A stretch of DNA of 63,999 nt, filler included, from Acidimicrobiia bacterium (GTDB taxonomy: Bacteria; Actinomycetota; Acidimicrobiia; Spongiisociales; CAZKJJ01), in the NCBI GenBank assembly GCA_046759765.1. It is 24 parts of 24 records of this genome, joined end to end, with 100 filler letters (N's around TTAATTAATTAA, not from the genome) between each part and the next. Parts side by side here need not be neighbours in the genome. Positions count along the whole stretch, not along the records: positions 49,338 to 51,779 come from JBHICV010000263.1; positions 51,880 to 54,314 come from JBHICV010000264.1; 22 more parts are not named here. One strand, given 5' to 3'. The stretch's first letter is position 1. Every line of letters starts with the position of its first letter. The notes beneath the pieces are model-generated. The model was not told where the DNA came from, did not search any database, and saw only the letters and a list, made by a program, of their open reading frames with translations. Below are positions 1-63,999 of the stretch, piece after piece. The translations under genes and the position numbers were made by a program.

Positions 1-97
1 GGCCGCCTGGTGAGGAGAGCCTACCCCAGATCCCGGGGCGCGAAAAGGGGGCGACACCTGGCGGGGATTAGAGGAAAAAGCCCGGAATCAAGGGCTT

Positions 98-1756
98 CTA
101 AGTAAACCAGAACCGCCGGGTTTGGGGAGAGTTGCGTATGGGTCCCCGAGTGGATGTCAAATCAAAACTACCTGACACTGGGAGGGCCAGGTGGATTTCG
201 AGCCGCTGGCCGGTGACGACCACCTTCTCGATCACCAGCCGCAGGATCGTCCGCTTGGCCTCGAAGCTCGGATCGTCGAGGTGGCGGCGGAGGGCCTGCG
301 CGACGGCCTCAACGCCCGCCACTTGGCGGACGGCAAGTTCTCGCCTCGTCGCCGAGGACCGGAGCTCTGCTTGTTCCTTCTCCACCGCAAGAATCCGGTT
401 CTCGATCGCGGTCTTGCGAGTCCGAAAGTCGTCGAGATCCAAGGCACCTGTCTGGTAGGCATCGACCAGGCGCTCCCGTTGACGATTCAAGTCTTGCCAC
501 CGGCTCGTTGCATGGCGTAACCGTTCGTCCCCCTTCGAATCTGCCGTCGTGCGTGCCAGCCAGCCGCGGAGCTCCTCCGCCAGGGTGTCGGAGTCCAGCA
601 GCAGGTCGCGGATCGTGGTCCAAACGACCTCGTCCGCGCCCGCGCAGCGAAGCACCTTGTTCGTGCAGGGTTCGGCGACCGCATTGACCACACGCTGGGC
701 CTCGTAGCGGGTAGTGCACCGGTAGTAGCTGTACCCCGGCAGACCGGCATCGTAGGTGGTCTGCGTGAAGCCGAGATAGGCGTATCCACACATCCCACAC
801 TTGAGAAGCCCGCGGAGCAGGTACGTGTCCTGTCGTCGAAGCCGTCGCCTGGCGAAGTGCCGGTTCTCCTGGATTCGCTGCTGCACGCGTTCAAACAGCT
901 CATCGGGCACGATTCGCGCTACGCAGACCTCGATCCATTCCGATCGGGGTCTTTGCGCCAGGGTCGTCTTGATCGGCGCTCCTGTCGCAGCATCCTCCGC
1001 AGACCGCTCTCGCGGGCGTCGTGTAATCCGGTTGTAGTACGCCCGACCGACATACCACTCGCAACGCAGCATCCGCGTCAGCGTCGCGCCGGCCCACTCG
1101 TTCCTCCCTCGTCGCGTCTTCCACGGCGAGGCGTTCAGCTTCTTCAACACTTCGAGCTGACTGGCGCCCTCCTCCGCGTACCAGGCGAAGACCTGACGCA
1201 CCATCGCGGCTTCCTCCTCGTGGATTCGGATCTGACCATCTCCGCCATACTTCCGAGCAGCATAGGTGTAGCCGTAAGGAGTACTCGGTGGCGCCAGCTC
1301 GCCAAGTCGTGCCCGATGCAGACGGCCGCGCCGGCAACGCTCGAGAAGCTTGGCCCGCTCGTACTCCGCGATCGCTCCCTGAACCTGGAGCAAGAGCTGG
1401 TCGTCGGGGGTGTCGGTGATCGGTCGCTCGCAGAAATGGACCTCGATCCCCGCCCGCTTCAACTCCTCGAGCAACAGCACCTGATACGCGTACCGCCGGG
1501 CCAGTCGATCCGCACACAGCACGACCACGACGTCGAAGCGGCCTTCCTTGGCGTGGTCTCGCAGCTCGTCCAACGCAGGGCGATCCAGCCACGTCCCGCT
1601 GTACCCGTCGTCCGTGTAGGTCAGGGCGGGACAGACACTCAAGCCGTGCTGATCAGCGTAGCGCGTAATGGCCGCCAGCTGGCTCTGGATCGTCTGCTCC
1701 TTCTCCTGCAGCTCGGTCGAGACCCGGGCGTAGAGGGCGGCACGTCGCATCGGCAT
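98..1756 (-). CDS. Large serine recombinase (resolvase + recombinase + zinc-ribbon + coiled coil)
   Basis: N-terminal YARVS catalytic motif, DDGYSG, DRLAR, LRGLLKCGMCG...YYRC zinc ribbon; RBS CCAGGAG upstream of ATG. Confidence 0.95.
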   Translation of the reverse strand: MPMRRAALYARVSTELQEKEQTIQSQLAAITRYADQHGLSVCPALTYTDDGYSGTWLDRPALDELRDHAKEGRFDVVVVLCADRLARRYAYQVLLLEELKRAGIEVHFCERPITDTPDDQLLLQVQGAIAEYERAKLLERCRRGRLHRARLGELAPPSTPYGYTYAARKYGGDGQIRIHEEEAAMVRQVFAWYAEEGASQLEVLKKLNASPWKTRRGRNEWAGATLTRMLRCEWYVGRAYYNRITRRPRERSAEDAATGAPIKTTLAQRPRSEWIEVCVARIVPDELFERVQQRIQENRHFARRRLRRQDTYLLRGLLKCGMCGYAYLGFTQTTYDAGLPGYSYYRCTTRYEAQRVVNAVAEPCTNKVLRCAGADEVVWTTIRDLLLDSDTLAEELRGWLARTTADSKGDERLRHATSRWQDLNRQRERLVDAYQTGALDLDDFRTRKTAIENRILAVEKEQAELRSSATRRELAVRQVAGVEAVAQALRRHLDDPSFEAKRTILRLVIEKVVVTGQRLEIHLALPVSGSFDLTSTRGPIRNSPQTRRFWFT

Positions 1757-2090
1757 CTCCTGGATCCTGGGTAATCAAATCGGCGAGCAGCGCGTAGAGA
1801 CGGCAAAGGCGATCCTCCGCGTCGTTCGCTCCCAGCGGAACGACCTGAATCTCCCAATCGCCCAAGGGACTGCGTCGCGGCTCACCTTCCACCAAACCCA
1901 GAAGCCCAAAACGCTTGAAGCGCTGCAGGTCGAATTGTGCAGGGCTCCTGCGCCGATGGGGATCAGCGTGGTCGAGCACGTACGTTCGCAGCCGCTCATA
2001 GCGGAGCTGGGCCCTCCAGCCTGACTCGAGAAACGATCTCGCTTCCGTCGGCCGAGAAGGCAAGCGACCGGATTCAATCGTTTTTTTTTC
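1653..2090 (-). CDS. Small hypothetical ORF between the HTH gene and the recombinase, possibly expressed by slippage from the HTH ORF
   Basis: Protein-like stretch (RAQLRYERLRTYVL...) in the +1 frame after an A9 run; no ATG of its own. Confidence 0.45.
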   Translation of the reverse strand, partial: EKKTIESGRLPSRPTEARSFLESGWRAQLRYERLRTYVLDHADPHRRRSPAQFDLQRFKRFGLLGLVEGEPRRSPLGDWEIQVVPLGANDAEDRLCRLYALLADLITQDPGDADATCRPLRPGLDRAAGEGADDPEPAGGHYALR

Positions 2091-2532
2091 CGGCTGCGCC
2101 AAGCAGCCGCTCGATCGTCCGCCGGTGAACCTCGATGCCCAGCTCTTCCGCCAGTAGCTCGGCGATCTCGCGCCCACTGAGATGGCGCCGACGTCGGTGA
2201 AGATCGCGGACCCACTCGATGGCCTCGTCCGTCATCTTCACCGGACCCGGCCGGCCAGGCTTGCCGTCGCGCAGCCAGGCCACACCGCCCGTTTCCAACG
2301 CCGCGAGCGCCGTATAAAACGTCTCTCGCGAAAAGCCGAATTCCTCGGCCACGGAAACCACGCTGCGTCCTTCGACGGCATGAGCCCGCAGCATCTCGTA
2401 CTTGACCTGGACCTTGTCCAGCGGATCGAAGAACCGGTACTGCTCGAACAGCCGCGCTCGGACTCGTTCGGGATGACGGTGCAAGGCGCCATTTTCCTCG
2501 AGGAATTGGCGTTTGGGGTGACGCTTCGCCAT
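2074..2532 (-). CDS. Helix-turn-helix protein of recombinase-associated elements (IS630/homeodomain-like HTH)
   Basis: FFDPLDKVQVKYEMLR, AEEFGFSRETFY, GRPGPVK, VHRRTIER; ATG at 2532 with GGAGG RBS. Confidence 0.85.
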   Translation of the reverse strand: MAKRHPKRQFLEENGALHRHPERVRARLFEQYRFFDPLDKVQVKYEMLRAHAVEGRSVVSVAEEFGFSRETFYTALAALETGGVAWLRDGKPGRPGPVKMTDEAIEWVRDLHRRRRHLSGREIAELLAEELGIEVHRRTIERLLGAAGKKND

Positions 2533-2557
2533 CGGTCCCCCTCCCTGGGGAGGGACC

Positions 2558-2586
2558 AGTCTGCCCGACGGGGCATCGCATGTCAA
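2558..2586 (-). promoter_or_regulatory. Sigma70-type promoter for the HTH-recombinase operon
   Basis: TTGACA (2586-2581), 17-bp spacer, CAGACT (2563-2558). Confidence 0.55.
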
Positions 2587-2863
2587 CAAGTATTTGTCGC
2601 TACGGGAGGGACCATCTCGAGGCCATGGTTTCCCACATATTCCGTGATTATTTGTGGAACATGGGGATCCGAGAATGTCAGTAGGTTCATCGATACGATC
2701 TCTAACTACCTGACACTCTTCGGAGAACCCGCTCGCTCCCGAGCTTTCCGTAGCTTCCTGTACGGTCTGCGCTTGCGGATTCGGCCCCACCACTCCGCAT
2801 ACCCGTCCGTCGCGATCGTGAACCGGACTTTACTCTCTGAGACCCTGACAGATCCCCGAACGT

Positions 2864-2963
2864 NNNNNNNNNNNNNNNNNNNNNNNNNNNNNNNNNNNNN
2901 NNNNNNNTTAATTAATTAANNNNNNNNNNNNNNNNNNNNNNNNNNNNNNNNNNNNNNNNNNNN
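2864..2963. other. Artificial contig spacer (first of 23)
   Basis: N-run + TTAATTAATTAA (stops in all six frames) + N-run, recurring every 2.3-2.9 kb. Confidence 0.99.
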
Positions 2964-3190
2964 AAGACGCTCCATGACCCACTATCAGAGGGGACCACCC
3001 TTTCAGTCGAGTGTCAGAAACCCTCTCAAAACCCGCGCAACAGGCCTGTCATCGGCCAGTCGCAGGGCCCATGTCCGGTTCGCCAGGAGCCCGACGCCCA
3101 CCCCTAGAACTTGGCTCTGGGCAAGGGAAAACAGCCGAAATGGCAACGAAATGAGAACGAAATGAAAGGGTTGTCATCCACAATCGCAGG

Positions 3191-3463
3191 ATGCATCAGC
3201 TCGAGCCGTTGTTCTCCGCGAAGGACCTCGCCGAGTTTCTCCACGTGCCCATTGCCACCATCTACGCCTGGAGGTACCGGGGCGAGGGCCCTCCCGGATT
3301 CCGTGTCGGCCGGCACCTCCGCTACCGCTGGAGCGATGTCGCGGATTGGGTCAGCAGCCAGCTCGAGCGCTCGGGGCGGCGCCCCGATGCTGCTGCGCCG
3401 GCCAGGGCTAGAGTCGCAAGCCGAAGGGATACGTCGGTGGCGAGAAACACTGATGGCGAGTAG
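3191..3463 (+). CDS. Excisionase / AlpA-MerR-like HTH DNA-binding protein
   Basis: LFSAKDLAEFLHVPIATIYAWRYRGEGPPGFRVGRHLRY; directly upstream of the integrase. Confidence 0.9.
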   Translation: MHQLEPLFSAKDLAEFLHVPIATIYAWRYRGEGPPGFRVGRHLRYRWSDVADWVSSQLERSGRRPDAAAPARARVASRRDTSVARNTDGE

Positions 3464-4628
3464 TGCGATCGATCGACGAAGCAGCGGCCGGTACCGAGCG
3501 AGATACCAGGGCCCCAACGGGAAGTGGCGATCCCGGACCTTCGACCGGAAGGTCGACGCCCAGCGTTGGCTCAACAAGGAGCTTGCCAACGTGGATCGGG
3601 GCGAGTGGGTGGACCCTCGCGCAGGCCGAATCACTTTCGAGGTCGTTGCCGAGCGGTGGATGGCCGGTCGCTCATCTCTGCGGGAGAGCACAAGGTCCCG
3701 GGATCGCTCACTCCTCAACTCACTCATCCTCCCTCGTCTGGCAAGCACGCCGTTGGTTGCGATCCGGCCTTCGGACCTCGAGGCCTTCATCGCCGATCTC
3801 CTCGCCGCTGGGAAGGCGCCCGCCACCATCCACAAGGTGTGGCAGATCCTGTCCGGCGTCTTGCGCCTGGCCGTCCGCGATCGTCTCATTGCATTGACAC
3901 CGGCGCGTGAGGTACGGCTTCCCAAGATCGAGGTCGAGGAGCCGAGGGCACTGACCGTTGACGAGGTGATGCAACTCGCCGACGCAATCGATCCCCGGTA
4001 CCGGACACTCGTCTGGGTCGGCGCATTCGGCGGACTGAGGCTCGGAGAGCTCGCCGGGCTCCAGGTCGATGACTTCGATCCTCTACGTCGCCAGCTACGC
4101 GTGCGGCGCACCATCTCCGATGTACGCGGCCGACTCGTGGAGGGTCCCCCTAAGACACCGAAGGGCATCCGCACTGTGACTCTGCCGCGATTCATCGCCG
4201 ATGAGTTGGTTGCCCACCTCGCCAAGCGCGGAACGGTGACACCGCGTGACTGGATCTTCCCGGCGCCCCAGGGAGGCCCACTGCGTCGCACTGGATGGGT
4301 CCGGCGCTATTGGAGACCCGCGTTGAAGGCGGCAGGCGTCGAGGAAAACCTCGGCACCCACACCCTGCGTCACTCCCAGGTGGCCCTTCTCATCGCTCAG
4401 GGCGAACACCCGAAGGTGATCGCCGACCGCCTCGGACACACCTCGGTGAGGACGGTTCTCGACGTCTACGGGCATCTCTACGACGGTGCCGACGAGGCCG
4501 CCGCGGACGCACTCCAAGAACAAATCGCGTCCTATTCGCGTCCTGGGCGCGTCCCAGACCAGGTCGTCGAGTTACCTACCCGCGACAGAAACCTGCCCGG
4601 ACCAGGCCTTTTGCCTCGTGGGCGTTGA
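3453..4628 (+). CDS. Tyrosine recombinase / phage-type integrase
   Basis: GLRLGEL, HTLRH, LGHT, VYGH catalytic motifs; N-terminal arm-binding region; start at ATG 3453 rather than the track start 3111. Confidence 0.95.
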   Translation: MASSAIDRRSSGRYRARYQGPNGKWRSRTFDRKVDAQRWLNKELANVDRGEWVDPRAGRITFEVVAERWMAGRSSLRESTRSRDRSLLNSLILPRLASTPLVAIRPSDLEAFIADLLAAGKAPATIHKVWQILSGVLRLAVRDRLIALTPAREVRLPKIEVEEPRALTVDEVMQLADAIDPRYRTLVWVGAFGGLRLGELAGLQVDDFDPLRRQLRVRRTISDVRGRLVEGPPKTPKGIRTVTLPRFIADELVAHLAKRGTVTPRDWIFPAPQGGPLRRTGWVRRYWRPALKAAGVEENLGTHTLRHSQVALLIAQGEHPKVIADRLGHTSVRTVLDVYGHLYDGADEAAADALQEQIASYSRPGRVPDQVVELPTRDRNLPGPGLLPRGR

Positions 4629-4692
4629 CGGACTCGAACCGCCGGCCTCTTCCTTGTAAGGGAAGCGCTCTTGCCATCTGAGCTAAACGCCC
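4619..4692 (-). tRNA. tRNA-Val(TAC)
   Basis: Cloverleaf: GGGCGTT/AACGCCC acceptor, CTTCC-CTTACAA-GGAAG anticodon arm, TTCGAGT T-loop; CCA not encoded. Confidence 0.95.
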
Positions 4693-4826
4693 CTGGGTTC
4701 GCAGACCCTCCCCTAGATCGGCTCTGGTCTGTCTCTCGGAGCGGCCGATAGCGGAAGGTTACTCGGGACCACGTTGCCACCAGGCCCGCCGGGGTAGGGT
4801 CCACGTGCGCGCTCCAGGAGAACGAG

Positions 4827-5270
4827 ATGGCAGGGCAGAGCCAAAGGGACGACTGCAGGTTCTGCGCCATCGTGGATGGTGACCTCTCCGCGCACCTGGT
4901 GCTCGAGAACGAGACCTGCGTGGGGTTTCTTGACTCGAGGCCGCTCTTTCCGGGACATTGCCTGCTGGTGCCCCGGCCTCACTTCGAGACGCTGACCGAC
5001 CTTCCCGACCGGCTGATCGAGCCGTTCTTCGGCGACGCCCGGCTGCTGGCTCGCGCCGTGGAGGAGGCCATGGGCGCCGAAGGAACGTTCGTGGCTCTGA
5101 ACAATCGGGTCAGCCAAAGCGTCCCGCATCTCCACGTCCACGTCGTGCCGCGGCGGAAGGGCGACGGCCTGCGCGGCTTCTTCTGGCCACGCACCAAGTA
5201 CACCGACGAGGAGGAGATCAAGCAGGTTCAGCAGGCGCTGCGGGCCGCGGTCGCCAAACTACAGGAGTAA
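4827..5270 (+). CDS. HIT family hydrolase
   Basis: CRFC near the N-terminus; QSVPHLHVHVVPR histidine triad. Confidence 0.93.
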   Translation: MAGQSQRDDCRFCAIVDGDLSAHLVLENETCVGFLDSRPLFPGHCLLVPRPHFETLTDLPDRLIEPFFGDARLLARAVEEAMGAEGTFVALNNRVSQSVPHLHVHVVPRRKGDGLRGFFWPRTKYTDEEEIKQVQQALRAAVAKLQE

Positions 5271-5346
5271 CCCCACCTTCCGGCAGGACCCCGGTCTCAT
5301 AACTACGTCGCAACGCCTCGTCGGGGTCGGCGAGCCCCCTCTTGAT

Positions 5347-5812
5347 TCACACGGTCCCGAGCGAGAGCTTGTGGGCGGCCTCGTCGACCAGGGCGCCGAA
5401 CAGCCGCTCGGCCGTCATCTGCTCCGGTTCCGGATACTCCGGGTGCCACTGAACCCCCCACAGGGGCCAGCCGTCATCTTCGGGCTCGACGGCTTCGATC
5501 ACCTCGTCCTCCGCCCACGCCACCGGCCGCAGGCCGGCCCCCAAGCTCCGTACCGCCTGGTGGTGCGAGGAGTTGACCGGCACCCGGGTGGCACCGAACA
5601 GACCAGCTAATCGCGAGTCGGGGAGGAGGCGGATATGGTGGCCCGCCACCGACTCCCCCGTGGTTTCACGATGCGCCACCCCGTCGCCGACCTCGGAGGA
5701 GATATCCAGGATGAGGTCCCCGCCGAGGGCGACGTTCACCACCTGGATGCCGCGACAGATCGCCAACAGCGGCAGCCCGCGGTCCCGTGCCTCATGGGCG
5801 AGGCCGATCTCG
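5347..5812 (-). CDS. Peptidase C26 / gamma-glutamyl-GABA hydrolase family (5' truncated)
   Basis: AICRGIQ nucleophile elbow, VNSSHHQAV, GVQWHPE. Confidence 0.9.
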
Positions 5813-5912
5813 NNNNNNNNNNNNNNNNNNNNNNNNNNNNNNNNNNNNNNNNNNNNTTAATTAATTAANNNNNNNNNNNNNNNNNNNNNNNNNNNNNNNN
5901 NNNNNNNNNNNN

Positions 5913-6035
5913 CTTGCGGACTCCGTCTCTCCCGAGCAGTGCAACGTCTCGGCATTGACATTCGTGTGGGTATGCACACCGGCGAGATCGAAAAGCGAAA
6001 CGGCCAAGTCGGTGGGATAGCGGTGCACATAGCCG
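5913..6035 (+). pseudogene. Adenylate/guanylate cyclase C-terminal fragment
   Basis: LGIDIRVGMHTGEIE...VGGIAVHIA, after which similarity is lost (no AARV). Confidence 0.6.
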
Positions 6036-6163
6036 GCTCTCCACCCTCAAAGGCCCGATCTTCGGATCGGTCATTCCCCGAACCCGCCCCCACAACAGAC
6101 ACGCCGTGCCAATGTGCTGACTTCACCAGGTCACCTGCGGATCCCTCACCAAGGTCTCGTTCT

Positions 6164-6200
6164 TGTCCCTGTCGGATTGTATGATCGAACATGTGTTCGA
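6164..6200 (+). promoter_or_regulatory. LexA (SOS) box plus RecA-NDp/PafBC-like promoter
   Basis: TCGAAC-ATGT-GTTCGA at 6185-6200; TGTCCC-N10-TA-N3-T at 6164-6185. Confidence 0.75.
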
Positions 6201-6453
6201 CGATTCTGAGTTGATTGCCGACGGTCTGGATCGGATGGATCCGGGCCCTGAGCTGGCCGCGGTGCTGTCGTCCATTGACGTCCGGGAGCTATCGGTTCAG
6301 GACCTGATCGTGGTCTTGAACGCGCGTCGGCGGATGAGATTGCACTACGAAGCGATCGCGATGGGCTGGACCTACCGGCGGCTAGAAAACGGCGACTACC
6401 TCTGGACCACCCGACTTGGACAGAAATACACCACCCACGGCCCACCGCCGTAG
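6193..6453 (+). pseudogene. Internally deleted DUF222/HNH (13E12-like) protein
   Basis: N-terminal MDPGPELAAVLSSID...LS joined directly to the C-terminal GWTYRRLENGDYLWTTRLGQKYTT tail typical of DUF222-HNH proteins. Confidence 0.6.
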
Positions 6454-6486
6454 TCGAGCGCGACCGGCTCTCGGTATTCTCGGTGC

Positions 6487-7143
6487 ATGGCCATCCGGGT
6501 CGTCCTGGCCGAGGACAGCTACCTCATGCGGGAGGGAATCACTTCCCTGTTGGAGGTTGACGATTCCTTGGAACTGGTCGCCGCCTGTGCGAACTTCGAC
6601 GAGCTGATCGAGGCGGTTGACGAGCACCGGCCTGACGTCGTCATCACCGACATTCGGATGCCACCAACGCAGACCAACGAGGGCATCAGGGCCGCTCATC
6701 TCATCCGGGAGCGCTATCCGGGGACCGGCGTCGTCGTGCTGAGTCAGTATGCCGAGCCCGAGTACGCAGTTGCGCTGTTCGAGGAAGGCTCCACAGGCCG
6801 GGCCTACTTGCTCAAGGAGAAGGTCTCTGATCTCGAGCAGTTGAAAACTGCTATTGACGAGGTTCGTGGCGGCCGTTCGGTCGTCGATCCCGATGTTGTT
6901 GACCTGCTCGTGGCCGCCCGCAGGGAATCGATCCTGGACCGGCTGACCAACCGGGAAATGGAGGTTCTGGCTGAGATCGCCAAAGGGCGGAACAATGCCG
7001 GCATTGCGGACGCACTCTCCATATCGGAGAGAGCGGTGGAGAAGCACATCAGCTCGATCTTTACCAAGCTGGATCTGTCCCACGAAGAGGACACCCACCG
7101 GCGCGTGAAAGCGGTCCTGCTCTATCTGTCGGAGAGCTCCTAG
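6487..7143 (+). CDS. NarL/LuxR family response regulator
   Basis: REC domain (AED, DIRMP) + LTNREMEVL...HTH. Confidence 0.95.
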   Translation: MAIRVVLAEDSYLMREGITSLLEVDDSLELVAACANFDELIEAVDEHRPDVVITDIRMPPTQTNEGIRAAHLIRERYPGTGVVVLSQYAEPEYAVALFEEGSTGRAYLLKEKVSDLEQLKTAIDEVRGGRSVVDPDVVDLLVAARRESILDRLTNREMEVLAEIAKGRNNAGIADALSISERAVEKHISSIFTKLDLSHEEDTHRRVKAVLLYLSESS

Positions 7144-7517
7144 TGGCCGTCCGCGTATTGATAGTCGACGACCAGCCCCCCTTCCGAGACGCGGCGCGAA
7201 TGGTGGTGGAAATGACCCATGGGTTCGAAGTCATCGGGGAGGCGGAGTCCGGGGAAGAAGGCGTAGAGCTTGCCGCCACGCTGCGCCCCGATCTCGTACT
7301 GATGGATGTCTATCTGCCCGGCATCGACGGTCTCGAGGCCACACGTCAAATCACAAGTGCGGAAAGTCCGACTCGCGTCCTGGTCATGTCCACCCATGAG
7401 TCAGATGAGTTCGCCAAGGCCGCCATGGAGGCAGGTGCGATTGCCTTCGTTTCGAAGTCACAGTTCGGAATTGATGAACTCGCATCGGCGTGGGCTCAGG
7501 TCGCCGACGCCGGTTAA
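7143..7517 (+). CDS. Single-domain response regulator (REC)
   Basis: VLIVDD, LMDVYLPGIDGLEAT, K of FVSK. Confidence 0.92.
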   Translation: MAVRVLIVDDQPPFRDAARMVVEMTHGFEVIGEAESGEEGVELAATLRPDLVLMDVYLPGIDGLEATRQITSAESPTRVLVMSTHESDEFAKAAMEAGAIAFVSKSQFGIDELASAWAQVADAG

Positions 7518-8743
7518 CGAACAGGAACCCAGCCTCTTACGGTGGTGCCGCGACCCGGCCCAGAGTCGATCGTCAGCGCGCCTCCGGCGGCATCAAGGCG
7601 GTCGCTCATGCTCGGGATTCCGCTCCCTTCGCCGACTAAGTTCGGATCAAAGCCAGTGCCGTCGTCGACCACCTCGAACCCCAGCTGGTCCCCATCGTCG
7701 CGAAGCTGCACCGCTGCGGACGAAGCGTTGGCGTACTTGGCCGTGTTCTGTAGCGCCTCCAGAATCGAGAAGAACACGGCAGTCTCCACGTCCCTCGAGT
7801 AGCGGCCAACGGCCTCCGCTTCGATCGTGACGGGAAATGCCGCCTTGTCGGCTTCGGCTGACACGGCCGGTACCAGGCCATCGGCCTCGAGCAGCGACGG
7901 GTACACCCCCCGGGCGAAATCTCGTACCGATTGGATCGCCTTTCCCGCATCGTCTTCAAGCTGACCGAGCACCTCGAAGGACTGGTCGGCTTTGGCACTT
8001 TCGGCCTGAGCCTTCACCACCCCGAGCTTCACTTTGACCGCCACCAGGTCCTGCTGAGGACCCATATCGAGATCGCGTTCCAGATCGCGTCTTGCATCGT
8101 CCGCGGCCGCCAGTATGCGCTCCCGCGAGGAGGCGAGCTGGGTCACCTGATCGCGCAGGTCATCGGTCAGTCGCGCATTGCGCAGAGCCAGCCCCAGACC
8201 GCCAGCCAGGTTCTCGACGAGTTCCTGTTCGGTAGGCGCGATCGTTGCACCGCGACTCGCCACCAGCGACAACCCGCCGAGCAGCTCGCCGTCGTGCTCG
8301 ACCGGCACGGAGAAGGCAGCGTCGGGATCGCTCCACTCCCCGTCGCCTCTTATGGGGATTGCTTCGGCGGGGCGCTCGTCTTCGGGCCATCGGGCTGCAG
8401 GCCGTATCTCGCCCCCAACTGCGGTCCACAGGGTCGCCCCTGTTGCCCCGGTGCCGTCGACGATCAGGCGAGGAATTCGCTGCAGCATCTCGTCATCGCC
8501 TTCAGCAGTTGCCGCCCGTTGGGAGAATCGGGCCAAGACCTCATAGGGGGTGGCTCGCTCTCCGTATACCAGTCGGTTGGCCCAGCGTTGCAGCCGTGAC
8601 CTCACCGGTTCGAACAGGAGAGCTACTAACGCGGTGGCGCCGATCGCCAGAGCCAGATTGGGCTCATCGCCTCCACCGGCGAGGTTGCCCACGCCGACCA
8701 CAATTGCCACGTACACCGCGGTGATGAAGATGGCCAGGGCGCC
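7514..8743 (-). CDS. Membrane GAF-domain sensor histidine kinase, HisKA_3 type (5' truncated)
   Basis: RRDLERDLDMG (the H-box His appears replaced by Asp), EALQNTAKYA, DDGTGF, GRGTTV. Confidence 0.88.
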   Translation of the reverse strand, partial: GALAIFITAVYVAIVVGVGNLAGGGDEPNLALAIGATALVALLFEPVRSRLQRWANRLVYGERATPYEVLARFSQRAATAEGDDEMLQRIPRLIVDGTGATGATLWTAVGGEIRPAARWPEDERPAEAIPIRGDGEWSDPDAAFSVPVEHDGELLGGLSLVASRGATIAPTEQELVENLAGGLGLALRNARLTDDLRDQVTQLASSRERILAAADDARRDLERDLDMGPQQDLVAVKVKLGVVKAQAESAKADQSFEVLGQLEDDAGKAIQSVRDFARGVYPSLLEADGLVPAVSAEADKAAFPVTIEAEAVGRYSRDVETAVFFSILEALQNTAKYANASSAAVQLRDDGDQLGFEVVDDGTGFDPNLVGEGSGIPSMSDRLDAAGGALTIDSGPGRGTTVRGWVPVR

Positions 8744-8845
8744 NNNNNNNNNNNNNNNNNNNNNNNNNNNNNNNNNNNNNNNNNNNNTTAATTAATTAAN
8801 NNNNNNNNNNNNNNNNNNNNNNNNNNNNNNNNNNNNNNNNNNNGT

Positions 8846-11673
8846 GGAAAGATATGGAAACCACGGCTGGCAATCGTGCTGCTGATGGCCATGCTGTTAA
8901 TGTCGCTCGTGCCGATCCCGTTGGCATCGGCGACAGAAATAAGCGCCATCGCGCCCAGCTCAGGAGTCGTGGGTACACAAGTGTCCGTGTTTGGAGAGAT
9001 CGACACCCTTGGTGGACCATTCGAGGTCTTCTTTGACGGCGATTCGAAGGTAAGCGATTCGGCCGCAGCCAATTCGAGGAGCGTGTTCGCCCAGTTTAAC
9101 GTGCCCCCCGCCGTCGGAAGCGACGCCGGCGAGGACCACGTGATTCTGCTGGCAGACCTGACCACAGGGACGTCTTCGACCGCCATTTTCAGGGTCATTA
9201 CCGACCGTAGCATCGCTGCCTCTCCCGCCCGGATAGGAGGGGAAGGGTTGCCAACAGACATTACCGTGTCAGTGACTGGTGGAGTAGCCTCCACCGCGTA
9301 CGCGTTTGATGTTGCCGTCACCGACCCGGAGGGAGCGGCTCACGCCTCTCCCCTTGGTAGCTTCAGCTTCACGACCGGTCCGGCCGGTTCTGGAAGCGCG
9401 TTAGCCCCCTATCCTGGAGCCTTCTCGGCGAGCCCGAACACCGATTTCGTCGGCACCTACAGCATGGTCGCAGATGAGACTGCTCCCGGGGACATCCCAG
9501 GGGCCACGAGCGGGAGTTTCCGTGTGGGTCTGACGAACCTCGAGGTCTATGAGCGGTTTGACAAGGTGGAGATCCGGAGCTCCGGTTGGGCAGCCGGGGA
9601 GGAGGTCACCATCGACATCAAGAATTCGGCCGGGCAGTCCGTCACGATCGGAAACTCGCCTTATCCGGCCGACTTTGTGGCGGCCAGTGCCGTGTTCAAC
9701 GAGACAGACGCACTGCCGCGGGACTTCCCGACGGGAACCTACACCGTGACCGTGGTCAACTCAACGGGCACAGGCACGGTAAAGAGCCCGGCCGACATCC
9801 AGAACTTCGACGTTGTGGCTGACAACGACATCGCAGTCTCCGTAGTCGCGCAGCCTGCCACGTCATTCGAACGGACCGAAGAAGCCACGGCGAAGTTGAG
9901 CATCACCTACCCGGATGGCAGTCCCTTCGATCCAGACAGTCTCGGATCGATCAGCATCAGCGTGTTCAACGCCAGCGCGAAGATTGCGGACCTCTCCTTG
10001 AGCTCGGCAGACTTCAATGCGCTGACCGCGAGTGAATGGAACGCCACCTTCAAGATTCCAAAGGGGGCCGACCTCGAAGCACACAATCTGACGGCCGAGG
10101 CAGGTGCGGTGGTCGATCTGGACGGCAACAGCGGTCCGTCCGCCGACGTATCATCCAACGATTTCGATGTGGTGGCGGCTATCCTCGACGTCGAGATCAC
10201 CGGTCAATGGGACGCCGGCGACGAGTTCAACCGCACGGCAGCCGTCGCGATGAAGCTCAAGGTGCGCTACCCCGACCTGTCGTTCTATACCCCAGCTGAC
10301 CTCGGATCGCTCGCAGTAAACGTCACCCTCGTAGGTGTTGCATTCGACATCGCGAATCTGACGCTGGGCGCCAGCGATTTCGACGCGGCCACGAACAACT
10401 GGACGGCGGAGTGGATCATCCCGTTCGACGCGGCGTTGAGCGACGCGTACAACTTCCGCGTTAGAGCGGGCAAGGTCGCAGACGAGTTCGGAAACGACAA
10501 TACGGCCGACAGTATATCCAACGCATTCACCGTGGTCGAGGTCACCATACTGGTGCCCGAGATCGCAACTGATCGGGCCACCTACGAGCGGGAGGAGCTG
10601 GTGTTCGTGTTCTTCCGCGGCAGCTATCTCGACGGCAGCGCGGTGAGCACGGGGAGCGCGGACCTCACGCTGACGGATCCTGCCGGGGACTCGGCACCAC
10701 TGACAGCCACATTCTCGTCTGTTCGCAACCGATTCGAGGCGAGCTTCTTCCTGACGGTCCTTGACCCCATCGGGGTCTGGAGCGTGAGCATGGCCAGCTT
10801 CGCCCTCACGGATGACGCGGGCAACGATGGTCCGAACGTGACTCGTTCAACCACCTTCGAGGTCGTGAGGGCCGTCGAGGTCCTCCAGGTCGAAGCCGAC
10901 GCCGGGTCGCTCCACTTCCGGGGAGAGATCGCCGAGTTCTACGTCCTGACGGCGAACCGCGGCGCACCCATCGACGTAACCTTCGATGCCGCGGACCTCT
11001 ACCGGCCCGATGGCCTCGTTGAGCAGCTCAACGCAGTCCGGATCGCCGCCGGCATCTCTAGGATCCTCTATCCGATCCCCGCCGACGCGCCCGTGGGCAC
11101 CTACACCCTCGTGGTTCGCGTCAGCGCGATCTTTGAGCAGACGGAGGGCAAGGGGGTAACCATCGCATCGTTCCGGATCAGCGACACGCTGAGCGGCTTC
11201 GTCGTTGACATTAGTGCCGGCCTAGCACGCATCGAAACAGCCCAGGGCGAGATTGTGGTGGATCTCGCCGCCATCAACGCCCGACTCGCCAGCATTGAGA
11301 ACGGCATAGCAAACATCGAAACCGACGTGGGCCTCATCCAAGCGGACCTCGCCGCCATCAGGCCAGTGATCACCCAGATCAGCAGTGGCGTGGCCACTAT
11401 CCAGACCGACGTAGGCGAACTTCAGGTGGAAGTCGCCGCCCTCAACCCCATCGTGACCGAGATCCAGGGAGACATGGCCACAGTCAAGACCGATGTCGGG
11501 ACGCTCCGCGGACAAGTCACCGGGCTCGAGGGAGACATCGCCCTCATCCAGACGAACATAGGCGACATAAGGGCCGACATCTCGGGGGTCGCGGACCTTT
11601 CCCCGGCGGTCTCAAACATCCTGACCGTGCTGTACATCGTTACGGCACTGGCCCTGATCGCAGCCCTCGCCGC
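8846..11673 (+). CDS. Large secreted, C-terminally anchored surface protein with Ig-like repeats and coiled coil (both ends truncated)
   Basis: Signal peptide, repeated YPDGS/YLDGS beta modules, IxTDVG heptad repeats, C-terminal TM helix; frame is open from the contig start. Confidence 0.8.
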
Positions 11674-11773
11674 NNNNNNNNNNNNNNNNNNNNNNNNNNN
11701 NNNNNNNNNNNNNNNNNTTAATTAATTAANNNNNNNNNNNNNNNNNNNNNNNNNNNNNNNNNNNNNNNNNNNN

Positions 11774-12107
11774 CGTATTTGCCCCTCTCGTGTGGGACTT
11801 CTACTGGATGCTCGGATTCGCCGCCTTGGCATGGCCTGCGGTAACCGGGATCGGGGGCCGCGCATACCGAGCATTGGTGGTGGGTGCCTTAGCTATGACC
11901 ACGGTTAGTACTGGTGCGTTCCACCTCCTTACGTTCATCCCCCCAAGCATCAGAAATTGGTCGCTGCTCGCCGTGCCTGTGCTGGCTCCGATGATCGCAG
12001 CCATCGGACTGTGGACGGTCGCGGCCAGGGCAGGTTCTTCCGCCAGTAGGACGGAACCAGAAGCTGCGCTTCCCGGCCTCAGGCACCCCGGAAGGCTCGA
12101 AAGCTAA
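11774..12107 (+). CDS. Membrane protein C-terminal fragment
   Basis: Three hydrophobic segments, 5' truncated. Confidence 0.5.
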
Positions 12108-12215
12108 CTCCCCATACCCCAGCGAGACAGTGTTCCTGTGAGGAGTTTCAAGACGGCAAGGGCGCCTATCTGGCCCTGCAGTCGGTCCAAAATCGCGGAG
12201 ACGGACGGCGATCAT

Positions 12216-12386
12216 CTAATGCCCCCTGTTCGCATCTCGCGTTCTCAGGGCTACGTCTCCGTCGCGTACATCAATCGAGACGGCTCCACAGTCCTCACAT
12301 ACGAGCCGGAGAATTCCGGCGCCAACCCTTTGAGCAGGGCCATAGAGGTGCTGTCCGTTCTTGCACGGTGTATTGGAACGGAGCAC
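12216..12386 (-). CDS. Possible small Cys/His-containing protein
   Basis: C...H...GAGILRLVCEDCGAVSID; start uncertain. Confidence 0.3.
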   Translation of the reverse strand: MLRSNTPCKNGQHLYGPAQRVGAGILRLVCEDCGAVSIDVRDGDVALRTRDANRGH

Positions 12387-12571
12387 GGCAACGGTCTTTA
12401 TCCGCCTGATGGGGTTCTCCTTGTTCAGACAGATCACAAGGAAGGGTTCGCCCCCACCGAGGTCCACTCCCAGCTACACAAGCTACTCAAAAGGGGGCGG
12501 GCTGCTACAAGGTATTCGCCTTCGGTGATAGGAGCTGAAACGGTCGACCAGTCGGTAGCCTCAGGCAGAGG

Positions 12572-13321
12572 ATGACTGTTGTGTATTCGGTCGTGCTTCT
12601 ACGCCACGGAGTGTCCACCTGGAATGGAGAGAATCGTTTCACGGGTTGGACCGATGTCGGCCTGACCGAAGAAGGTATCGCGGAGGCCCGGGCCGCCGGA
12701 AAGCTGATGGCAGCCGAGGAGATTTCATTCGACGTCGTCCACACTTCGATCATGCGCAGGGCGGTTGAGACGACCTTCCATGTATTGGACGAGATGGATT
12801 TGCTCAGAGTTCGGGTCGTCAAGAATTGGCGTCTCAACGAACGTCACTACGGCGCTCTGCAAGGGCTCAACAAGAAGGAGACCGCTAGTGAACACGGCTC
12901 GGAGCAGGTGTATCTGTGGCGAAGAAGCTATGACGTCCGCCCTCCGGCCCTAGACCTGGACGACGAGCGGCACCCGCGGTTTGACCCCGTCTACCAAGGC
13001 CTTCCGCCCGAGGTCTTGCCGTCAACTGAGAGCCTGGAGGACGTCTATGACCGAGTCGTTCCCTGGTGGCAGGACCATGTCATCCCGGACCTGCAGGCGG
13101 GTCACACCGTTCTGATAAGCGCGCACGGCAATAGCCTGCGAGCGCTGGTAAAACACTTCGACCAAATCCCGGACGAGGAGATCGCGACCTTCAACATTCC
13201 CACCGGTATCCCGTTGCTTTACGAGCTCGACGCTGGCTTTCAGCCGGTCTCGAGTCGCTATCTGGGAGATACGGAGGCTGCCGCGGCTGCGGCCGAAGAG
13301 GTGGCTCGCCAGGCGGGATGA
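12572..13321 (+). CDS. gpmA: 2,3-bisphosphoglycerate-dependent phosphoglycerate mutase
   Basis: LRHG, NRFTGWTDV, LNERHYGALQG, AHGNSLR, NIPTGIP. Confidence 0.97.
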   Translation: MTVVYSVVLLRHGVSTWNGENRFTGWTDVGLTEEGIAEARAAGKLMAAEEISFDVVHTSIMRRAVETTFHVLDEMDLLRVRVVKNWRLNERHYGALQGLNKKETASEHGSEQVYLWRRSYDVRPPALDLDDERHPRFDPVYQGLPPEVLPSTESLEDVYDRVVPWWQDHVIPDLQAGHTVLISAHGNSLRALVKHFDQIPDEEIATFNIPTGIPLLYELDAGFQPVSSRYLGDTEAAAAAAEEVARQAG

Positions 13322-13382
13322 GCTTTACCTAGCTGACGGCCTTGGCCATACTGTGATCGAACCCTCAGGAGACCTTTGAGCC

Positions 13383-13622
13383 ATGTCGATCGTGGCGGCG
13401 ATTGTTGTCGTAATCCAGATTCTCACCTCGATTCTGTTGGTGCTGTTGATCCTGTTGCACTCGGGTCGAGGAGGTGGCCTTTCGGATATGTTCGGTGGGG
13501 GAATGGGCCCGGTCGGTATGGGCGGCTCCACCGTGGCGGAGAGAAACCTCGATCGCTACACGATCATCATCGGCCTGGTTTGGCTGACCACGACGGTCGC
13601 GCTCTCCTTCATCATCACCTGA
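13383..13622 (+). CDS. secG: Preprotein translocase subunit SecG
   Basis: LLHSGRGGGLSDMFGGG...ERNLDRYT; followed by tRNA-Leu(GAG), the conserved synteny. Confidence 0.95.
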   Translation: MSIVAAIVVVIQILTSILLVLLILLHSGRGGGLSDMFGGGMGPVGMGGSTVAERNLDRYTIIIGLVWLTTTVALSFIIT

Positions 13623-13661
13623 GGGAACCCGCAGTCGCAGGGGTATAGTGACCGGTCCCAC

Positions 13662-13748
13662 GTCGGAGTGGCGGAACTGGCAGACGCGCTAGGTTGAGGG
13701 CCTAGTGCCCTACTAATGGGCGTGAGGGTTCAAATCCCTCCTCCGACA
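13662..13748 (+). tRNA. tRNA-Leu(GAG)
   Basis: GTCGGAG/CTCCGAC acceptor, CTAGG-TTGAGGG-CCTAG anticodon arm, long variable arm, GTTCAAATC. Confidence 0.96.
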
Positions 13749-14210
13749 CCCTCGTTGACTACACGCGGCCGGGACTCGATGAGCACCCGGCCGTCTTGGT
13801 GGTAGGTGACCTCGATCCCCATTTCGGCATAGACGGCGGCCTTGTCGACGGGGTCGGCCTGGGCGAGGGTTGCGGTTATGTCCCGCAGGCTGATGACCAG
13901 CGCTCTGATGTCTTCCTTGGTGAGCCTGGTGGTGGGCTTCACACCCAGGAGGGTCTGGAGGCGCCGGCGCTCCTGTGTAGTTTCCGCGATCCATCGACCC
14001 ACCGTCGCCCGGGCGTCTGGTTCATTACGAACGATGGTTCGGTAAGCGTCGAGCTCCGAGTCGAGTTCAGCAATGCGCTTTCGGATCTCCTGGCGTCGGG
14101 CCTCATCGTCGGGATCCGGTTGAGCAGCGTCGGCGAGCGTTTGGCAGGTGCCGTCTAAGTGTTCGGTGTCGAAGAGCTCGGCCAGCCAGCTGTCGAGTCC
14201 GGGTAGCAGC
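13730..14210 (-). pseudogene. C-terminal fragment of a large serine recombinase reading into the tRNA-Leu 3' end
   Basis: Coiled coil + ADPVDKAAVYAEMGIEVTY + GVGGGI tail; homologous to 23177-23788. Confidence 0.8.
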
Positions 14211-14603
14211 GTGTAGATCACCGATATCCAGCCCGGAGGCGGGGGCGGCGAGGAGCGCCGATCCGCCTCCGGAGACGAGGACGATCACGAGATCCTTCCT
14301 GCCCACCCCGCTGGCCAGCTGCAAGGCCTTGCGACCGCCGGCGACGCTGCCCTCGCCGGGAATCGGGTGGTCCCCGACAACCACATCGAATGGGGGGGCC
14401 GAATCCGATTGAGAGGTAATCAAGACCCCGCTCAAGGGGAGGCCCGCCAGGACGTTTGTGATTGAGCGACCCATAGGCACCGCGGCCTTGCCAAAGCCGA
14501 TCACGACAACTCTGTCGAACGCATCAACGTCGAGGGATTGCCGGGCGACGTGGATCATGCTGCCATCTCGCTCGACGGCGTCGGCGACCTCTCTCTCCGG
14601 GTC
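14200..14603 (-). pseudogene. Glycerate kinase (DUF4147/MOFRL) N-terminal fragment
   Basis: VIGFGKAAVPM, GDHPIP, VLVSGGGSAL; cut off by the recombinase remnant. Confidence 0.85.
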
Positions 14604-14703
14604 NNNNNNNNNNNNNNNNNNNNNNNNNNNNNNNNNNNNNNNNNNNNTTAATTAATTAANNNNNNNNNNNNNNNNNNNNNNNNNNNNNNNNNNNNNNNNN
14701 NNN

Positions 14704-15725
14704 CGCCTCAATTTGGCGTGAACATCAACAACCGCGAGCCGCTGCTGGCGCCGGATTATTCCCTTCAGGACCTATTGGATCTTTCGGAGGTCGTCGAGAG
14801 TGCCGGGTTCGACTCGGTCTGGGTTGGCGACAGCCTCTTTTCCAAGCCGCGCCATGAGCCGATCGCCTTGCTGGCCGGCATCTCGCAGCGGACGTCCAGG
14901 GTCAAGCTCGGCACGGCCTGCCTGGTGACTGCCACGCGTAATCCGCTCTATCTCGCGCTGGAATGGTCCACCCTGGATCAGATGTCCAAAGGGCGTACGA
15001 TCCTCGGAGCCTGCATGGGCAACCCCGAAGAAGGCGTCAGGCGCGAGTATGCGGCGCTCGGGCTCGACTTCAAGCGAAGAGCGGAGATCTTCGAAGATGG
15101 TCTGGCAATTCTGCGCCGGCTCTGGACCGAGGGAGCGGTCACCTTCGAGAGCGATTTTTTCCGTTACGACGGGATCAGCTTCCACTCGGGGACGGAGATG
15201 GCGCCGCTCAAACCGCTGCAGTCCCCGCCGCCGATTTGGGTCGTGAGCAACCCGCGGCTGGTGGTCGGCACCACAGCCGAAGATCGCGTCAAGAAAGTTG
15301 TCTCACGGGCGGCGCGCCGGATCGCCCAGCACGGTGACGGCTGGATGACCTGCTGCCGCGCTCGCCATCCGGAGGAGTTTCGCCAGCAGAAGGAGCAAAT
15401 CTTGGCCGCCATCGACGAGGCCGGCCGCGATCCATCCGAGTTTCGCATGTCGTATCAGGTCACGATGAACATCGCCGACAGCCAAGAGCAGGCACAGAAG
15501 AGCATCGGCGACTATATCAGCCAATACTATCCCGAGCTAAGCAAGGCCATGGATCTCAGCGAGTGGGGGCCCGTCGGCACACCGGACGATATCCGAGCCT
15601 GGATCGATGTGTTCGCCGAGGCCGGCGTTGACTATTTCATCTGCCGTTTTGGCGCGATCGATCAGTTCGGCCAGGTCGACCGGTTTGCGAAGGAGGTCTT
15701 GCCGGCGATTGAGCCTGCGGGTTAG
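14704..15725 (+). CDS. LLM-class flavin/F420-dependent oxidoreductase (5' slightly truncated)
   Basis: AGFDSVWVGDS, TSRVKLGT, LDQMSKGR, GDGW, VGTPD. Confidence 0.92.
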
Positions 15726-15797
15726 ACCCTATTCGAGGCCGCCGCGCGTGAGGGAGGGCTCAACCGTGGCAGAAAAGCAAGCACAGGAGTGTGAAAG

Positions 15798-16805
15798 ATG
15801 AGCGATCTACCTGAATCCTTGAGAGAAGACGCCGAGCTGGTCGTCGATGTGTGCATGTCGGTCGAGGCCGACGATGTCGTGACGATCATCACCGATGATG
15901 CCCACCTCGATCAGGCCTCGGTGGTCGCTGACGTGGCGGTCGGCCGAGGTGCGTTCCCGGTTATCGCCAACAATGAACATCAGGTGCGGCGCGGCCTGGC
16001 CGACACCCGGTTCCCGATGGCACCGCCTAGAAACCTGCATCAGGCCATGGTCAACTCGGATGAGATCATCATCATCACCAATCTCGAATGGGCCAACCGC
16101 TTCGCCCACGTTTCTGCAGTCAAGGAGTCGTGCGCCAACAACGCCAAAATCGCCTCGGTTGAAGAAGGCATGGGCGAATGGGATCTGACCGAAGACGACA
16201 TCCGCGACGCTACCGAACGGGCGCGCGCGGCCATCGCTGCGCTTCAGTCGGCGAAGCGTGTTCGGGTGACTTCGCCGGCGGGGACGGATGTCTCCGTTTC
16301 GATCGAAGGCCGCCCGGCACTGGAGGTGACCCCCATTAAGAAGCGCGGCCAGATGATGGGACCGGTTCCGTTGTGGGCCGAAGTCGCCTTTGCGGCCGTG
16401 GAAGACGAGACTCAGGGAACGATCGTCGTCGACGGCGTGATGCTCGGTGTCGGATTGCCCGGACAGGTGGAAGAGCCCATCGCCTGGACGCTTGAAGGCG
16501 GCCAAGCCACGGCCATCCAAGGCGGCGCCGAGGCCGACCGGTTGAAGGAAGTGCTGCAAGGCGTGGAGAACGCCGACATCGTCGGCGAGTTCGCCTTTGG
16601 CACCAGCGAAAAATCCCCCTACGGCTCGCCTTCCGAAAAAGGGCGGCTGGGCACTGTGCATTTCGCGCTCGGGGATAACCATAACGCCTATCCGGGCGGG
16701 CAGAATGTCAGCACCCTTCATCTCGATGGCGTGTGCTTGAACGCCTCACTGCAGATCGAGGAGACCGGTCAGTTGATCATCAAGGACGGACAATGGGCGC
16801 TGTGA
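15798..16805 (+). CDS. M29 aminopeptidase-like / NicX-like metalloprotein
   Basis: TSPAGTD, GTIVVDG, GEFAFG, EKGRLGTVHFALGDN, HLDGV. Confidence 0.8.
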   Translation: MSDLPESLREDAELVVDVCMSVEADDVVTIITDDAHLDQASVVADVAVGRGAFPVIANNEHQVRRGLADTRFPMAPPRNLHQAMVNSDEIIIITNLEWANRFAHVSAVKESCANNAKIASVEEGMGEWDLTEDDIRDATERARAAIAALQSAKRVRVTSPAGTDVSVSIEGRPALEVTPIKKRGQMMGPVPLWAEVAFAAVEDETQGTIVVDGVMLGVGLPGQVEEPIAWTLEGGQATAIQGGAEADRLKEVLQGVENADIVGEFAFGTSEKSPYGSPSEKGRLGTVHFALGDNHNAYPGGQNVSTLHLDGVCLNASLQIEETGQLIIKDGQWAL

Positions 16806-17167
16806 GTTCGCAAGTCAAGGTCGTGCCGCTGGATTCTGTCGATCCCATCGAGTTGCCCAAAGACAGCTGGAGCCGGATGGTCGTGACCGCTTCCACCGTG
16901 CCCGAACCCACAAGCTCGATGGGCTATTCGGTCTTTCGGCCTGGGATGGAAACGGGCATGGTTTCTCATGAGGTAGAGGAAATTGCCTTTGTGGTACAGG
17001 GGCGTGGGGAGCTTCGCTTGGAGGACTCAGTGCTGACCTACGGGCCGGGCGAGGCGCTGTATATTCCGCAGCACACCTGGCATGCCGTCGCCAATACGGG
17101 TGAGGAGGACGTCGTCATGATCTTCACCTTCCCTCACCCGGATTACCCGCCGACGGAACGTCGTTAG
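16802..17167 (+). CDS. Cupin domain protein
   Basis: SHEVEEIAFVVQGRG...YIPQHTWHAVANTG; GTGA overlap with the upstream stop. Confidence 0.88.
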   Translation: MSSQVKVVPLDSVDPIELPKDSWSRMVVTASTVPEPTSSMGYSVFRPGMETGMVSHEVEEIAFVVQGRGELRLEDSVLTYGPGEALYIPQHTWHAVANTGEEDVVMIFTFPHPDYPPTERR

Positions 17168-17215
17168 AGGCGGCGGCGTGGAATTGAGCTCGAGTCGAAA
17201 TGAGAGCGGGACTCC

Positions 17216-17491
17216 ATGAGCGCCCAGGATCTTCGCGAGGCGGTCGCCTGGGGCTGCCGCATCCTGGCGATGGGAGGTCACGTCGATATGACGCTCGGCC
17301 ATCTCAGCGGCAGCGGACAGGACGGCCGGATTTTCATCAAACGCAAAGGCCTCTCGCTCGGCGAGGTGACCCCGAACGATGTGATCGTGATCGACCTGGA
17401 CGGCGCGGTCCTTGAGGGGGCCGGAGAGCCTCATTTGGAGACGACGCTCCATACCGAAGTGTATCGGGCGCGCCCAGATGTGGGCGCGGTC
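17216..17491 (+). CDS. Class II aldolase/adducin family protein (3' truncated)
   Basis: GHLS, ETTLHTEVYRARPDVGAV. Confidence 0.88.
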
Positions 17492-17626
17492 NNNNNNNNN
17501 NNNNNNNNNNNNNNNNNNNNNNNNNNNNNNNNNNNTTAATTAATTAANNNNNNNNNNNNNNNNNNNNNNNNNNNNNNNNNNNNNNNNNNNNTCGTGGGCG
17601 GGCATGGCGGCTGACTCTCCTTTCGT

Positions 17627-18085
17627 CTAGGCCTGGGGTTCACTCCGCAGCGCTTCTTGCGTTCTCGACGTGATCATCTCCATTGCCTCAAATCTTAGCT
17701 GAGAGGCGTCGAGCCTCAATGCGGAAGCGGGGATCTCGACGTATTCGCTGGCGTCTCTGTAGAGGCGAACCGCGAACTGCCCAAAGCCCTCGTGGAAGAG
17801 AGAGGCGCGCTGGAAATCGCTCCACGCCGCCTTCCATCGCCGGATTCCGACTTGCAGCTCGAAGCCGCTCCCATCATAGGAGAGCGAGGCGTGGTACTTC
17901 CTGCGGTACAGCCGCCAACCGAAGGCCCCGGCGAATCCGAGCGTTAGGATCAGAATGGGGGCCGACAGAAGGATGTCTCCGAACAGGAAGGCGCTCAACA
18001 CCGTCCAGATGCCGAAAAATAGCAGAAACATCAAACCGATGGACCTGATTAGGTTCATCCTCTGCAACGGTCCCGCGATCCTCAC
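17627..18085 (-). CDS. Hypothetical membrane protein (2 TM + PH-like domain)
   Basis: Two hydrophobic helices followed by a soluble domain; 4-bp overlap with the upstream gene. Confidence 0.65.
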   Translation of the reverse strand: MRIAGPLQRMNLIRSIGLMFLLFFGIWTVLSAFLFGDILLSAPILILTLGFAGAFGWRLYRRKYHASLSYDGSGFELQVGIRRWKAAWSDFQRASLFHEGFGQFAVRLYRDASEYVEIPASALRLDASQLRFEAMEMITSRTQEALRSEPQA

Positions 18086-18558
18086 TTGAAGGCCTTGAGA
18101 AACTGGGGCATGCGCCGTCCTATATAGGATCGGCTGTGGGTGATCTCGCGGGCCTCGAGATCCACCAAGGCGAGACCAAGCTCCCGAGTCTTGTCCTTTT
18201 CAACCAGGAGCCGGGCCTTCCTTGTGAAGGGACCCTGTCGGAGCAGAACCAGCCAGCTCCACGAAAGGTCTCTCTCGCCCATGTAGTCTTGGATGTCCTT
18301 GCGCATCGTTCCGACCTGACTGGCATTTGCATCGCTCTGAACCACGAAAGTCGCCGCTTGGTGGGCGGGCATGGCAATCCAGGCGAAAAAACGCGACACA
18401 AGAAACCCCTTGGGCCGCATATTCCCCTCAAGTACCATGTCATACAGCGTGTCGCCGACCTGCAGGTCCCGAAAGGACTCGTTGAAATCGGCGACCCAGC
18501 GCCCGTATCCGACCATCAGTCGGTCTTCCAGATTGAAGAGGTATTCCTCGGGGTTCAT
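18082..18558 (-). CDS. Hypothetical protein
   Basis: ATG at 18558 (MNPEEYLF) with GAGG upstream; protein-like composition. Confidence 0.6.
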   Translation of the reverse strand: MNPEEYLFNLEDRLMVGYGRWVADFNESFRDLQVGDTLYDMVLEGNMRPKGFLVSRFFAWIAMPAHQAATFVVQSDANASQVGTMRKDIQDYMGERDLSWSWLVLLRQGPFTRKARLLVEKDKTRELGLALVDLEAREITHSRSYIGRRMPQFLKAFK

Positions 18559-18685
18559 CTGATGCCAGACCTCGACATGCAGACCAGGTAGGCAGGAAAA
18601 TGCTAGCATACGCACCATCCGGCTGCAAAAACCTCCAGACCCCCCACGGAAGGTGGAGGGTCTGGAGGGTAATGCGTTGCCAGGT

Positions 18686-20319
18686 CTATTCGGGTGGGAT
18701 CTCGGCGAAGATGGTCGAGTAGTCCGCGCCCGTTTCTGCCGCGCGGCCTCGGTAATAGTAGTAGATGGCAATGGTCCCGATGGCGATGGCAAGGGTCACC
18801 AGCGTGGGCATGGCCTTGGCCAGGGTGAAGTCGGTCAGCAGCCCCAGCGCCTGCATTTCTCCACCGCGAATCGTGGGGTGGAGTGCGAAGAGGTAGAGGA
18901 AGTATAGGTTGACGGCGGCCGCGACGACTCCGATGCCAATCGTGACCTCCCGGCTGTGGCGGAATGGAGCACGTTCAAAGAGGTCGGGCCGTCGGATGGG
19001 GAAGGCGATCAGGGCGATGGCGAAGGACGTGAAGAAGATCGAGTCCCATGTGTTGGTTGCTGACAGGCCGAAGCCGTCGATCAGGCTCTCCCACACGCTG
19101 CCGAGGTAGATGCCGCCCTCACGGAACAACCCGGATTCTGTTGCAGCCCCGAGGAGCGCGATTGTCGAGGTGACGACGATGGCGTTGACAGGGGAGTGCC
19201 ACCTCTCGTTGACATCGGCAATCCGCTCAGGGAGCACCCGGTCGAAGGCCATGGCGAAGAGCACACGCGAGGTGGTGAGGATGAACGGTGGGATGTCGTT
19301 GGCGGCCCAAAGGGCGGCGAAGATCAGGACCAGCCACCCGGTGATGCTGGCCAGGCCAGTGTCCGCCACGTTGAGGTAGGCGAACATGGGCATCCAGGGC
19401 CCAATGCCGTTCAGGTCGCCGAAACTGCCGGCGCCGAAGTTCATGTACCCCGTTGCACCGACCAGGTCGTAGCCTCCGACGGTCGCTGCTGCGGCACCCG
19501 CGCGGGCCAAGAGGAACGAAACGACCAGGTAGATTCCAATGATGATCCCCGCCGCAGTGAACATGATGGTGGGGAGACGCCGGCCGGCTTCCTTGACCTC
19601 ACCAGCCACGAAAGTGGTTGCGGCGAACCCGATGTAGGCCCAGTAGGTCACGAAGATGGCTGTGGTGACCCCGGACCAGTACGGCACGGAGTTCTCGGCG
19701 ATGCCGGTGTCCAAAGCTTGCTGGACGTATGCGGTGGCCGACGCCCCGAACTCGGCCTGGACGCCTGCCTGCATGGCACTCGAGCTCGCCGTCAAGAAGA
19801 GGAACAGCACGTAGGCGAGGATCGCAGCGGGGATCCAGAAAGTAACCTGAAGCAGCTGCCCCGTCTGCCGCGCGCCCCGAGCTGCGATGCCGCTGAAGAT
19901 GATGATGATCACCAGCCCGAGAATCCAGAGCCCAATCGGACCTGAGAAGAAGGACGGCAGCACGAGCCCGACGGCTCCGAGCGCCCCGAAGATCAGGAAC
20001 GCCTCGATGACGAACACGGCGATCTGTCCGTAGGCCGCTGAGACGGCGAGATACTCAAAGACGGTGGCCAACATGCCCCAGAGGGGGCTCAGCACTCGGG
20101 AGATGGCGATATAACCGCCACCTGAGCGAGGCATTGCTGCAGTGAGAACGGCATAGCAGTAGACGGACAGCAGGACCCCGATTCCCGTGAGCAGGAACGC
20201 CATGGTGACAGGGGGAATGCCGGCGAACCAGTCGGCTCGGTTGACAGGGGCGAATCCCATCCCTTGGAACACCCGCAGCTGCCAGCCAACACCCACGGCG
20301 TTGGCGATCGGTATCATGA
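18686..20319 (-). CDS. APC family amino acid permease (5' truncated)
   Basis: AMPRSGGGY, AGEVKE, RVLFAMAFDRVLP, C-terminal EIPPE; about 12 TM segments. Confidence 0.92.
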
Positions 20320-20419
20320 NNNNNNNNNNNNNNNNNNNNNNNNNNNNNNNNNNNNNNNNNNNNTTAATTAATTAANNNNNNNNNNNNNNNNNNNNNNNNN
20401 NNNNNNNNNNNNNNNNNNN

Positions 20420-21088
20420 TCATGGCCGCACCTCCGGCCGCGACCGTGCTTGGTCTATCAGCCGTCTCCACTCCCCCCGTCGGGGCAAGAACATCGGGAC
20501 CTGCTGGCGGTAGGCGAGGTACTCGGCGCTGAACCGCTCGATCATCCGGGCCTCCTCCTTCGTCGCCAGGCGGTAATACGCCCAGACGATCACCGGAAAC
20601 AAAGCCAGCGTCGGGATCGTCGGCCAGTGGATAAGTTGGCCGAAGACGGCTAGGAAGATGCCTGTGTACTGCGGGTGGCGAATGACCCCGTACAACCCGC
20701 CCGTGGCGAGCCGTTCCTCTTTTCGGGCCTGATAGACCTCTCGCCACCCCTCAACCAGCAACGAGATTCCGAAGAAGACGAACCCGTAGCCGACGATCAT
20801 CTCAACCATCGCGCCGAGGTCGCCCCAGCCAAAGAGAGTCGCCCAGAGGTGGCCGCTCGTGTGGAGCCACGGGATGTCGAGACCGAGGAACCCGCTCAGG
20901 AGGTAGATCGTCAGCGGAAAGCCATACATCTCGGCGTAAAGAGCGATGATGAAGGCCTGGATCAGTCCCGCCCGGCTCCACTCTCGCCATCCCCTGGGTG
21001 CCACGTAGCGGTAGACGAGCCACGAAGCGATCACCACCATGATGGCGGACAGCTCCCAGTAACCCGTCTGCGCGAGCGGATCGCTCAT
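20420..21088 (-). CDS. Isoprenylcysteine carboxyl methyltransferase family membrane protein
   Basis: ALYAEMYGFPLTIY, GLYGVIRHPQY, EE...F...Y...Y. Confidence 0.9.
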   Translation of the reverse strand: MSDPLAQTGYWELSAIMVVIASWLVYRYVAPRGWREWSRAGLIQAFIIALYAEMYGFPLTIYLLSGFLGLDIPWLHTSGHLWATLFGWGDLGAMVEMIVGYGFVFFGISLLVEGWREVYQARKEERLATGGLYGVIRHPQYTGIFLAVFGQLIHWPTIPTLALFPVIVWAYYRLATKEEARMIERFSAEYLAYRQQVPMFLPRRGEWRRLIDQARSRPEVRP

Positions 21089-21122
21089 CGATCTTCCCTC
21101 ACCCAGCTCGGAGTCGGCGACG

Positions 21123-21410
21123 TCACCCGATCTCGGCCAGCAGCTTCATGGAGCGCGTCCGCCGGACAAACCAGTTGTAGATCGGAACATAGACCAGCCC
21201 CGCGTACGCCCCGTACAGGAAGCTTTCGACGAGACCGAGGATGAACCTCCCCGGACTCAGCCAGCTAAAGCCTGGCAGGACCGCTTCCAGGAACATCGTC
21301 ATGCGGAGGCTCGCTGGCACGATAAGCCCGTAGAGCACGCACACGACGAATGTCACGGCGCCGAAGCACCCGAGCGACCAGGTTACGACCTTCCAATTGA
21401 GCGTTTGCAT
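21123..21410 (-). CDS. DUF5676-like membrane protein
   Basis: FVVCVLYGL...LPGFSWLS...FILGLVESFLYGAY...YNWF; RBS GGAGGAAGG. Confidence 0.8.
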   Translation of the reverse strand: MQTLNWKVVTWSLGCFGAVTFVVCVLYGLIVPASLRMTMFLEAVLPGFSWLSPGRFILGLVESFLYGAYAGLVYVPIYNWFVRRTRSMKLLAEIG

Positions 21411-21421
21411 CCTTCCTCCCG

Positions 21422-21574
21422 TCAATGGTGGTGACCGCCTTCGCTTCCGTCCTTGCCGGTATCCGCGTCCTTATGTCCACCGTGTCTCCCGTGCCCGCCA
21501 TGGCCAAGATGGCATCCAAGCATTAGCAATGCGATCAGGATGAAGAAGCCATAGTTCTGGAGAAACTCAACCAT
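21422..21574 (-). CDS. DUF2933-like small His-rich membrane peptide (50 aa, not in the ORF track)
   Basis: MVEFLQNYGFFILIALLMLGCHLGHGGHGRHGGH...GGHHH; strong AAGGAGG RBS. Confidence 0.85.
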   Translation of the reverse strand: MVEFLQNYGFFILIALLMLGCHLGHGGHGRHGGHKDADTGKDGSEGGHHH

Positions 21575-21608
21575 CGCACGAACCTCCTTTCGTTTGGCTC
21601 AGAAGAGA

Positions 21609-22778
21609 TCATCGCCGAGACCGCTCTGGGAGTTCCCCGAGCTTGACTGTCAAAGCGAGCTCCTTCCCGTCACGAAGGACCGTGAGCCTCGCCTCACTTC
21701 CGACAGGCCTCTTCGCGGTCAACCGCGGAAGCTCGTCGACCCGCCGGATCGGCTTTCCCTGGAACGCTACAATCACGTCGCCGGCCCGAATACCGGAGCG
21801 GTCGGCCGGCCCGTTGGGGAAGACCTGTACAACAAGGGCGCCGCGTCGCGCTGGACGGTCGAGTTTCTTGGCCAGGTCCGGTGTGAGAGGCGCGATGGCG
21901 ATGCCAAGCCAGCCACGGGAGACGCGTCCTGTCGCCTTGAGCTGAGGGATCAGCTCCTTCGCGAGATTGATCGGGATTGCAAAGCCGATGCCCACGGATC
22001 CCCCGCTCTGGCTGAAGATGGCCGTATTGATCCCGACGACGTTCCCCCGAGTGTTGAAGAGGGGGCCGCCCGAATTGCCAGGATTGATCGCCGCGTCGGT
22101 CTGAATAAAGTCGTCGTACGGGCCGGCCCCGATCACCCGGCCCTTGGCACTGACGATGCCTGCGGTGACCGTGCGCTCCAGCCCGAACGGGTTCCCAATG
22201 GCAAGGACCCAGTCGCCAACCTGCAGGCTGTCCGAGTCGCCGAGCCTCGCCACCGGTAGGCTCCGGCGGCCCTGAAGCTTCAGCAGCGCCAAGTCGGTGA
22301 GAGGATCCCGCCCCACGAGGCGCGCCTCATACTCCTCCTCTTCGTCGGAGAGCCGCACCATGATCATCCGGGCGTTTCCGATCACATGGCTGTTCGTGAG
22401 CACGTAGCCGTCCGGCTCGACGATGAGCCCCGATCCGAGGCTCTGCCGGGGCTCCTCCCGGGGGAGGCTTTCTCCGAAATACTGCTCGAGGAACTCTCGG
22501 AACAGGTCCGGGCCCCGGGGCACGACCTGAGTGGTGCTGATGTTGACAACAGCTGGCTTCGCCGCGTCCACGATCGCCGCGAAGGAGTCGGGGCGGCCTC
22601 CGGGCTCCGCCGCGCGGCTGATCGGAGCGGGTGCGGGCGGTTCCGGTGATGTCCCGCTAAGCTCCCGGCCGCCGACGTACAGGAGGAACGCCAACACGAG
22701 AACGAAGGCGATCCCCCCGAAGGCTTTTAGCCTGGCTCCCATGGCCTTCATCGTCATTCCTCCCCTTCCTGCGCTCAC
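21609..22778 (-). CDS. HtrA/DegQ-type serine protease with one PDZ domain
   Basis: TNSHV, DLALLK, INPGNSGGPL triad; C-terminal PDZ; exact start uncertain. Confidence 0.95.
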   Translation of the reverse strand: MSAGRGGMTMKAMGARLKAFGGIAFVLVLAFLLYVGGRELSGTSPEPPAPAPISRAAEPGGRPDSFAAIVDAAKPAVVNISTTQVVPRGPDLFREFLEQYFGESLPREEPRQSLGSGLIVEPDGYVLTNSHVIGNARMIMVRLSDEEEEYEARLVGRDPLTDLALLKLQGRRSLPVARLGDSDSLQVGDWVLAIGNPFGLERTVTAGIVSAKGRVIGAGPYDDFIQTDAAINPGNSGGPLFNTRGNVVGINTAIFSQSGGSVGIGFAIPINLAKELIPQLKATGRVSRGWLGIAIAPLTPDLAKKLDRPARRGALVVQVFPNGPADRSGIRAGDVIVAFQGKPIRRVDELPRLTAKRPVGSEARLTVLRDGKELALTVKLGELPERSRR

Positions 22779-22872
22779 ATGCCCGAACCCAAGTGGGCCG
22801 AGACCTCCTCATCCGCCCAGTAAGACGCTAGGTTGGGCGACGGAGCACCGCCGACGGCCGTGGCGGTGGAGC

Positions 22873-23011
22873 GGCTAGTGGATGAGCTGGCCAAAGACGG
22901 CCAGGAATATCGCGGTGTACTGCGGATGCCGCACCGCCCCTTAGAGACCGCCGGTGGCCAGGCGCCTCTCGCCCGGCTCGCACCATACACCTCCCACCAG
23001 CCCTCGATCAT
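22873..23011 (-). pseudogene. Degraded partial copy of the ICMT-family gene
   Basis: IEGWWEVY...RLATGGL*GAVRHPQYTAIFLAVFGQLIH*P, versus the intact paralog at 20420-21088. Confidence 0.8.
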
Positions 23012-23176
23012 GCGCCCCTCAAGTAGGGCGCCACCTCCCCCAGGTGATCTTCGACGGCTCGAACCCCGGGGACGNNNNNNNNNNNNNNNNNNNNNNNNNN
23101 NNNNNNNNNNNNNNNNNNTTAATTAATTAANNNNNNNNNNNNNNNNNNNNNNNNNNNNNNNNNNNNNNNNNNNNTC

Positions 23177-23788
23177 GAGCCTGGACTGGACAAGTGGCTG
23201 GCTTCGCTGTTCGACGACGACCACCTCGAGGACACCTGTGAGATCCTCGCCGGCGCATCCCAACCGGACCCGAAGGCCGAAGCCCGCAGGGTCGCTCTCC
23301 TCGAGGAGATCCGTGACTGCGACCGGCGCTTCGAGCAATACAAAGCAGTCCTCGACGAAGGCGCCGACGCCAAGATCGTGGGCCGCTGGATGGCCGACGT
23401 CCGCCGAGAACGAGCCAACCTGGAAGCCCAACTCGGCCACTCCATCCCCGGCAGCAAGCTCGACAAGTCACACGTCCGAGCCCTCGTCGAGGCCCTCCAG
23501 GACGTAGTCGGTGTGCTGGGAGAGGCCGACCGAGACGACACAGCCGAGCTCTACAAAGAACTCGGCGTGGAGATGACCTACAGCCCCGAAGGCAGCGTCT
23601 CAGTGAGGTTGCGGCCGGTCCATCCGCGTGTACTAACGAAGGTGTCGGAGGAGCGAGTCTTACCTCAAGTACACAGCGCCAACCATGGAAAGCCGTGCTT
23701 CGCGCGGCGTAGGCGGCTTTGCCGTGCCAAACGAGCGGCCTATGGGCAGCACGGATCGATAGCACGAATCGACCAGCGTGATAGATGA
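23177..23788 (+). CDS. Large serine recombinase C-terminal part (5' truncated)
   Basis: GLDKWLASLFDDDHLEDTC... homologous to 13730-14210; reads through an att-like site. Confidence 0.8.
   Translation, partial: EPGLDKWLASLFDDDHLEDTCEILAGASQPDPKAEARRVALLEEIRDCDRRFEQYKAVLDEGADAKIVGRWMADVRRERANLEAQLGHSIPGSKLDKSHVRALVEALQDVVGVLGEADRDDTAELYKELGVEMTYSPEGSVSVRLRPVHPRVLTKVSEERVLPQVHSANHGKPCFARRRRLCRAKRAAYGQHGSIARIDQRDR
23624..23678 (+). other. attP-like site of a tRNA-Leu-targeting serine recombinase
   Basis: GTGTACT/AGTACAC inverted arms around GGTGTCGGAGGAG, a 13-bp match to the reverse complement of the tRNA-Leu 3' end. Confidence 0.7.
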
Positions 23789-24014
23789 CGCCCAATCACA
23801 ATGGCGCGCGGAGGCCGAGCGCAGGAAGTGCCGTTATGCGCTTGCTTCCGACGGTCGTCGTGGTGGGATTCTGAGCGCGTGATATGGGCGGCGGAGCTGT
23901 GCACTGGCCGGGGTGGGGCACCACACGTACCGTGGATGGCTTTGGCGTCCTTGGACAGGCGGCTGGACCAGCACGGATCCGCGACGGGGACTGAGTCCTG
24001 GCCTCTTAGGTCGG

Positions 24015-24560
24015 TCAGGGCTCGAACCGGTGCACGAGCCTGACGACGTCCTCGACTGAGAGCATGTCGGCGGCATCCTCCCCGTAATGGGAGTAGCGGA
24101 TGACACCCGCCTCGTCGACCAAGAAGTCGGCCGGCAAGCCGGCGAGGCCCCCGTTCTGGCCGATCGGATTGGCGAAAAGACCGTGCCAGATTGCCTTCAC
24201 CGACCCCGTCAGATAGCGCCTGCTCAGCAGGCCCCGCCAGGACTGCTGGACGCCGTAGGCCCGGTAGGCGACTCTCTCCGGATCGGCCGCCACAAGAAAC
24301 GGTGTGTGCAGCGTCCCCATGTGCTTCTCGACCTGGGATCTCGGTGAGTGGAAAAACGCAATGTGGGTAAGGCCAGAGAGCTCTACCTCCTGGTGGCGCT
24401 CGATGAGCTCACGCACCTGGAGGCTGCAGAACGGGCATCCCGCGAAGCGATGGAACTGCAGCCACAGCCGTTTCCCTTTGAGGTCGTCCAAAGAGACCGT
24501 CCCGTGGCGCAGCGTCTCGACGGTGAACCCCGGTGTCTGTGTTCCGACCTCTAGCCTCAT
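24015..24560 (-). CDS. AhpC/TSA peroxiredoxin-like protein
   Basis: FHRFAGCPFC, ADPERVAYRAYGV, GLPADFLVD. Confidence 0.9.
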   Translation of the reverse strand: MRLEVGTQTPGFTVETLRHGTVSLDDLKGKRLWLQFHRFAGCPFCSLQVRELIERHQEVELSGLTHIAFFHSPRSQVEKHMGTLHTPFLVAADPERVAYRAYGVQQSWRGLLSRRYLTGSVKAIWHGLFANPIGQNGGLAGLPADFLVDEAGVIRYSHYGEDAADMLSVEDVVRLVHRFEP

Positions 24561-24853
24561 TGTCCTGTTCCTCGCCTCATCCGACGGCAACGCCATCGAA
24601 CCGACGGCTGATTCCCACAGGGCCCGGTAGCAGGCAGGCGTAGGCGACCGCGGTGCCAGAGAGCTAGGGTCCCGAGGATCTCAGCGATCGCCTCGTCGTC
24701 GTACCCGTGACGCCGCAGGCCAGCGGTGGGGGCATTGAGGCAGAAGTCACATCCGTTGATCGCTGCGACCGTGAAGGCGATGACTCCTTTGGTCTTTGCG
24801 TCGACCTTGCGAGGATCCGTCACCCTGGCGATATGGTCGGAGATCGATTCCAA
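24557..24853 (-). pseudogene. Carboxymuconolactone decarboxylase/AhpD-like fragment
   Basis: VDAKTKGVIAFTVAAINGCDFC; conserved His absent, N-terminus missing. Confidence 0.6.
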
Positions 24854-24927
24854 CTAGGTCGGGCCGTTAGCGGGCTCCATCGCAGCGCTAGGGAATGCTG
24901 GGGGCCAATCGAGCCTTGACACTTGGG

Positions 24928-25605
24928 ATGAGTCGCGACCTCGAGTTCGTGTACGTGGGCGACCCCATGTGCTCCTGGTGTTGGGGCTTCGCCCCGGTCC
25001 TGGAGCGCATGCAGGAGGTCTACGACGTTCCCATCCGCCTCGTCCTCGGAGGGCTGCGCCCGGGCCCGGACGCAGAGGAGTTGGACGATAGGCTGGAGCA
25101 GTTCCTGGCTCACCACTGGCACCAAGTCGAGGCTGCCTCGGGACAGCCATTCGACCACACCTTCCTGAAGCGGCGCGACGGGTGGCGCTACGACACCGAG
25201 CTCCCCGCTGTCGCTGTGATCTCCATGCGAGAGCTCAAGGGAGCCGCCGTGCTGGCCTTTCATTCCCGGCTCCAGCGGGCCTTCTACGTTGAAGGTGTCG
25301 ACATCACCGACCCGGCGGCATACCCGCCGCTGCTCGAAGGCTTCGACGTGGATCGAGACAAGTTCATGGAGCTGCTTCGCTCCGACGACATGAAGCAGCG
25401 GGCGTGGCACGACTTCGCCGAGGCTCGCTCGCTGAGGGTCGACGGGTTCCCTACTTTGCTGCTGCGGGACGGTGAGCAGTGGGCCATCGTCACCCGCGGC
25501 TTCGCCCCGGCGGACAAGCTGCTGCCCGCCCTCTCTAACTGGCTGCTGGAGCGGTTCGCTGAGGAAGGTGAAGGCCTATTCTGCGAGCCCGGCACGGTCT
25601 GCTGA
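24928..25605 (+). CDS. DsbA family thioredoxin-fold protein
   Basis: DPMCSWCWGF, VDGFPTL. Confidence 0.92.
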   Translation: MSRDLEFVYVGDPMCSWCWGFAPVLERMQEVYDVPIRLVLGGLRPGPDAEELDDRLEQFLAHHWHQVEAASGQPFDHTFLKRRDGWRYDTELPAVAVISMRELKGAAVLAFHSRLQRAFYVEGVDITDPAAYPPLLEGFDVDRDKFMELLRSDDMKQRAWHDFAEARSLRVDGFPTLLLRDGEQWAIVTRGFAPADKLLPALSNWLLERFAEEGEGLFCEPGTVC

Positions 25606-25627
25606 AGGCTCGCGATCGGGTGAACCG

Positions 25628-25823
25628 ATGCGCAAGATGTCGGCCTTGCTGACGGTGGTCGCTTTGGTGGGGGCCGCCTGTGGGGACTCAGCTGGTGACA
25701 CGACCACGACCGAGGTCCGTCCGACCACGGCCGCGGTGATAACCACCGAGCCGACGCCGACGACCACCCAGCCGACTGCCGACCCGGTGGCCACGGTCGA
25801 AGCTCTGTTTCACGCGTGGAATG
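25628..25823 (+). CDS. Lipoprotein with Thr-rich linker (3' truncated)
   Basis: Lipobox-like VGAAC, TTTT repeats. Confidence 0.75.
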
Positions 25824-25923
25824 NNNNNNNNNNNNNNNNNNNNNNNNNNNNNNNNNNNNNNNNNNNNTTAATTAATTAANNNNNNNNNNNNNNNNNNNNN
25901 NNNNNNNNNNNNNNNNNNNNNNN

Positions 25924-26006
25924 ATAACGCCGCTCAACGTGGCTGCCCAGCCGGCCCAGGCCAAGCCTGTCGAATTCGTCCTCAGCTCACGGTCCGTAAT
26001 TTGCAT
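25924..26006 (-). CDS. 5' end of a membrane protein, paralog of 50457-51068
   Basis: MQITDRELRTNSTGLAWAGWAATLSGV vs MRVTDRELRTSLRGLAWAGWAATLSGV. Confidence 0.7.
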
Positions 26007-26074
26007 GTCTCTCCAACTTCCCCCGAGTAAGAGTGACTCCACACCGTTCCGAAATCGTTACGCAACCTCGCCCA

Positions 26075-26107
26075 CCCGCCCAGAACTATCAGGCACATAT
26101 GCGCTCC
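26075..26107 (+). repeat. dif-like site (degenerate)
   Basis: CCCGCCCA-gaac-TATCaGGCAC-ATATGCGCTCC. Confidence 0.65.
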
Positions 26108-26161
26108 CTCAGGTAGCTGTCTGAGGGCCGCCCATCCGGGCAGAGAATTTCCTGCTAACGC

Positions 26162-26800
26162 TTATGCGGGTTCCATTCGCGCTTCAGCACGGCCGCTGAC
26201 GTAAAGCATGATGCTGACAACAAGCACCCACGGAATCGCAAGGCCCACGAAGATGAACGAAACAGGGGACAGCATCCCCACCGCCACGACTGCGCTCGCC
26301 CAAACCAACCAGACCGGAAACCGGTCGGTACGGAACGAGACCACCGCGGTCGCCCCGACGAGTACCGCAAGGCCGATGGCAACCGCACCGAACAACCATT
26401 GCGATAGGTCGAGGAGACCAGTGGCTGTCTCCACTGCGATCCCCCCACTGCTGCCAGCTCGGTCCGCCGCCGCGGGCAACGCCGAATAAACAACCGCTAT
26501 CAGAACCGCGGCCGCTACTCCGCCACCGAACGCCACCGCAGATACCCTGCCGGTCCCTCCTTCAGCGACCCGCAAGCTGCTACGGACACTGCCGGAGAAC
26601 CACAACAGAAAAGCGGCAGACAACAGCCCCAGATAGCTGCCCCAGACGACCCTGTCCGACCCTTCTTCCAGGAACGATTTGATCTCCTCAGGCGGCGGCT
26701 GGAACTCGTAATGGTTGATCAGCAATGTCCCTGCCACAAACAACACCACAAACCCGACACCCGTCAAAGGAGCCAACTGGGCCCATCTCGAAACTCTCAT
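26162..26800 (-). CDS. DUF4386-like membrane protein
   Basis: About 6 TM segments; FSGSVRSSLRVAEGGTGRVSAVAFGGG; paralog at 52553-53191. Confidence 0.8.
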   Translation of the reverse strand: MRVSRWAQLAPLTGVGFVVLFVAGTLLINHYEFQPPPEEIKSFLEEGSDRVVWGSYLGLLSAAFLLWFSGSVRSSLRVAEGGTGRVSAVAFGGGVAAAVLIAVVYSALPAAADRAGSSGGIAVETATGLLDLSQWLFGAVAIGLAVLVGATAVVSFRTDRFPVWLVWASAVVAVGMLSPVSFIFVGLAIPWVLVVSIMLYVSGRAEARMEPA

Positions 26801-26858
26801 CAGTACCTCCTGACCCGACCCCAAACATACGCCTGCTTGGTTGGTGCTCGCTTCCCGA

Positions 26859-26875
26859 CCCGCCCATATCGGCAT
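26859..26875 (+). repeat. dif-like half site
   Basis: CCCGCCCATAT-CGGCAT. Confidence 0.65.
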
Positions 26876-26949
26876 CCACTTCGAGGAGCGGGTCAGGCCA
26901 AGGTCTACGAGCTCGGGGTATGCTGCTGGTATCGAGCGAGATGAAGGAG

Positions 26950-27729
26950 ATGATGATGCTCGATCTGTCGTCTGTCGATCTTGACCTGCTGGTCGTGGCC
27001 CTTGAAGACCACTCCTACGACTCGTCGTGGTGGTTCGATCCGACAACGGGCGCGGTGGAGTACTGCTCGATCGATGAGGATTCTGAGGAGTTCGAGGCAC
27101 GAGACCTTGTGCCGGTGGAGCCCGAGGATCCGCGCGAGGCTTATCAGGACATGGTGGACTTCACCTCGTTGGTTAGCGACGCCCGGGCCAACGACTTTCT
27201 GACTCGTGCCCTTCAAGGGCGCGGGGCGTTTCGTCGCTTCAAGGACACCTTGTTCGACTATCCCGAGCTGCGCCAGGAGTGGTTTACCTTCCACGATCGA
27301 AGGATGCGGCAACGAGGAATCGAATGGTTAGCCGACCGGGAGCTCATCACCGAAGATGCAGCGCGTCGAGCGCTTACCGATCTGGGCGAAGAACCCGAGA
27401 GTGTCGGCCCGCTGGGCGCTATGAGGTTGGCCGAGCTGGCGGCGGCTGGATTACGTCACCTATATGGTGGTCGGTTGGTGCGGGTCGTGCTGTATGGGTC
27501 GCAGGCTCGAGGTGATGCCGGACCTGATTCGGATATCGACCTGCTGGTGGTACTCCGAGAGATGGAGTCATCCTGGGACGAACTGCGCCGAATGGACGAA
27601 CTCCTATGGCGGCTATCGTTCGAACACGGGGTGACCCTGTCGGCTCTTCCCGTAACCGAGGACCAGTTGGATCATGCGGGCGAGCCGGTGCTCATCGAAG
27701 CACGCTCACACGGTGTAACGGTTGAGTGA
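26950..27729 (+). CDS. UPF0158 domain fused to a minimal nucleotidyltransferase (MNT)
   Basis: YQDMVDF...ALQGRGAFRRFKD...EWF (UPF0158) + LYGSQARGDAGPDSDIDLLVV (MNT). Confidence 0.88.
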   Translation: MMMLDLSSVDLDLLVVALEDHSYDSSWWFDPTTGAVEYCSIDEDSEEFEARDLVPVEPEDPREAYQDMVDFTSLVSDARANDFLTRALQGRGAFRRFKDTLFDYPELRQEWFTFHDRRMRQRGIEWLADRELITEDAARRALTDLGEEPESVGPLGAMRLAELAAAGLRHLYGGRLVRVVLYGSQARGDAGPDSDIDLLVVLREMESSWDELRRMDELLWRLSFEHGVTLSALPVTEDQLDHAGEPVLIEARSHGVTVE

Positions 27730-28106
27730 GCGCGGTAGAGGAGGGCATGGCCCGCTGCCGAGAGGAGATCGCCGCCGCCAAGGTCCTGACCAGAGAAGGG
27801 TTCGCGGCTCAGGCGGTCAGCCGTTGCTATTACGCCGCGTTCTACGCAGCCGAAGCCGCCCTCCTTAGTCTCGGTGAGTCCAGGTCGAAACACGCTGGAC
27901 TGATCTCCGCTTTCGGCCAGCTCGCTGTCAAGCGGGAAGGCCTCGATGAACGGACCGGTCGTCTGCTGCGCTCCCTCTACGACCGCCGCAGCCACGCCGA
28001 CTACCACCTGGGCCCAGTACCTCTGCAGGAGGCTGTTCAAGCCATCGAGGACGCCGAGACCGTGGCCAACCTCATCGGCCACTGGCTTGCGCAAAGGTCT
28101 CCATAA
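27726..28106 (+). CDS. HEPN domain protein
   Basis: AVSRCYYAAFYAA, SKHAGLI, RSHADY; GTGA coupling to the MNT gene. Confidence 0.9.
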   Translation: MSAVEEGMARCREEIAAAKVLTREGFAAQAVSRCYYAAFYAAEAALLSLGESRSKHAGLISAFGQLAVKREGLDERTGRLLRSLYDRRSHADYHLGPVPLQEAVQAIEDAETVANLIGHWLAQRSP

Positions 28107-28463
28107 CGCTGACGGGACCTCACACAAACCGCTCAAGCACATACGGGCTCACTTACCTGTGACCGGGCCGCAGACCAAAAACCTGGAGCGCTATCGCACA
28201 ATTCATGCACCCGCTCCCGATCGTCCACTCCGTGTGGTGAGCAGAACTCTGAAAGTTTGTCCGGGACCAGCTGCCCCGACGCTTGCCTCCGAGGTGCCCG
28301 ATTAGGTGCCCGGAGGTGTTACTAACAACGCGATGCCACGAGAAATACCGAAGGATGTTGAACGCCCTACGGAGGCGGAACCTCAACTCCTGCTTGGACA
28401 TTCGAGCAATGACGGGGTTGGTTGCTGACGGCTGAAAGAGATTGAAAAAGACCGTTTCGTAGA

Positions 28464-28518
28464 TTGAGGGCCTAGTGCCCTACTAATGGGCGTGAGGGTT
28501 CAAATCCCTCCTCCGACA
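28464..28518 (+). repeat. Duplicated 3' half of tRNA-Leu(GAG): island attR-like end
   Basis: 55 bp identical to 13694-13748, starting at the anticodon loop. Confidence 0.9.
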
Positions 28519-28618
28519 NNNNNNNNNNNNNNNNNNNNNNNNNNNNNNNNNNNNNNNNNNNNTTAATTAATTAANNNNNNNNNNNNNNNNNNNNNNNNNN
28601 NNNNNNNNNNNNNNNNNN

Positions 28619-29072
28619 CTTGGAAGTGCTGGAGAAGTTCGAAGCCAACCCCTATTATTATTTTCTCGGAGATATCGTCCGGGGACAGGTTGTCTCTCGC
28701 CTGGACGCGACCGGTGGGTTGATCGAGGGCCTCCAGCGCTTGGCGCCACAGGTTTCTCCAGCCGACGACGATCTCGGATTCGAGCACTCCCTCTTGGCCA
28801 GGGAGACCCTCTATGCCATGTTGGCCCGAGAGAATACGATCCACGAACTCGGGCAGCTCAAAGATGCCCGAGCCGTGCCGGTCCTGACTTCACAATTGAG
28901 GCATTCCAGCCGGCAAGTCCGACTCCTCGCGCTGGAGGCGTTGGGTGCGATTCAGGCGGCGGCTTCGCGTCCTGCTATCGAACGTCTTGCTCGAGACGAC
29001 AAGGATGAAACCGTCAGACAGGCAGCAGCCGAGGTGTTGGGCAGCCTGCCCAGCTCCTCGACCGTTCCCTGA
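28619..29072 (+). CDS. HEAT-repeat protein (5' truncated)
   Basis: LGQLKDARAVPVL, VRLLALEALGAI, VRQAAAEVLG. Confidence 0.8.
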
Positions 29073-29091
29073 GTCCCATCCGCTCCATGGG

Positions 29092-29121
29092 TTGACAACA
29101 AAAAAACGCGCTTGTTATAGT
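29092..29121 (+). promoter_or_regulatory. Sigma70-type promoter
   Basis: TTGACA, 18-bp spacer, TATAGT with an extended TG. Confidence 0.7.
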
Positions 29122-29211
29122 CGCTTGCATCCTCTACGGTCTATGGTGTGCCTCCGTTTCAGCCCGTACCTTTGTCGCGTGGGGATGTTCGCCACGCTCT
29201 GACTCGACATC

Positions 29212-30894
29212 ATGTTGAAAAATCAAGGAGAATCACCCATGTGGCTCGTTGCCCTCTTTTGCTTAGGGCTGTCCGTTGTTGGCTGGACTCCCCCCGCGTG
29301 GGCCGAAGGTGGGCTGTTCCCCAGCGCCGCTCCTGCCGGCGCCAAGGTCACCATCTCCGGTGCCGGTTTCGGTGACTTCAAGTCCACTCGGGAGAACCGG
29401 GTTCTGTTCAATGGCAAGCTTGCGCTGATCCAGCGTTGGGAACCGGATCTCATCTCGGTCAAAGTTCCGCTTCGGGCGAAGACCGGGCCGGTCGTCGTTC
29501 TGAGAGGACATCGGATGATCAAGATCGGGACCTTCACAGTTCAGCAACCAAGGATTACGTCCTTGACTCCTTCAGAAGCGGAGCCAGGGGCCACGCTTGA
29601 AATCCGTGGCGCGCATTTCGGGAATACAGCCGGCTCCAGGGATCCCAACACCATGTTCGGGGTCAACGGGGTGTTGATCAGCGATGTGCCCGCGCGCATC
29701 AAAAAGTGGCGCGAGAACAAAATCGAGGTGGAGGTTCCACCTAATGCCGCGACAGGGGATGTGGTGGTACGGCTGGCCTCTTCAGATCCTCTGCCGGATG
29801 GGTCTTGCTGTGCTCCAGTGGACTACAGCGTCAGTAATGCCTTGCCGCTCAAAGTCATCCCATCCATTCGTGCCGATCCCGTCACAGGGCCGGTCGGGAC
29901 CAAGGTCGTGCTCTTCGGGAAGGGATTCGGCGCCAATCGGTCACCCGGTGATGCCATTCTGTTCAATGGTCGCCTGGCTACGATTGCGCAATGGACCGAT
30001 AGCCTCATCGTGGTGCACGTGCCCCTGGGCGCCACGAGCGGGCCTTTGGTGATTAAGCGCGGCCAGGCGCAGCGAACCATCGGGGACTTCGAGGTCGTGG
30101 TCCCCAAGGTGACCGGCCTTTCGCCGACGAGCGGCCCGGTCGGGAGCCTGGTTCGGATCGCCGGCGAGAACTTTGGGTTTTATTCCGAGAGTGGGTCGAC
30201 GCCCTTCGCGTTCAGCGATTTTAACATCGGTGACAACGCGGTGGAGTTCGGTGGTGTGCCGGCCATCGTCTATCGGTGGCACAACGACAAGATCGATGTC
30301 TGGGTGCCGTTTAGCGCAAAGAGCGGACCAGTTGTCGTCAAGCGTGGCGGGACGACTCCGAAGGAGGATGGCTCCTGCTGCGCCGAACGTGGGCTGGTGA
30401 CTGCGTTTGTGGGCACCTTCACGGTAACAACTCCTCGAGTGGAGGCTTATGAACCAACCTCCGCCGGACTCGACGAGATCGTCACGATCAAGGGCTCCGG
30501 GTTCGGGAATTTCATCAAGACTACCGAGGAGACGCAGTCGGGTCTCATGGCAGGCGGGCATGAATTACGGCCGATCCGCCTGGGTGAGAATGTCTCCCGC
30601 AGCGAAGTGCTGTTCAACAATATAGCCGCGATTGTGGTCTCCTGGAGCGACACCGAGATCAAGGTGAGGGTGCCGAGAAGGCCCCTCTTTGGGATTGGCA
30701 GCATGAATGAGTTTTCGCCTGAATTGGCCACAGGACCGCTCGTTGTCCGACGAGGCTCGTGGGATCTGCTGCCGGACGGAAGCTGCTGTACGCCGAAGCA
30801 TTGGGTCAGCGTTGAGGCCGGGGAGTTCACGATCCTCGCCAGAGGAATTCCGGATCAGGGCTATTTCGACGACACCAATCCAAACGTGTACTGA
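29212..30894 (+). CDS. Secreted IPT/TIG-repeat protein
   Basis: Signal peptide; repeated P.SG..G..V.I.G.GFG...W....I.V.VP units; three DGSCC motifs. Confidence 0.88.
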   Translation: MLKNQGESPMWLVALFCLGLSVVGWTPPAWAEGGLFPSAAPAGAKVTISGAGFGDFKSTRENRVLFNGKLALIQRWEPDLISVKVPLRAKTGPVVVLRGHRMIKIGTFTVQQPRITSLTPSEAEPGATLEIRGAHFGNTAGSRDPNTMFGVNGVLISDVPARIKKWRENKIEVEVPPNAATGDVVVRLASSDPLPDGSCCAPVDYSVSNALPLKVIPSIRADPVTGPVGTKVVLFGKGFGANRSPGDAILFNGRLATIAQWTDSLIVVHVPLGATSGPLVIKRGQAQRTIGDFEVVVPKVTGLSPTSGPVGSLVRIAGENFGFYSESGSTPFAFSDFNIGDNAVEFGGVPAIVYRWHNDKIDVWVPFSAKSGPVVVKRGGTTPKEDGSCCAERGLVTAFVGTFTVTTPRVEAYEPTSAGLDEIVTIKGSGFGNFIKTTEETQSGLMAGGHELRPIRLGENVSRSEVLFNNIAAIVVSWSDTEIKVRVPRRPLFGIGSMNEFSPELATGPLVVRRGSWDLLPDGSCCTPKHWVSVEAGEFTILARGIPDQGYFDDTNPNVY

Positions 30895-30906
30895 AGAGAC
30901 TCGTTC

Positions 30907-31172
30907 ATGAGCGCACGGGGCTTGCTAGGGAAGTGCGTATGGGCCGTCGTCTGGCTTCTGCCCTGGCAGATGCCCTGGGGTGCCTTCCAGGTGGCACAGG
31001 CTGGTGTCATCTCCGCCATCCAACAGACGGGCACCGAGGTGACCTTGTTGGGGATCTATTTTCGAGACACGAAGTTGGGTTGGGCAGTCGGAGGCGGCGG
31101 GGTAATCCTGAAGACTGTGGATGGCGGTGAGCACTGGAGATCAGTCCGCGGTGGGACGCGTGCGCAGCTAAC
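30907..31172 (+). CDS. YCF48/BNR-repeat beta-propeller protein (3' truncated)
   Basis: F.D...GWAVGGGGVILKTVDGGEHW. Confidence 0.85.
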
Positions 31173-31380
31173 NNNNNNNNNNNNNNNNNNNNNNNNNNNN
31201 NNNNNNNNNNNNNNNNTTAATTAATTAANNNNNNNNNNNNNNNNNNNNNNNNNNNNNNNNNNNNNNNNNNNNGACAGATTCCCAATGCAGTGCCTGGACG
31301 AGTGGGGCTGGCCTCAATAGCTCCAGCGTGAAGCGTGCCAGATACATCGACACGTCGGAAGGACGCCTGATGTTCCAGCC

Positions 31381-32791
31381 GGTGACGTCTTAGGTTCTCT
31401 GTAAATAGGGGTGGCCTGAGCCACCATGTCGGTGATCAAAAGGCCGACGAAGGAGGTTCAGGCCGATGAGGAGAGTATCGCCGTCTGTGCAGGTTCGCGA
31501 GGAACTGGACCGATTGCTGGCCGGGGGCACCGATGCTGAGGGGAATCTGATCTCGGAGCTGGTGGAGACGGTCACCGCGTTGGTGGTCCAGGAGCTGGTG
31601 GAAGCCGAGCAGACCGACTATCTGGGCGGCCGGGGCCGCTACCAGCGTCGGGACCCGGAGGCCGGTCAGCGGGGGTCCCGCAACGGATATTTGGAGGGGT
31701 CGATCCGCACCGCAGAAGGTTCAATTCCGGTGCGGGTGCCGCAGGTGCGGGACACGGAGCCGTTCCGCTCCACGCTGATGAGCTTCTTGGAGGGCAACTC
31801 GGAGGTGTTGGACCGTTTGGTGATGGAGATGTACGCCCGGGGCATGTCCACCCGGGACGTGGAGGATGCTTTCCGGGACGCTACTGGGGAGCCGCTGATC
31901 TCCCGCTCGGCGGTGTCGGAGATCACCGATCGGCTCTGGGAACAGTACGAGGCGTTCACCAACCGGGACCTTTCGGAGATCGACGTCGAGTACCTGTTCG
32001 TGGACGGTATCTACGAGTCGTTGCGCCGGCACGGCGCCAAAGAAGCGGTGCTGGTGGCCTGGACGATTTCCTCTGACGGCTACAAGCATCTGCTGCATCT
32101 GGCGGTGGGCAACAAGGAATCGGAGGAATGCTGGACAGAGTTCTTCCGTCACCTGATTGCCCGGGGTCTGCGGATGCCGACCACGGTCACCGGCGACGGC
32201 GCCCCGGGACTCATCAATGCCATCAAGACGGTGTTCCCCCAATCCATCCGTATCCGGTGTTGGTACCCCCGTCTGGGCAACATGCGCACCAGCTGCCTGA
32301 GGAAAGCGCAGCTGAGGTGACGGCCGAGATTCGCGCTGTTCGGGACGCTCCCACCCTGGAGTCGGCCCGGGCCCAAGCCGACCGGGTTATCAACCGCTAC
32401 CGGTCCGAGTTCCCGGCGGTGACCAAGAGCCTCACCGAGGACCTCGAGGCGTTGCTGGCCGTGCATCGAGTTCCAGTGCGGCATCGGGTGCATGTCCGCA
32501 CCACCAACCTGGTGGAACGCAGCTCCGAGGAGGAACGGCGCCGTACCAAAGTCATCCCCCGCCTCCTCGATGAGAAGTCGGCCATGAAACTGGTGTTCGC
32601 CACCCTCATCCGCTGTGCCCAACGCTGGAGCCGAGTGTCGATCAGCGACCTGGAACGCCACCAGCTCCAACTGCTCCGCCAGGAACTCGGAATCGATCCA
32701 CCGCCGACCCGGAAGGAAAACAAAGCAAAGCAAGAAACGGTCGCCGCATGAGCTCACGCCGTCCCGTTTACAGACGCCTCAGGACTTGACC
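31381..32791 (+). mobile_element. IS256 family insertion sequence
   Basis: Imperfect 25-bp terminal inverted repeats (GGTGACGTC...TCTGTAAA / TTTACAGA...GACTTGACC, 17/25 match); no target duplication seen. Confidence 0.85.
31466..32751 (+). pseudogene. IS256 transposase, frameshifted near 32291
   Basis: RNGY, MYARGMSTRDV, VDG, GDG..GL in one frame; RTTNLVER in the next; apparent 1-bp deletion. Confidence 0.88.
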
Positions 32792-33101
32792 ATGCACGAA
32801 GGCGACGTGACCGGCAATCCCGAGCGGCAGCGCGTCTACCAGGACACCCAGAAAACGGAGGGCCAAGGCCCAGCAAAGCCTTGACTCCTCCGCAGGCGTT
32901 CCAGTCTGCCAGGGTATGAAGGCCGATCCAGCAAAAATCGCCTGATGGCCCGCCACCTGACCCGCCGAACGGCACCTTGGGCGCGTTCGCCCCTTCTGTA
33001 TGTAGAGGGTCTTATATGCATGGAGGTCGATAGTCGGTGAAGTGCCTGGTAGCCCGCGACGTAGGTCGTTAGGAAAGGGCGGCTCCCAGCCCTCATCTCA
33101 G

Positions 33102-33129
33102 GTAACGCATATGTGCCGATATGCGCGGC
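33102..33129 (-). repeat. dif-like site (full)
   Basis: GCCGCGCATAT-CGGCAC-ATATGCGTTAC. Confidence 0.8.
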
Positions 33130-33150
33130 AGTGCTTCTTGTGATGACCCT

Positions 33151-33654
33151 TCAGTGTTTATGGGACTTCGGGAGTGTGTGACTGAAGTCGATGAGTTGTT
33201 TGATGTGGTGGCGAGTAAGTCCCACAGCGCGATCGGGCTTGATCAACAGGGTCGGTGAGCTGCGGTGGGCTGCCCACTGTCCAGCCAAGGCGTCCAGATC
33301 GTCATCGATCCAAGCGGTTGGGGTATCGCCCACGAAGGCGACCACATCGGGAAGCTTCCATGCAGCGCCCAGGGCCGGGCTCCGTGAGAACTCGATCACG
33401 GCCATCGGAGGTAGCTCGAGGATGGGTGCGATCAGTTGAGCGGCTTGACGTCCCCACCCGGTGGCCCACACCAACTCGTATCGTTGGTGCAGAGCGCTGA
33501 GCCAAGCGCCATGGGCCCGGTTCAGCCACACCCTGTGTTCGCCTTCGCCGGCCACCGTGTATCGACTAAAGCCCGAGGGCTTCACACCCGGCCCAAACGG
33601 GGCGAGGACCCCATCGACATCAATGAGGAGGTATGGCTTACCGCGGGACGCCAT
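33151..33654 (-). CDS. HAD domain protein (Swiss Army Knife RNA-repair-like)
   Basis: LIDVDGVL, LVWATGW, AWIDDD, VGLT. Confidence 0.85.
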   Translation of the reverse strand: MASRGKPYLLIDVDGVLAPFGPGVKPSGFSRYTVAGEGEHRVWLNRAHGAWLSALHQRYELVWATGWGRQAAQLIAPILELPPMAVIEFSRSPALGAAWKLPDVVAFVGDTPTAWIDDDLDALAGQWAAHRSSPTLLIKPDRAVGLTRHHIKQLIDFSHTLPKSHKH

Positions 33655-33896
33655 GAGGAAGCGAGCGTACTTCTATGCAAGCTCACCACCGTCACAGCAG
33701 CTATCTGTGTTCGCTCGATAAGGCCCGCCCCTATCAGCCTTGTCGTACCACGCGATCCTTACCTGCCTCGGTGAACCCGCAATGTATACGGCCGTGNNNN
33801 NNNNNNNNNNNNNNNNNNNNNNNNNNNNNNNNNNNNNNNNTTAATTAATTAANNNNNNNNNNNNNNNNNNNNNNNNNNNNNNNNNNNNNNNNNNNN

Positions 33897-34172
33897 GGGC
33901 AAGGAGATGGCCGAACACGCCACCTTCACCATCGACACCGGAGTGCAGATCTACTTCTGCGACCCCAAGAGTCCCTGGCAGCGAGGCAGCAACGAGAACA
34001 CCAACGGCCTGCTCCGCCAATACCTCCCCAAAAAGACCGACATGGCTGTCCTCACCCAGGCTCAACTCGACGCTATCGCTCACTCCCCCAACACCCGGCC
34101 TCGACAAACCCTCGAATGGGAGACACCATTACGAGTACTCGCCCGGGCGTTGCAATGACCCCTTGAGACCGC
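33897..34172 (+). mobile_element. IS30 family element, 3' end (transposase C-terminus to 34158 and right end)
   Basis: [42 protein letters not shown]. Confidence 0.92.
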
Positions 34173-34393
34173 ACCCATTCTCGAGTGAGAACGCCCGAAC
34201 CACCTGCCCGCACCGAACGGCACATCGGCGCTCTTACATCGGTCCGTTTCTCGGAGGCAATCGGGCCGCACCGAATGCCGGTTATCGCGCAGTCAAGTGG
34301 GCGGATGGCTGGTGCGCCTGTGGGCGATCTGGACGCGGTGGATCCGACACCCGGGGCTGTCGGATGCTAGCTCCGGGGTAATCTCTAGCACCG

Positions 34394-35062
34394 GTGAGCA
34401 CCGCTCTCTACGTGGTCGCGGCGCTTCTCGTCGCCGCGTTCCTGCTGCGCTGGCGCGGCCCGTGGCTGCTGCGGGCGCTATTCCACCCTCGCGTCGAGCG
34501 CGAACGTATCTCCTTCTTGGCGGCCTACCCGATCGGGCCCGACGACGTCGTCCTGCTCGGGGACAGCATCACGGCGGGCGGCGAGTGGGAGGAGATCGCG
34601 CCGGGCGCGCGGATCCGCAATCGCGGGATAGGCGGAGACCGGACCGATAACCTCTTGACGCGTCTGGAGCACATCGTCAAGGGGCGCCCGCGCAAGCTGT
34701 TCGTGCAGATCGGCATTAACGACCTAGGGACCGGCGTGGCCTCAGACCGGATCCTCCAGAACCTCGAGTCAATCGTCGATCGTGTTCGCGACGCGACCCC
34801 CGAGACCCGCGTGCACCTCCACGAGCTCTTCCCGACCAAGGCGCGCCGCGCCAAGCGAATCCGCGCGCTGAACGCCGAGATCGGCCGGCTCGCCGAGACC
34901 CGCTCGCTACCGATCGTCCGGGTGTTCGACCACTTCGCCGACGACCGCGGCGCCATTCGCGCCGAGCTCACCTACGACAACCTCCACCTGACCGGAGCCG
35001 GCTACCGGGAGTGGTACGCCCTGCTCGAGCCCCACCTGCGCCAGGAGAGGGGGGAGCCATGA
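34394..35062 (+). CDS. GDSL/SGNH hydrolase
   Basis: GDSIT, NRGIGG, GINDL, DNLHL. Confidence 0.9.
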   Translation: MSTALYVVAALLVAAFLLRWRGPWLLRALFHPRVERERISFLAAYPIGPDDVVLLGDSITAGGEWEEIAPGARIRNRGIGGDRTDNLLTRLEHIVKGRPRKLFVQIGINDLGTGVASDRILQNLESIVDRVRDATPETRVHLHELFPTKARRAKRIRALNAEIGRLAETRSLPIVRVFDHFADDRGAIRAELTYDNLHLTGAGYREWYALLEPHLRQERGEP

Positions 35063-35555
35063 CCGTCCCCATCGCAGGCCGCCTTGTCCCCCCGGGTTCG
35101 AGCGCCGATCATCCATTCTCGCGCCATATCGCCCACATGTCCGAGGCGAGCAGATCGGCACATCTAGGGCAGGCGCGGCAGCGAGGCGTTGGTCAGCTGG
35201 GGGGGCATTAACAGAGCCTGCTAAGTGAAAATCCCTCGCCGGCATTATCCGGTGTTGGTAGTGACGGTTTCCGACTCCTTCAGTCGGACTCTCAGCCGGG
35301 AAGACACCCAGCGCCCGTTCTCACCTTGCAGGCCCTGCGTCACGGGTATACCACGGAGGAGCCGGTTCTGTCCAGCCCTTGCTCCACCTCGCGAAATGAT
35401 CTCCAACCGGCCACTGGTGGCACGGCCGCCACCCCGGGGATAGTCAGTGGCCGTTAAGCGCACCGACCACGTATTCAGGAACGAGAACGAGCATCTCGGA
35501 GGGTGCTCGTGACCGGCACCTCGGCGCTCGCTGAGGAGCGGCGGTTCCCTAGCGG

Positions 35556-36008
35556 TCAGGCTTCTGGGTTTTCTGTCTCCATGATGCGCTTGAGGTTGGC
35601 CTGGGTCTCCTCCAAGCCCTTACGGATCATCCGCTCGGGAACCTTCTCGAGCAACGCGCCGAGTGGGCCGAGCCATCGGGGCATCGAAAACACAGCGACC
35701 TGGGTTAAGCGAGTGCCCTCGGCCACTGGCTCTAACGTCACCGTCAGCACCGGGTTCACCGGCGGGGCCTTGCCTTCATGCACCTGAAGCCGTGGCGGAT
35801 CCCATTCGGTGATCCGCCACTCGCTCACCTGGCGAATCGGTCCAATGTGGGACCGATTCCGATACACCGCCCCCTCTCCCAGGGGCTCGTGATCGAGTAC
35901 TTCGTCGGTGAAGGCAGCCCAGTCGCTCCACCGAGAGGTGTCGCTGAAGAACTCCCAGAGACGCTCGGGGCCGGCCCCGATGACGGTAGAAACCTCGACT
36001 CGCTTCAT
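35556..36008 (-). CDS. SRPBCC / polyketide cyclase family protein
   Basis: MKRVEVSTVIGAGPERLWEF...ITEWDPP...GTRLT...LKRIME; GAGGGG RBS. Confidence 0.88.
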   Translation of the reverse strand: MKRVEVSTVIGAGPERLWEFFSDTSRWSDWAAFTDEVLDHEPLGEGAVYRNRSHIGPIRQVSEWRITEWDPPRLQVHEGKAPPVNPVLTVTLEPVAEGTRLTQVAVFSMPRWLGPLGALLEKVPERMIRKGLEETQANLKRIMETENPEA

Positions 36009-36499
36009 CGCCTTTCCCCTCGTCGAGGCAGCGTTGCGTATGGGAGGCAATGTACCAGTGCCGCCTGGCGGCGGCTTGGTCCAGGTAACCCACCTCAGGT
36101 AGGTGATAGTGGCCGCGGGTCTACGCGTCCGTCGCGCTCCGATCACCAGTTCTGCTTCGATATCGCCCGTTCCGCCTACCCGCTCGTGATTGGCACCTCG
36201 AGGGCGGATCACCGGTGGACCCGGGTAGCCAGCCTGTTGTGAAGATATCGAGGTGAACGCCTCGGAGGCACAGAAGAGAAATCAATGGCGTGATGACAAA
36301 CCGAGCCAGCCGACCGCGCCTGTACGTTCAGGGGGAAGCGCTAGGTCGCCGGCTCTCGCATCGGCTCCAGGTCGATCACATAGCGGGCCTCGCCTTCGGN
36401 NNNNNNNNNNNNNNNNNNNNNNNNNNNNNNNNNNNNNNNNNNNTTAATTAATTAANNNNNNNNNNNNNNNNNNNNNNNNNNNNNNNNNNNNNNNNNNNN

Positions 36500-37090
36500 G
36501 AAGCCCATAGTGGTGTCGATGGAGTGTCCATTCTCGACCGCGGCCAGCGATGCTCCGGCTCCAAGGTGGCATGTCACAATCCGCAATTTTGATACAGAGC
36601 GAGCCAGCATGGTCGCTGCACGCCGGGCCGCGTAGCCGTGGGAGAGGCCGTGGAATCCATAGCGGCGCAGCTTCCACCGTTTCCGCCAGACCTCAGGGAG
36701 GGCATATTCGGCCGACCGAGCGGGCATCCGGGCATGGAAGGAGGTGTCGAAGCAGGCGACCGATGGGATTTCCGGCAGGGCGGCCCGTACTGCCTTAATT
36801 CCGGCCAGAGCCCGGGGTTGATGGAGCGGCGCTAGCGGAGTGAACTCGGCGATCTGATCGAGGACTTGGTCGTCGATGCGGATCGCCTCTCGAAAGGAGG
36901 CTCCGCCGTGGACAACTCGGTGTCCGATGCCATCGAACCCGTTCAAGCCCTGGAGAAGCTCGGCGACCGATTCCGCGTCGCCCTCTTTCCAGCGGTCGAT
37001 TGTCCTGTCGGCCAACACTTCGTCCTTAGGCCCAAGCAGGCGGAGTTTGAGGCTCGACGAGCCGGTATTGACGACAAGGATCCGGATCAG
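36500..37090 (-). CDS. ackA: Acetate kinase (3' truncated)
   Basis: [54 protein letters not shown]. Confidence 0.95.
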
Positions 37091-38988
37091 TCCTCCCAGG
37101 TCCAGTCCCGAATCTCGGGGAGGTCATCGCCGTGCTCCCGGGTGTACGCAAGGTGCTCCGTCCTCTTATCGATCATCAGTTGCCGAACCGTGGCGGCCCG
37201 TTGGCCGAGGCCGGGGACGCGATCGATGACATCCATCACGAGGTGGAAGCGGTCCATCTCATTGCGCACCACCATGTCGAAGGGGGTCGTCGTGGTGCCC
37301 TCCTCCTTGTAGCCACGGACGTGCAGGTTCCCGTGGTTGGTGCGGCGATAAGCGAGGCGGTGGATGAGCCACGGGTACCCGTGATAGGCGAAGATAATCG
37401 GCCGGTCGACGGTGAAGAGCGCGTCGAACTCGCGGTCGGGCAACCCGTGAGGGTGCTCGGTTTCGGTTTGGAGCCGCATGAGGTCGATGATGTTGATCAC
37501 GCGCACCTTGAGGTGCGGGAGATGACGACGCAGCAGGTCGACGGCGGCGATCGTCTCCAGAGTCGGCGTGTCACCGGCGCAGGCCATCACGACATCCGGG
37601 TCTCCTTCGTCGTTGCTGCACCAGTCCCAGATCCCCAGCCCGCGGGTGGCATGGAGCACGGCGTCGTCCATCCCCATCCAGTTGAGCTGAGGCTGCTTAC
37701 CCGCCACGATCACATTGACGTAGTCCCGGCTACTCAACACGTGATCGGCCACCGACAGAAGGCTGTTGGTGTCCGGCGGAAGGTAGACGCGGATGACGTC
37801 GGACTTCTTATTGACGACGTGATCGATGAACCCGGGATCCTGGTGGGAGAAGCCGTTGTGGTCTTGCCGCCACACGTGAGAGGTCAGGAGATAGTTGAGC
37901 GACGGGATACGACGCCGCCATTCCAACTCCCCGGTCACCTTCAGCCATTTGGCGTGCTGGTTGAACATCGAGTCGACGATGTGAATGAAGGCCTCATAAC
38001 AAGAGAAAAGGCCGTGGCGGCCCGTGAGCAGGTAGCCTTCGAGCCACCCCTGGCAGGTGTGTTCGCTGAGGATCTCCATGACGCGGCCCTGGCGGGCCAG
38101 GTGCTCGTCTACCGACAGAATCTCGGCGTTCCACACCTTGTCAGTGACTTCGTAAACGGCATCGAGGCGATTCGACGCGGTCTCGTCGGGTCCGAAGAGC
38201 CGGAAATTGTTCGGATTGGCCCGCATGACGTCGCGCAGGAACCGACCCAGGACCCTGGTCGGCTCAGCCGTGCTGCGCCCTGGCTGCTCCACGTCGACCG
38301 CATAGTCTCGGAAGTCGGGCAGCTCTAGGTCGCGTACCAAAAGGCCGCCGTTTGCGTGGGGATTGGCGCCCATGCGGCGCGCACCCGTCGGCAACCAGCC
38401 CGTGACCACGTCTCGCGGACGTCCATCCTTGTCAAACAGCTCGTCGGGACGGTAGCTGCGCATCCAGTCCTGTAGCCTGCGTAGGTGCTTCGGGTTCTCC
38501 CGGACATCGCCGATGGGGACCTGGTGCGAGCGCCAGGTATCTTCGACGGCGACCCCGTCAACCTCATCCGGGCCGGTCCAGCCCTTCGGGGTCCGAAGCA
38601 CAATCATGGGCCACCGGGGTCGCTCCTCTACTCCCTCGTCTCTCGCTTGGTGTTGGATCCGGCGGATTTCGACGAAGATCTCGTCGAGTGTGGCAGCCAT
38701 CTTCTGATGGATCTCTTCTGGATCGTTGCCCTCGACAAGGTAAGTGAGGTGTCCGTAGCCCTCAAGGAGACGGGTCAGCTCACCGTCGGGGATACGGGCA
38801 AGAACGGTTGGGTTGGCGATCTTGTAGCCGTTGAGATGCAGGATCGGCAGTACGGCTCCGTCGCCGACCGGATCGAGGAACTTGTTCGAGTGCCACGCCG
38901 TCGCCAACGGGCCGGTCTCGGCTTCGCCATCCCCGATCACACAGGCGACGACGAGATCTGGGTTGTCGAAGACCGCTCCGTAGGCGTG
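37087..38988 (-). CDS. xfp: Xylulose-5-phosphate/fructose-6-phosphate phosphoketolase (5' truncated)
   Basis: [54 protein letters not shown]. Confidence 0.97.
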
Positions 38989-39190
38989 NNNNNNNNNNNN
39001 NNNNNNNNNNNNNNNNNNNNNNNNNNNNNNNNTTAATTAATTAANNNNNNNNNNNNNNNNNNNNNNNNNNNNNNNNNNNNNNNNNNNNGGCGTCTGTTTG
39101 CGGTGGCGCTGTACCGGAGGCTTCCTCGGCTTCGATAAGGTAGTCCGGTTACGCCCGGCGGGCGGATGGCTCGTCGAATCCAAATAGGAC

Positions 39191-39487
39191 ATGGAGGAGC
39201 AAAGAGAGGTAGAAACGATGGCTACTGCCACCGAGACGCTGACGACAGCTGACAGAATCCGGACTGCCGAAGCCGGTATCTCCAAGGCACAATCTGTGCT
39301 CTCCAAGGCACAGTCGGGTCTCCGCGCCGCCGAGCGAGTGGCCGACAGGGCACAGATGGTGGGTGAGTATCCCTGGCGTTTCGTGTTAGGTGCATTGGGC
39401 ATCGTCGCCGTCGCGACCGCCGTCTTGGTGTGGGTTCGACGCCGTCGGAGTCGAGAGACCGAGCAGATATCGGTATTGGCAGCCTGA
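39191..39487 (+). CDS. Small protein with a C-terminal membrane anchor
   Basis: Amphipathic N-terminus, TM segment, RRRR tail. Confidence 0.55.
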   Translation: MEEQREVETMATATETLTTADRIRTAEAGISKAQSVLSKAQSGLRAAERVADRAQMVGEYPWRFVLGALGIVAVATAVLVWVRRRRSRETEQISVLAA

Positions 39488-39593
39488 CGCGGACAGCTCT
39501 CTGAGCAGGATCTGTAAGACAGCCACACTAGGTAGGTATAAGCCGACCACCACACCCTGCCACGTCCGTAGCGGTTCCTGCGACTCCGGCGTA

Positions 39594-39621
39594 ACCGCCA
39601 ATATCGGCACATATGCGCTGC
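39594..39621 (+). repeat. dif-like site (full)
   Basis: ACCGCCAATAT-CGGCAC-ATATGCGCTGC. Confidence 0.8.
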
Positions 39622-39669
39622 CTCGGATGGACCGCGCGAGGCCGCCCATATTGATTCTCTTATGTCAAG

Positions 39670-39843
39670 GTGCCGGCGGGTTGTGGTGGACAGGACTGGG
39701 ATGGGCCACACGGTTGTGGGCAGGCTCTTATAAGGTCACACCGCCCGCGAGAATGAGTTGGGGTGGGGTCGACAGGTCAATATGAAGACAATCCCCATGT
39801 TGGGATGTCAGCCGGTTGATCGGGTCAGACCCCACCCTGTTCT
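39670..39843. ncRNA. Candidate IS110 bridge RNA
   Basis: Perfect 10-bp stem 39761-39770/39828-39837 enclosing an internal loop with target-matching segments; second loop matches the donor end. Confidence 0.6.
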
Positions 39844-40896
39844 TCAGGCGGCTTGGGGCAGGTGTTTGTAGGTCTGTCGAGCCACGTAACGTTTGAGACA
39901 TCGCATGATCTCCGAAGTTGATTTCCCTTCGGCTCTCCGTCTGGTCACATAGCTTCGGGTTTGGGGGTGGCTTCTCATCCGGGTCAACACGATCCGGTAG
40001 AGGGCCGCGTTGGCGTGACGGTCTCCTCCCCGGTTCAACCGATAGCGAACCACCTTCCCTGAGGAGGCGGGGATAGGCGCAGTGCCGCATAGATGAGCCC
40101 AACCAGACTCTGAGCTGATCCGCTCAGGGTTGTCACCAGCTGCTACCAGCAGGCTGGCGGCGTTGTCCGGGCCGATCCCGTGCAGCTCCAACAGCGACGG
40201 TGCTGTCTGTTCGAGGAGATCGACGAGCATCCGGTCGATCTGTCCCATCTCTTGGTTGAGCGATCGGACACGTCGGGCCAGGTTCCGGATCACCAGATAG
40301 GTCGTATATATGACCGGATCTGGTGAGCGGGGTCGCATCGCAGCAGCCTCGGCGACGAGCCCGGTCTTATAGCGGTCTTTGAAACGGCTCCGGATCGGTT
40401 CCGGTGCGGTGAACACCAGATGACGGAGCTGGGTGAGGGACTGGATCCGCTGCTCCCGAGCTGAACGGCGAGCAACTAGCAGCACCCGCATCTGCTCCAC
40501 CGGTCCGTCCCGGCCCTTAGGGGTCACCGAAGCCGACCCCGACAGAGCCGCCCTGGCAGCTGCTACTGCATCGGTGGGATCCGACTTGCCCTTCCTCCGT
40601 CGCAGCTGCCGGTTAGGCCTATCAACCTCAACCGTCTCCACATCTTGGTTTAGGAGGAAACGGGCCAAACCGACCCCATAAGAACCGGTGCCCTCCACGC
40701 CTATACGGGACAGCGGACCGAACGACATCAGCCAGCCCACCAGCTCCTCAAACCCAGCCCGGTTAGTAGCGAACGACTCGATCCCCAACAGACCGCCGTT
40801 CTGATCCACCGCCGCAGCCACATGCACATCCGAATGGGTATCCACCCCACCCGTCACACTCACCACCGACATAACCGACCCTCCTGACATAGACAC
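39844..40896 (-). CDS. IS110 family transposase/recombinase
   Basis: GVDTH, GVEGTGSYG, KSDPTDA (DEDD); GIGP, PASSGK, RLNRGGDR, RCLKRYVAR. Confidence 0.96.
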   Translation of the reverse strand: MSMSGGSVMSVVSVTGGVDTHSDVHVAAAVDQNGGLLGIESFATNRAGFEELVGWLMSFGPLSRIGVEGTGSYGVGLARFLLNQDVETVEVDRPNRQLRRRKGKSDPTDAVAAARAALSGSASVTPKGRDGPVEQMRVLLVARRSAREQRIQSLTQLRHLVFTAPEPIRSRFKDRYKTGLVAEAAAMRPRSPDPVIYTTYLVIRNLARRVRSLNQEMGQIDRMLVDLLEQTAPSLLELHGIGPDNAASLLVAAGDNPERISSESGWAHLCGTAPIPASSGKVVRYRLNRGGDRHANAALYRIVLTRMRSHPQTRSYVTRRRAEGKSTSEIMRCLKRYVARQTYKHLPQAA

Positions 40897-41231
40897 AACG
40901 GCAGCACCATCCGATGCATACCAACGGTCTAGATCATCACTCCCAGCCGGTTAAGGGCTGGGTGGGGTACAGGCGTGGTCGGGGCAGCGGATGAGGTGGA
41001 GGCCGTCGATGTCTCCGTATGCCATCAGGGGGAGGCCGCTTGGACGGCCGTTGGGTTGCGCACTTTGTGGTGAGGGCACGGCCGCGTCGGAGTGGGCGCG
41101 GGCCACGCGTCGATGGTTCGATTCTCTCCGGGCGCGCGATGACACCTCTTGCGCTGCAAAGGGTCTCGAGGACTCAGCCGTTCGCGGTGGTAGGCGACTG
41201 TAACCCGGGGCGGATCCGATAGCCCAGAGGC

Positions 41232-41565
41232 TCACGTTCCCGCTGGAACCCAGGTCCACGAGATGGCGACTTCTCTGCCCACGGCGACCCAGTTCGGACC
41301 GATGGCTGCGACGGCATTAAGTCCGATGTTGCCGCCGAAAAGCGCCTCATCGTGGGGCACTCGCGCCCACGTTGTCCCGTCTGATGAATACCACACGGCG
41401 GCTGCCTGGTGCTCGCCATCGACCACGGCATCACCGACGGCAACGTATCCGGCTTCGCTGTACGCTACGGCGTCCATACCGACGGCGGCCTCGTGGTCGC
41501 CGTACCCGAAGACAGCATCATCGTGTGGAACTCGAGCCCAAGTTACACCGTCGGTCGATGTCCAT
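41232..41565 (-). CDS. Asp-box/beta-propeller repeat protein (5' truncated, probably degraded)
   Basis: Two WxSxDGxTWARVPHD repeats. Confidence 0.65.
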
Positions 41566-41665
41566 NNNNNNNNNNNNNNNNNNNNNNNNNNNNNNNNNNN
41601 NNNNNNNNNTTAATTAATTAANNNNNNNNNNNNNNNNNNNNNNNNNNNNNNNNNNNNNNNNNNNN

Positions 41666-41814
41666 ACAAGATCCTCAAGGGCGCTAGCCCCGCCGACCTG
41701 CCCGTGGAGCGGCCCACGAAGTTCGAGCTGGTCATCAACCTCAAGACCGCCAAGGCTCTCGGGCTGACGATCCCGGACTCCGTCCTCTTCCAGGCGGACA
41801 GGGTGATCAAATGA
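41666..41814 (+). CDS. ABC transporter substrate-binding protein C-terminus
   Basis: [36 protein letters not shown]...ADRVIK. Confidence 0.9.
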
Positions 41815-41847
41815 CAGACACGCACGACGCTGAAGGAGGACAGCAAC

Positions 41848-42516
41848 ATGGCTACCGTTGAACCACGACCTCCTGTACAGCCCGGTGAGCGGGCGCCCGA
41901 CTTCACGCTGCCGACCGTCCCCGACGACGGGTTCGTGTCGCTGGCCGACTACCGGGGGCGCTCACCGCTGCTCCTGGTGCTGTTCCGCTCCATGTGGTGA
42001 CCGTTCTGCCGCTGGCACGTCGCCCGGTTGGGCGGCACCTCCGAGAAGCTCCGATCCGTCGGCGTGGAGACACTCGCCGTGACCGAGGACCTGCTCGACC
42101 CCATCCGCCGCTACTTCCGCGTGCGCCCGCCGCGCGTCCGGCTGGCGACGGACATGGAGCGGAATACTCACCGGGCCTATGGATGCCCGATGCCGTCGAT
42201 GACGCCAGAGTATAAACAGCTGCGGGCAGCGGCGCGCATCAACCCCACCGGTGAGGCCCCCGAGCCCATGTCGGTGGACGAGGTGCAGAAGTGGCTCAGG
42301 AAGCATCACCGGTTCGGGGAGATTCCGGAAGAGCAGGCCGTGATGGACCAGTTCCCCCGGCGGGACTTCAATATCCACGCGGGGCACTTCCTGATCGACC
42401 GGGCCGGGGTGGTTCGATGGGCGCAGATCGAAACGCCGATCGACGACTTGTCGCGCTACGGCCAATTCCCGACGGACGAGGAACTGTTGGCTGCGGCCAA
42501 AGCGCTCCCCAAGTAA
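41848..42516 (+). CDS. Selenocysteine-containing AhpC/TSA peroxiredoxin-like protein (UxxC)
   Basis: AAGGAGG RBS; PGERAPDFTLP...LLVLFRSMW-TGA-PFC; continues in frame to FLIDRAGVVRW; SECIS-like hairpin downstream of the TGA. Confidence 0.88.
42019..42036 (+). promoter_or_regulatory. Bacterial SECIS-like hairpin
   Basis: GTCGCCC-GGTT-GGGCGGC; G-initiated loop 25 nt after the TGA. Confidence 0.7.
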
Positions 42517-42779
42517 ACCCGGGTCGGGTGGCCATGGTGGTGATAGTGGGGTAGTTTCCTCTCTTCTGGTTGCACGGGGTCCGATGAAGCTGTGTAGAAA
42601 GTCCCCGAACAGGCCCACCAGGGCCTCCACCTCACCAGCGCTGCCACACCTCCGAGGCGAATGTGGAGGGGGATGAATGTCGGTGGTCGCGGTGATGTCG
42701 CTTCAATGACCCGAAGCCGCAGAGAGCGTAGAAGCGCAGGTTGCGCACGATAGCGAAGACGTAAGCGAGTCGGACTCCG

Positions 42780-43787
42780 ATGACACCGGATGGGGTGGGG
42801 CAGCTGGCCGAGCGTTTCTTTTCTACTCATCCGGATCTCCTCAGCTTTGCAGATGTGGGCGAGTTGGAGGCTCAAATGCGACAGCTTGAGGTTGTCGGGC
42901 TTGGCTACCTCAACGAGCGGCTGGCGGCATCCGGCCAGCAATGGCTCGACACGGTGGCCGAGCACAACTGCGCTGCTGAACTCGTGCGGCTTGGATTCAC
43001 TACGATTCAATACGAGTCTCCCGAGAGCACGAGCCCCATAGATTTTGCAGCTAGCAACGGCAGCATCAGGTATCGACTCGAGGTCAAGCGCCTAGCAGCA
43101 CGTGAGCTTGAACACCAGCAGGACAGGGCAATTCGAGGGCTTAACCGGCTCCTTCGCTCAGTTTCCGCGCCCGTTGTGATCTCCCTTACGATAACCCCGG
43201 CCTTTGCGCCGAGGGATATACATGCCCTGTTTCGCCACATGAGGAACGCAATTGCCTCGGGTACGAACCGACCCGCCTACCATTTCCCTTCGGAGACTGA
43301 TCAACGGGTGGCATACAGTCTCTACCCATCGACGGTCGTTAGCAGCCCGAAGATTATCGCGGCCGCTGACCGGGACGTCACTGAGGTGACCGGCATTGAC
43401 GCTTCGCGGGTACACCAGAAGGTGCGCGATGCCTATGACAAGTTCCGATCGGTGGACCGCCCATCCGTAACGGTTGTTAATCTGCTTGTTCTTGAAGCGC
43501 TCCGAACCGTGCCTTTATCCTCTGTTGCCGACGGATTGTACGGTACGGAAGTCCACCGTTTTGGTAGGGGCGGGGTGGGCCGCGCTCGCCAGCGCGACGG
43601 TGCCTTCTCCGCTGGTCACCACTCTCGGCTGACCGGCGTTATGCTAGTTCGCAGGGAGCTATACCGGCTTTTCTGCTCGTATGAGAAACTTCTGTTTCCT
43701 CATCCCAGGACAAGTTCGGAGATCCGTCAAGCGATTGTGGATGCCTTTGGCGTGGTATCAGCTTTCGGTCCCGACTCTTTTCCTTGA
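42780..43787 (+). CDS. Hypothetical protein with a possible PD-(D/E)xK nuclease motif
   Basis: E...PIDF...LEVKRL spacing; start uncertain. Confidence 0.55.
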   Translation: MTPDGVGQLAERFFSTHPDLLSFADVGELEAQMRQLEVVGLGYLNERLAASGQQWLDTVAEHNCAAELVRLGFTTIQYESPESTSPIDFAASNGSIRYRLEVKRLAARELEHQQDRAIRGLNRLLRSVSAPVVISLTITPAFAPRDIHALFRHMRNAIASGTNRPAYHFPSETDQRVAYSLYPSTVVSSPKIIAAADRDVTEVTGIDASRVHQKVRDAYDKFRSVDRPSVTVVNLLVLEALRTVPLSSVADGLYGTEVHRFGRGGVGRARQRDGAFSAGHHSRLTGVMLVRRELYRLFCSYEKLLFPHPRTSSEIRQAIVDAFGVVSAFGPDSFP

Positions 43788-44064
43788 GCACGGTCCGTCT
43801 CTTGACGGGGAGGTGAGCGGCGATGACTGCCCCGTGCCAATTCTGTTGTCTGCCGAGAATAGCCGAGCCCGCAGGCCAGCAGCTAGACCGCCCGTGCGAG
43901 GCCACAGGGCCTCTCCGTGCGCCTAAGACCGAACCCGAGACTGCCGTCTGCCTGGGTGGGATGGGTCTCTGAGATCCGGAGGCTAATGTGATCACTAAGA
44001 TACTGAGCATCGTGTGCGGTTAGGAGTGGGTGTGTGGTAGGGCCACCCCGCGGAGGAGAGAGCT

Positions 44065-44134
44065 ATGACAGAACCAACCCTCGACACCCTGACCCAACGC
44101 CTCGACCGGCTGGAGCGGGAGAATCGGTGGAGAA
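44065..44134 (+). CDS. N-terminus of a small coiled-coil protein (truncated)
   Basis: GGAGGAG RBS, MTEPTLDTLTQRLDRLERENRW. Confidence 0.55.
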
Positions 44135-44234
44135 NNNNNNNNNNNNNNNNNNNNNNNNNNNNNNNNNNNNNNNNNNNNTTAATTAATTAANNNNNNNNNN
44201 NNNNNNNNNNNNNNNNNNNNNNNNNNNNNNNNNN

Positions 44235-44387
44235 TTCCTGAGGCCGGCCCCCGGCTGGGCGGACTACCGCTCGCCGGTGAAGGGGTTGTTCCTCTGTGGA
44301 GCGGGCACCCACCCGGGAGGCGGGGTAATGGGCGCCTCAGGAATGAACGCCAGCCGCGAGATCCTGCGCGACCTCCGGACTCATTGA
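44235..44387 (+). CDS. Phytoene desaturase-like FAD oxidoreductase C-terminus
   Basis: [29 protein letters not shown]. Confidence 0.88.
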
Positions 44388-44504
44388 GGACGGCAAGCCA
44401 CAGGTTTCCGCCGCCGCCGGTCTCTCGATGCGCCGAAACTCTCTCGCGGGAGGGTTCCGCTAGCCGGGGGCAGACGGGAGAAATGACAGGAGGGTATCGG
44501 GACG

Positions 44505-45944
44505 ATGGAGTATGTCTACAAACAGTACATCGACGGTGCATGGATCGACGCCAAGAACGCCGGGGCCTCGGACGTCTTGGATCCCGCCTCCGAAGAAACG
44601 CTTCGAACCGTGCCGTTCGGAGACGGCGACGATTGCCGAGCCGCCATCGACGCCGCCTCGGCCGCCCTTCCGAAATGGGCGGGATCGACCCCCTACGAGC
44701 GAGGGGCGATTCTCAGAAGAGCCTCCGACCTGATGCGACAGCACCTGGATGATCTGGCTCGGACCACGGTGCGGGAAAGCGGCAAACCCTTCGCCGAGGC
44801 CAGACGCGAATGGACGGTCTCCGCGGACCTGTTCGAGTGGTTCGGCGAGGAGGGCAAACGTGCGTACGGCCGGGTCATTCCCTCACGGGCCCCGACCAAA
44901 CGCATGCTGACCCTGAAGCAGCCGCTCGGCGTCGTGGGGGTGATCACGGCATGGAACTTCCCGACCTACAACCCGGCTCGGGCCTGGGCGGCTGCGCTCG
45001 CGGCCGGCTGTACGGTCGTCGGACGCCCTTCGTCCTACACGCCTCTGAGCGCCATGGAGATGACGAACCTCCTCGTGGAAGCGGGCATTCCCCCTGGTGT
45101 CATGAATCTGGTCAACGTCGACGCCGACGCAGCGGGACAGACGATGTTGGATCATCCGGCCTGCCGGAAGATCAGCTTCACCGGCAGCACGGCCGTTGGG
45201 GAGAGACTGATGGATGGCGCCTCCCGAACGCACACGCGGCTCGGGCTCGAGCTCGGAGGCAATGCACCCGTACTGGTCTTCTCGGACGTCGACTTGAAGA
45301 GCCTGATGCCCTCGGCGGTCAGGGCGAAGTTCCGAAACAACGGCCAGGTCTGCATCGCTCCGCAACGCTACCTGGTTCAGGACAAAGTCCACGATGAGTT
45401 CGTCGAGAGGGTGGTTCCCGAGGTTCTCTCTCTCAAAGTGGGGAACGGCCTCGATCCCGAAACCGAGATCGGCCCGCTCATCCACGCCAAGCAACGCGCT
45501 TGGATCGAGAAGCTGGTGGAAGGTGCGCGGGGCGAGGGCGCCGAGATCGCGGTCGGCGGCAGGCGTCCCGAACGGTTCGAGAAGGGGTACTTCTACGAGC
45601 CCACGGTGATGACGGGAGTTCTGCCGGAAACGGAAGTCTTCCAGGAGGAGATCTTCGGGCCCATCCTTCCGGTCACCGCCTTCGGTGACGTGGACGAAGC
45701 CATTCATCAGGCCAACGCCACGGCCTTCGGACTCGCAGCTTTCGTCTGGACGAACCACCTGAAGGTGGCCATCCGTGCCTACGAGGGGATCGAGTGCGGC
45801 ATGATCGGCGTCAACGAATGGGCGCCGCATGGCACCGAGGCGCCCTTCGGTGGCTGGAAGCAGAGCGGCGTCGGCCACGAAGCGGGTCTGGAGGGCCTGG
45901 AGGATTATCTCGAAACCAAGCTGGTATCGATCGGGGGATTGTGA
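44505..45944 (+). CDS. gabD: NAD(P)-dependent succinate-semialdehyde dehydrogenase-like aldehyde dehydrogenase
   Basis: AWNFP, FTGST, LELGGNAP, KFRNNGQVC, EEIFGP, PFGGWKQSG. Confidence 0.85.
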   Translation: MEYVYKQYIDGAWIDAKNAGASDVLDPASEETLRTVPFGDGDDCRAAIDAASAALPKWAGSTPYERGAILRRASDLMRQHLDDLARTTVRESGKPFAEARREWTVSADLFEWFGEEGKRAYGRVIPSRAPTKRMLTLKQPLGVVGVITAWNFPTYNPARAWAAALAAGCTVVGRPSSYTPLSAMEMTNLLVEAGIPPGVMNLVNVDADAAGQTMLDHPACRKISFTGSTAVGERLMDGASRTHTRLGLELGGNAPVLVFSDVDLKSLMPSAVRAKFRNNGQVCIAPQRYLVQDKVHDEFVERVVPEVLSLKVGNGLDPETEIGPLIHAKQRAWIEKLVEGARGEGAEIAVGGRRPERFEKGYFYEPTVMTGVLPETEVFQEEIFGPILPVTAFGDVDEAIHQANATAFGLAAFVWTNHLKVAIRAYEGIECGMIGVNEWAPHGTEAPFGGWKQSGVGHEAGLEGLEDYLETKLVSIGGL

Positions 45945-45958
45945 CGGGGGCTCATGGC

Positions 45959-46519
45959 ATGAAGGAACTCGTGGGCTCACTTGTCTCGGTACATACAGGC
46001 AACAACGAAGACTTGAGTAAAGACGCGCAGGCATCAGCGAAAGCAGAGTTGGATGGCTTCGTCGGCGACAAGCACAGAGGCTTCACACGCGTCGCGTGGC
46101 CGGAAGATGCGGAACCCACAGGAACCGTGAGGCGCAACGAGCGCCAGTGGTCTGGTGTGTCCCTAGAAGAGTTGGCCATGATTCAACAGAGAATGGACCT
46201 CAAGGAGCAACTTACTGCAGCCACGCTCGGAGCGAACATCTGCCTCGAAGGCATACCGGACTTCTCTCGGCTTCCGAAGGGTACCAGGCTGATCTTCCCC
46301 TCCGGAGCCGTGCTCCTCGTGGAGGAGTGCAATCCACCCTGCGCCGACATGGGAGCGCAGATCGCTGCCAAGCACACGACGAACTCCGGTGAGCCCGTAG
46401 CGGGAAGGATGTTTCCCAGATACGCACTGGGCCTGCGAGGAGTCGTGGGAGTCGTAGACGTACCTGGCATCATCAATGCGGGAGATCGAGTGATCGTGCA
46501 GGTGTCCGAATCCGAGTAG
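45959..46519 (+). CDS. MOSC domain protein
   Basis: GFVGDKH, LGANI, ECNPPC, GLRGVVG..G.I..GD. Confidence 0.85.
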   Translation: MKELVGSLVSVHTGNNEDLSKDAQASAKAELDGFVGDKHRGFTRVAWPEDAEPTGTVRRNERQWSGVSLEELAMIQQRMDLKEQLTAATLGANICLEGIPDFSRLPKGTRLIFPSGAVLLVEECNPPCADMGAQIAAKHTTNSGEPVAGRMFPRYALGLRGVVGVVDVPGIINAGDRVIVQVSESE

Positions 46520-46545
46520 GAGATGCTTCGGCCGAGGCCCTGCAC

Positions 46546-46693
46546 TCAGGAGAGCGCGATTTCGCCCTCGACTCGGTGGTCCAGCCCGATGCCCTCGATT
46601 TGGACGCGCGCGCTTGCCTTCAACCTCTCGTCGCCCCCGAGCCGGCCGGCCTCGACCGCCCTGCGCACGGCGCTCTCGATCTCGCGCTGGGAG
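46546..46693 (-). CDS. DUF6494-like small protein C-terminus
   Basis: SQREIESAVRRAVEAGRL...LDHRVEGEI. Confidence 0.65.
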
Positions 46694-46878
46694 NNNNNNN
46701 NNNNNNNNNNNNNNNNNNNNNNNNNNNNNNNNNNNNNTTAATTAATTAANNNNNNNNNNNNNNNNNNNNNNNNNNNNNNNNNNNNNNNNNNNNCTCACAC
46801 CAGCTGGCTGCCCTGAGCTTGCCGCTCAGTTACGTCACAACAACCTCCCTCGCTGTCATGGCGCCCAAACTCCTGGGC

Positions 46879-46905
46879 GCACCGCATAAGTGCCGATTGG
46901 GCGGG
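46879..46905 (-). repeat. dif-like site
   Basis: CCCGCCCAAT-CGGCAC-TTATGCGGTGC. Confidence 0.7.
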
Positions 46906-46946
46906 TCTGAGCGGCCTCAATGTGGGTCGCGAGAGCTGTTTGGTGG

Positions 46947-48497
46947 TTAATCCTCGATCAGGCGCTCGAGGGTGTCTTCGTCGTCTTGTTCCAGGGCGAG
47001 TTCGGCGCGGAGGTTGTCCTGGTCTCGGTTGATCGAAGCCACAGCCATGATCCGCTGGTCCTCGCGGTAGCCGATAGTTGCGTCGCGGGCAGCTGTGTTG
47101 CCTGAGATATCGGCTACGTTCCAGTCCTCGGTGTGGCCGACGTAGTTGATGCGCACGTCGTAATGCTCGCTCCAGAAGAACGGCACCTCGGTGTATGGGA
47201 TCCCACGGCCGAGGATGTTGCGCGCTGCTGCTTGGCCTTGACGCTGGGCCACGACCCAATGTTCAACCCGGATATGGTGATCTAGGCGGCGGTCCGGGTA
47301 TCGGGCGATGTCACCGGCTGCCCAAATAGCCGGGTCGCTAGTCCTTAGGTATTCGTCGACGACGACACCGTTGTCGACTTCTAGACCTGCGGTCTCGCCC
47401 AGCGTGGTGTTGGGACGGACCCCCACGCCGATCACCACCAGGTCAGCGGCGACCTCAGAGCCGCTGTCGAGAACCACGATCCTGTCGTCGATCGAATTTG
47501 CGGTGTGCCCGAGGTGGAACCGAACTCCGTGTTCCTCATGGAGAGACTGGAGAAGCTGTCCGACTGCACTTCCCAGCACCGGCTCCATCAGAACGTGCTC
47601 GGGCGCAACCACATGCACTTCGATCTCTCGTTGGCGCAGTGACGCAGCCACTTCCAGACCTATGAAGCTGGCACCCAGGACTACTGCCGACGCTGCCCCT
47701 TCCGCACTGGCGATGATTGCTCGGCTGTCGGCCAACGTACGGAGGTAGTGGACATGAGGCATATCCCCCCCGGGAAGGCCGAGGCGGATTGGATCTGCAC
47801 CGGTGGCCAGCAGCAACGCCCCGTATCTCATCCTGGAGCCGTCGGCCATTCGAACGGACCGGCGCGCCGCATCGACAGCCGTCACCTTTGTACCGAGCTG
47901 CAGATCCACATTGTGTTCCTCGTAGAAGCTCTCCGACCGCAGAGGCATCCACTCCTCGGGAGCCTTCCCGGCCAGGTAGTCCTTGGAGAGGTTGGGACGA
48001 TCGGTGGGAACCGTTTCCTCGTCACTGATCATCGTGACCCGTCCACGGTATCCTTCGTCTCGCAGCGTCTCCACCGCCGCTGCGGCAGCGGCGCCCGCAC
48101 CGATCACTACAACAGAGTCCGGTGGATCATTGATGGGCAGCGGAGTCCAATCGGACTCGATCTGCTCTCCAACGTAGAGACGCCCGTCCCGCTCCTCGAC
48201 TTCGAAACAGGGCAGCGGATTCAGGGCAGGAGCCCGTACGGCCCGGCCCGTGCGAACGTCGAAACAGGCATGGTGCCATGGACACCGCAGCAGCTCACCA
48301 TCGAAAAGGCCCTCCCCGACCGGGCCGCCGTAGTGGGTACAACGGCCGCTCACTCCGAACACGTCGCCTCCGGTCCGGGCCAGCACAACAGGCTTGTCGT
48401 CGGCATAGCCCAGCACCATCTCACCCTCAGCTACACCACTGGCGGGTACGCCCTCATTCCTCAAATCGGGTCCGGTCAGCGGCGCCTGCTCGCCCAC
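46947..48497 (-). CDS. Rieske 2Fe-2S + FAD-dependent oxidoreductase (AIF-like)
   Basis: CTHYG...CPWH Rieske motifs; GAGAA, LLATG, GASFIGLE, AAGD, PFFWS. Confidence 0.93.
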   Translation of the reverse strand: MGEQAPLTGPDLRNEGVPASGVAEGEMVLGYADDKPVVLARTGGDVFGVSGRCTHYGGPVGEGLFDGELLRCPWHHACFDVRTGRAVRAPALNPLPCFEVEERDGRLYVGEQIESDWTPLPINDPPDSVVVIGAGAAAAAAVETLRDEGYRGRVTMISDEETVPTDRPNLSKDYLAGKAPEEWMPLRSESFYEEHNVDLQLGTKVTAVDAARRSVRMADGSRMRYGALLLATGADPIRLGLPGGDMPHVHYLRTLADSRAIIASAEGAASAVVLGASFIGLEVAASLRQREIEVHVVAPEHVLMEPVLGSAVGQLLQSLHEEHGVRFHLGHTANSIDDRIVVLDSGSEVAADLVVIGVGVRPNTTLGETAGLEVDNGVVVDEYLRTSDPAIWAAGDIARYPDRRLDHHIRVEHWVVAQRQGQAAARNILGRGIPYTEVPFFWSEHYDVRINYVGHTEDWNVADISGNTAARDATIGYREDQRIMAVASINRDQDNLRAELALEQDDEDTLERLIED

Positions 48498-48691
48498 TCA
48501 CACCATCCTCAGTAGGCCCCGCCGCACCCTAACGAACACCCCGGTCCCGATTCTCGAGGATTCCACAGCGAAGAACACCAAGCCCTCTGTTGTCAACGGC
48601 TGCCATCAGACAGCGCGATCGCAAGCGCAGCCCCGAAGATCTTTCACTTCTGAGCCTGAACCTGACGCGCATGCCTCAGCCACCGATCCAG

Positions 48692-48708
48692 GTAGCGCAT
48701 ATGTGCTG
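48692..48708 (-). repeat. dif-like half site
   Basis: CAGCAC-ATATGCGCTAC. Confidence 0.65.
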
Positions 48709-48794
48709 CCGGTTTCAGTACGACGAGGCCGTCGGAATGGTGTCATGGCGGCGCTTCGCTGTCTGCCGGAGTACGTTTCGGGTTGGAGGTTCAG

Positions 48795-49237
48795 GTGCCC
48801 TCACTTCCCACCGGCACAGTCACGTTCCTGTTCACCGACATCGAAGGATCAACGCGGCTGTGGGAGGAACACCCTGAGGGGATGAAGGCGGCGTTGGCCC
48901 GTCACGACGAGATCCTGCGATTGGCAATTGAGGACCACGGCGGCTACGTGTTCTCGACAGCTGGGGATGCTTTCTCGGCTTCCTTCCACAGGGCGCAGGA
49001 TGCGGTAGGTGCAGCCCTTGCTGCCCAGGAGGTGTTGGTGGCTGAGGATTGGGGTGATCTGGCTATCGGGGTGCGGATGGGTCTTCATACCGGTGAGGCT
49101 GACGAGCGGGACGGTGACTACTTCGGGTCGGCCGTGAACCGGACCGCCCGTCTACTGTCGGCAGGGCATGGCGGCCAGGTGCTGGTGTCTCGCAGCATGC
49201 GGGAGATAGTGGAGCACCAACTCGCCGATGATGTGGG
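48795..49237 (+). CDS. Adenylate/guanylate cyclase domain protein (3' truncated)
   Basis: TFLFTDIEGST, GDAF, RMGLHTGE, YFGSAVNRTARL. Confidence 0.92.
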
Positions 49238-49339
49238 NNNNNNNNNNNNNNNNNNNNNNNNNNNNNNNNNNNNNNNNNNNNTTAATTAATTAANNNNNNN
49301 NNNNNNNNNNNNNNNNNNNNNNNNNNNNNNNNNNNNNAT

Positions 49340-49462
49340 GAGCTCGGACCTCCCCCTAGCGATGAGCTTCTCGAACTCGTTGCTCTGGTGGCGCGACGTC
49401 GCCGGCAACGCGAAGAACTCGAACGTCAACAACCAGGCATCGGACTCGCCCTAGGCCGGTAG
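49340..49462 (+). CDS. MobF relaxase extreme C-terminus (paralog of 51880-52296)
   Basis: LGPPPSDELLELVA...ELERQQPGIGLALGR* matches the relaxase end in contig 20. Confidence 0.7.
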   Translation, partial: ELGPPPSDELLELVALVARRRRQREELERQQPGIGLALGR

Positions 49463-49489
49463 TCAAACCACAGAGGGTGGCTTACGAAT

Positions 49490-49517
49490 CAGCGAGAGAA
49501 TGCCGGTTATGGGCGTT
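49490..49517 (-). repeat. dif-like site, relaxase-adjacent type
   Basis: AACGCCCATAA-CCGGCA-TTCTCTCGCTG. Confidence 0.7.
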
Positions 49518-49547
49518 GGTCGCGAGCGAGCCGTATCGAGACGTTGA

Positions 49548-50051
49548 TCATTCAGTGACCGTGAAATCCCCTCCGAAGTGCGTGATCCTTTCCTCGATGA
49601 GGGCACAAGTCACAACGTGGACACCCGGCGGGAAGTGCCGTGTCGCCTCAAACGATTCCCCTGCCGGGAGACCTTGTCTGTAAAACGTCGGGTGAATTTC
49701 TGATGTCGGTTCCGCGGAGGGGTTCTCTGCAAGAGCGTCTGCAACTTCCTGGGCGGTTATGCCCTCGTCGAGCCGCCACAACCCGAGGGTGCTGCTCCCT
49801 GGACTCTCATTGTGCAGCACGATGTCTATGTTGCCCGCCGACAGTTCACTAGGCCCTTCATAAGTGCAGTTCTCGCCATCGAAGGTCACTTGTAGAACAA
49901 CAGGCGCAGAGGTTGTGGTCGTTTCTTGAACTGCCGTTGTGATCGTCGTTTCTTCTACCGTCGTTGTTGTGGTGTCTTCTGTCGTCCCATCAGAACAAGC
50001 GGCCAAGCCCAAGCCGAGGAGGATGCCACTAGCAACCAGACGTTTCTTCAT
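49548..50051 (-). CDS. Lipoprotein with Thr-rich linker and cupredoxin-like beta domain
   Basis: LAAC lipobox, TTTTT linker, VTFDGENCTYEGP...PPGVHVVTC. Confidence 0.8.
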   Translation of the reverse strand: MKKRLVASGILLGLGLAACSDGTTEDTTTTTVEETTITTAVQETTTTSAPVVLQVTFDGENCTYEGPSELSAGNIDIVLHNESPGSSTLGLWRLDEGITAQEVADALAENPSAEPTSEIHPTFYRQGLPAGESFEATRHFPPGVHVVTCALIEERITHFGGDFTVTE

Positions 50052-50084
50052 CGGCAGCGACCCTACCCTTTCCCAACATCGACG

Positions 50085-50112
50085 GCCGAACATATCGACA
50101 CATACGCGCTAC
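50085..50112 (+). repeat. dif-like site (variant)
   Basis: GCCGAACATAT-CGACAC-ATACGCGCTAC. Confidence 0.7.
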
Positions 50113-50432
50113 CCCGGGAGCTAGCCATAGCCGGTGGATCGGAATGTCGGATTACGGACATCCCGGTCTGCCAAGCACGTGCAGCAGTGTTGGTAGAAGT
50201 GAGGTGATCGATAATGAGCTGCAAGATCATCGTTCGTGAGGGTCGCCAGCTTCGTATCCACATCGGACATGTGATCTCCTGGGGCCCCGACACGGTTCAC
50301 CTGCTCATTACCAGTCCCCAAGACCGCGCCGGACAGACCGAGATCATCGATCTCTCAAGGATTGTCAAGTACGAGCGTCTGGCAGCCTGACGCCGCCCAC
50401 CGCGCTCAGAGGACAATGCAGCAGGACAGTCA

Positions 50433-50460
50433 CCCGCCCATATCGGCACATATGCGCTAG
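50433..50460 (+). repeat. dif-like site (full, consensus-like)
   Basis: CCCGCCCATAT-CGGCAC-ATATGCGCTAG; right arm overlaps the stop codon of the adjacent gene. Confidence 0.85.
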
Positions 50461-51068
50461 TCGGGGATCGTGGAGGGCTGTTTTCTCGGGGCGCGGATTA
50501 GGAGGATTCCGATTGCTATCCAGGTCAGCCCGAATGCGAAGGAAATCAGGGTGCCCTGCAGCCAGGGAAACGCTGTGAACAGCCCAAGACTGAGGGGGAT
50601 TCCTGATCCCCGAGGTAGGAGACCGACCAGGAGGGCTCTCCGTCCGTAGACGATCGTGGCCACTGCCCCAAGAGCTGGCCCCAAAGCAGTAAGGGCTGCG
50701 CCTGGAAATGAGATCGAGAGGGTGGTAGAACCCCACACGGTCAATCCCAGCGTCCACACGATTCCGATAGCGGCTCCTGTCCAGCCCACTATCGCTGCGT
50801 ACCGGCTGAGGGTGGCCACCCAACCGTGGCCAACTCGAACCAGTGCGAGGGCTAGCACGATCAGGGCAAGTGCGATCACTAGAGAGCGGGTGGAGTCGTA
50901 CCAGGAGAGCCCTAGGGGTGTCCGTTGGTAATCGAAAGAGGTGGTTCCGTGCGCAGCCAGGTAGTGGACCCATACCACCAACCAAATAACACCGCTCAAC
51001 GTGGCTGCCCAGCCGGCCCAGGCCAAACCTCTCAAACTCGTTCGCAGCTCGCGGTCCGTGACTCGCAT
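50457..51068 (-). CDS. Hypothetical multi-pass membrane protein
   Basis: About 6 TM segments; GGAG RBS; paralog start at 25924-26006. Confidence 0.75.
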   Translation of the reverse strand: MRVTDRELRTSLRGLAWAGWAATLSGVIWLVVWVHYLAAHGTTSFDYQRTPLGLSWYDSTRSLVIALALIVLALALVRVGHGWVATLSRYAAIVGWTGAAIGIVWTLGLTVWGSTTLSISFPGAALTALGPALGAVATIVYGRRALLVGLLPRGSGIPLSLGLFTAFPWLQGTLISFAFGLTWIAIGILLIRAPRKQPSTIPD

Positions 51069-51134
51069 GTCTCTCCAGCTGCCCGAGTAAGAGTAACTCC
51101 ACACCGTTCCGAAATCGTTACGCAACCTCACCCA

Positions 51135-51151
51135 CCCGCCCATATCGGCAC
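51135..51151 (+). repeat. dif-like half site
   Basis: CCCGCCCATAT-CGGCAC. Confidence 0.75.
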
Positions 51152-51304
51152 GTCGAGGATTGGGGTGGCATTGGCGGGAGCCACTCAGTGTGGCGGTCAA
51201 GACGGGCCGGGACCGAAGCGTTCGTCCAGTTGCTGCAGGGACCCGACTTCGCAGTGCGGTCGGGAGGAAGTGGGCTGTGATGCAGCCCGTTAGCCTCGAG
51301 ACCG

Positions 51305-51779
51305 ATGGGGTACGAGTCGCTGGGGCGGGTTCTCGCGGAGATGGCGGCAGACGATCAGGACCGTGCCGACATGGCGGAGGCAGTAGCCGATTGGCTCACC
51401 GCCGGCGAGGGGACGGAGACGATCGACCTCGCCAGCGTACAACGCTTTGTGTGGTACGAGCTGCCCGTGAAATGGATGGGGAACGGGGGTCTGCGCCGGC
51501 GGACGCTCGAGGCGGCCGCTGAGCTCTTCGACCGGCTCGGCATGGCTCGCTACGCGGAAGTGTGCCGCAGCCCGGTGACCTCCGAGATCCACCACGCCTA
51601 CGTCGAATCTCAGGAGAAGGGCATCAAGGCGTTTCAACGGGCGAACCGTCGCTCAGGCATCGATCCGCCCGATCTGGACAACTTTGTATGGGGCGACGTG
51701 ATGGGTCTTGAGGAGGCCGTCGCACGCCGCGCCGCCGAGCGGGCGCTGGAGGAGGCGATGACGGTGGGTCGGTTTGCCC
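51305..51779 (+). CDS. Hypothetical protein (3' truncated)
   Basis: Protein-like ORF (VQRFVWYELPVKW...SGIDPPD). Confidence 0.7.
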
Positions 51780-51879
51780 NNNNNNNNNNNNNNNNNNNNN
51801 NNNNNNNNNNNNNNNNNNNNNNNTTAATTAATTAANNNNNNNNNNNNNNNNNNNNNNNNNNNNNNNNNNNNNNNNNNNN

Positions 51880-52296
51880 GCCCTCACCGGCCACAAAGCC
51901 CAAGGCATCACCACCGGCCGCACCTTCACCGTCCTCGGCGGAACGGCAGACCGGGAATGGACCTATGTCGCGTTGAGCCGCGGCCGCCAAACCAACACCC
52001 TCTACCTCGACATCCCCCAACCCGACCAGCAACCATGCGTCCATGTCACCCATACGCCACCGAAGCACGGTCTCGATGGTCTCTCTGCCTCCCTGGGCCG
52101 AAGCGCAGCCCAAACCGCCGCTATCGACCACCTCGAAGGAGGGAGACCGTCGGTCACTGCTGAAATCGACACGCTCGGACCTCCCCCACCCAGCGACGAG
52201 CTCCTCGAACTCGTCGCCATGGTCACCCGACGCCGCGATCAACGCCACGAACTCGAACGTCAGCAACCAGGGATCGCGCTGGGCATCGGACGATAG
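51880..52296 (+). CDS. MobF/TrwC relaxase-helicase C-terminus (5' truncated)
   Basis: ALTGHKAQGIT and TYVALSRGRQTN (SF1B helicase motifs V/VI). Confidence 0.85.
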   Translation, partial: ALTGHKAQGITTGRTFTVLGGTADREWTYVALSRGRQTNTLYLDIPQPDQQPCVHVTHTPPKHGLDGLSASLGRSAAQTAAIDHLEGGRPSVTAEIDTLGPPPPSDELLELVAMVTRRRDQRHELERQQPGIALGIGR

Positions 52297-52323
52297 TCAG
52301 ACCACAAAGGGTGGCTTACGGAT

Positions 52324-52351
52324 CAGCGAGATAATGCCGGTTACTGAGCGG
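52324..52351 (-). repeat. dif-like site, relaxase-adjacent type
   Basis: CCGCTCAGTAA-CCGGCA-TTATCTCGCTG. Confidence 0.7.
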
Positions 52352-52552
52352 GTGATGGGACGCTTTGAAAGCTCAGGCCGCGCGCGTTATGTGCGCGCCC
52401 ACGCAACGCGCTCCACAGCGTCCAGTTCGGCGAGAGGGAGTCTGTAATCAACCTCATTTCCTGTCAACGTACCGAGATGATCGCGTCGTCTATCGCAGGG
52501 AAACTGAACATCCTCCGCGGGAAGTCGCGAAGACCGGATTCCGCTAAACGCC

Positions 52553-53191
52553 CTAGCTCTCCACCGTGCTGCCTACCCGGCGTATCAGCACGATGCTGAG
52601 GGCAGCGACCCAGAAGAGAGCGATCGCCAAACCAAACCCGAAAATGGGGTATTGCGGCACCAACGACAGAGCTGCTCCCACTGCACCGACCCAGGCCAAC
52701 CACCGGGGAATCGCCCGATGCCGCAAGGCGATGACGAAGGTGGCTCCCATCAGAAGCGCCATCGCGAAGGCTGTAGCAACGCCCATCGTCGACTCTGCGA
52801 GGCTCGCAGCCAAGCGGGCACCTTCCGAGTCATCTTGGCGTCGGACAAACTCGGCCGCAGTCCTTGTCAGCGCCGAAGACACCAGGATGGTCACCCCTGC
52901 CATCACCCCGCCTGCGAAAGCAACTGCAGATAGACGACCGGTTCCCCCCTCCGCCTGACGCAGCGTGCTACGCAAGCTGCCAGCGAACCACACCAGTGCC
53001 AAGGCCGCCAAGGTACCGGCAGCGACGCTAACCAGCGCGCGGGCCTGGTTGTCGTCCAGCTTCTCTGCCACCACCGAGGCCTCGTCGGCTAGCGCGTCGA
53101 CCACCGGATTGACGACACCAGCAACTACGACGAGCACCACGAAAACGAGCCCGGTTCCCGCCGCCAGGCGCTCCCACTTTGATTGGGCCAT
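52553..53191 (-). CDS. DUF4386-like membrane protein
   Basis: FAGSLRSTLRQAEGGTGRLSAVAFAGG; paralog of 26162-26800; AGGAGG RBS. Confidence 0.8.
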   Translation of the reverse strand: MAQSKWERLAAGTGLVFVVLVVVAGVVNPVVDALADEASVVAEKLDDNQARALVSVAAGTLAALALVWFAGSLRSTLRQAEGGTGRLSAVAFAGGVMAGVTILVSSALTRTAAEFVRRQDDSEGARLAASLAESTMGVATAFAMALLMGATFVIALRHRAIPRWLAWVGAVGAALSLVPQYPIFGFGLAIALFWVAALSIVLIRRVGSTVES

Positions 53192-53362
53192 GTCTTCACC
53201 TCCTGAGATGATTATGGCTCGGGATCCGAGCCGATGTCACTGGGAAGGCGGGCCAGCGATCAGATCACCCGTTCTGAGCGATATCGCCCCTCACCACCAG
53301 GAGCGCATAGCGGCACATCATGTGTGCACGGGTTGGCGGACCTGTGCTCGCCGCGGCCGCGC

Positions 53363-53749
53363 CTAGCCCATATCGGGAGGGCCCCCCTCGAGCGCACGGG
53401 CATCGACGTCTTGACCGAACCGCACGACTATCGCTTGTATCGGCTCCGGACCCTCAGCGATCTCGCGATGTGACACACCGGCCCGAACCACGCCGAAGTC
53501 GCCCTTGGACGCTGTCACCGATTTCATCGGATCGCTGCCGTACTCGACGCGCAGGCTTCCCGACATCATGAAGAACACGGTCGTCTCCGAGCCGTGATGA
53601 TGCCATTCACTCTCCTCACCGGACTCCATGGACGAGATGCCCGCTGAAAGTCCGGGTTCGCTGATCGCGTACTTCCTCCGAACCGCTGACGGCCCACTCT
53701 CCGCAGAGAGATCTGATCCCGACGCAATGCGTACATGATCAAGTGACAT
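53363..53749 (-). CDS. Cupin domain protein
   Basis: WHHHGSETTVFFMMSG...GVSHRE; AGGAGG RBS. Confidence 0.85.
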   Translation of the reverse strand: MSLDHVRIASGSDLSAESGPSAVRRKYAISEPGLSAGISSMESGEESEWHHHGSETTVFFMMSGSLRVEYGSDPMKSVTASKGDFGVVRAGVSHREIAEGPEPIQAIVVRFGQDVDARALEGGPPDMG

Positions 53750-53834
53750 CCAGCCTCCTGAGTTACCCGCTCCCAAAGCTCACGCTACCTGCCCATTATC
53801 GGCACCTCGGAGCTCGGCGGGAGAAGGCGGTTGG

Positions 53835-54296
53835 CTACTCGGGGTGGTGGATCGGTTCGAAAGGCTCGAGACCGCGACGGGCCAGCCTCGTAGCAGCTGG
53901 GTCGACCCCCCGACCGACGACCCCCAACGCTGGAGCGAAGTCGATCGGGTTGAAGTACAGCCGGAGGCTGGTCACCAGGTCGTCGCGGTAGGTGAGGATC
54001 TCGGCCCACTGACTCTCCAAGCGGCGCCCGTTGGCCAGGATGCCGGTCACTGCGAACTCTTCGATGAACGTGTCATCGTCGACGCTGATCACCCGAGGGG
54101 TGAACTCGATCCGCTCAACATGGGCGAACACCCAACCAAGCCATCGACGCACCCCCTCGTGCCCACGGAGACGAACCCCCAGCAGCTCGACGCTGCAATC
54201 GTCAGCGAAACACGCTACGACCCGGTCCAGGTCGCCAGCTTCGAGAGCCTCGTCGAGCTTCGAGGCGGCCTGACGAATCGACGCTTCGGACTGCAC
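53835..54296 (-). CDS. SnoaL/NTF2-like protein
   Basis: GDLDRVVACFADD...RGHEGVRRW...LRLYFN. Confidence 0.85.
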   Translation of the reverse strand: MQSEASIRQAASKLDEALEAGDLDRVVACFADDCSVELLGVRLRGHEGVRRWLGWVFAHVERIEFTPRVISVDDDTFIEEFAVTGILANGRRLESQWAEILTYRDDLVTSLRLYFNPIDFAPALGVVGRGVDPAATRLARRGLEPFEPIHHPE

Positions 54297-54414
54297 AGGC
54301 GTATCAGCAGCGCCNNNNNNNNNNNNNNNNNNNNNNNNNNNNNNNNNNNNNNNNNNNNTTAATTAATTAANNNNNNNNNNNNNNNNNNNNNNNNNNNNNN
54401 NNNNNNNNNNNNNN

Positions 54415-54827
54415 ACCCTCGGGTGCGGGTGGCATCGCTCTCCGAGCTTCGGGTCGGGGACGTAGTGGACTTCTCCTACCCCACCGAGCTGTCTCCCGCT
54501 TCGCTCTTCCGCCTCGATCGGCCCGGTGCCGGAGGGGTCGGGCCCGATCTCGACATTGTTGCCTTCGGAACCGACTGCACCCACATGGGCTGTCCGCTGC
54601 GGGGGAAGTTCAATCCGGACCATGCCGTTCTGGGCCCCTGCGGCTGTCACTTCACGACCTTCGATCTCACCCTCAGAGGCCAAGTGGTCATCGGCCAGGC
54701 GACCCAAGACCTGCCGCAAATCGTTCTCGATGTCGAGGGGGACGACATCTACGCCGTAGGGACCATGGGAATCCTCTATGGGTTCCGCGAGAACCTCTCG
54801 GATGCGCCCATTGTGGAAGGACTCTGA
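54415..54827 (+). CDS. Rieske small subunit, AioB/IdrB-like (5' truncated)
   Basis: GGVGPDLDIVAF...CTHMGC...GPCGCHFTTFD...GQATQDLPQ. Confidence 0.92.
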
Positions 54828-54828
54828 T

Positions 54829-56808
54829 ATGGCGGCTACACCCAGTGCGACAACCAGCGTTCCGCTTCCTCCGCCGACGGCCCGCGTAGTCACCACCGCT
54901 TGCGAATACTGTCCCGTGGCCTGTGGCTACAAGGCGTATATATGGCCGGTCGGAGCGGACGGAGGCCCGGCGGCGGCGCAGAACGCCCTCGGTGCTGACT
55001 TCCCAGTCGGTCCGGTGACCGGACACTGGCCTTCTCCCAACATGCACACCGTGGTCACCATCGACGATCGACTCCAAAACGTCCTGGTGCTCCCTGATCC
55101 CGACGCGGACGTAGTCAACGTGGGCGGCAACCACAGCGTCCGGGGAGGAACCCTGGCCCTCAAGCTCTACCGGTCGGACGGCTCCACTCACGACCGGCTC
55201 CAGCAGCCTCTCCTGAGGGTCAACGGCACGCTGCAGAGGATCTCTTGGGACTCGGCGATCGAGATAACTGCGTCGATGATCGGCCACGTCGTCGACACGT
55301 ACGGCGAGCTGGCCATGGGCTTCAAGCACTACTCCTATCAGTACTTCGAAAACACCTACGCCATCACCAAGTTCGCCTACGGCGCCATCGGCACCCCCAA
55401 CGTTGCGCCTCACCACAACACAGGGCACGGAACTGACACACCCGGGCTCGACGACACCGGCGTCGACGCTTTCAGCGCGGCCTACGAGGACTATGCGGAA
55501 GCCGATGTCCTTCTGATCGTGGGCACCGATCCTTACGAGACGAAGACCGTCGCCTTCACCCAGTGGATCGCGCCCGGAGGGGCGACGATCGTCCATATGG
55601 AGCCGCGCCGGACGTTCACCTCCGCCTACGCGGAGAAGAACGGAGGTGTCCACCTCCAGGTATGGCCGGGAACGGATGCCTGGGCGCTCGGAGCCATTGC
55701 GCGTCTCATCCTGGAGCGCGGGTGGGAGGACAGCGACTTCATTCGGGATCACGTCACCCAGACACGAGCCGAGATCGACGTGGACGACGCCTGGCGACGG
55801 AGGCAATTCGGAAGGACTTGGGAAGAGTTCCGCGAGGCAACGCTGGCGGAAGACGACTACCGGCTCGACCGAGCCGCATCCATAACCCGAGTGCCGGCTG
55901 AGAAGCTCGAACGTGCCGCCGAGCTGCTAGCCCGTCCCTCCGGCGGGGCGCCACCCAAGACCACCCTTCTCTACGAGAAGGGCCTCTATTGGACCCACAA
56001 CTACGAGAACACAGCAGCCATGGGCAACCTCTCGGTGCTGCTGGGAGCACGGGGACGGCCCGGCCGAGCCACCTCACGCATGGGAGGCCACCAACGAGGG
56101 GGTATGGCAGGCGCCAAATACCCGATCGAGAAGTCCCCCACCACCTTCGAAGGCCGGCAGGTCGAGATGGACTGCGACCGGTGGGTCGTCGAAGGCAACA
56201 CCCGCATGGTTTGGTCGATAGGCAATGACTGGGTTAACGGGAGCGGGGCCAGCCACCACCTCGCCGGCCGACTTAGAGAAATGACAAGGGAGACGGCCCC
56301 GCAACTGACCTCGCCGGTACCTTCGACCGTCATCTCTCAGCTCGAGGCCCGGCTTAGAAACGGCGGCATGTTCATCGTGCAGAGTGAGATCTATCTCAAT
56401 GACAACTCGGAGTTCGCCGACCTCGTCCTACCCGCTGCCACATGGGGAGAAGAGGACTTCACTCGCAACAATGCTGAGCGCCGGCTCCGGCTTTACGGGA
56501 AAATCATGGACCCGCCCGGAGAAGCCAAACCGGATTGGTGGGCGGTTTCCCAGGTTGCCCAACGGATGGGCTTCGAGGGGTTCGATTGGGCCGATTCGAA
56601 CACGGTGTTCGAGGAATCGGGGCCGTTAGCTTCGGGGCGCAAGGACTACAGCAAGCTCGTCGAGCACGCCCAGTCGGAAGGCGTGCCGGCTCATGAGCTG
56701 GTCCGCAGCTTGGGAACCACCGGGATTCAGACTCCCGTCCAGATCGCGGGCAGCGGGATTATGGGCACCGTCCGACTCCACGAGGACCTGCAATTCAAGA
56801 CCTCCAAC
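54829..56808 (+). CDS. Molybdopterin large subunit, AioA/IdrA-like (3' truncated)
   Basis: CEYCPVACGY (3Fe-4S), NHSVRGG, YFENTYAITK, DPYET, YEKG, RMGGHQRG. Confidence 0.92.
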
Positions 56809-56908
56809 NNNNNNNNNNNNNNNNNNNNNNNNNNNNNNNNNNNNNNNNNNNNTTAATTAATTAANNNNNNNNNNNNNNNNNNNNNNNNNNNNNNNNNNNN
56901 NNNNNNNN

Positions 56909-57313
56909 GGGATCATCGGGAGGGATGACGGTGAGCTGGAGATCACAGACGCCACCGGCACTACCGCCGGAACAGCTGACCAGCTCGTAGGTGTGTAGCT
57001 CAGGAGCTCCGCCGTCGTCGTAGGGAAGACGGTCGGAGTAGAAGGAGAGCTTGTCCCAGTCCAGCTCGGCCACCGGATGGAGATCTCCCGAATCGCCCCG
57101 GGGGATCGACTGGCGGGCGTGGATGATCATCTCCCGAATCACAGGGCGCGTTTCCCGCTCCACATCCTCGAGGTTGTAGGTCACCTGGATGTTGCCGAAC
57201 AGCCCTCCGAACAGGCCCATGACGATCGCCATCGTCAGCGCGACGATGAACGAGACGATCGTCAACTCGGCGATGGAAACGCCCTGGTCGTCCTTAAGAA
57301 GGGGGCGCATCAC
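56909..57313 (-). CDS. Type IV pilin-like (PilW-type) protein (3' truncated)
   Basis: DDQG-VSIAE prepilin cleavage motif followed by a hydrophobic helix. Confidence 0.8.
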
Positions 57314-58923
57314 GGACACTCGGGGTCGCTGGCTCCCCAGGTAGTTGTGCTACCCGCGGAGATGGTGACCGTTCCGGAGACGGCGACCGAACCGTCGTAA
57401 CAGAGTTTCGTGACCTCGTAGGTCCCGGGAGGAACTGCCGCGGTGGCCTTGTCGTTGCTGTTGGGGAGAACGTGCTGGTAGTCGTCGGGAGAGCCCGAAT
57501 CGCGGAACCCGAATATGCCCTGGCCCGACTTCTCGAAGAGGATCGCTCCATATCCCGAGGGCGTGTTGAGGGTCACGGTCCTGTCCTCTGGCGCCCAGGA
57601 GGCCTGGGTGTGTGGGTCGTGTCCGTACGGCGATACAACCTCGAGCACGTCCACGTCCTCGTCCTGGGGCAGGTGGGTGTACACCTTGCCCGTTTCGTCG
57701 GTGACCAGCACCATCGTGCCCCATAGAGGGTTGGTGAACGACACAATGGCCCCTGTCATCGGGTTGCTGTACTCGTCTTTCACCTCGATCTCGAAACCCG
57801 ACGTGCTGCTCGAAGACTGCGCCATTCCAATGACCTCGACGTGATCCAGGTCCGTCGGGTAGCCGCTCGGCACCAAGGCCCCCACCACCGTGGGCAGGCG
57901 ATCCTCTGCCATAACGGTGAAGGTGAACAGGCCCGGAACAATTGGTGCTCCGTCGATCGTCGTCAGCTTCCAAGTGCCTTTGACAGTCTGCGATCCCTGG
58001 TCGTAGACCTCGGTGCCACCGTCGTGCTCCACGTACAGATAGGCGTTCGTTTCTATGGGGTCGCCATCCTCTTTCTCGACTATGGATATCTCGATGGTGC
58101 TGGGCCGGTAGATCGTGATGGCGGCACTCACCGTCTGCGTGGCGTCGGTGTGCACCCGCTCGGACTGGTTGAACAGATCATCGGGATGAATCCGCCACTT
58201 CTCCGGAAACCCTCCCTCGATGTCGCACCCCGTGGGACTGAGGCGGATGTAGTACCAGTAGTTGGGTTTCGCCGGGTCCGGCTCGTTGGGGTCGAGAATG
58301 GCGATTATCTGGGTGTCGTTGGTCGATGAGGAGATGATGTCGGGCAACGTGTCTCGGGTGAGGCAGACCTTCGGGTTCGTAGCAGGGTCCGGGACGCCCG
58401 AGGGGTTCGCTCGCAGCAGGTTGACGATGACGTTGACCTTGCCCTCGTGAGCCGCCAAGTTGGGAGGCGCCACGATGGTGTCCATGATGACCGGTGAGAC
58501 CGCACCGGTCGGATGGCTGATGGTGATGCTCACGCGCTTGTAGTCGACGCCGAGGTCGCCCACGGAGGGGACGCCGTCGCCGCCGCCGGGCATGATGTTC
58601 AGGCCCGTGATCGAACCCACGAACTCGACCTCGGTGGTGACGAGAAAATCGACCCCCTGCAGGGTGACGGTCTTCGTCGGGCTGAGGACTCCGGCCGGCG
58701 ACGACGACGGGAACCCAACATCCAAGTACGGGAGGCTGCGAACTTCCTCGAGCTGCGCTTGCGCGAGGTTGGAAGCGATCGATACCAGCTTGGCTCGGTG
58801 GAGACCGCCTAGGGCGGCCATTACAGGCGTGATCGTCATAAGGATGCCGATGGCGAGGACGGCAAGAGCCACCGCCGCCTCCGACAATGTGAATCCGTCA
58901 TCACGCGCGAACGACCTGGACAT
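57310..58923 (-). CDS. Large prepilin-type (PilV-like) protein with Ig/carboxypeptidase-regulatory-like domains
   Basis: RDDG-FTLSE motif, LAQAQLEEVRSLPY, YKRVSITI, VTDETGK. Confidence 0.82.
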   Translation of the reverse strand: MSRSFARDDGFTLSEAAVALAVLAIGILMTITPVMAALGGLHRAKLVSIASNLAQAQLEEVRSLPYLDVGFPSSSPAGVLSPTKTVTLQGVDFLVTTEVEFVGSITGLNIMPGGGDGVPSVGDLGVDYKRVSITISHPTGAVSPVIMDTIVAPPNLAAHEGKVNVIVNLLRANPSGVPDPATNPKVCLTRDTLPDIISSSTNDTQIIAILDPNEPDPAKPNYWYYIRLSPTGCDIEGGFPEKWRIHPDDLFNQSERVHTDATQTVSAAITIYRPSTIEISIVEKEDGDPIETNAYLYVEHDGGTEVYDQGSQTVKGTWKLTTIDGAPIVPGLFTFTVMAEDRLPTVVGALVPSGYPTDLDHVEVIGMAQSSSSTSGFEIEVKDEYSNPMTGAIVSFTNPLWGTMVLVTDETGKVYTHLPQDEDVDVLEVVSPYGHDPHTQASWAPEDRTVTLNTPSGYGAILFEKSGQGIFGFRDSGSPDDYQHVLPNSNDKATAAVPPGTYEVTKLCYDGSVAVSGTVTISAGSTTTWGASDPECP

Positions 58924-59076
58924 GGAAGAGGTATCGACCGTCCTAGTCGTGCCGGTCAGCGTCATTTTCGCGGTCGCAGGGGTGACTAGTTCCCGACCGC
59001 GGCGCGCGCCATCAAACCCTCTCCGGGCCATGCGGACGTTATCGACAGATCGATTGCCCGGGCTTAGACCAATCGG

Positions 59077-59272
59077 CTAGCCGGTCTTGGGTCCTCGGGG
59101 CAGCAGCCGGTAGACGTCGAACACCCCTTCCACATCGTCGATCTCGGAGATGATCCGGTCGACCTGGAGAGGATCGCTGAGCTCGACCTCATAGCGGAGC
59201 ATTGCCACGCGGTCCCTCCCGGTGCTGGAGGAGGAGGCGAGTATGTTGCCGCCCACTTCCGAGATCACTGAG
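59077..59272 (-). CDS. ACT domain C-terminus, probably RelA/SpoT
   Basis: ISEVGGNI...YEVEL...IDDVEGVFDVYR. Confidence 0.7.
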
Positions 59273-59510
59273 NNNNNNNNNNNNNNNNNNNNNNNNNNNN
59301 NNNNNNNNNNNNNNNNTTAATTAATTAANNNNNNNNNNNNNNNNNNNNNNNNNNNNNNNNNNNNNNNNNNNNAAACGGAATCAGATGAAGTCGTGTCATG
59401 CCGGCGCTCCTGTCAAAAAGGTCTCCGCTCACTAGGCGCCGAGGATCCTGGTCAGCCGGTGGAGCAGGTGGGAAGATGATGGTGTGCTTGCTTGCCGCTG
59501 ACCAGGACTC

Positions 59511-61253
59511 TCACGGGTAGGCGAGCTCGATCCGGTAGACATCGTCTCCGACTCGTACCAGCTCACCATCCAGGAAGTGCTCGGTCCCTTTCTCGAAGGC
59601 GCCGTCGCCATTCAGGTCGATCCAGACACCGCTCTCTACGAAAAGACCGGTGTGACGGCCAAACTCGAACGCCACGGCGCTGAAGAGTCGACCACCCAAG
59701 TCGACCTTTCCGACGTAGTGGCAGGCGGCGAAGAAGTATGGCCTGTAAGGGCCTCCCTCCCGCCCCTCGCCGACATAGAAAAACAACTTGTAGGGCCGGT
59801 GTAACGTAGTGCCGGACGAAGTTACCACCTCGACTGGCAGGGTAATGGTGACGGGGACCCTCCCCCTCACCAACGGATTCTGGTAAGGCGGGCCATCGTC
59901 GGTCAGGTCTTCGTTGTTGTTCTTGTCGACGTAGATCATCCAGGTGGGTCGATCCAGCTCATCGATGACGAACGTGATCCGCGTATCCGGACTGTTGCCG
60001 AGCGGAAGGTAGCTGTAGAGGACTTGGGAAGAGCGGTAGCTGGGCTCGGCACGCAGCGTCTCGTAGGGGCGCGTATCGAGGCCACCCGCAAAGGTGAGCC
60101 CTTGCCCCACCGACAGGCCCTCCGGGTACCAGGGATCGTCCACGAACTCGAAGCTCTGAAAGATGTCCAGACGAAGGACTCTTGCCACCGGAGCACGAGG
60201 CTCCACCGCCGACGTACCCGCGTCGGACCTTTGTGGAAGGGCGCGGGGCTCGTCCGTCGCAGCGCTGCCCTCCGACGGCACCGGCGCCGTTTCGACAGGA
60301 TCCTCCGCACGATGCGCCGCTCGGCTCTGCAGCAGGCCGTAGCCGGCAAGCACGATGAGGGCAACGACACTAGCGGAGACCAGGCGCCGGAGGGCTGGTC
60401 CGCGCTTCTCCGCCAGCAGGGCCTCCAGATCCCTCTTCAGCTCGGCGGCCGTGCGATAGCGCCGCTCCAAGCTGGGCTCGACCATCTTCGCCAGCACGGC
60501 CGCCAACCCTTTGGAGACATGCACGTGACCGCCGAAGTCCAACTGCGCCTCGCGCCTTCCGATCTCCGAGGGCTCCTTGTGCGAGAGCACCGCGATCAGC
60601 GTCGCGCCCAGAGAGTAGATGTCGGAGGCGGGGACGGCGTTTGCCTCGTACTGCTCCAGCGGCATGTAGCCGTAGGTGCCGACGACCGTGGACCCCTCCA
60701 GCTCGTACTGGACGAGGTGATTCTTCACCGCGCCGAAGTCGATCAGGAATACCTCTGCGCCCTCGCCATACAGGATGTTGCTCGGCTTGATGTCCCGGTG
60801 GACGAGTGGCGGGGATCGGTCATGCAGGTACTCGAGGATCTCCGTCACCTGGAGTGCGATCTGGATCACTTCCCCCTCGCTGAAGTGCCGGCCCGCCGCG
60901 ACCAGCTGGGCCAGGCTCCGCGCCTTGACGTACTGCTGCACGAGGTAGAGCTGTGTGTCGTCTTCCGTCTCGACGGTGAAGCAGTCGACTAAGTTGGGAA
61001 TCCGCGGATGGTCGAGGTGAGCCAGGATGCGGCCCTCGCGCTCGAACAGCTCGACGATCTTGGCGGCGTCGCTTCCCGACAGGGACTCGACCTCCTTCAC
61101 GGACTGGCTGTAGGCGCTCAGTACCGACAGCTGCTTCACGACGCACAGCTGGCTCGTTCGCTCGTCGACTGCGAGGAACGTCGTGGCGAGGCGTCCCTGG
61201 GCCAGCGTTTCTTTGATCCGGTAGCGGTCCTTGAGGAGCGTGTCGGTATCCAT
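59511..61253 (-). CDS. Membrane Ser/Thr protein kinase with an extracytoplasmic domain
   Basis: VVK, HRDIKPSN, DFG, GTYGYMPLE, DIYSLG; TM segment; DKNNNEDLTDD. Confidence 0.93.
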   Translation of the reverse strand: MDTDTLLKDRYRIKETLAQGRLATTFLAVDERTSQLCVVKQLSVLSAYSQSVKEVESLSGSDAAKIVELFEREGRILAHLDHPRIPNLVDCFTVETEDDTQLYLVQQYVKARSLAQLVAAGRHFSEGEVIQIALQVTEILEYLHDRSPPLVHRDIKPSNILYGEGAEVFLIDFGAVKNHLVQYELEGSTVVGTYGYMPLEQYEANAVPASDIYSLGATLIAVLSHKEPSEIGRREAQLDFGGHVHVSKGLAAVLAKMVEPSLERRYRTAAELKRDLEALLAEKRGPALRRLVSASVVALIVLAGYGLLQSRAAHRAEDPVETAPVPSEGSAATDEPRALPQRSDAGTSAVEPRAPVARVLRLDIFQSFEFVDDPWYPEGLSVGQGLTFAGGLDTRPYETLRAEPSYRSSQVLYSYLPLGNSPDTRITFVIDELDRPTWMIYVDKNNNEDLTDDGPPYQNPLVRGRVPVTITLPVEVVTSSGTTLHRPYKLFFYVGEGREGGPYRPYFFAACHYVGKVDLGGRLFSAVAFEFGRHTGLFVESGVWIDLNGDGAFEKGTEHFLDGELVRVGDDVYRIELAYP

Positions 61254-61612
61254 AGTCGTTAGTACCGCGATTTACCTGATCGGGGCGTCCATCAGTTCGT
61301 TGGCCTGGGCGCGGTCAAAAGGGATCGCTGTTCGAGGTCGTCTCCTGGCGCCCGTTGCACACCGCCGAAAAGGCGGAACACACTCTGACGTCAAGATCTG
61401 TGAATTCGATATAGGCCTAGAGGTCTAGGAAAGGCGGGAGGGTTGGTCCTTCATGCGGACACCGCAGTTCGCAGATAAAGTTCACAACTTCTCCCTTCCG
61501 TGGCAATACTCCTGGCTAGGCGCCTAGTCGTCAAATGCGCCACGAGAGCCTGCGCTCTCACCGAACCGCCGCTGGCTCGCCTACGTATTGGATGAGTCGC
61601 GACGCCCCGAAT

Positions 61613-61735
61613 CTATCTGGGAGCCGTCCCAGAACCCGGCGGCGAAACCGGCAGGTATCGCCCAATGTCCCCGGCTTCAAGCGTGATGAGCGCCACAGTC
61701 TTACCGTTTCCGGCGACAAACTCCACCTCGAAGCT
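61613..61735 (-). CDS. DUF4926-like C-terminal fragment
   Basis: FEVEFVAGNGKTVALITL. Confidence 0.65.
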   Translation of the reverse strand, partial: SFEVEFVAGNGKTVALITLEAGDIGRYLPVSPPGSGTAPR

Positions 61736-61835
61736 NNNNNNNNNNNNNNNNNNNNNNNNNNNNNNNNNNNNNNNNNNNNTTAATTAATTAANNNNNNNNN
61801 NNNNNNNNNNNNNNNNNNNNNNNNNNNNNNNNNNN

Positions 61836-62161
61836 TTCAACGGCAGCACCGCGGTGGACTTGGCACCGACGCCGTGAATGGAGCGGTTATGGCAGGAGTG
61901 TTCGATCTGGCCATTGGACTCGTGGGGCATTTTTGCACCCTCGGCCAGCGATCCGGCACCGCGCAGCTGCACATCCACTTCGTCCGCCCCGTAATGGGCG
62001 ACCGTTTCGAGGTGCTGGGCCGACTGGTCCGAGCCGGACGCTCGCTGGTATTCGCAACGGCGGATCTTCATGACGAGACTGGGCAACTTTGCGCCCGTTG
62101 CGACGGCATTGTCGCTGTGGCGAGAGAGCGGGCGCCGGAAGAGGAAACGATAGCGCTCTAG
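61836..62161 (+). CDS. PaaI family thioesterase (5' truncated)
   Basis: HRGG...VNGAVMAGVFDLAIG...TAQLHIHFVRP...GRSLVF. Confidence 0.85.
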
Positions 62162-62281
62162 CTCGCCGCCTGGGCTCCGGCCTCGATCAGCGGTTGGAGC
62201 GACTCAGGCGTCCAGGCTTGCCAGGCCTGGCCACTGCGCCGGGGAGCTCGGAATCCGGGGTGACGACGCAGGAGGATCCCG

Positions 62282-63999
62282 ATGATGAAGCTCCTGTCAG
62301 TGAATGTCTCCCTTCCCAAAGAGGTCACGTACAAGGGGAAGACGGTCAGAACGGGCATCTTCAAGAAACCCGTCGAGGGCCGAGTAAAGGTCAGACGCCT
62401 CAACCTCGACGGTGACGGCCAGGCGGACCTGGTGGGTCACGGCGGCGAATTCCGTGCAGTACTGGTCTATTCATTCGAGAACTACGACTACTGGGCGAAG
62501 GAGCTGGGGCGAACCGATTTCCACCTCGGACAGTTCGGGGAGAACTTGACCGTCCAGGGGATGGTGGATGAGGACATTCACGTCGGCGACCGCTTCCGCA
62601 TAGGGACCGCGCTTTTCGAGGTCACCCAGCCTCGCGTACCCTGCTACAAGCTGGCCATGAAGATGGGCGTCGAGGGGTTCTATAATCGGATTCTCGAGAG
62701 CGGACGGCCGGGGTTCTACTTTCGCGTGCTGGAAGAAGGTGAGGTTGGCGCCGGCGATGTCATCGTGCCCGCGATGTCAGATCCACTGCGCATGACCGTT
62801 CGCCGGGTCAACAATCTTCTCTACTTCGAGAAGGACGACCTGGATGGCGCTCGAGAAGCTCTTCGGATCGAAGCCCTGTCCCCCGGTTGGCGGGGGTCGT
62901 TCGAGGCGCGTCTCGCCAAAGCGGAGATCTCGGCCAAGGCCCAGGAGCAGTTCAGAACGCTCGTGGTCACCCGCAAGGTTCCGGAGAGCGACAACATCAC
63001 CTCGTTCTACCTCGTGGCCGACGACGAGAAGCCGCTCGATCCGTTCTTGCCGGGCCAGTTTCTCCCGCTCAAGCTGGACATCCCGGGGCAATACCAGCCG
63101 GTCGTCCGCACCTACTCACTTTCCGACAGTCCCAACGCGCCCCACTATCGACTGACGATCAAGCGGGAGCCGGCGCCGCCCGACCAACCCGATGCCTACC
63201 CAGGCGTCTCGTCCAACTATTTCCATGATCAGGTAGGCGTAGGCACCAAGCTCCTGGCCAAGTCACCGAGGGGCAAGTTCTACCTCGATCCTCGCCGTGA
63301 GACCCCCGTGGTCTTGCTTAGCGCGGGGGTCGGGCTTACGCCGCTGGTGAGCATGCTGAACGCCATAGTGGAGACGGGCTCGGGCCGGCCGACGTGGTTT
63401 CTTCACGGCAGTCGGAACGGGAGGGTCCACGCCCTGGGTAGGCATATGCGGCGAGTGGCTCAAGAAAACGAGAACGTCGACGTGCACGTCAGGTACAGCC
63501 AGCCGTCACCGGAAGACGTGATGGACCGCGACTACGATGACCTGGGACACATAGACATCGAACTCGTGAAGCGGCTAGTTCCCGACACGAACCGCGATTT
63601 CTACCTTTGCGGTCCGACCCCCTTCATGAAATCCCTATTCGACGGCCTTCTTGAGTGGGAGGTCCCGGAACACCGGATTCACTACGAGTTCTTCGGTCCA
63701 GCCTCTGCTCTCAAAGAGAGGGCGAAGGTTTCTACCCCCAAGCGCCTCGCGGAAGCCTCGGAGTGCTGCACCGACATCGAAGTGACGTTCTCCCAATCGG
63801 GTGTCAAGGCCAACTGGAACCCGTCTCTCGAGAGCATCCTCGACTTAGCCGAGGCAAACGGATTGAGCCCAGACTACAGCTGCAGGTCCGGCATCTGTCA
63901 CACCTGTATGTGCCCGCTGGAAGAAGGGGAGGTGGAGTACGTCTTAGAGCCCCTCGATCCGCCGGATCCGGGATCGGTCTTGATCTGCTGCTCCAAGCC
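62282..63999 (+). CDS. MOSC + FAD/NAD-binding reductase + 2Fe-2S ferredoxin fusion (runs off the window; not in the ORF track)
   Basis: GDGQAD...HGG, FGEN, QPRVPCYK, RTYSLS, GVGLTP, YLCGP, EFFGP, CRSGICHTC...LICCS; GGAGG RBS. Confidence 0.93.
   Translation, partial: MMKLLSVNVSLPKEVTYKGKTVRTGIFKKPVEGRVKVRRLNLDGDGQADLVGHGGEFRAVLVYSFENYDYWAKELGRTDFHLGQFGENLTVQGMVDEDIHVGDRFRIGTALFEVTQPRVPCYKLAMKMGVEGFYNRILESGRPGFYFRVLEEGEVGAGDVIVPAMSDPLRMTVRRVNNLLYFEKDDLDGAREALRIEALSPGWRGSFEARLAKAEISAKAQEQFRTLVVTRKVPESDNITSFYLVADDEKPLDPFLPGQFLPLKLDIPGQYQPVVRTYSLSDSPNAPHYRLTIKREPAPPDQPDAYPGVSSNYFHDQVGVGTKLLAKSPRGKFYLDPRRETPVVLLSAGVGLTPLVSMLNAIVETGSGRPTWFLHGSRNGRVHALGRHMRRVAQENENVDVHVRYSQPSPEDVMDRDYDDLGHIDIELVKRLVPDTNRDFYLCGPTPFMKSLFDGLLEWEVPEHRIHYEFFGPASALKERAKVSTPKRLAEASECCTDIEVTFSQSGVKANWNPSLESILDLAEANGLSPDYSCRSGICHTCMCPLEEGEVEYVLEPLDPPDPGSVLICCSK

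Follow-up and report, generated by a model that had tools for sequence, protein, structure and literature searches.

The sites analysed here share features with integron attC sites, REP/REPIN sequences, and the dif and pdif sites of Xer recombination. An attC site comprises two inverted simple sites, each an arm pair around a 6-nt spacer, and carries AAC/GTT triplets; the IS1111-attC group consists of elements specific for such sites. The signature of repetitive extragenic palindromes (REPs) is GT[AG]G with a palindrome after it; a RAYT gene usually has REPs of its own on both sides, and in other bacteria REPs serve as targets of IS110-family elements. Many dif-like sites per chromosome would be dangerous if host Xer/FtsK acted freely on them, which counts against a dif-type reading. 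REPIN populations have been described as lineage-specific and vertically inherited. The Acinetobacter dif and pdif sites presented in PMC6449649 have arms with conserved inner and variable outer bases.

We analysed a 63,999-nucleotide stretch from an Acidimicrobiia bacterium (the window), which consists of 24 contigs of 2.1-2.9 kb, linked by spacers of N44 + TTAATTAATTAA + N44. The contigs referred to in an earlier note are therefore real units, and long-range order is unreadable from the window. That note had reported an 11-6-11 motif on at least seven contigs and none in housekeeping contigs, and both points hold; its full or near-full copies are found at the coordinates it gave (Table 1): sites occur on 25924-28518, 31273-33796, 33897-36399, 39089-41565, 46794-49237, 49338-51779 and 51880-54314, and the other window contigs contain no core-template match with five or fewer mismatches. 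The half copies it listed also proved to be such, with left arm plus spacer at 26859 and 51135 and the right arm at 48692(-). At three or fewer mismatches to the consensus, the 28-bp site (S1) is found three times in the window versus never in 100 dinucleotide shuffles; for 22-nt core templates, window and shuffle counts are 3 vs 0 (≤3 mismatches), 4 vs 0.17 (≤4), 6 vs 0.93 (≤5) and 10 vs 4.0 (≤6). The strong S1 copies are far above chance, and the weakest copies listed earlier are, judged on sequence alone, indistinguishable from it. Because related genomes place them in the accessory sub-site types P and S3, the weaker copies at 34207, 35145, 35505, 36180, 53300, 53788 and 28294-28310(-) are non-random; the last was absent from the earlier list.

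S1 has the form CCCGCCC or GTAGCGC + ATAT-CGGCAC-ATATGCGCTAC, in which arms of two interchangeable kinds (CCCGCCCATAT or GTAGCGCATAT) flank the asymmetric spacer CGGCAC. The consensus over 122 sites is (A)CCCGCCC or GTAGCGC, then ATATCGGCACATATGCGCTA[C/G]CTG, with inner arm bases conserved and outer bases variable. Of the S1 copies, about 40% have an inverted partner with the spacer TGCCGG (S2) ~17-20 nt downstream, and in many cases the 28-bp site makes up just one half of a longer S1-S2 element; the earlier note missed this composite, as well as the accessory sub-sites and a site-specific IS110 element. The two spacers are inverted in 48/48 doublets, and S2 remnants follow the window S1 copies at 26075, 33102 and 39594. 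Some boundaries carry further dyad sub-sites, which may have a role of their own: P, a 20-bp perfect palindrome (TCTGRGCGATATCGCCC), and S3 (GAGTGCTCGTGAT-CGGCAC) before S1, and an S4-like site after S2. No Rfam family matches the sites.

Table 1. Boundary sites and associated features in the window
Feature	Position	Strand	Remarks
S1	26075-26107	+	Two small insertions: CCCGCCCA-gaac-TATC-a-GGCAC-ATATGCGCTCC
Linker hairpin and S2 left-arm remnant GCCGCCCAT	26108-26147		Directly after S1 26075
S1 left arm and spacer only, CCCGCCCATATCGGCA	26859-26875	+	Unrelated sequence follows
P/S3-kind variant boundary element	28280-28330	-	TTTCTCGTGGCATCGCG ... GGCAC..GGCACCTCGGAGG; weak by sequence; near tRNA-Leu 3' fragment
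tRNA-Leu 3' part copy, 59 nt	28460-28518	+	98% to 13662-13750; contig end
S1 GCCGCGCATATCGGCACATATGCGTTAC	33102-33129	-	1 mismatch to 22-nt core; degenerate S2 arm after; between HAD-family gene (33151-33654, -) and small ORFs
Variant composite	34207-34290	+	Between rve-type transposase end and GDSL hydrolase gene; S1-like half CCCGCACCGAA-CGGCAC-ATCGGCGCT (34207-34234), S2-like half GGGCCGCACCGAA-TGCCGG-TTATCGCGC (34263-34290); CATAT -> CCGAA/CCGAT in parallel in all four arms
P-like box and variant site GGCGAGCAGAT-CGGCAC-ATCTAGGGCAG	35121-35172	+	After GDSL gene (34394-35062); box 35121-35137 with 3 mismatches
S3-type site GGTGCTCGTGAC-CGGCAC-CTCGGCGCTCGC	35501-35532	+	2 mismatches to S3 template; adjoins SRPBCC gene stop (35556-36008, -)
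P-like box TTCTGCTTCGATATCGCCC and S3-like site CCGCTCGTGAT-TGGCAC-CTCGAGGGCGG	36150-36207	+	Upstream of SRPBCC gene
S1 ACCGCCAATATCGGCACATATGCGCTGC	39594-39621	+	1 mismatch to core
S2 left half GCCGCCCATATTG	39641-39654	+	Partner of S1 39594; spacer cut by IS110 element
IS110-family insertion sequence	39655-40949	-	In S2 spacer, TG^CCGG; transposase 39847-40896
S2 right half CCGGTTAAGGGCTGGG	40950-40965	+	Interrupted by IS110 element
S1, one base deleted, CCCGCCCA-ATCGGCACTTATGCGGTGC	46879-46905	-	Just downstream of Rieske/FAD reductase gene (46947-48497, -)
S1 right half ..CAGCAC-ATATGCGCTACCTG	48692-48719	-	Upstream of Rieske/FAD reductase gene
S2/S4-type half site GCGAGAGAA-TGCCGG-TTATGGGCG	49490-49517	+	Homology to 52170-52350 (81%) stops here
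S1 variant GCCGAACATAT-CGACAC-ATACGCGCTAC	50085-50112	+	4 mismatches to 22-nt core template; 34 nt upstream of lipoprotein gene (49548-50051, -)
S1, best window copy	50433-50460	+	0 mismatches to core, 1 to the earlier note's consensus; between 58-codon ORF (50214-50390, +) and membrane-protein gene (50457-51066, -), whose stop codon overlaps its final 3 bases
S1 left arm and spacer CCCGCCCATATCGGCAC, unrelated right arm	51135-51162	+	Upstream of membrane-protein gene
Perfect P box TCTGAGCGATATCGCCC	53273-53289	+	17/17 match
Variant site GGAGCGCATAG-CGGCAC-ATCATGTGTGC	53300-53327	+	With P box 53273-53289, between DUF4386 (52553-53191, -) and cupin (53363-53776, -) genes
Variant site CCTGCCCATTAT-CGGCAC-CTCGGAGCTC	53788-53815	+	Between cupin and SnoaL (53835-54314, -) genes

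Arm kinds are C-G 108, G-G 45 and C-C 2 in S1, and G-G 33, C-G 16, C-C 5 and G-C 4 in S2; such free assortment is expected if arms are swapped at the spacer. That both arms look like one kind of half-site, with interchangeable kinds, accords with a single recombinase more than with a XerC/XerD pair. The composite (73 nt) forms a ~30-bp hairpin, in which both arms have single-base bulges and the variable loop measures 9-12 nt, and as ssDNA either strand folds with -25 to -31 kcal/mol (z of -4.8 to -6.2); a single S1 folds no better than shuffles (z +0.9). In the covariation analysis, the long hairpin is 86.8% paired versus 86.0% for two local palindromes, and 18/500 shuffles reach the score. 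The proposed likeness to dif survives in the architecture and the left arm: against the predicted Frankia alni dif (PMC3025954), S1 has 13/28 identities (left arm 8/11, spacer 1/6, right arm 4/11), and by this comparison the likeness is architectural and, with respect to a real actinobacterial dif, modest. The analogy with pdif fails on orientation, since pdif modules are inverted whereas the arrays here are direct.

Related copies were retrieved with an exact 17-mer from the site, which yielded at least about 120 further copies in at least 20 species-level MAG assemblies, of which at least 12 carry an Actinomycetota or Acidimicrobiia label. Among the matches listed, three contigs of 0.31-2.7 Mb hold two exact matches each, 2-9 kb apart (617 bp were examined in each Mb-scale contig). 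When the window and all non-chance loci are taken together, 160 S1 and 61 S2 sites have three or fewer mismatches. Neighbouring units are co-oriented in 59/65 cases (median gap 861 bp), 111 of 123 site centres fall outside ORF interiors, versus 77% of bases inside ORFs (p ~4e-56), and 45/58 inter-site segments contain exactly one ORF of at least 90 aa, which bears out the intergenic, single-gene accessory cassettes of the earlier note. For instance, locus L010 has 11 site positions over 13.6 kb, all on the plus strand, and each of its 10 intervals contains one substantial ORF; in the window the co-oriented sites at 46879 and 48692 bracket a single Rieske/FAD reductase gene.

Within arrays, every intergenic gap holds a site, divergent promoter gaps included, and convergent, divergent and tandem gaps are occupied alike. 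Rather than being spread evenly beside core genes, sites number ~1 per 0.9 kb in arrays versus 0 in ~42 kb of core-gene flanks (L060, L021, L028, L037); the L060 mini-array has a G+C content of 60% against a background of 66-68%. Gene and site share a strand in 32 cases and lie on opposite strands in 31, so that the cassettes must bring their own expression signals. Many of the cargo genes are unknowns; small enzymes and an MNT/HEPN pair are also encoded. A near-unchanged S1 core precedes a cassette gene family of only 46% protein identity in L010 and in two MAG contigs that carry an Acidimicrobiia label (L081 and L111, of 95 kb and 2.7 Mb), which suggests selection on the site.

Contigs lose their homology to one another at the sites. 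In matches of at least 85% identity (each contig pair entered in both directions), 36/45 internal ends are no more than 40 bp from a site centre, against an average of 5.3 and at most 11 when 45 ends are placed at random; the cassettes have therefore been reshuffled at the sites, as the earlier note had supposed. In the alignments, the left flank is accompanied by the left arm and the right flank by the outer right arm, which places the exchange inside the core. Within the window, 25924-26082 and 50986-51142 are 87-97% identical and diverge after CGGCAC, and 49338-49513 and 52170-52350 break at TGCCGGTTA. Homology at the site is lost on one side only and does not resume after an inserted repeat; the 95-kb and 2.7-Mb contigs share their right flank at 98.7% and differ left of the site. 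Among the loci compared, we found no case of a cassette that is cleanly present between two sites in one locus and missing from another.

An IS110-family element lies exactly in the S2 spacer at two independent loci. The window transposase has a Pfam match and reaches 161.6 bits with NCBIfam transpos_IS110 (cut-off 140), and L051 carries a 72% identical transposase at the same position in another S2 site. The tRNA-Leu copy at 28460-28518, where no whole tRNA was found, probably represents the distal att repeat of an island that has integrated at tRNA-Leu.

We favour, with some confidence though well short of certainty, a reading in which the sites serve as the crossover points of a system for site-specific recombination, by which single-gene cassettes are stored and reshuffled in chromosomal islands of Acidimicrobiia and related Actinomycetota. 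A full-text literature search found no published description of such a cassette system, in agreement with the earlier note. Of the integron-analogous, tyrosine-recombinase-driven array proposed there, the co-oriented, reshuffled cassettes stand; the recombinase is inferred, as none is linked to the arrays. The search for xerC, xerD, intI or another recombinase came back empty in the 280 ORFs of site-bearing contigs, which fits a trans-acting enzyme. Two integrases were rejected as Xer or IntI: they adjoin tRNA-Val and score far below the respective cut-offs (54 and 21 bits versus 265 for integron integrases).

The main rival, which we regard as unlikely, takes S1 and S2 as REPs and the composite as a REPIN, copied as ssDNA by a RAYT (Y1/HUH) transposase with a single gene copy at another place in the genome; the cassettes would be variable-island genes with colonised gaps, and the breaks would mark repeats as recombination hot spots. 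The inverted doublets and the IS110 targeting of S2 agree with this, and the gene-direction independence could come from insertion tied to replication direction. The strong composite hairpin and the G-type arms, which read GTAG + CGCATAT.., are REP/REPIN hallmarks that count against an Xer-type reading. However, no Y1_Tnp/RAYT match, and hence no REP/IS200-type transposase association, appears among the same 280 ORFs; the sites are clustered, are absent from the ~42 kb of core flank and fill every gap inside arrays; homology is lost on one side; the exact core is common to at least 12 Actinomycetota-labelled species assemblies; and single S1 sites, although the majority, do not fold beyond chance.

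Less probable again is a true integron relative, in which S1-linker-S2 would be the counterpart of attC and a dedicated integrase, encoded at the head of each array and outside the pieces analysed, would recombine the folded strand. The composite parallels attC in its inverted simple sites, bulged bases and variable loop, and co-oriented ~0.9-kb units, integron-kind cargo and an IS110-family element reminiscent of the IS1111-attC group point the same way. Yet intI is missing from every locus, the sites have no AAC/GTT triplets, ~60% of S1 copies have no S2 partner, gene directions are equally split, covariation gives the long hairpin no preference, and three array ends (L021, L037, L028) adjoin ordinary genes instead of an integrase.

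We consider it very improbable that the sites are operators, terminators, or nucleoid or replication-related DNA enriched in accessory islands: the sites are perfect or near-perfect intergenic dyads, and the P palindrome is of a kind bound by dimeric regulators, but the stems have no T-run after them, the sites keep no fixed relation to gene direction such as a transcription-factor operator would have, their orientation tracks the array (59/65), and between-contig homology breaks at them. Chimeric joins at repeats, which would make the arrays and the reshuffling products of metagenome assembly and to which we give equally little credence, might be suspected from the mostly short-read MEGAHIT or SPAdes metagenome contigs, contig ends often near sites and unreliable bins (L010 and L050 agree at 99.9% over 4071 bp and yet bear the labels Kiloniellaceae and Gammaproteobacteria, respectively), but the 28-75 bp repeat is shorter than k = 141 (inferred from 'k141_' contig names) and than typical reads, arrays recur across independent studies and assemblers, three long contigs hold paired exact matches, the 95-kb and 2.7-Mb contigs are alike on one side of the site only, and the pattern holds between the two MFD09779 Acidimicrobiia MAG contigs.

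Under the cassette-recombination reading, the system is probably integron-like and driven by a trans-acting recombinase of the tyrosine (Xer-like) kind, a class argued from the architecture of the site. This enzyme, encoded elsewhere in the genome, would bind both arms of the site, as duplex or folded single strand, and exchange strands inside the 6-bp spacer or at its borders. Recombination of two direct sites would excise a circle comprising a gene and one site, and the reverse reaction would insert the circle at any site; repeated rounds would yield arrays of co-oriented one-gene units, together with hybrid arms and residual half sites. Such an arrangement would work like an integron built from different parts.

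The 24 contigs of the window (2.1-2.9 kb each, sorted by length, with joiners of N44 + TTAATTAATTAA + N44) are separate portions of a fragmented metagenome-assembled genome of ~60% G+C. Their order is uninformative, so arrays were judged only within one contig or in related genomes. Genes were called with a longest-ORF/GC3 heuristic, and taxon labels are used as given in the records. An earlier note had proposed that dif/Xer-like 28-bp sites delimit single-gene accessory cassettes, and its six full or near-full copies were all recovered in place. At up to three mismatches from its 28-mer, the window holds three matches, against none in 100 shuffles. With 22-nt core templates, the counts in window and shuffles were 3 versus 0 at up to three mismatches, then 4 versus 0.17, 6 versus 0.93 and, at up to six, 10 versus 4.0. 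These comparisons indicate that the strong copies are real; the weakest, on sequence alone, are indistinguishable from chance. The sites fall on seven contigs, as the note had it, and the remaining contigs contain none at up to five mismatches from the 22-nt core templates. The genes named beside the sites were also borne out by Pfam (DUF4386, cupin, SnoaL, GDSL, SRPBCC, HAD-like, Rieske/FAD reductase and an MNT-HEPN pair), which identified mobile-element genes on the same contigs as well, namely IS256-type and rve-type transposase fragments and an IS110-family transposase.

To find related loci, we searched an assembly collection with the exact 17-mer ATATCGGCACATATGCG, retrieving 10-kb flanks, and obtained at least 152 stretches (at least 131 loci). 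By our own estimate, ~70 chance matches are expected for a 17-mer in ~1.2e12 positions; ~22 singleton loci from unrelated taxa, without the flanking arm bases, were excluded as chance or unrelated. Among the matches listed, 122 distinct sites were left, and their likeness extends well beyond the 17-mer, with a left arm beginning CCCGCCC (~60) or GTAGCGC (~23) and a right side reading GCGCTA[C/G]CTG. These sites derive from at least 20 species-representative assemblies, labelled, among the matches listed, as Acidimicrobiia or Acidimicrobiaceae (9), Actinomycetota (3) and other groups (8: Gammaproteobacteria 2, Kiloniellales 3, Gemmatimonadota 2 and Armatimonadetes 1). Little confidence can be placed in the non-actinobacterial labels. 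For instance, positions 1-4071 of locus L010, labelled Kiloniellaceae, are 99.9% identical over 4071 bp to L050, labelled Gammaproteobacteria, and L113 (Armatimonadetes) equals L127 (Acidimicrobiia) at 99.5%. Similarly, the array of L060, the sole long contig (119.6 kb) in a 'Kiloniellales' bin, has PASTA, DUF222 and lipB-lipA-sucB genes as neighbours, which we take to point to Actinomycetota. Cassette arrays seem to have been scattered into wrong bins. Dozens of short array contigs occur in one 'Gammaproteobacteria' bin. Three contigs of 0.31-2.7 Mb (two Acidimicrobiia, one Actinomycetota) carry at least two exact matches each, 2-9 kb apart, with 617 bp examined around each. Matches on Acidimicrobiia/Actinomycetota contigs that were covered over 617 bp include those in CAWBVU010000006.1 (around 226-230 kb), CAVWBO010000007.1 (around 625-635 kb), CAVOXF010000005.1 (around 8-12 kb) and CAWBVU010000002.1 (around 92 kb).

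The basic unit, S1, has the consensus [CCCGCCC or GTAGCGC]ATAT-CGGCAC-ATATGCGCTA[C/G]CTG, its arms being of a C type (CCCGCCC) or a G type (GTAGCGC). Most S1 copies are single 28-bp sites without a partner. In 48 cases among the loci listed, a second site, S2, with the consensus G[A/C]GC[G/C]CATAT-TGCCGG-[A/T]TATG[C/G]GC.., follows 17-20 nt after S1, in inverted orientation in 48/48 and always in the order S1 to S2 (46 aligned). C- and G-type arms assort freely on both sides of S1 and of S2. Offset by one base, the spacer bases TGCCG of S2 exactly complement CGGCA of S1, which makes the 73-nt composite of S1, linker and S2 an imperfect palindrome. As single-stranded DNA, either strand of the composite forms a ~30-bp stem, each arm of which has a single bulged base, and a variable loop of 9-12 nt (-25 to -31 kcal/mol, z -4.8 to -6.2); a lone S1 folds no better than shuffles. 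Across the 46 composites, the paired fraction is 86.8% in a long-hairpin model and 86.0% in a model of two local palindromes; covariation is weak, its score being reached by 18/500 shuffles, and does not tell the two models apart.

Further sub-sites accompany S1 and S2 at some boundaries. A palindromic box (P), a dyad sub-site (S3), S1 and S2 stand in that fixed order at 13-14 of ~160 boundaries in the loci listed, and the row can span ~190 nt. P (TCTGRGCGATATCGCCCAGA = TCTGGGCGATATCGCCCAGA) is a perfect 20-bp palindrome, S3 reads GAGTGCTCGTGAT-CGGCAC-RTATTGAGCGG upstream of S1, and an S4-like site (GCGCGAACAGAA-TGCCGG) can come after S2. The window copies previously described as weak are of the P, S3, S4-like and variant kinds. 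Half sites are also present, as a left arm with spacer or as a right arm alone. In L060, two opposed S1 sites lie back-to-back exactly where the orientation of its mini-array switches, a possible inversion or head-to-head junction. Rfam returned only two tRNAs for the whole window at gathering thresholds and only one chance-level lncRNA match for four site-rich loci in E-value mode, so the sites are not explained by a known RNA family. An 88-nt composite, compared by BLAST with PLSDB plasmids and INPHARED phages, had chance-level partial matches only (E ~0.7-0.8). A sigma-54-type promoter reading of GGCAC-N5-GC was rejected: its spacing is unsuitable, and gene direction bears no relation to the sites.

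Locations of sites, arrays and accompanying genes in the window and in related loci (L numbers)
Feature	Location	Description
P and S3 before S1, or S4-like site after S2	L131 229-320; L038; L066; L020; L060 12121-12164; window 53273-53289	
S1'-S2' pair	window 34207-34290	four arms altered in parallel
Opposed S1 sites	L060 9366-9410	share one arm: GCTAGCGCATAT-CGGCAC-ATATGCGCATAT-GTGTCG-ATTGGGCGGG
Contig with four genes	window 49338-51779	three gaps, one site per gap, every site in + orientation
Contigs with gaps between genes likewise filled by sites	window 33897-36399; window 51880-54314	
Cyclase cassettes	L011, L014, L031, L041, L058, L099, L105; window 48783-49235	
First pair with one-sided likeness	window 25924-26082 and 50986-51142	87-97% alike up to CGGCAC, then unrelated
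Second pair with one-sided likeness	window 49338-49513 and 52170-52350	81% alike up to TGCCGGTTA
IS110-family element	window 39655-40949	~1.3 kb; splits S2 in spacer TG^CCGG: GCCGCCCATATTG, IS, CCGGTTAAGGGC
Transposase of this element	window 39847-40896 (-)	DEDD; NF033542, 161.6 bits against a cut-off of 140
Related IS110-family element	L051 2808-4176	transposase 72% identical; same S2 spacer point, independent locus
tRNA-Val, tyrosine integrase and array	L014 872-4245	integrase adjoins tRNA-Val, then DUF3631 gene, then S2-cassette-S2-cassette-S1
tRNA-Val(TAC) and tyrosine integrase	window 3111-4692 (contig 2964-5812)	38% identity to the L014 pair
Intact tRNA-Leu(GAG)	window 13662-13750	
tRNA-Leu(GAG) 3' copy	window 28460-28518	59 nt, 98%; ends site-bearing contig 25924-28518; matches 13690-13748
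MNT nucleotidyltransferase fused to UPF0158 domain, with HEPN gene	window 26725-28106	toxin-antitoxin-type module on site-bearing contig
Truncated IS256 (Mutator-type) transposase	window 31466-32320	on site-bearing contig
rve-type transposase, C-terminal end	window 33898-34158	on site-bearing contig
rve-type transposases at two array starts	window 33898-34155; L010 1-831	unrelated to each other; ordinary IS3-type elements
Large serine recombinase	window 98-1756 (-)	Resolvase, Recombinase and zinc ribbon, 552 aa; site-free contig, not linked to arrays in the sequences examined
84-nt tandem repeats	window 11218-11553	inside long ORF 8846-11671 with MG2 domain; repetitive surface or coiled-coil-like protein
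Small Rieske subunit, then molybdopterin oxidoreductase with Rieske_3 domain	window 54417-56808	site-free contig; resembles arsenite-oxidase-type pair

The arrangement of these sites is that of an array. L010 (13.6 kb), for example, has 11 site positions, all on the plus strand, and 10/10 intervals hold one substantial ORF on either strand. Taking the non-chance loci among the matches listed together with the window, neighbouring units are co-oriented in 59/65. For the loci listed and the window, the gap between neighbouring units has a median of 861 bp (range 90-4098), and 111/123 site centres lie outside ORF interiors, though these make up 77% of the bases. On the same basis, the proposal of single-gene accessory cassettes is supported: out of 58 inter-site segments, 45 contain exactly one ORF of at least 90 aa, six contain two, four none, and three contain three or four. 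Gene strand and site orientation agree in 32 cases and are opposed in 31 (loci listed and window), which leaves no sign of the fixed tie to transcription that the earlier note had considered under an operator reading. Nor was an even spread beside core genes, the other distribution it had considered, seen in the ~42 kb of core-gene flanks covered (L060 outside 8.0-12.2 kb, L021, L028 and L037), which contain no site at up to four mismatches. Together, these data describe sites that occur in clusters, show polarity at array level and bear no relation to the direction of transcription. G+C is 60% in the L060 mini-array against a background of 66-68%, and GC skew along this contig shows no switch there.

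The cargo is accessory in character, comprising SnoaL, SRPBCC and glyoxalase proteins, alpha/beta hydrolases, sulfatases, methyltransferases, peroxiredoxins, a PF00144 serine hydrolase, MFS with TetR, DUF4386, DUF998, and WD40, TPR and pentapeptide proteins; about half has no Pfam match. When 361 ORFs were clustered all-against-all, adenylate/guanylate cyclases were the only sizeable recurrent family, with nine ORFs on eight contigs. Toxin-antitoxin-type modules, such as the MNT-HEPN pair, are common in cassette arrays.

Evidence that the flanked genes are reshuffled at the sites, the absence of which the earlier note had named as counting against it, comes from the points where homology ends. 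In an all-against-all BLAST of loci and window contigs (at least 85% identity and 140 bp, pairs counted both ways, chance loci and one duplicate locus excluded), 36 of the 45 internal match ends fall no more than 40 bp from a site centre, and 40 no more than 100 bp. When ends were placed at random in these sequences, a mean of 5.3, and at most 11 in 200 trials, came within 40 bp. Where the left flank is shared, the left arm and the whole core are shared too, and divergence starts at the outer right arm, whose bases already differ in L015/L048, L030/L059, L079/L123 and L060/L129; in L035/L051 the fifth spacer base differs as well. Where the right flank is shared, it is the left arm that differs (L081/L111). 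This arm-by-arm pattern puts the point of exchange within the core, which is what strand exchange at a short central region would produce. Two pairs of window segments likewise lose their likeness on one side. In one cassette gene family with 46% protein identity, an almost unchanged S1 core precedes the gene at a similar distance in L010 and in L081 and L111 (Acidimicrobiia-labelled MAG contigs), which argues that constraint on the site is much stronger than on its neighbours. In the limited set of loci, no two contigs with both flanks in common differed cleanly by one cassette.

In the sequences examined, the arrays have no linked recombinase. The 280 ORFs of site-bearing contigs (74 in the window and 206 in related loci) include no integron integrase, and none is a Y1 transposase of the REP/IS200 type whose association the earlier note had listed as contrary evidence. 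A Phage_integrase gene was found in the site-bearing window contigs and the 206 related ORFs only in L014, and array heads may lie outside these sequences; no xer gene was detected in the window or related-locus DNA. A search of both for a Frankia-type dif gave one match with seven mismatches, taken as chance. The integrases of L014 and the window, each next to a tRNA-Val gene, score 21 and 54 bits against the TIGR02249 integron-integrase cut-off of 265 and far below Xer cut-offs too, and are therefore read as island integrases. The arrays may ride on, or abut, an integrative element. Islands that integrate at a tRNA gene classically leave a copy of its 3' part behind, and the tRNA-Leu fragment, taken with the tRNA-Val integrases, suggests a location in tRNA-integrated islands for at least some arrays. 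Ordinary genes adjoin three array ends (L021, L028 and L037). Candidates for a hidden recombinase were sought among recurrent unknown proteins and rejected: ORFs of 401 and 402 aa (L060 and L041) are unrelated to each other, and the clustering of 361 ORFs yielded no sizeable family other than the cyclases. IS3-type elements occur at the start of the L010/L050 array.

On balance, we think it likely that the sites serve site-specific recombination by a trans-acting, probably tyrosine, recombinase, which may be a host Xer or a dedicated enzyme. S1 would then be the core site for a recombinase dimer, with two 11-nt arms whose inner parts are palindromic and conserved, and an asymmetric 6-bp centre that would set polarity. 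Circles would be excised between direct sites in the manner of integrons and could re-insert at any site, with catalysis supplied in trans. Such exchange fits the direct arrays, one gene per unit, the exchange point inside the core, the free assortment of arms and the lack of a linked enzyme. Since the two arms do not differ in kind, one Xer-like enzyme would be likelier than a XerC/XerD pair. More speculatively, the S1-S2 composite and the P and S3 sub-sites may add direction or control, or permit a folded-strand pathway.

The site may also have its own parasite. An IS110-family element interrupts S2 within its spacer in the window, and in L051 a relative with a 72% identical transposase splits another S2 at that point; L020 and L055 may hold additional copies, as flank homology suggests. 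The element's long non-coding part, of ~190 nt, is downstream of its transposase gene, as in IS1111-type elements, which encode their guide RNA there. We propose, tentatively and stopping short of calling it probable, an Actinomycetota gene-capture platform in which self-expressed single-gene cassettes, held in chromosomal or island arrays, are exchanged within and between species at dif-like S1/S2 sites with accessory P/S3, by an unlinked and perhaps host Xer-type recombinase; composites may fold, and a dedicated RNA-guided IS110 lineage would parasitise the site.

Alternatively, the sites could be a REPIN/RAYT repeat family, which we regard as unlikely. A GT[AG]G head is a REP criterion, and the sites share with REP, BIME and REPIN sequences the form of short imperfect intergenic palindromes, with one arm kind headed by GTAG, inverted doublets able to form long hairpins, and targeting by IS110-family elements. 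However, they are clustered rather than genome-wide in the flanks seen, they fill every array gap, divergent gaps included, the loss of homology at them is one-sided, their core is common to many species, and no RAYT was found among the 280 ORFs on site-bearing contigs, although a RAYT gene typically has copies of its repeats on both sides.

A true integron relative acting on folded strands is, in our view, an improbable reading. The composite fits it, since two inverted simple sites foldable into a bulged hairpin recall attC, and the likeness extends to co-oriented arrays of mostly single-gene cassettes (~0.5-3 kb), to accessory and often unknown cargo with a toxin-antitoxin pair, and to a dedicated element of the IS110/IS1111 type that inserts at the site. 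Where no integrase adjoins them, the arrays resemble CALIN elements as described in PMC4889954, which also reports all the Actinobacteria genomes examined there, and likewise Firmicutes, to be without complete integrons. Unlike integrons, the loci examined here, outside which array heads may lie, lack both intI and attI; AAC/GTT core triplets are missing from the consensus of 46 composites, the arms are 11 nt long and of the dif kind, and the majority of sites, being lone 28-bp S1 copies, are left unaccounted for. Genes also point in either direction with equal frequency, which excludes a common promoter of the kind from which integron cassettes are expressed.

That the sites are operators or terminators is very doubtful, and so is an assembly artefact, these readings being contradicted by the orientation data, the breakpoints and the recurrence of the sites across assemblers and Mb-scale contigs.

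Returning to recombination in trans, the XerC/XerD-dependent dif modules are a close comparison for the site itself, and in these the orientation of sites alternates. PMC6449649 describes Acinetobacter dif and pdif sites as 28-bp, 11-6-11 sequences whose inner arm parts are conserved and palindromic and whose outer parts vary, and modules with inverted flanking sites, mainly on plasmids. The present sites have the same layout and palindromic conserved inner arms, bracket small accessory modules found in varied contexts, and belong to modules that encode no recombinase. Site-specific IS elements target Acinetobacter pdif sites, according to PMC10132070, just as IS elements target the sites here. 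The C-type arm matches the predicted dif of Frankia alni (PMC3025954) at 8/11 positions and the whole S1 at 13/28. In contrast to pdif modules, 59/65 neighbours are direct and lie in chromosomal islands, with inversion only within the S1-S2 pair; the two arms do not divide into a XerC and a XerD arm but belong to one kind, the extra P, S3 and S4-like sub-sites are present, and PLSDB plasmids gave no match above chance level. The system thus works like an integron and its site resembles dif/pdif, and it is a member of neither family, as intI, the attC core, a common gene orientation and inverted flanking sites are all lacking in the loci examined.

Two further comparisons are instructive. IMEX elements (CTX, TLC and the gonococcal island) have no integrase of their own and integrate at the single chromosomal dif near the terminus; serial integration at a dif-type site would leave direct arrays with hybrid and degenerate arms, much like those described here. 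The present arrays, by contrast, are several and separate, some apparently inside tRNA-linked islands, S1 differs from a predicted actinobacterial dif at 15/28 positions, and each unit is one gene, not a phage or an island. In the cer/psi accessory sequences, Tn3-family res and Tn4430 IRS, a crossover site is joined by accessory sites that impose direction, and the ordered dyad row of P, S3, S1 and S2 may be analogous; no resolvase or transposon context is seen here, however, and P/S3 occur at only 13-14 of ~160 boundaries.

Integrons are the textbook device for gene capture and reshuffling, and to our knowledge modules that depend on Xer have been described almost exclusively on Acinetobacter plasmids; a full-text literature search returned no description of such arrays in Actinomycetota. 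If our reading is correct, the cassette arrays of Acidimicrobiia, recovered in MAG assemblies of several independent projects, would represent the same solution evolved from different parts: single genes in a row, a recombination site between each and the next, and an enzyme that acts in trans. This would explain part of the strain-level variability and assembly fragmentation of Acidimicrobiia genomes, as well as the misbinning of array contigs, and the 17-22-nt core would provide a sequence handle to recover the accessory gene pool of an uncultured group. The system also offers a compact natural family of recombination sites and a site-specific RNA-guided IS110 element for study.

Follow-up and report, generated by a model that had tools for sequence, protein, structure and literature searches.

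A conserved site behind the relaxase gene of tRNA-integrating mobilisable elements in Acidimicrobiia, a possible docking and exchange site for cargo genes

Two contigs from an Acidimicrobiia bacterium, both beginning inside MobF relaxase genes, may each hold the right-hand portion of a separate copy of a tRNA-integrating integrative and mobilisable element (IME), in which a site termed S0 would form a fixed junction between backbone and cargo, and in which S0, together with a family of type-1 repeats, would serve as docking or exchange sites for cargo modules. We assign a probability of about 0.45 to this explanation as a whole. It is compatible with the second option of the original prediction, an attI-like anchor for a cassette array riding on a mobilisable element. 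The arrangement looks like a mode of cargo-gene exchange that is as yet undescribed, no account of such a site having been found in the literature searched; if the explanation is true, whatever S0 captures would become mobilisable by conjugation. The window, i.e., the whole stretch of 63,999 nt that was analysed, is made up of 24 short contigs joined by N44-TTAATTAATTAA-N44 spacers, and was compared with 61 related relaxase loci from Acidimicrobiia MAGs (designated by L numbers).

Contig 19 (49338-51779) and contig 20 (51880-54314) carry the following features around S0, which is a site of type 2, oriented opposite to type 1:

49340..49462, plus strand: 3' end of a MobF relaxase gene in contig 19, by translation and homology; 40 codons (49340-49459) and the stop codon (49460-62)
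49463..49500, plus strand: conserved relaxase-distal arm of S0 in contig 19; an ACCAC-N5-GTGG palindrome, then GATCAGCGAGAGAA
49501..49506, plus strand: S0 core TGCCGG in contig 19, 41 nt after the stop
49499..49575, minus strand: type-2 site in contig 19, core CCGGCA, with accessory sequence of ~65 nt towards the cargo; 17.5 bits, E 5.5e-3 (sequence in training set), E 1.5e-4 with the window-trained model
51880..52296, plus strand: 3' end of a second MobF relaxase copy, contig 20; 138 codons (51880-52293) and the stop codon (52294-96)
52297..52340, plus strand: S0 arm and core TGCCGG (core 52335-52340) in contig 20, 41 nt after the stop
52333..52403, minus strand: type-2 site in contig 20, core and accessory sequence; E 3.2e-7, 30.9 bits (in training set)

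The translated tails end in ELERQQPGIGLALGR (contig 19) and ELERQQPGIALGIGR (contig 20), each followed by a stop. A protein search with the 138 residues of contig 20 returned 118 matches, the best of which (75% identical over 100% of the query) is a 927-aa protein with PF08751, PF13604, PF13245 and PF18335; several sources label the matches 'MobF family relaxase [Acidimicrobiia bacterium]'. The full-length homologue in L001 scores 233.7 bits against the NCBIfam MobF model (cut-off 100) and also passes the TrwC domain model. The protein matches and domain models bear out the relaxase identity proposed earlier, and the two fragments are, as judged from their sequence, homologous C-termini of predicted MobF relaxases of ~930 aa.

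The first 50 nt counted from the stop codon (49460-49509 and 52294-52343) are 46/50 identical, in agreement with the original prediction, whereas the last 120 coding nucleotides agree at 84/120, so that the non-coding block is better conserved than the gene. Similarity breaks off just past TGCCGG-TTA, 3 nt after the core, the 50 nt beyond the conserved block being 13/50 identical, and ORF calls and Pfam searches show that different small genes follow in the two contigs, as had been claimed. That homology between elements ends at the site holds for other pairs as well. Between L010 and L024, an identity of 95% extends over 12.86 kb and stops at 12863, with the core at 12854-59, and their cargoes have nothing in common; L036 and L027 part at 12855, which is also at the core; and L001 and L054 agree in the backbone (91%) and in the chromosomal DNA to either side, but not in the cargo.

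The site recurs behind homologous relaxases, where a search for it had been suggested. Of the 45 loci in which the 3' end is complete, 16 have an exact TGCCGG at 39-60 nt past the stop, as do 11 of the 21 with the same relaxase C-terminal tail. The arm of contig 19 aligns with the equivalent region of 16 loci. The core lies 51 nt after the stop in nine loci, 50 nt in three and 41 nt in both window contigs, and variant cores are found in L002, L038, L044 and L017, those of L044 and L017 without the terminal TG. S0 comprises a conserved arm, the core (TG)CCGG and, towards the cargo, accessory sequence of ~65 nt. Counting against docking, the exact core is missing from 29 of the 45 loci, and L027 has kept the arm, but has neither core nor type-1 sites.

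An unlikely alternative is that S0 is the oriT/nic region of the element, with the arm as relaxase recognition sequence and the core as nick site; homology would then end at nic through relaxase-mediated initiation and termination or through simple modular evolution, and the 68-nt type-1 repeats would be secondary nic-like sites or unrelated. MOBF oriTs (R388/TrwC) usually have palindromes 5' of the nick region, and so does the top strand of S0, where the invariant ACCAC-N5-GTGG and another small palindrome precede the core. The conservation of the non-coding block above that of the gene 3' end also speaks for an oriT, as does the occurrence of cargo arrays with two backbones (see below) that share the MobF relaxase only. 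However, the S0 palindrome shows no covariation (three predicted pairs, none with a compensatory change), the type-1 repeats have no consensus fold, and the sequence common to S0 and type 1 lies on opposite strands, so that nicks at S0 and at the array sites would be on different strands and initiation and termination between them would fail. In L015 and L022, moreover, the facing site sits 2.5-4.5 kb from the relaxase gene, and a stronger and more usual oriT candidate lies upstream, in the xis-orf118 intergenic region.

The backbone of the related loci has the order tRNA gene, tyrosine integrase, HTH_17 excisionase-like gene, orf118 and MobF relaxase. Integrase, HTH_17 gene and relaxase are present in 5/5 loci first annotated (L001, L010, L006, L027 and L018) and also in L054 and L057, and a tRNA gene adjoins int in L010, L024, L006, L027, L035, L036 and L018. 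Flanking direct repeats of 47-185 nt were found in eight of the 29 loci tested (L001, L054, L027, L036, L025, L034, L020 and L014), and are derived from tRNA genes where checked, namely tRNA-Val in L027 and L036 and tRNA-Phe in L001 and L054. A second backbone, DprA/ArdC-primase-relaxase, occurs in L015 and L022. The opposite end of an element with the first backbone lies in contig 2 of the window:

2964-3190, plus strand: conserved xis-orf118 intergenic region
3191-3463, plus strand: HTH_17 excisionase-like gene (xis)
3111-4628, plus strand: ORF of a tyrosine integrase, probable start near 3453
4618-4692, minus strand: tRNA-Val; 4618-4665 matches attR of L027 and L036

The xis-orf118 intergenic region is AT-rich, highly conserved (contig 2 included) and contains a 16-nt long-range inverted repeat.

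The integrase of their own and the tRNA-derived repeats identify these as tRNA-integrating mobilisable elements, not as IMEXs. The original prediction had the element end at the site; instead, the eight related loci are bounded by their direct repeats and the site is internal. Of two observations that it had itself set against this claim, tRNA att repeats are found, and homology continuing past the site is not. Our data therefore do not lend support to an IMEX in the strict sense, i.e., a relaxase element that integrates at a dif-type site via host XerCD and ends there, and this extremely improbable reading was rejected. The site does resemble a 28-bp Xer site in its architecture, with 11-nt AT-rich arms and inner ATAA/TTAT around a 6-nt spacer, and in this respect 'dif-like' is apt, but not with respect to sequence: identity to the Frankia alni dif (PMC3025954) is 15/28 and 14/28, 84 28-mers in the window score at least 15 against the same dif, and the likeness to actinobacterial dif is at chance level. 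The profile scores of the element integrases are far below the XerC, XerD and IntI cut-offs, the best integron-integrase score being 53.9 bits (contig-2 integrase), with 43.5 for L010, against a cut-off of 265. Int and Xis are encoded by the elements, and there are many sites per genome.

The cargo, hypervariable and located before attR, consists of 0.35-5 kb modules of one or few genes with type-1 repeats between them. The type-1 repeat has a 68-nt consensus and 43 members (iterated nhmmer profile, converged), and contains three direct GAT(C/A)-type boxes and a CGGCA core. Cargo features in the window are as follows:

49548..50051, minus strand: predicted lipoprotein gene (MKKRLVASGILLGLGLAACSDG...), first cargo of contig 19, convergent with the relaxase gene
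50041..50121, plus strand: weak type-1 site, core CGACAC (50096-50101); E 0.15, missed by the loci-only model
50214..50390, plus strand: 58-aa ORF of no family, contig 19
50385..50468, plus strand: type-1 site with palindromic arms, GCCCATAT-CGGCAC-ATATGCGC, core 50444-50449; E 1.7e-7, window-trained
50457..51068, minus strand: membrane-protein gene, contig 19; a paralogous copy opens contig 10
51079..51173, plus strand: type-1 site, contig 19, core CGGCAC (51146-51151); 14.7 bits with the loci-only model against a shuffle maximum of 12.5
51305..51779, plus strand: partial ORF of 158 aa, no family, contig 19
52553..53191, minus strand: DUF4386 membrane protein, cargo of contig 20
53249..53336, plus strand: type-1 site, core 53311-53316; E 1.8e-8, loci-only 22.0 bits
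53363..53776, minus strand: cupin, cargo of contig 20
53727..53829, plus strand: weak type-1 site, core 53800-53805; E 3.9e-5 window-trained, loci-only 7.4 bits, not above shuffles
53835..54296, minus strand: SnoaL-like, cargo of contig 20
34172..36203, plus strand: best array of the window, contig 13; type-1 sites 34172-34232, 35105-35168, 35463-35526 and 36139-36203
25924..26118, plus strand: second copy of the contig-19 membrane-gene module with a type-1 site, contig 10; E 8.7e-6, different DNA after

Site-flanked small genes past the relaxase, as described earlier for the two contigs, are thus present in the window and in related loci. The contig-19 lipoprotein has no Pfam match and is unrelated to the first cargo gene of L001. 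The type-1 sites of contig 13 score 22-35 bits under the loci-only model. They stand between a GDSL lipase gene, a 72-aa ORF and a polyketide-cyclase-like gene, and are faced by a weak type-2 site at 34273-34350(-). A site reported previously at 34265-34292(-) falls within this weak match (34350-34273, E 0.23, window-trained), but is missed by the type-2 model at E<=0.1, and another, near 35239, is a CGGCAT at 35240 that lacks accessory sequence.

The repeat is conserved across genomes. A model built from the loci only recovers six window sites with 14.7-35.4 bits, the best score in 20 dinucleotide shuffles being 12.5 bits, and in the reverse test a window-only model finds sites in loci, e.g., L046 (1e-4) and L054 (3e-4). 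Against docking, the loci-only model exceeds the shuffle maximum at one of the three downstream contig-19 sites; at 50385..50468 the core part alone is matched, with 10.7 bits. Among the 33 matches in the loci (E<=1e-4), 31 are oriented with the relaxase gene and two opposite, whichever way the neighbouring genes point, which argues against a role as promoter or terminator. Thirteen matches lie inside att-delimited elements (98 kb) and none outside (83 kb), and 19/33 are intergenic, although called ORFs cover 81% of the loci; 11/33 are more than half covered by crude ORF calls, which counts against docking. The membrane-gene module shared by contigs 10 and 19 (87-97%) loses homology at ...CCCGCCCA, just 5' of the type-1 core. 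An all-against-all comparison of site flanks in the loci gave no further module in two contexts, again a point against docking, and no conserved proteins accompany the arrays beyond orf118.

Could the repeats be passive or regulatory (REP-like, operator, terminator), with break-points that merely reflect the variable cargo of an ordinary IME? The unassigned enzyme, the lack of observed excised forms and the single module in two contexts (contigs 10 and 19) would agree with this, as would the choice of repeated sequences as targets by IS110-family elements in the portions of PMC11187229 and PMC11208160 that concern it. Five independent break-points within a few bases of a core, the strict orientation bias, its constancy despite the direction of neighbouring genes, and the confinement of sites to delimited elements nevertheless make it decidedly unlikely.

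Type-2 sites are also found away from relaxase genes, at 14290-14353 in L036/L031, at 16972-17034 in L054 and in contigs 13 and 15, and each of them faces a type-1 site at a distance of 20-90 nt. In L055 and contig 15, IS110-family elements interrupt type-2 sites precisely at ATA|TG|CCGG, in the latter between ...GCCCATA and CCGGTTA (about 39650-40946):

39592..40946, plus strand: contig 15; type-1 core 39592-39617, followed by a type-2 site into which an IS110-family element has inserted

Insertion at the same point in both marks the type-2 site as a conserved and repeatedly targeted sequence.

The facing pairs resemble abutting elements, and are among the observations that would be expected if the cargo modules were transposon-like and homed to a fixed site behind the relaxase gene. 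Their ~65-nt inverted ends, each with several transposase-binding boxes, would be type 2 on the left (5'-TGCCGG...) and type 1 on the right (...CGGCA-3'), and insertion would occur at a fixed distance past the conserved relaxase 3' end and also next to where earlier modules end. In contigs 19 and 20, L001 and L006, the unit that follows S0 indeed lies between inverted sites with the cores outermost, and the same is true of units in contig 13 (34273-35168), L036 (14290-15617) and L054 (16972-18220); each end contains three direct GAT(C/A) boxes; the offset from stop to core is fixed; and L027, with the arm and neither core nor module, looks as an empty or decayed target would. We nonetheless regard such transposition as rather unlikely. 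The 33 type-1 matches (E<=1e-4) compare with three distinct relaxase-distant type-2 matches (L031/L036, L054 and L055), to which the sites in contigs 13 and 15, found by eye, are additional; right ends thus far outnumber left ends, leaving arrays of several co-oriented type-1 sites without partners. Furthermore, no transposase is conserved with the modules, target-site duplications are not seen, and the cores of L017 and L044 lack the terminal TG.

In the docking reading, S0 and the type-1 repeats would be double-stranded recombination sites, S0 being the anchor of the element itself, and conservative site-specific recombination, in the core or beside it, would be the means by which cargo modules dock, are lost and are exchanged. 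The missing conserved fold fits a protein-bound duplex site. We infer recombination at the sites and, as candidate enzymes in order of preference, a tyrosine recombinase acting in trans (host Xer-type or element Int), a transposase-like enzyme, which would recognise the multi-box ends, and the relaxase. The break-points fit a crossover inside the core and a transposon terminus at its edge alike, because the first bases are conserved in all sites. Several points count against docking: no recombinase can be assigned, the element integrases acting at tRNA sites and scoring far below the Xer and IntI cut-offs; neither excised circles nor empty sites were observed; and S0 is inverted relative to the array, so that the observed order is not the one expected from simple insertion of the attI x attC type at this site. 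For the first module, which is flanked by inverted sites, inversion is predicted and not excision.

Tn7 homes to attTn7, a fixed point downstream of glmS. Similarly, the cargo described here begins at a fixed distance past the stop of a conserved gene, in one orientation, and its ends have several direct boxes; a TnsB/TniA-type transposase was not found, however, many right ends are unpaired and target duplication is not seen. TrwC of R388 catalyses recombination between two oriT copies, and here too a MOBF relaxase gene adjoins a conserved non-coding site at which related elements diverge, but a covarying hairpin was not found, and S0 and the array sites are on opposite strands.

IS1111-type elements target integron attC sites. 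Integrons, in the sections of PMC4889954 drawn on here, share with our elements a unidirectional array of short gene modules with 60-70-nt sites between them, a special first site joined to a conserved platform, and break-points that fall on a short core close to one end of each site; the targeting of sites by IS110/IS1111-type elements is a further likeness, according to part of PMC11187229. In contrast to integrons, there is no IntI (53.9 bits at best), the sites are conserved in sequence and not in fold, genes point in either direction, the orientation of the anchor site is opposite to that of the array, and an IME relaxase gene serves as the platform.

IMEs in which integrase, excisionase and relaxase make up a module have been reviewed for streptococci and others (PMC5704250, PMC5357655). 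With the IMEs in the excerpts of these reviews, the present elements have in common that they are small (6-16 kb) and lie between direct repeats of tRNA 3' ends, and that they have a tyrosine integrase, an HTH excisionase-like gene and a single relaxase; mating-pore genes are absent from the Pfam matches to annotated ORFs of L001 and L054 and to the cargo ORFs of L036. They differ from those excerpts in that the relaxase is a large MOBF relaxase-helicase and that repeat-punctuated cargo starts from a fixed site behind it, for which no IME counterpart was found in the literature searched. The IMEXs, including the gonococcal genetic island with its own relaxase, are comparable, in what PMC9226527 and PMC6736028 relate in part, as relaxase islands adjoining a site of Xer-like architecture; they differ from our elements, which have their own integrase, tRNA att sites and an internal site in many copies. 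Unlike the Acinetobacter pdif/dif modules in the relevant portions of PMC12907356, PMC5790767 and PMC7399989, most sites here are direct repeats and keep to one orientation instead of alternating, each site has conserved accessory boxes (~45 nt) on one side, and identity to actinobacterial dif is not significant. With those same portions they agree in gene modules that lack a recombinase of their own and are carried on transferable elements, in short bounding sites with AT-rich inner arms and a 6-nt spacer, in the placement of some modules between inverted sites, and, on the partial account of PMC10132070, in the targeting of sites by insertion sequences.

The finding concerns the initial 180 nt of contig 19 (49338-51779) and the initial 470 nt of contig 20 (51880-54314), two of the 24 window contigs, which are 2.2–2.9 kb long with ~62% G+C and are joined by spacers of the form N44-TTAATTAATTAA-N44. 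Both contigs open in the middle of an open reading frame, and a junction site, here called S0, lies just 3' of each frame:

49460-49462, contig 19: stop codon of the relaxase gene, C-terminus ...ELERQQPGIGLALGR
49501-49506, contig 19: S0 core TGCCGG, 41 nt 3' of the stop
52294-52296, contig 20: stop codon of the relaxase gene, C-terminus ...ELERQQPGIALGIGR
52335-52340, contig 20: S0 core TGCCGG, 41 nt 3' of the stop

The two contigs agree at 84/120 positions in the final 120 coding nucleotides, at 46/50 from the stop codon onward, and at 13/50 in the 50 nt beyond this conserved block; identity stops right past TGCCGG-TTA, 3 nt beyond the core. The alignment is thus in agreement with the original prediction, in which homologous relaxase C-termini are followed by 46/50 identical nucleotides and similarity ends just past a second type of site. 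The MobF assignment also appears right, and was obtained through homologues: the window fragments are the last 40 and 138 residues, without a Pfam match of their own, the catalytic part of either copy not being on contigs 19 and 20. A search with the 138-aa fragment returned 118 longer proteins, the top match being 75% identical across the full fragment length, and the fragments align over 100% of their length to the C-termini of these relaxases. Nearly all full-length matches are 914–944 aa long, with TrwC (PF08751), AAA_30 (PF13604), AAA_19 (PF13245) and SH3_13 (PF18335) domains. Several matches carry the source name "MobF family relaxase [Acidimicrobiia bacterium]", and the homologue in locus L001 passes the NCBIfam MobF model (233.7 bits, cut-off 100). 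Among plasmids, the best relaxase matches are MobF genes of Corynebacterium and Mycobacterium at 31–32% identity, with none closer.

A single scan of GTDB representative genomes (one genome per species) with an alignment of 39 full-length homologues yielded 61 related loci, labelled L001, L010 and so on, each with its own coordinates. Close relatives (49–83% identity) account for 58 of them, mostly from MAGs whose titles name Acidimicrobiia or Actinomycetota, a few having other titles; the remaining three, from Geobacter, Geomonas and Planctomycetaceae, are distant (25–29%). Eleven assemblies hold 2–4 loci each, which makes multiple copies per genome the usual case. The relaxase stop lies within the locus in 45 of the 47 loci inspected, and when the motif was searched for downstream of these homologous relaxases, exact TGCCGG recurred 39–60 nt past the stop in 16 of the 45 (11/21 loci with the window-type C-terminal tail versus 5/24 others). 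Variant S0 cores are found in L002, L038, L044 and L017, and L054 is truncated. The stretch between stop and core, the arm, is conserved as ACCAC-N5-GTGG ... CCCAATATCTGGGATCAG ... ATAw; L027 keeps the arm, with the core missing.

Pfam and NCBIfam scans of the flanks revealed a constant backbone, which comprises the relaxase gene and the following:

tyrosine integrase, ~382 aa
HTH_17 excisionase-like protein, 63-178 aa
orf118, a conserved 118-aa ORF

The integrase and HTH_17 genes are present in 7/7 loci annotated on that side (L001, L010, L006, L027, L018, L054, L057), and a tRNA gene adjoins the integrase gene in seven loci, i.e., tRNA-SeC in L010 and L024, tRNA-Ala in L006, tRNA-Val in L027, L035 and L036, and tRNA-Arg in L018. 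Direct repeats of 47–185 nt bracket the whole region in 8/29 loci tested:

L001: repeat of 56 nt, element of 13 kb
L054: repeat of 48 nt
L027: repeat of 49 nt, element of 12.3 kb
L036: repeat of 48 nt, element of 10.6 kb
L025: repeat of 48 nt
L034: repeat of 185 nt
L020: repeat of 47 nt, element of 16 kb
L014: repeat of 80 nt, element of 6.3 kb

In the four of these eight loci that were checked for a tRNA origin, the repeats overlap a tRNA gene, namely tRNA-Val (L027, L036) or tRNA-Phe (L001, L054). Among the Pfam matches of the ORFs scanned in the att-delimited L001 and L054, and of the cargo ORFs of L036, there is no T4SS, coupling-protein or mating-pore domain. With an integrase that adjoins a tRNA gene, an excision module of their own, flanking att repeats, and a relaxase without mating-pore genes among the ORFs scanned, the elements can be classed as tRNA-integrating IMEs. 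The original prediction had instead described IMEX-like elements that end at a dif-like site. This is not borne out, since an IMEX would integrate at dif and lack its own recombinase, whereas these elements have flanks of direct repeats, tRNA-derived in L027, L036, L001 and L054, and encode a tyrosine integrase together with an excisionase-like protein. The backbone is that of an ordinary IME, though new for the class Acidimicrobiia; no account of such arrays or of Acidimicrobiia IMEs turned up in full-text literature searches.

In the window, contig 2 carries a left end of this kind:

2964-3190: conserved intergenic region (minus strand)
3191-3463: xis
4628: end of int
4618-4692: tRNA-Val

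Segment 4618-4665 matches the attR of L027 and L036, and we infer a physical link of contig 2 to contigs 19 and 20. A second backbone type, seen in L015 and L022, has DprA and ArdC-primase genes before the relaxase; here the array is on the opposite side, and its core again faces the backbone. DprA and the fusion of ArdC-N with a primase (Toprim), both upstream of the relaxase gene, are at 5704-7653 in L015 and at 6512-9539 in L022.

Pairwise comparisons of loci place homology break-points at the cores. L010 and L024 are 95% identical over 12.86 kb, chromosomal genes included; identity stops at 12863, next to the core at 12854-12859, and there is no common sequence downstream. In L001 and L054, both chromosomal flanks are 77–82% and the backbone 91% identical, and none of the ~8 kb of cargo is held in common. 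L036 and L027 part at 12855 and are alike again only in the final 0.8 kb before attR. S0 is a junction inside the element, with backbone on one side and cargo on the other, and not its end as had been proposed. On the cargo side, contigs 19 and 10 share a membrane-protein module (87–97% identity), which stops at ...CCCGCCCA, just 5' of a CGGCAC core, with different DNA beyond. This is the only module seen in two contexts; a search for such cases among the loci gave just the L031/L036 pair, whose members are near-identical, and partial similarities between a few genes, and the initial cargo proteins of contig 19 and L001 show no relationship.

The cargo is punctuated by a second conserved feature, a repeat family termed type 1. 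Seeds from direct-repeat finding and a core scan were iterated with an nhmmer profile over window and loci, which converged on 43 members and the 68-nt consensus GCAGATCACCAGATCTGGAGCGATAACGCCCATTTCGCCGAGTGCCCCAGATCGGCACGTCGGCGTG. A model from the window sites alone finds type-1 sites in the loci, and conversely a loci-only model scores six window sites at 14.7–35.4 bits, compared with a maximum of 12.5 in 20 dinucleotide shuffles. Within the window, the best sites are those of contig 13, and a single clear one is in contig 20; for contig 19 there are a marginal site and core-only matches, so that its own site evidence is weaker than that from contigs 13 and 20 or from the related loci. In the loci (E ≤ 1e-4), 31 sites are oriented along the relaxase gene and 2 opposite, with 438–4855 nt between successive sites; the eight delimited elements contain 13 sites in 98 kb, against none in the 83 kb outside them, and 19/33 fall between ORFs when these are called crudely, the calls covering 81% of the DNA. 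Rfam at gathering thresholds on the whole window returned two tRNAs only and no family for the repeat, and a distant-mode search of 72,556 plasmids with a type-1 site gave five partial matches (E 0.02–0.06), taken as chance. A further conserved protein beside the arrays was sought, and orf118 alone was found.

Read on the minus strand, S0 presents its boxes in the type-1 order, CAGATCAC or CATAACAC, then GCGATATCG, then GAwC-CGGCA, and by its sequence it is a second type of the same site. Because of a slight difference in box spacing, S0 escapes detection by the type-1 profile (7.4 bits or less), and a separate 74-nt type-2 profile was therefore built. In 15 loci, as well as in contigs 19 and 20, it matches the position next to the relaxase gene; most of these sites are in its training set. 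Its matches outside that set are:

L003 and L044: relaxase-adjacent
L031/L036, 14290-14353: elsewhere
L054, 16972-17034: elsewhere
L055, 14206-14269: elsewhere

The array sites of L031/L036 and L054 each face a type-1 site 20–90 nt off, and a weak site in contig 13 (34273-34350) likewise faces one. On the relaxase strand the order is relaxase, S0 (backward), first module and type-1 sites (forward), and the first module is hence bracketed by inverted sites. IS110-family (RNA-guided DEDD) elements recur in the arrays (contig 15, 39650-40946; L055, 12833-14205; L010, 12993-14120; L057, 7479-8585), the L055 and contig 15 copies being 73% identical. These two copies interrupt a type-2 site exactly at ATA|TG|CCGG, and this split suggests an IS lineage specialised on the site.

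From the conserved junction, the confined, co-oriented repeat family and the break-points at the cores, which sequence comparison establishes, we infer that cargo modules may be swapped by site-specific exchange, for which S0 would anchor the element. A duplex site in which several direct boxes stand next to a short core is compatible with either a conservative recombinase with accessory binding sites or transposon ends. Type-1 sites in excess of possible partners and the missing transposase favor the recombinase and count against transposon ends; the inverted S0 and the modules bracketed by inverted sites point the other way. Host Xer may be the enzyme, but the likeness of S0 to dif is at chance level: S0 agrees with the Frankia alni dif, as quoted from PMC3025954 and possibly unlike the dif of these genomes, at 15/28 and 14/28 positions, and 84 window 28-mers reach at least 15.

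S0 may also be an oriT, although this is less likely. Small invariant palindromes are present in it, but they lack covariation (folding the arms of 18 sequences gave three invariant pairs and no compensatory change), and the sequence common to S0 and the type-1 sites is on opposite strands. Furthermore, a more typical oriT candidate lies upstream, in the xis-orf118 intergenic region (L001, 9440-9660, and homologues; window, 2964-3190). Rich in AT and strongly conserved from locus to locus, this region contains a long-range inverted repeat of 16 nt, GAGTGTCAGCAGCCCT / AGGGCTACTGACACTC, with its halves ~150 nt apart, and is a candidate oriT and/or divergent promoter region.

Integrons and the dif modules of Acinetobacter are the two known routes by which bacteria maintain arrays of small exchangeable gene modules, and repeat-punctuated cargo behind a fixed site would do the same. 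As in an integron, a unidirectional array (31/33 sites co-oriented) stands behind a platform site. Unlike in an integron, there is no IntI: the element integrases, encoded ~3.6 kb from S0, score 35–54 bits on the integron-integrase model (cut-off 265), and on the XerC/XerD models they score 46–74 bits (cut-offs ~330). Moreover, attC sites are variable in sequence and conserve an imperfect-palindrome fold, whereas type-1 sites are conserved in sequence, and RNAalifold predicted no pairs and no consensus fold for 35 of them. On consensus folding of type-1 sites and S0 arms, an attC-like or hairpin-defined site is rejected. In contrast to Acinetobacter dif modules, inverted sites flank only the first unit and three others, the remainder being direct repeats, and there are no alternating Xer sites and no more than chance identity to the Frankia dif. 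There is a substantial chance that the system is distinct. The most far-reaching reading, to which we assign a probability of about one in three, is an undescribed gene-capture platform, neither integron nor Xer/dif, on mobilisable and conjugative elements of Acidimicrobiia. Each of its modules would lie between duplex sites of ~65 nt that have three GAT(C/A) boxes and a CGGCA core, and the modules would dock and be shuffled at a dedicated anchor that follows the MobF relaxase gene at a fixed distance. This would be a new role for the enzyme, which could be a tyrosine recombinase acting in trans, an unrecognised transposase, or the relaxase.

If this is true, one small element could sample an open-ended pool of one-gene modules and pass them on by conjugation; cassette-type gene capture would have evolved more than once, and a third arrangement, with a direct tie to a conjugative relaxase, would exist in a large and uncultured class of actinobacteria. 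It would also account for genome fragmentation at such regions: the window contigs (2–3 kb) break there, and the long contigs of L010 and L024 end a few kilobases past the relaxase. New pairs of site and recombinase would become available for study. The analysis also corrects the IMEX reading, and the two site profiles are a concrete means of finding such arrays elsewhere.

Several further observations concern cargo and neighboring elements. In L057, a cargo gene that immediately precedes the first type-1 site (gene at 5090-5908) matches aminoglycoside 3-N-acetyltransferase (PF02522, E 6e-51), such arrays therefore being able to carry resistance-type genes; other cargo genes encode mostly unknown small proteins, hydrolases, GNAT acetyltransferases and sigma factors. 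L029 holds, between two type-1 sites (5174-8112), two neighboring tyrosine recombinase genes (435 and 288 aa) and a small ORF, which resembles an insertion of the recombinase-in-trio type, and its relaxase is split by a Mutator-family transposase gene (2485-3831). The final 59 nt of contig 10 (28460-28518), a contig that also bears type-1 sites and the module in common with contig 19, are a 98% repeat of 13690-13748, the 3' part of the contig 5 tRNA-Leu (13662-13750), and resemble an attR or attL that belongs to another tRNA-integrated element. Contig 1 encodes, on its minus strand (101-1756), a large serine recombinase that is complete, with Resolvase, Recombinase and zinc-ribbon domains; it marks a further integrative element of this genome. 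Contig 4 contains 84-nt tandem repeats (11218-11553; three to four copies, 64–74% identical) within a partial ORF for a surface protein, which exceeds 942 aa, matches MG2 and Big_12, and has segments resembling coiled coils. In contig 8, a 93-nt direct repeat (20621-20713 and 22872-22964; 76%) lies in the 5' regions of two ORFs, one of them a PEMT/ICMT-type methyltransferase, and the two are therefore probably paralogous genes.

Follow-up and report, generated by a model that had tools for sequence, protein, structure and literature searches.

Integrons are the textbook device for gene capture and reshuffling, and their attC sites are themselves targeted by IS1111-attC elements. In other modules XerC/XerD act on dif-like sites: this holds for pdif modules, whose sites in Acinetobacter stand in alternating (inverse) orientation, and for IMEX, which integrates at the chromosomal dif. 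REPs, usually species-specific, are likewise known as places into which IS elements insert. According to the IntegronFinder survey, complete integrons are absent from all Actinobacteria genomes, and Alphaproteobacteria are without any integron elements (PMC4889954). Here we analyse a locus from an Acidimicrobiia genome at which a 203-aa gene and its 64-bp leader probably constitute a mobile cassette of an integron-like array system, with dif-like sites and, most likely, a dedicated Xer-like recombinase.

The window, that is, the whole stretch of DNA analysed (63,999 bases), comprises 24 contigs of 2.1-2.9 kb each from the source genome (G000, Acidimicrobiia bacterium; 2.73 Mb in 308 contigs, completeness 92%, contamination 2.4%), joined by linkers N44-TTAATTAATTAA-N44. 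An Rfam search of the window returned two tRNAs and nothing else. The features discussed below, in window coordinates, are as follows.

49338-51779: contig C263, which holds the studied cassette
50086-50111 (+): degenerate site, CCGAACATAT-CGACAC-ATACGCGCTA, at the edge of the preceding unit on C263
50431-50459 (+): full recombination-type site, CACCCGCCCATAT-CGGCAC-ATATGCGCTA, equal to the genome-wide consensus exactly; left arm (CA)CCCGCCCATAT, spacer CGGCAC at 50444-50449, right arm ATATGCGCTA
50457-51068 (-): cassette gene (ORF call), encoding a polytopic membrane protein of 203 aa that fits no named family
51069-51132 (-): cassette-borne 64-bp 5' leader of the cassette gene, kept in C263, C254:1-159 and C217:1-209
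51133-51151 (+): half site forming the right boundary of the cassette, CACCCGCCCATAT-CGGCAC, then unrelated GTCGAGG
25924: base 1 of contig C254, which holds the 5' part of a paralog
25924-26070 (-): 5' end of the paralog gene with its leader; the remainder is on C117, outside the window, reached through a 55-bp overlap
26071-26105 (+): right-hand site of the paralog, with left arm and spacer disturbed by extra bases (CCGCCCA-GAAC-TATCAGGCAC) and an intact right arm ATATGCGCT
26860-26875 (+): half site closing the DUF4386-like cassette, CCGCCCATAT-CGGCAT
after 26875 (+): putative nucleotidyltransferase/HEPN gene pair, from sequence motifs only
39595-39620 (+): full site on C259, followed by a second, partial site that holds an IS110-family insertion
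39844-40896 (-): 350-aa ORF, a putative IS110-family (DEDD) transposase, from motifs read by eye

The cassette on C263 and its copies

The first-pass annotation had placed a complete cassette between direct-repeat sites at 50433-50460 and 51135-51151. The left site is indeed full, but the right one, although it shares 19 nt (CACCCGCCCATATCGGCAC) with the left site, is only a half site, since GTCGAGG stands in place of ATATGCGCT after the spacer; with such a right boundary, this copy of the cassette may no longer be excisable. The DNA to the right of the half site was unique among all sequences fetched.

The stop codon of the gene lies, as originally read, within the right arm of the left site, where TAG (CTA at 50457-50459) forms the last triplet of the arm. 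A general role of the arm in providing stop codons was considered and rejected: ORFs of at least 80 codons end on the right-arm TAG at 4 of 14 sites in the source genome and at 18 of 108 elsewhere, against 6 of 28 and 47 of 216, respectively, in control frames. Since there is no enrichment, the overlap of gene and site in this cassette is incidental.

The cassette protein had no match in Pfam or NCBIfam, and in Atlas it fell into unnamed actinobacterial clusters only, with a DUF4386 lead at 0.80; BLASTP against the protein of the DUF4386-like neighbour gave no significant alignment. A search of metagenome_contigs for homologues yielded 596 pattern matches, 0 of which were confirmed, and 400 other Acidimicrobiia genomes yielded a single weak match (25% identity). 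With no usable homologues elsewhere, the comparison of flanks rests on the three copies present in the source genome.

Recurrence of about 157 bp of the cassette at 25924-26082 had been noted before, and the similarity is real: C254:1-159 aligns with C263:1649-1805 at 89.3% identity over 159 bp (BLAST). Its 157-bp limit, however, is a contig end and not the end of homology, because window position 25924 is base 1 of C254. The first 55 bases of C254 are identical to C117:55-1, an exact 55-bp overlap left by the assembler, and C117:598-1 in turn aligns with C263:1109-1703 at 87.1% over 598 bp (BLAST), the part of the paralog on C117 being 86% identical to the cassette protein. The C117-C254 path is a full second copy of the cassette, with ~88% nucleotide identity. 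Differences between the copies number 47, 20 and 14 at codon positions 3, 1 and 2, plus one in-frame 3-bp indel; this distribution indicates that the cassette gene is real and under purifying selection.

Homology along the C117-C254 path extends from window position 50446 to 51142, or to 51151 if the extra bases of C254 are allowed for, and beyond these limits the sequences of C117-C254 and C263 are unrelated. In the alignment, similarity between the two full copies reaches no further than GCAC at the left end and GGCAC at the right end, so that homology ends inside the spacer on both sides. The earlier observation that similarity runs into the site, with different sequence beyond it, is borne out by these breakpoints, and so is the proposal that the site is a true recombination boundary. 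A third copy, represented by its 5' part only (C217:1-209, 90.4%), ends in a perfect full site. The right-hand neighbours of the cassette family comprise a unique gene (+ strand) on C263, the DUF4386-like gene on C254 and another cassette on C217, three distinct contexts that agree with the suggestion that one cassette family has come to lie beside different neighbours. On the left of the paralog, C117 carries the end of an IS30-family element inserted into the site, not another cassette. As the copies sit on short contigs of one MAG, their membership of a single genome is unproven, and they could stem from co-binned strains.

Sites, arrays and junctions

The site is a 26-bp core, CCGCCCATAT-CGGCAC-ATATGCGCTA, in which two imperfectly inverted 10-bp arms enclose an asymmetric 6-bp spacer. 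Comparison of 30 sites of the source genome together with their flanks revealed only the 26-28 bp core in common, the flanks being unrelated. With as many as 3 mismatches allowed, a 25-mer version of the site was found 29 times in the source genome and its reversed control 0 times, and half-site patterns produced 44 and 48 matches versus 3 and 6 in the reversed genome. Among 209 distinct sites of other MAGs, 192-205 agree at any one spacer base, and the outer arm bases vary; the arms are of two types, CCGCCCATAT and TAGCGCATAT, either of which can take either position. At other loci, a second site with an inverted spacer (TGCCGG) comes after 104 of 336 sites, usually 24 nt on; the two form a four-arm composite, which is seen at only 1 of 28 sites in the source genome.

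Many of the left-only and right-only sites of the source genome are IS insertions into sites. An IS30-family element adjoins the right arm on C274, C293, C257 and C96, where the terminal repeat can be seen together with the C-terminal part of the transposase; the other end of the element adjoins the left boundary of the paralog on C117, and C97 and C197 carry related IS ends. A copy paralogous to the IS110-family element of C259 runs from C274 into C172 (55-bp overlap; 81% identity over 1185 bp). Assignments to both the IS30 and IS110 families were made from motifs read by eye. The sequence CCGCCCATAT-TGAWTCTC-TTATGTCAAGG, found on C259 and C274, was considered as the true chromosomal dif and rejected: it is absent from 40 relatives and corresponds to the end of the IS110-family element, to which the apparent XerD arm on these contigs belongs.

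Co-oriented sites spaced 0.5-3 kb apart form arrays on C97, C287, C147, C217, C158 and other contigs of the source genome. In a genome of the same order and another family (G024; 6 contigs), the sites occupy three stretches that adjoin tRNA genes, and the genes that they enclose have a GC3 of 0.67-0.79, compared with 0.84-0.92 in the flanks. At up to 1 mismatch, the core occurs at least 3 times in 8 of 401 Acidimicrobiia genomes, with counts of 29 in the source genome, 46 in G385, 14 in G218, 11 each in G024 and G222, and 3 each in G014, G156 and G311; the reversed control gave one match overall. The cargo of 24 mapped loci amounts to 132 called genes of diverse accessory functions, many of them without an assigned family; examples are a serine hydrolase, a sulfatase, SnoaL, a glyoxalase, adenylate cyclases, a methyltransferase, PAP2 and an isochorismatase. 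No recombinase was found among these 132 genes, and in the 24 loci some cassette genes run in the direction of the site and others against it.

At least 143 stretches of genome_contigs contain an exact match to a 23-nt site pattern, as do at least 130 of metagenome_contigs, and in the matches listed the sites separate diverse accessory genes. MAG titles among the listed matches name Acidimicrobiia, Actinomycetota, Gemmatimonadales/Gemmatimonadetes, Kiloniellales and Gammaproteobacteria; since most of the matching contigs are short and binning is fallible, we treat this cross-phylum spread as unproven.

Community sequences were represented by Logan contigs of four coded runs (X1-X4) from one study labelled hydrothermal vent metagenome, and these runs may include the source sample of the genome. 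Summed Logan-contig depth reached 353-464 (X1-X3) in the C263 bin that contains the full site, compared with 0-40 in four neighbouring bins. Many different Logan contigs end loosely at 50427-50432, 50457-50466 and 51144-51151, those of X3 and X4 starting at 51146, the first spacer base of the right half site, and in all four runs many different sequences adjoin the site, the joins falling precisely at its edges. The depth peak together with the many loose ends identifies the site as a junction with many partners. No Logan contig bridging a site with 31 nt on each side was found, so that neither cassette context has read-level confirmation, and the Logan contigs of the four runs showed no circular or empty-site junction. 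One joint in X1 connects 50457 to 51131, with 21 nt on the shorter side; it is weak and is not the expected excision product.

A linked Xer-like recombinase family

A family of Xer-like recombinases (PF02899 plus PF00589) abuts the site in metagenome loci L183, L219 and L224, and short C-terminal fragments of this family lie next to sites in L011, L097 and L133. At E ≤1e-10 the family takes in 3578 of 8000 scored proteins; its best 120 clusters are 283-361 aa long, 79-89% identical to the query and mostly located on 1-5 kb contigs. The family scores below the cut-offs of the XerC, XerD, XerA and IntI models. Organism names attached to homologues of the recombinase accord with the placement of the source genome in Acidimicrobiia.

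Three genomes of the same order as the source genome (G218, G156 and G014) have a gene for a ~300-aa Xer-like recombinase at the array origin, flanked by sites of opposite orientation. On contig C5 of G218, a site (+) at 2673 is followed by the recombinase gene at 2856-3746 (-), 11 sites (-) between 3839 and 11605, and tRNA-Ala at 15056, and on contig C7 of the same genome sites (+) at 14548 and 15037 precede the recombinase gene and a site (-) at 16202. In G156, four sites (+) stand before the recombinase gene and two sites (-) after it, and in G014 sites with inverted flanking adjoin a broken recombinase copy.

Members of the family occur in 27 of 401 sampled Acidimicrobiia genomes, a count that takes in the unpublished G293. 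They are present in 4 of the 8 genomes with at least 3 core matches (G218, G385, G156 and G014) versus 23 of the 393 others; because the genomes are related and not independent, no statistical test is given for this co-occurrence. No copy was found in the remaining array-bearing genomes, namely the source genome (92% complete), G024 (95% complete), G222 and G311. In the source genome and G024 the arrays consequently look orphan, like CALINs. Nor did the fetched flanks of 134 genome_contigs loci contain a tyrosine-recombinase ORF of at least 80 aa, and around ~24 loci encoding 52-67% identical homologues, which belong to other families of the class, no sites were recognised with the patterns used.

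Two other kinds of enzyme were considered for the arrays and set aside. The source genome contains eight integrase matches of the island type (C33 at 684-1208, C54, C76, C96, C194, C227, C245 and C214), six of which adjoin tRNA genes. Upstream of the integrases on C194, C245, C227 and C214 there is an excisionase-like coding sequence with short CCCTTTCA-type repeats; these enzymes are of the phage/tRNA-island type, the one on C214, which joins C254 by a 54-bp overlap, included, and no cassette sites were seen upstream of those on C194, C245, C227 and C214, all intact. A large serine recombinase was likewise rejected, since G024 has arrays and none near them.

Mechanism, alternatives and known systems

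In the mechanism that we propose, a tyrosine recombinase would bind both arms and cut where they meet the spacer. Two sites in direct repeat would recombine to release the cassette as a circle with one rebuilt site, and by the reverse reaction the circle could enter an array at any of its sites. The enzyme would most likely be the distinct ~300-aa Xer-like recombinase encoded at the array origin in related genomes; the arrays of the source genome may be orphan, like CALINs, or might depend on an unbinned copy or the host XerC/XerD acting in trans. The sites, their arrays, the breakpoints within the spacer, the multiple partners of the site and its linkage to the recombinase gene in relatives are observed; catalysis, the circular intermediate and the identity of the enzyme acting in the source genome are what we infer.

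That the host XerC/XerD act on the sites, as they do for dif modules and IMEX, so that the modules are Xer-dependent, have no dedicated enzyme and are moved by the machinery of chromosome-dimer resolution, is a real alternative, if an unlikely one, because the arms resemble the XerC arms of dif. The layout is dif-like, with inner CATAT/ATATG around a 6-bp spacer. Of the two arm types, the G-type CGCCCATAT is similar to the XerC half of the dif predicted for Frankia alni, CACGCCGATAA-TGCACA-TTATGTCAAGT, and the T-type AGCGCATAT to the E. coli XerC arm, GGTGCGCATAA (dif sequences from PMC3025954). XerC-like and XerD-like genes exist in the source genome (C69 and C33), and G024 has arrays with only XerC/XerD-type candidates. 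However, both arms of the sites are XerC-like, and no arm of the XerD type (TTATGT.AA.T) is found in them; a canonical dif was not found in the source genome, where even the best candidate differs from the F. alni dif at 6 of 28 positions. The sites are moreover in direct orientation and not alternating as in the Acinetobacter pdif modules, and a separate Xer-like paralogue is linked to them in G218, G156 and G014 and in six metagenome loci.

Two further explanations fail the tests that define them. REP-like palindromes serving as IS targets, with breakpoints produced by IS-mediated or homologous rearrangement, would fit the imperfect palindrome that each site forms (10-bp stem, 6-nt loop) and the IS30-family and IS110-family elements inserted into sites, but the asymmetric spacer is the most conserved part of the site, the sites are clustered in a few low-GC3 islands instead of being dispersed, an identical site sequence is present in MAGs with several phylum labels, a tyrosine recombinase gene is linked to the sites, and no Y1/RAYT transposase (PF01797) was found in any of the five genomes searched (G000, G024, G013, G001 and G019), all of which makes this account highly improbable. 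That the sites are unusual attC sites of a classical integron or CALIN is scarcely credible in our estimate. Arrays of co-oriented sites do separate mostly single accessory genes, the four-arm composite seen elsewhere (at 104 of 336 sites) is reminiscent of attC with its layout R''-L''...L'-R', and IS elements target the sites just as IS1111-attC elements target attC. Against this, the integron integrase model TIGR02249 (cut-off 265) scored no higher than 67.9 bits in the same five genomes and 72-84 bits for the array-linked recombinases. The site consensus, CCGCCCATATCGGCACATATGCGCTA, lacks the AAC/GTT cores of attC (R'' RYYYAAC, R' GTTRRRY, crossover G|TT), and the crossover maps to the middle of a simple site, inside the central spacer, so that one arm is carried at each end of the cassette. 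The orientation of cassette genes is mixed, and the integron survey reported no complete integrons in Actinobacteria genomes (PMC4889954).

Returning to the array system with its own Xer-like recombinase, a wider reading is possible, and we offer it tentatively: that of a self-contained gene-capture system, independent of integrons, in which an Xer-derived recombinase would shuffle single-gene cassettes through simple double-stranded, dif-like sites, often paired as a four-arm composite, and draw on a cassette pool shared by groups that, by label, are sediment and vent Acidimicrobiia, other Actinomycetota, Gemmatimonadota, and Alpha- and Gammaproteobacteria. We found no description of the array system in the searchable literature. 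Were the wider reading correct, the system would occupy the gap that integrons leave in Actinomycetota and Alphaproteobacteria, and a second, simpler cassette system, with an Xer-type enzyme and 26-bp sites, would explain the flexible gene pool of such lineages. It would also add a large class of unannotated mobile genes to sediment and vent metagenomes, in which arrays break assemblies and end up as short contigs; the 16-nt core is a practical marker for finding cassettes, and the compact recombinase-and-site pair would be a candidate tool.

Compared with integrons, the system is alike in its arrays of co-oriented sites with mostly single, diverse accessory genes, in cassette copies that occupy different contexts with breakpoints at the site, and in the position of the recombinase gene, which on contig C5 of G218 stands where the array begins and points away from it. 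Further traits shared with integrons and CALINs are orphan arrays without a recombinase gene and IS elements inserted into sites. Unlike integrons, it has an Xer-like recombinase of ~300 aa that scores far below the integron-integrase cut-off and whose gene is flanked by inverted sites on both sides; simple 26-bp cores with an asymmetric spacer in place of folded attC sites of 57-141 bp with AAC/GTT cores; one arm at each cassette end; and genes in mixed orientation, whereas those of most integron cassettes share one orientation and are transcribed from a promoter at the integrase end. It also resides in Acidimicrobiia, a group for which the survey reports no complete integrons (PMC4889954).

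With dif, lox and FRT the site shares the plan of two inverted arms around a short spacer. Pdif modules and IMEX resemble the system in that short dif-like sites with a 6-bp central region bound gene modules, and the arms are XerC-like. In contrast to these, no link to a chromosomal dif was found here, each site has two XerC-like arms and no XerD arm, and the sites are strung out as direct repeats along extended chromosomal arrays, to which a dedicated Xer paralogue is linked.

Recombinase genes and a tRNA-linked island

A second family of tyrosine recombinases, composed of short proteins (215-230 aa), is represented at two loci, L210 (1206-1895) and L140 (G024:C5:21691-22194), with 58% identity between them. 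A distance of 1.2 kb separates the L210 gene from a cassette site. The array-bearing genome G024, which belongs to the same order, encodes the L140 member; the assembly of G000, from which the window was drawn, lacks this family. The short recombinases are a possible alternative candidate for the array enzyme. The window itself carries a recombinase of another type on a short contig of its own (C244), where no cassette site was seen next to it:

1301-1741, minus strand, large serine recombinase, 558-aa open frame

tRNA genes adjoin all three cassette arrays of G024, and one of its contigs contains an island bracketed by direct repeats:

L001 9128-13752 (G024:C6), 4.6-kb island between 50-bp direct repeats of the tRNA-Ala(ggc) end

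Within this island are three cassette sites, an 86-aa remnant of an integrase and, near the distal repeat, one inverted-spacer site.

Contig order and genes near the cassette and its paralog

The 24 contigs of the window are placed in order of size and separated by six-frame stop linkers. Exact overlaps of 54-55 bp connect C117 with C254, C254 with C214 and C274 with C172, so that paths through the assembly graph can be followed past repeats. Following a half site at 26860-26875, two neighbouring plus-strand ORFs (26930-28106) display motifs suggestive of a nucleotidyltransferase/HEPN pair of the toxin-antitoxin type. The short unit between a degenerate site (50086-50111) and a full site (50431-50459) has a single candidate gene:

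50214-50390, plus strand, 58-aa ORF, GC3 0.71

Insertion elements at cassette sites

Ends of an IS30-family element adjoin the right arm of cassette sites at five places in G000:

C274:1-70
C293:90-160
C96:9229-9286
C117:600-760
window 34149-34232 (C257)

The terminal repeat of the site-adjoining element is similar to TGCGGTCTCAGGGGGTCATTGCAAC, and on C96 the junction between the IS30-family end and the cassette site cuts short a tRNA-island integrase gene.

A further ORF, judged from motifs identified by eye, appears to encode an IS110-family transposase:

39844-40896, minus strand, 350-aa ORF

In the accompanying stretch 39595-39700, the element that carries this ORF interrupts a second, inverted-spacer site that follows a full cassette site, and a paralogous copy of the element spans contigs C274 to C172. 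Integron attC sites are targets of IS1111 elements, and the insertion of an IS110-family element in a cassette site would resemble this targeting.
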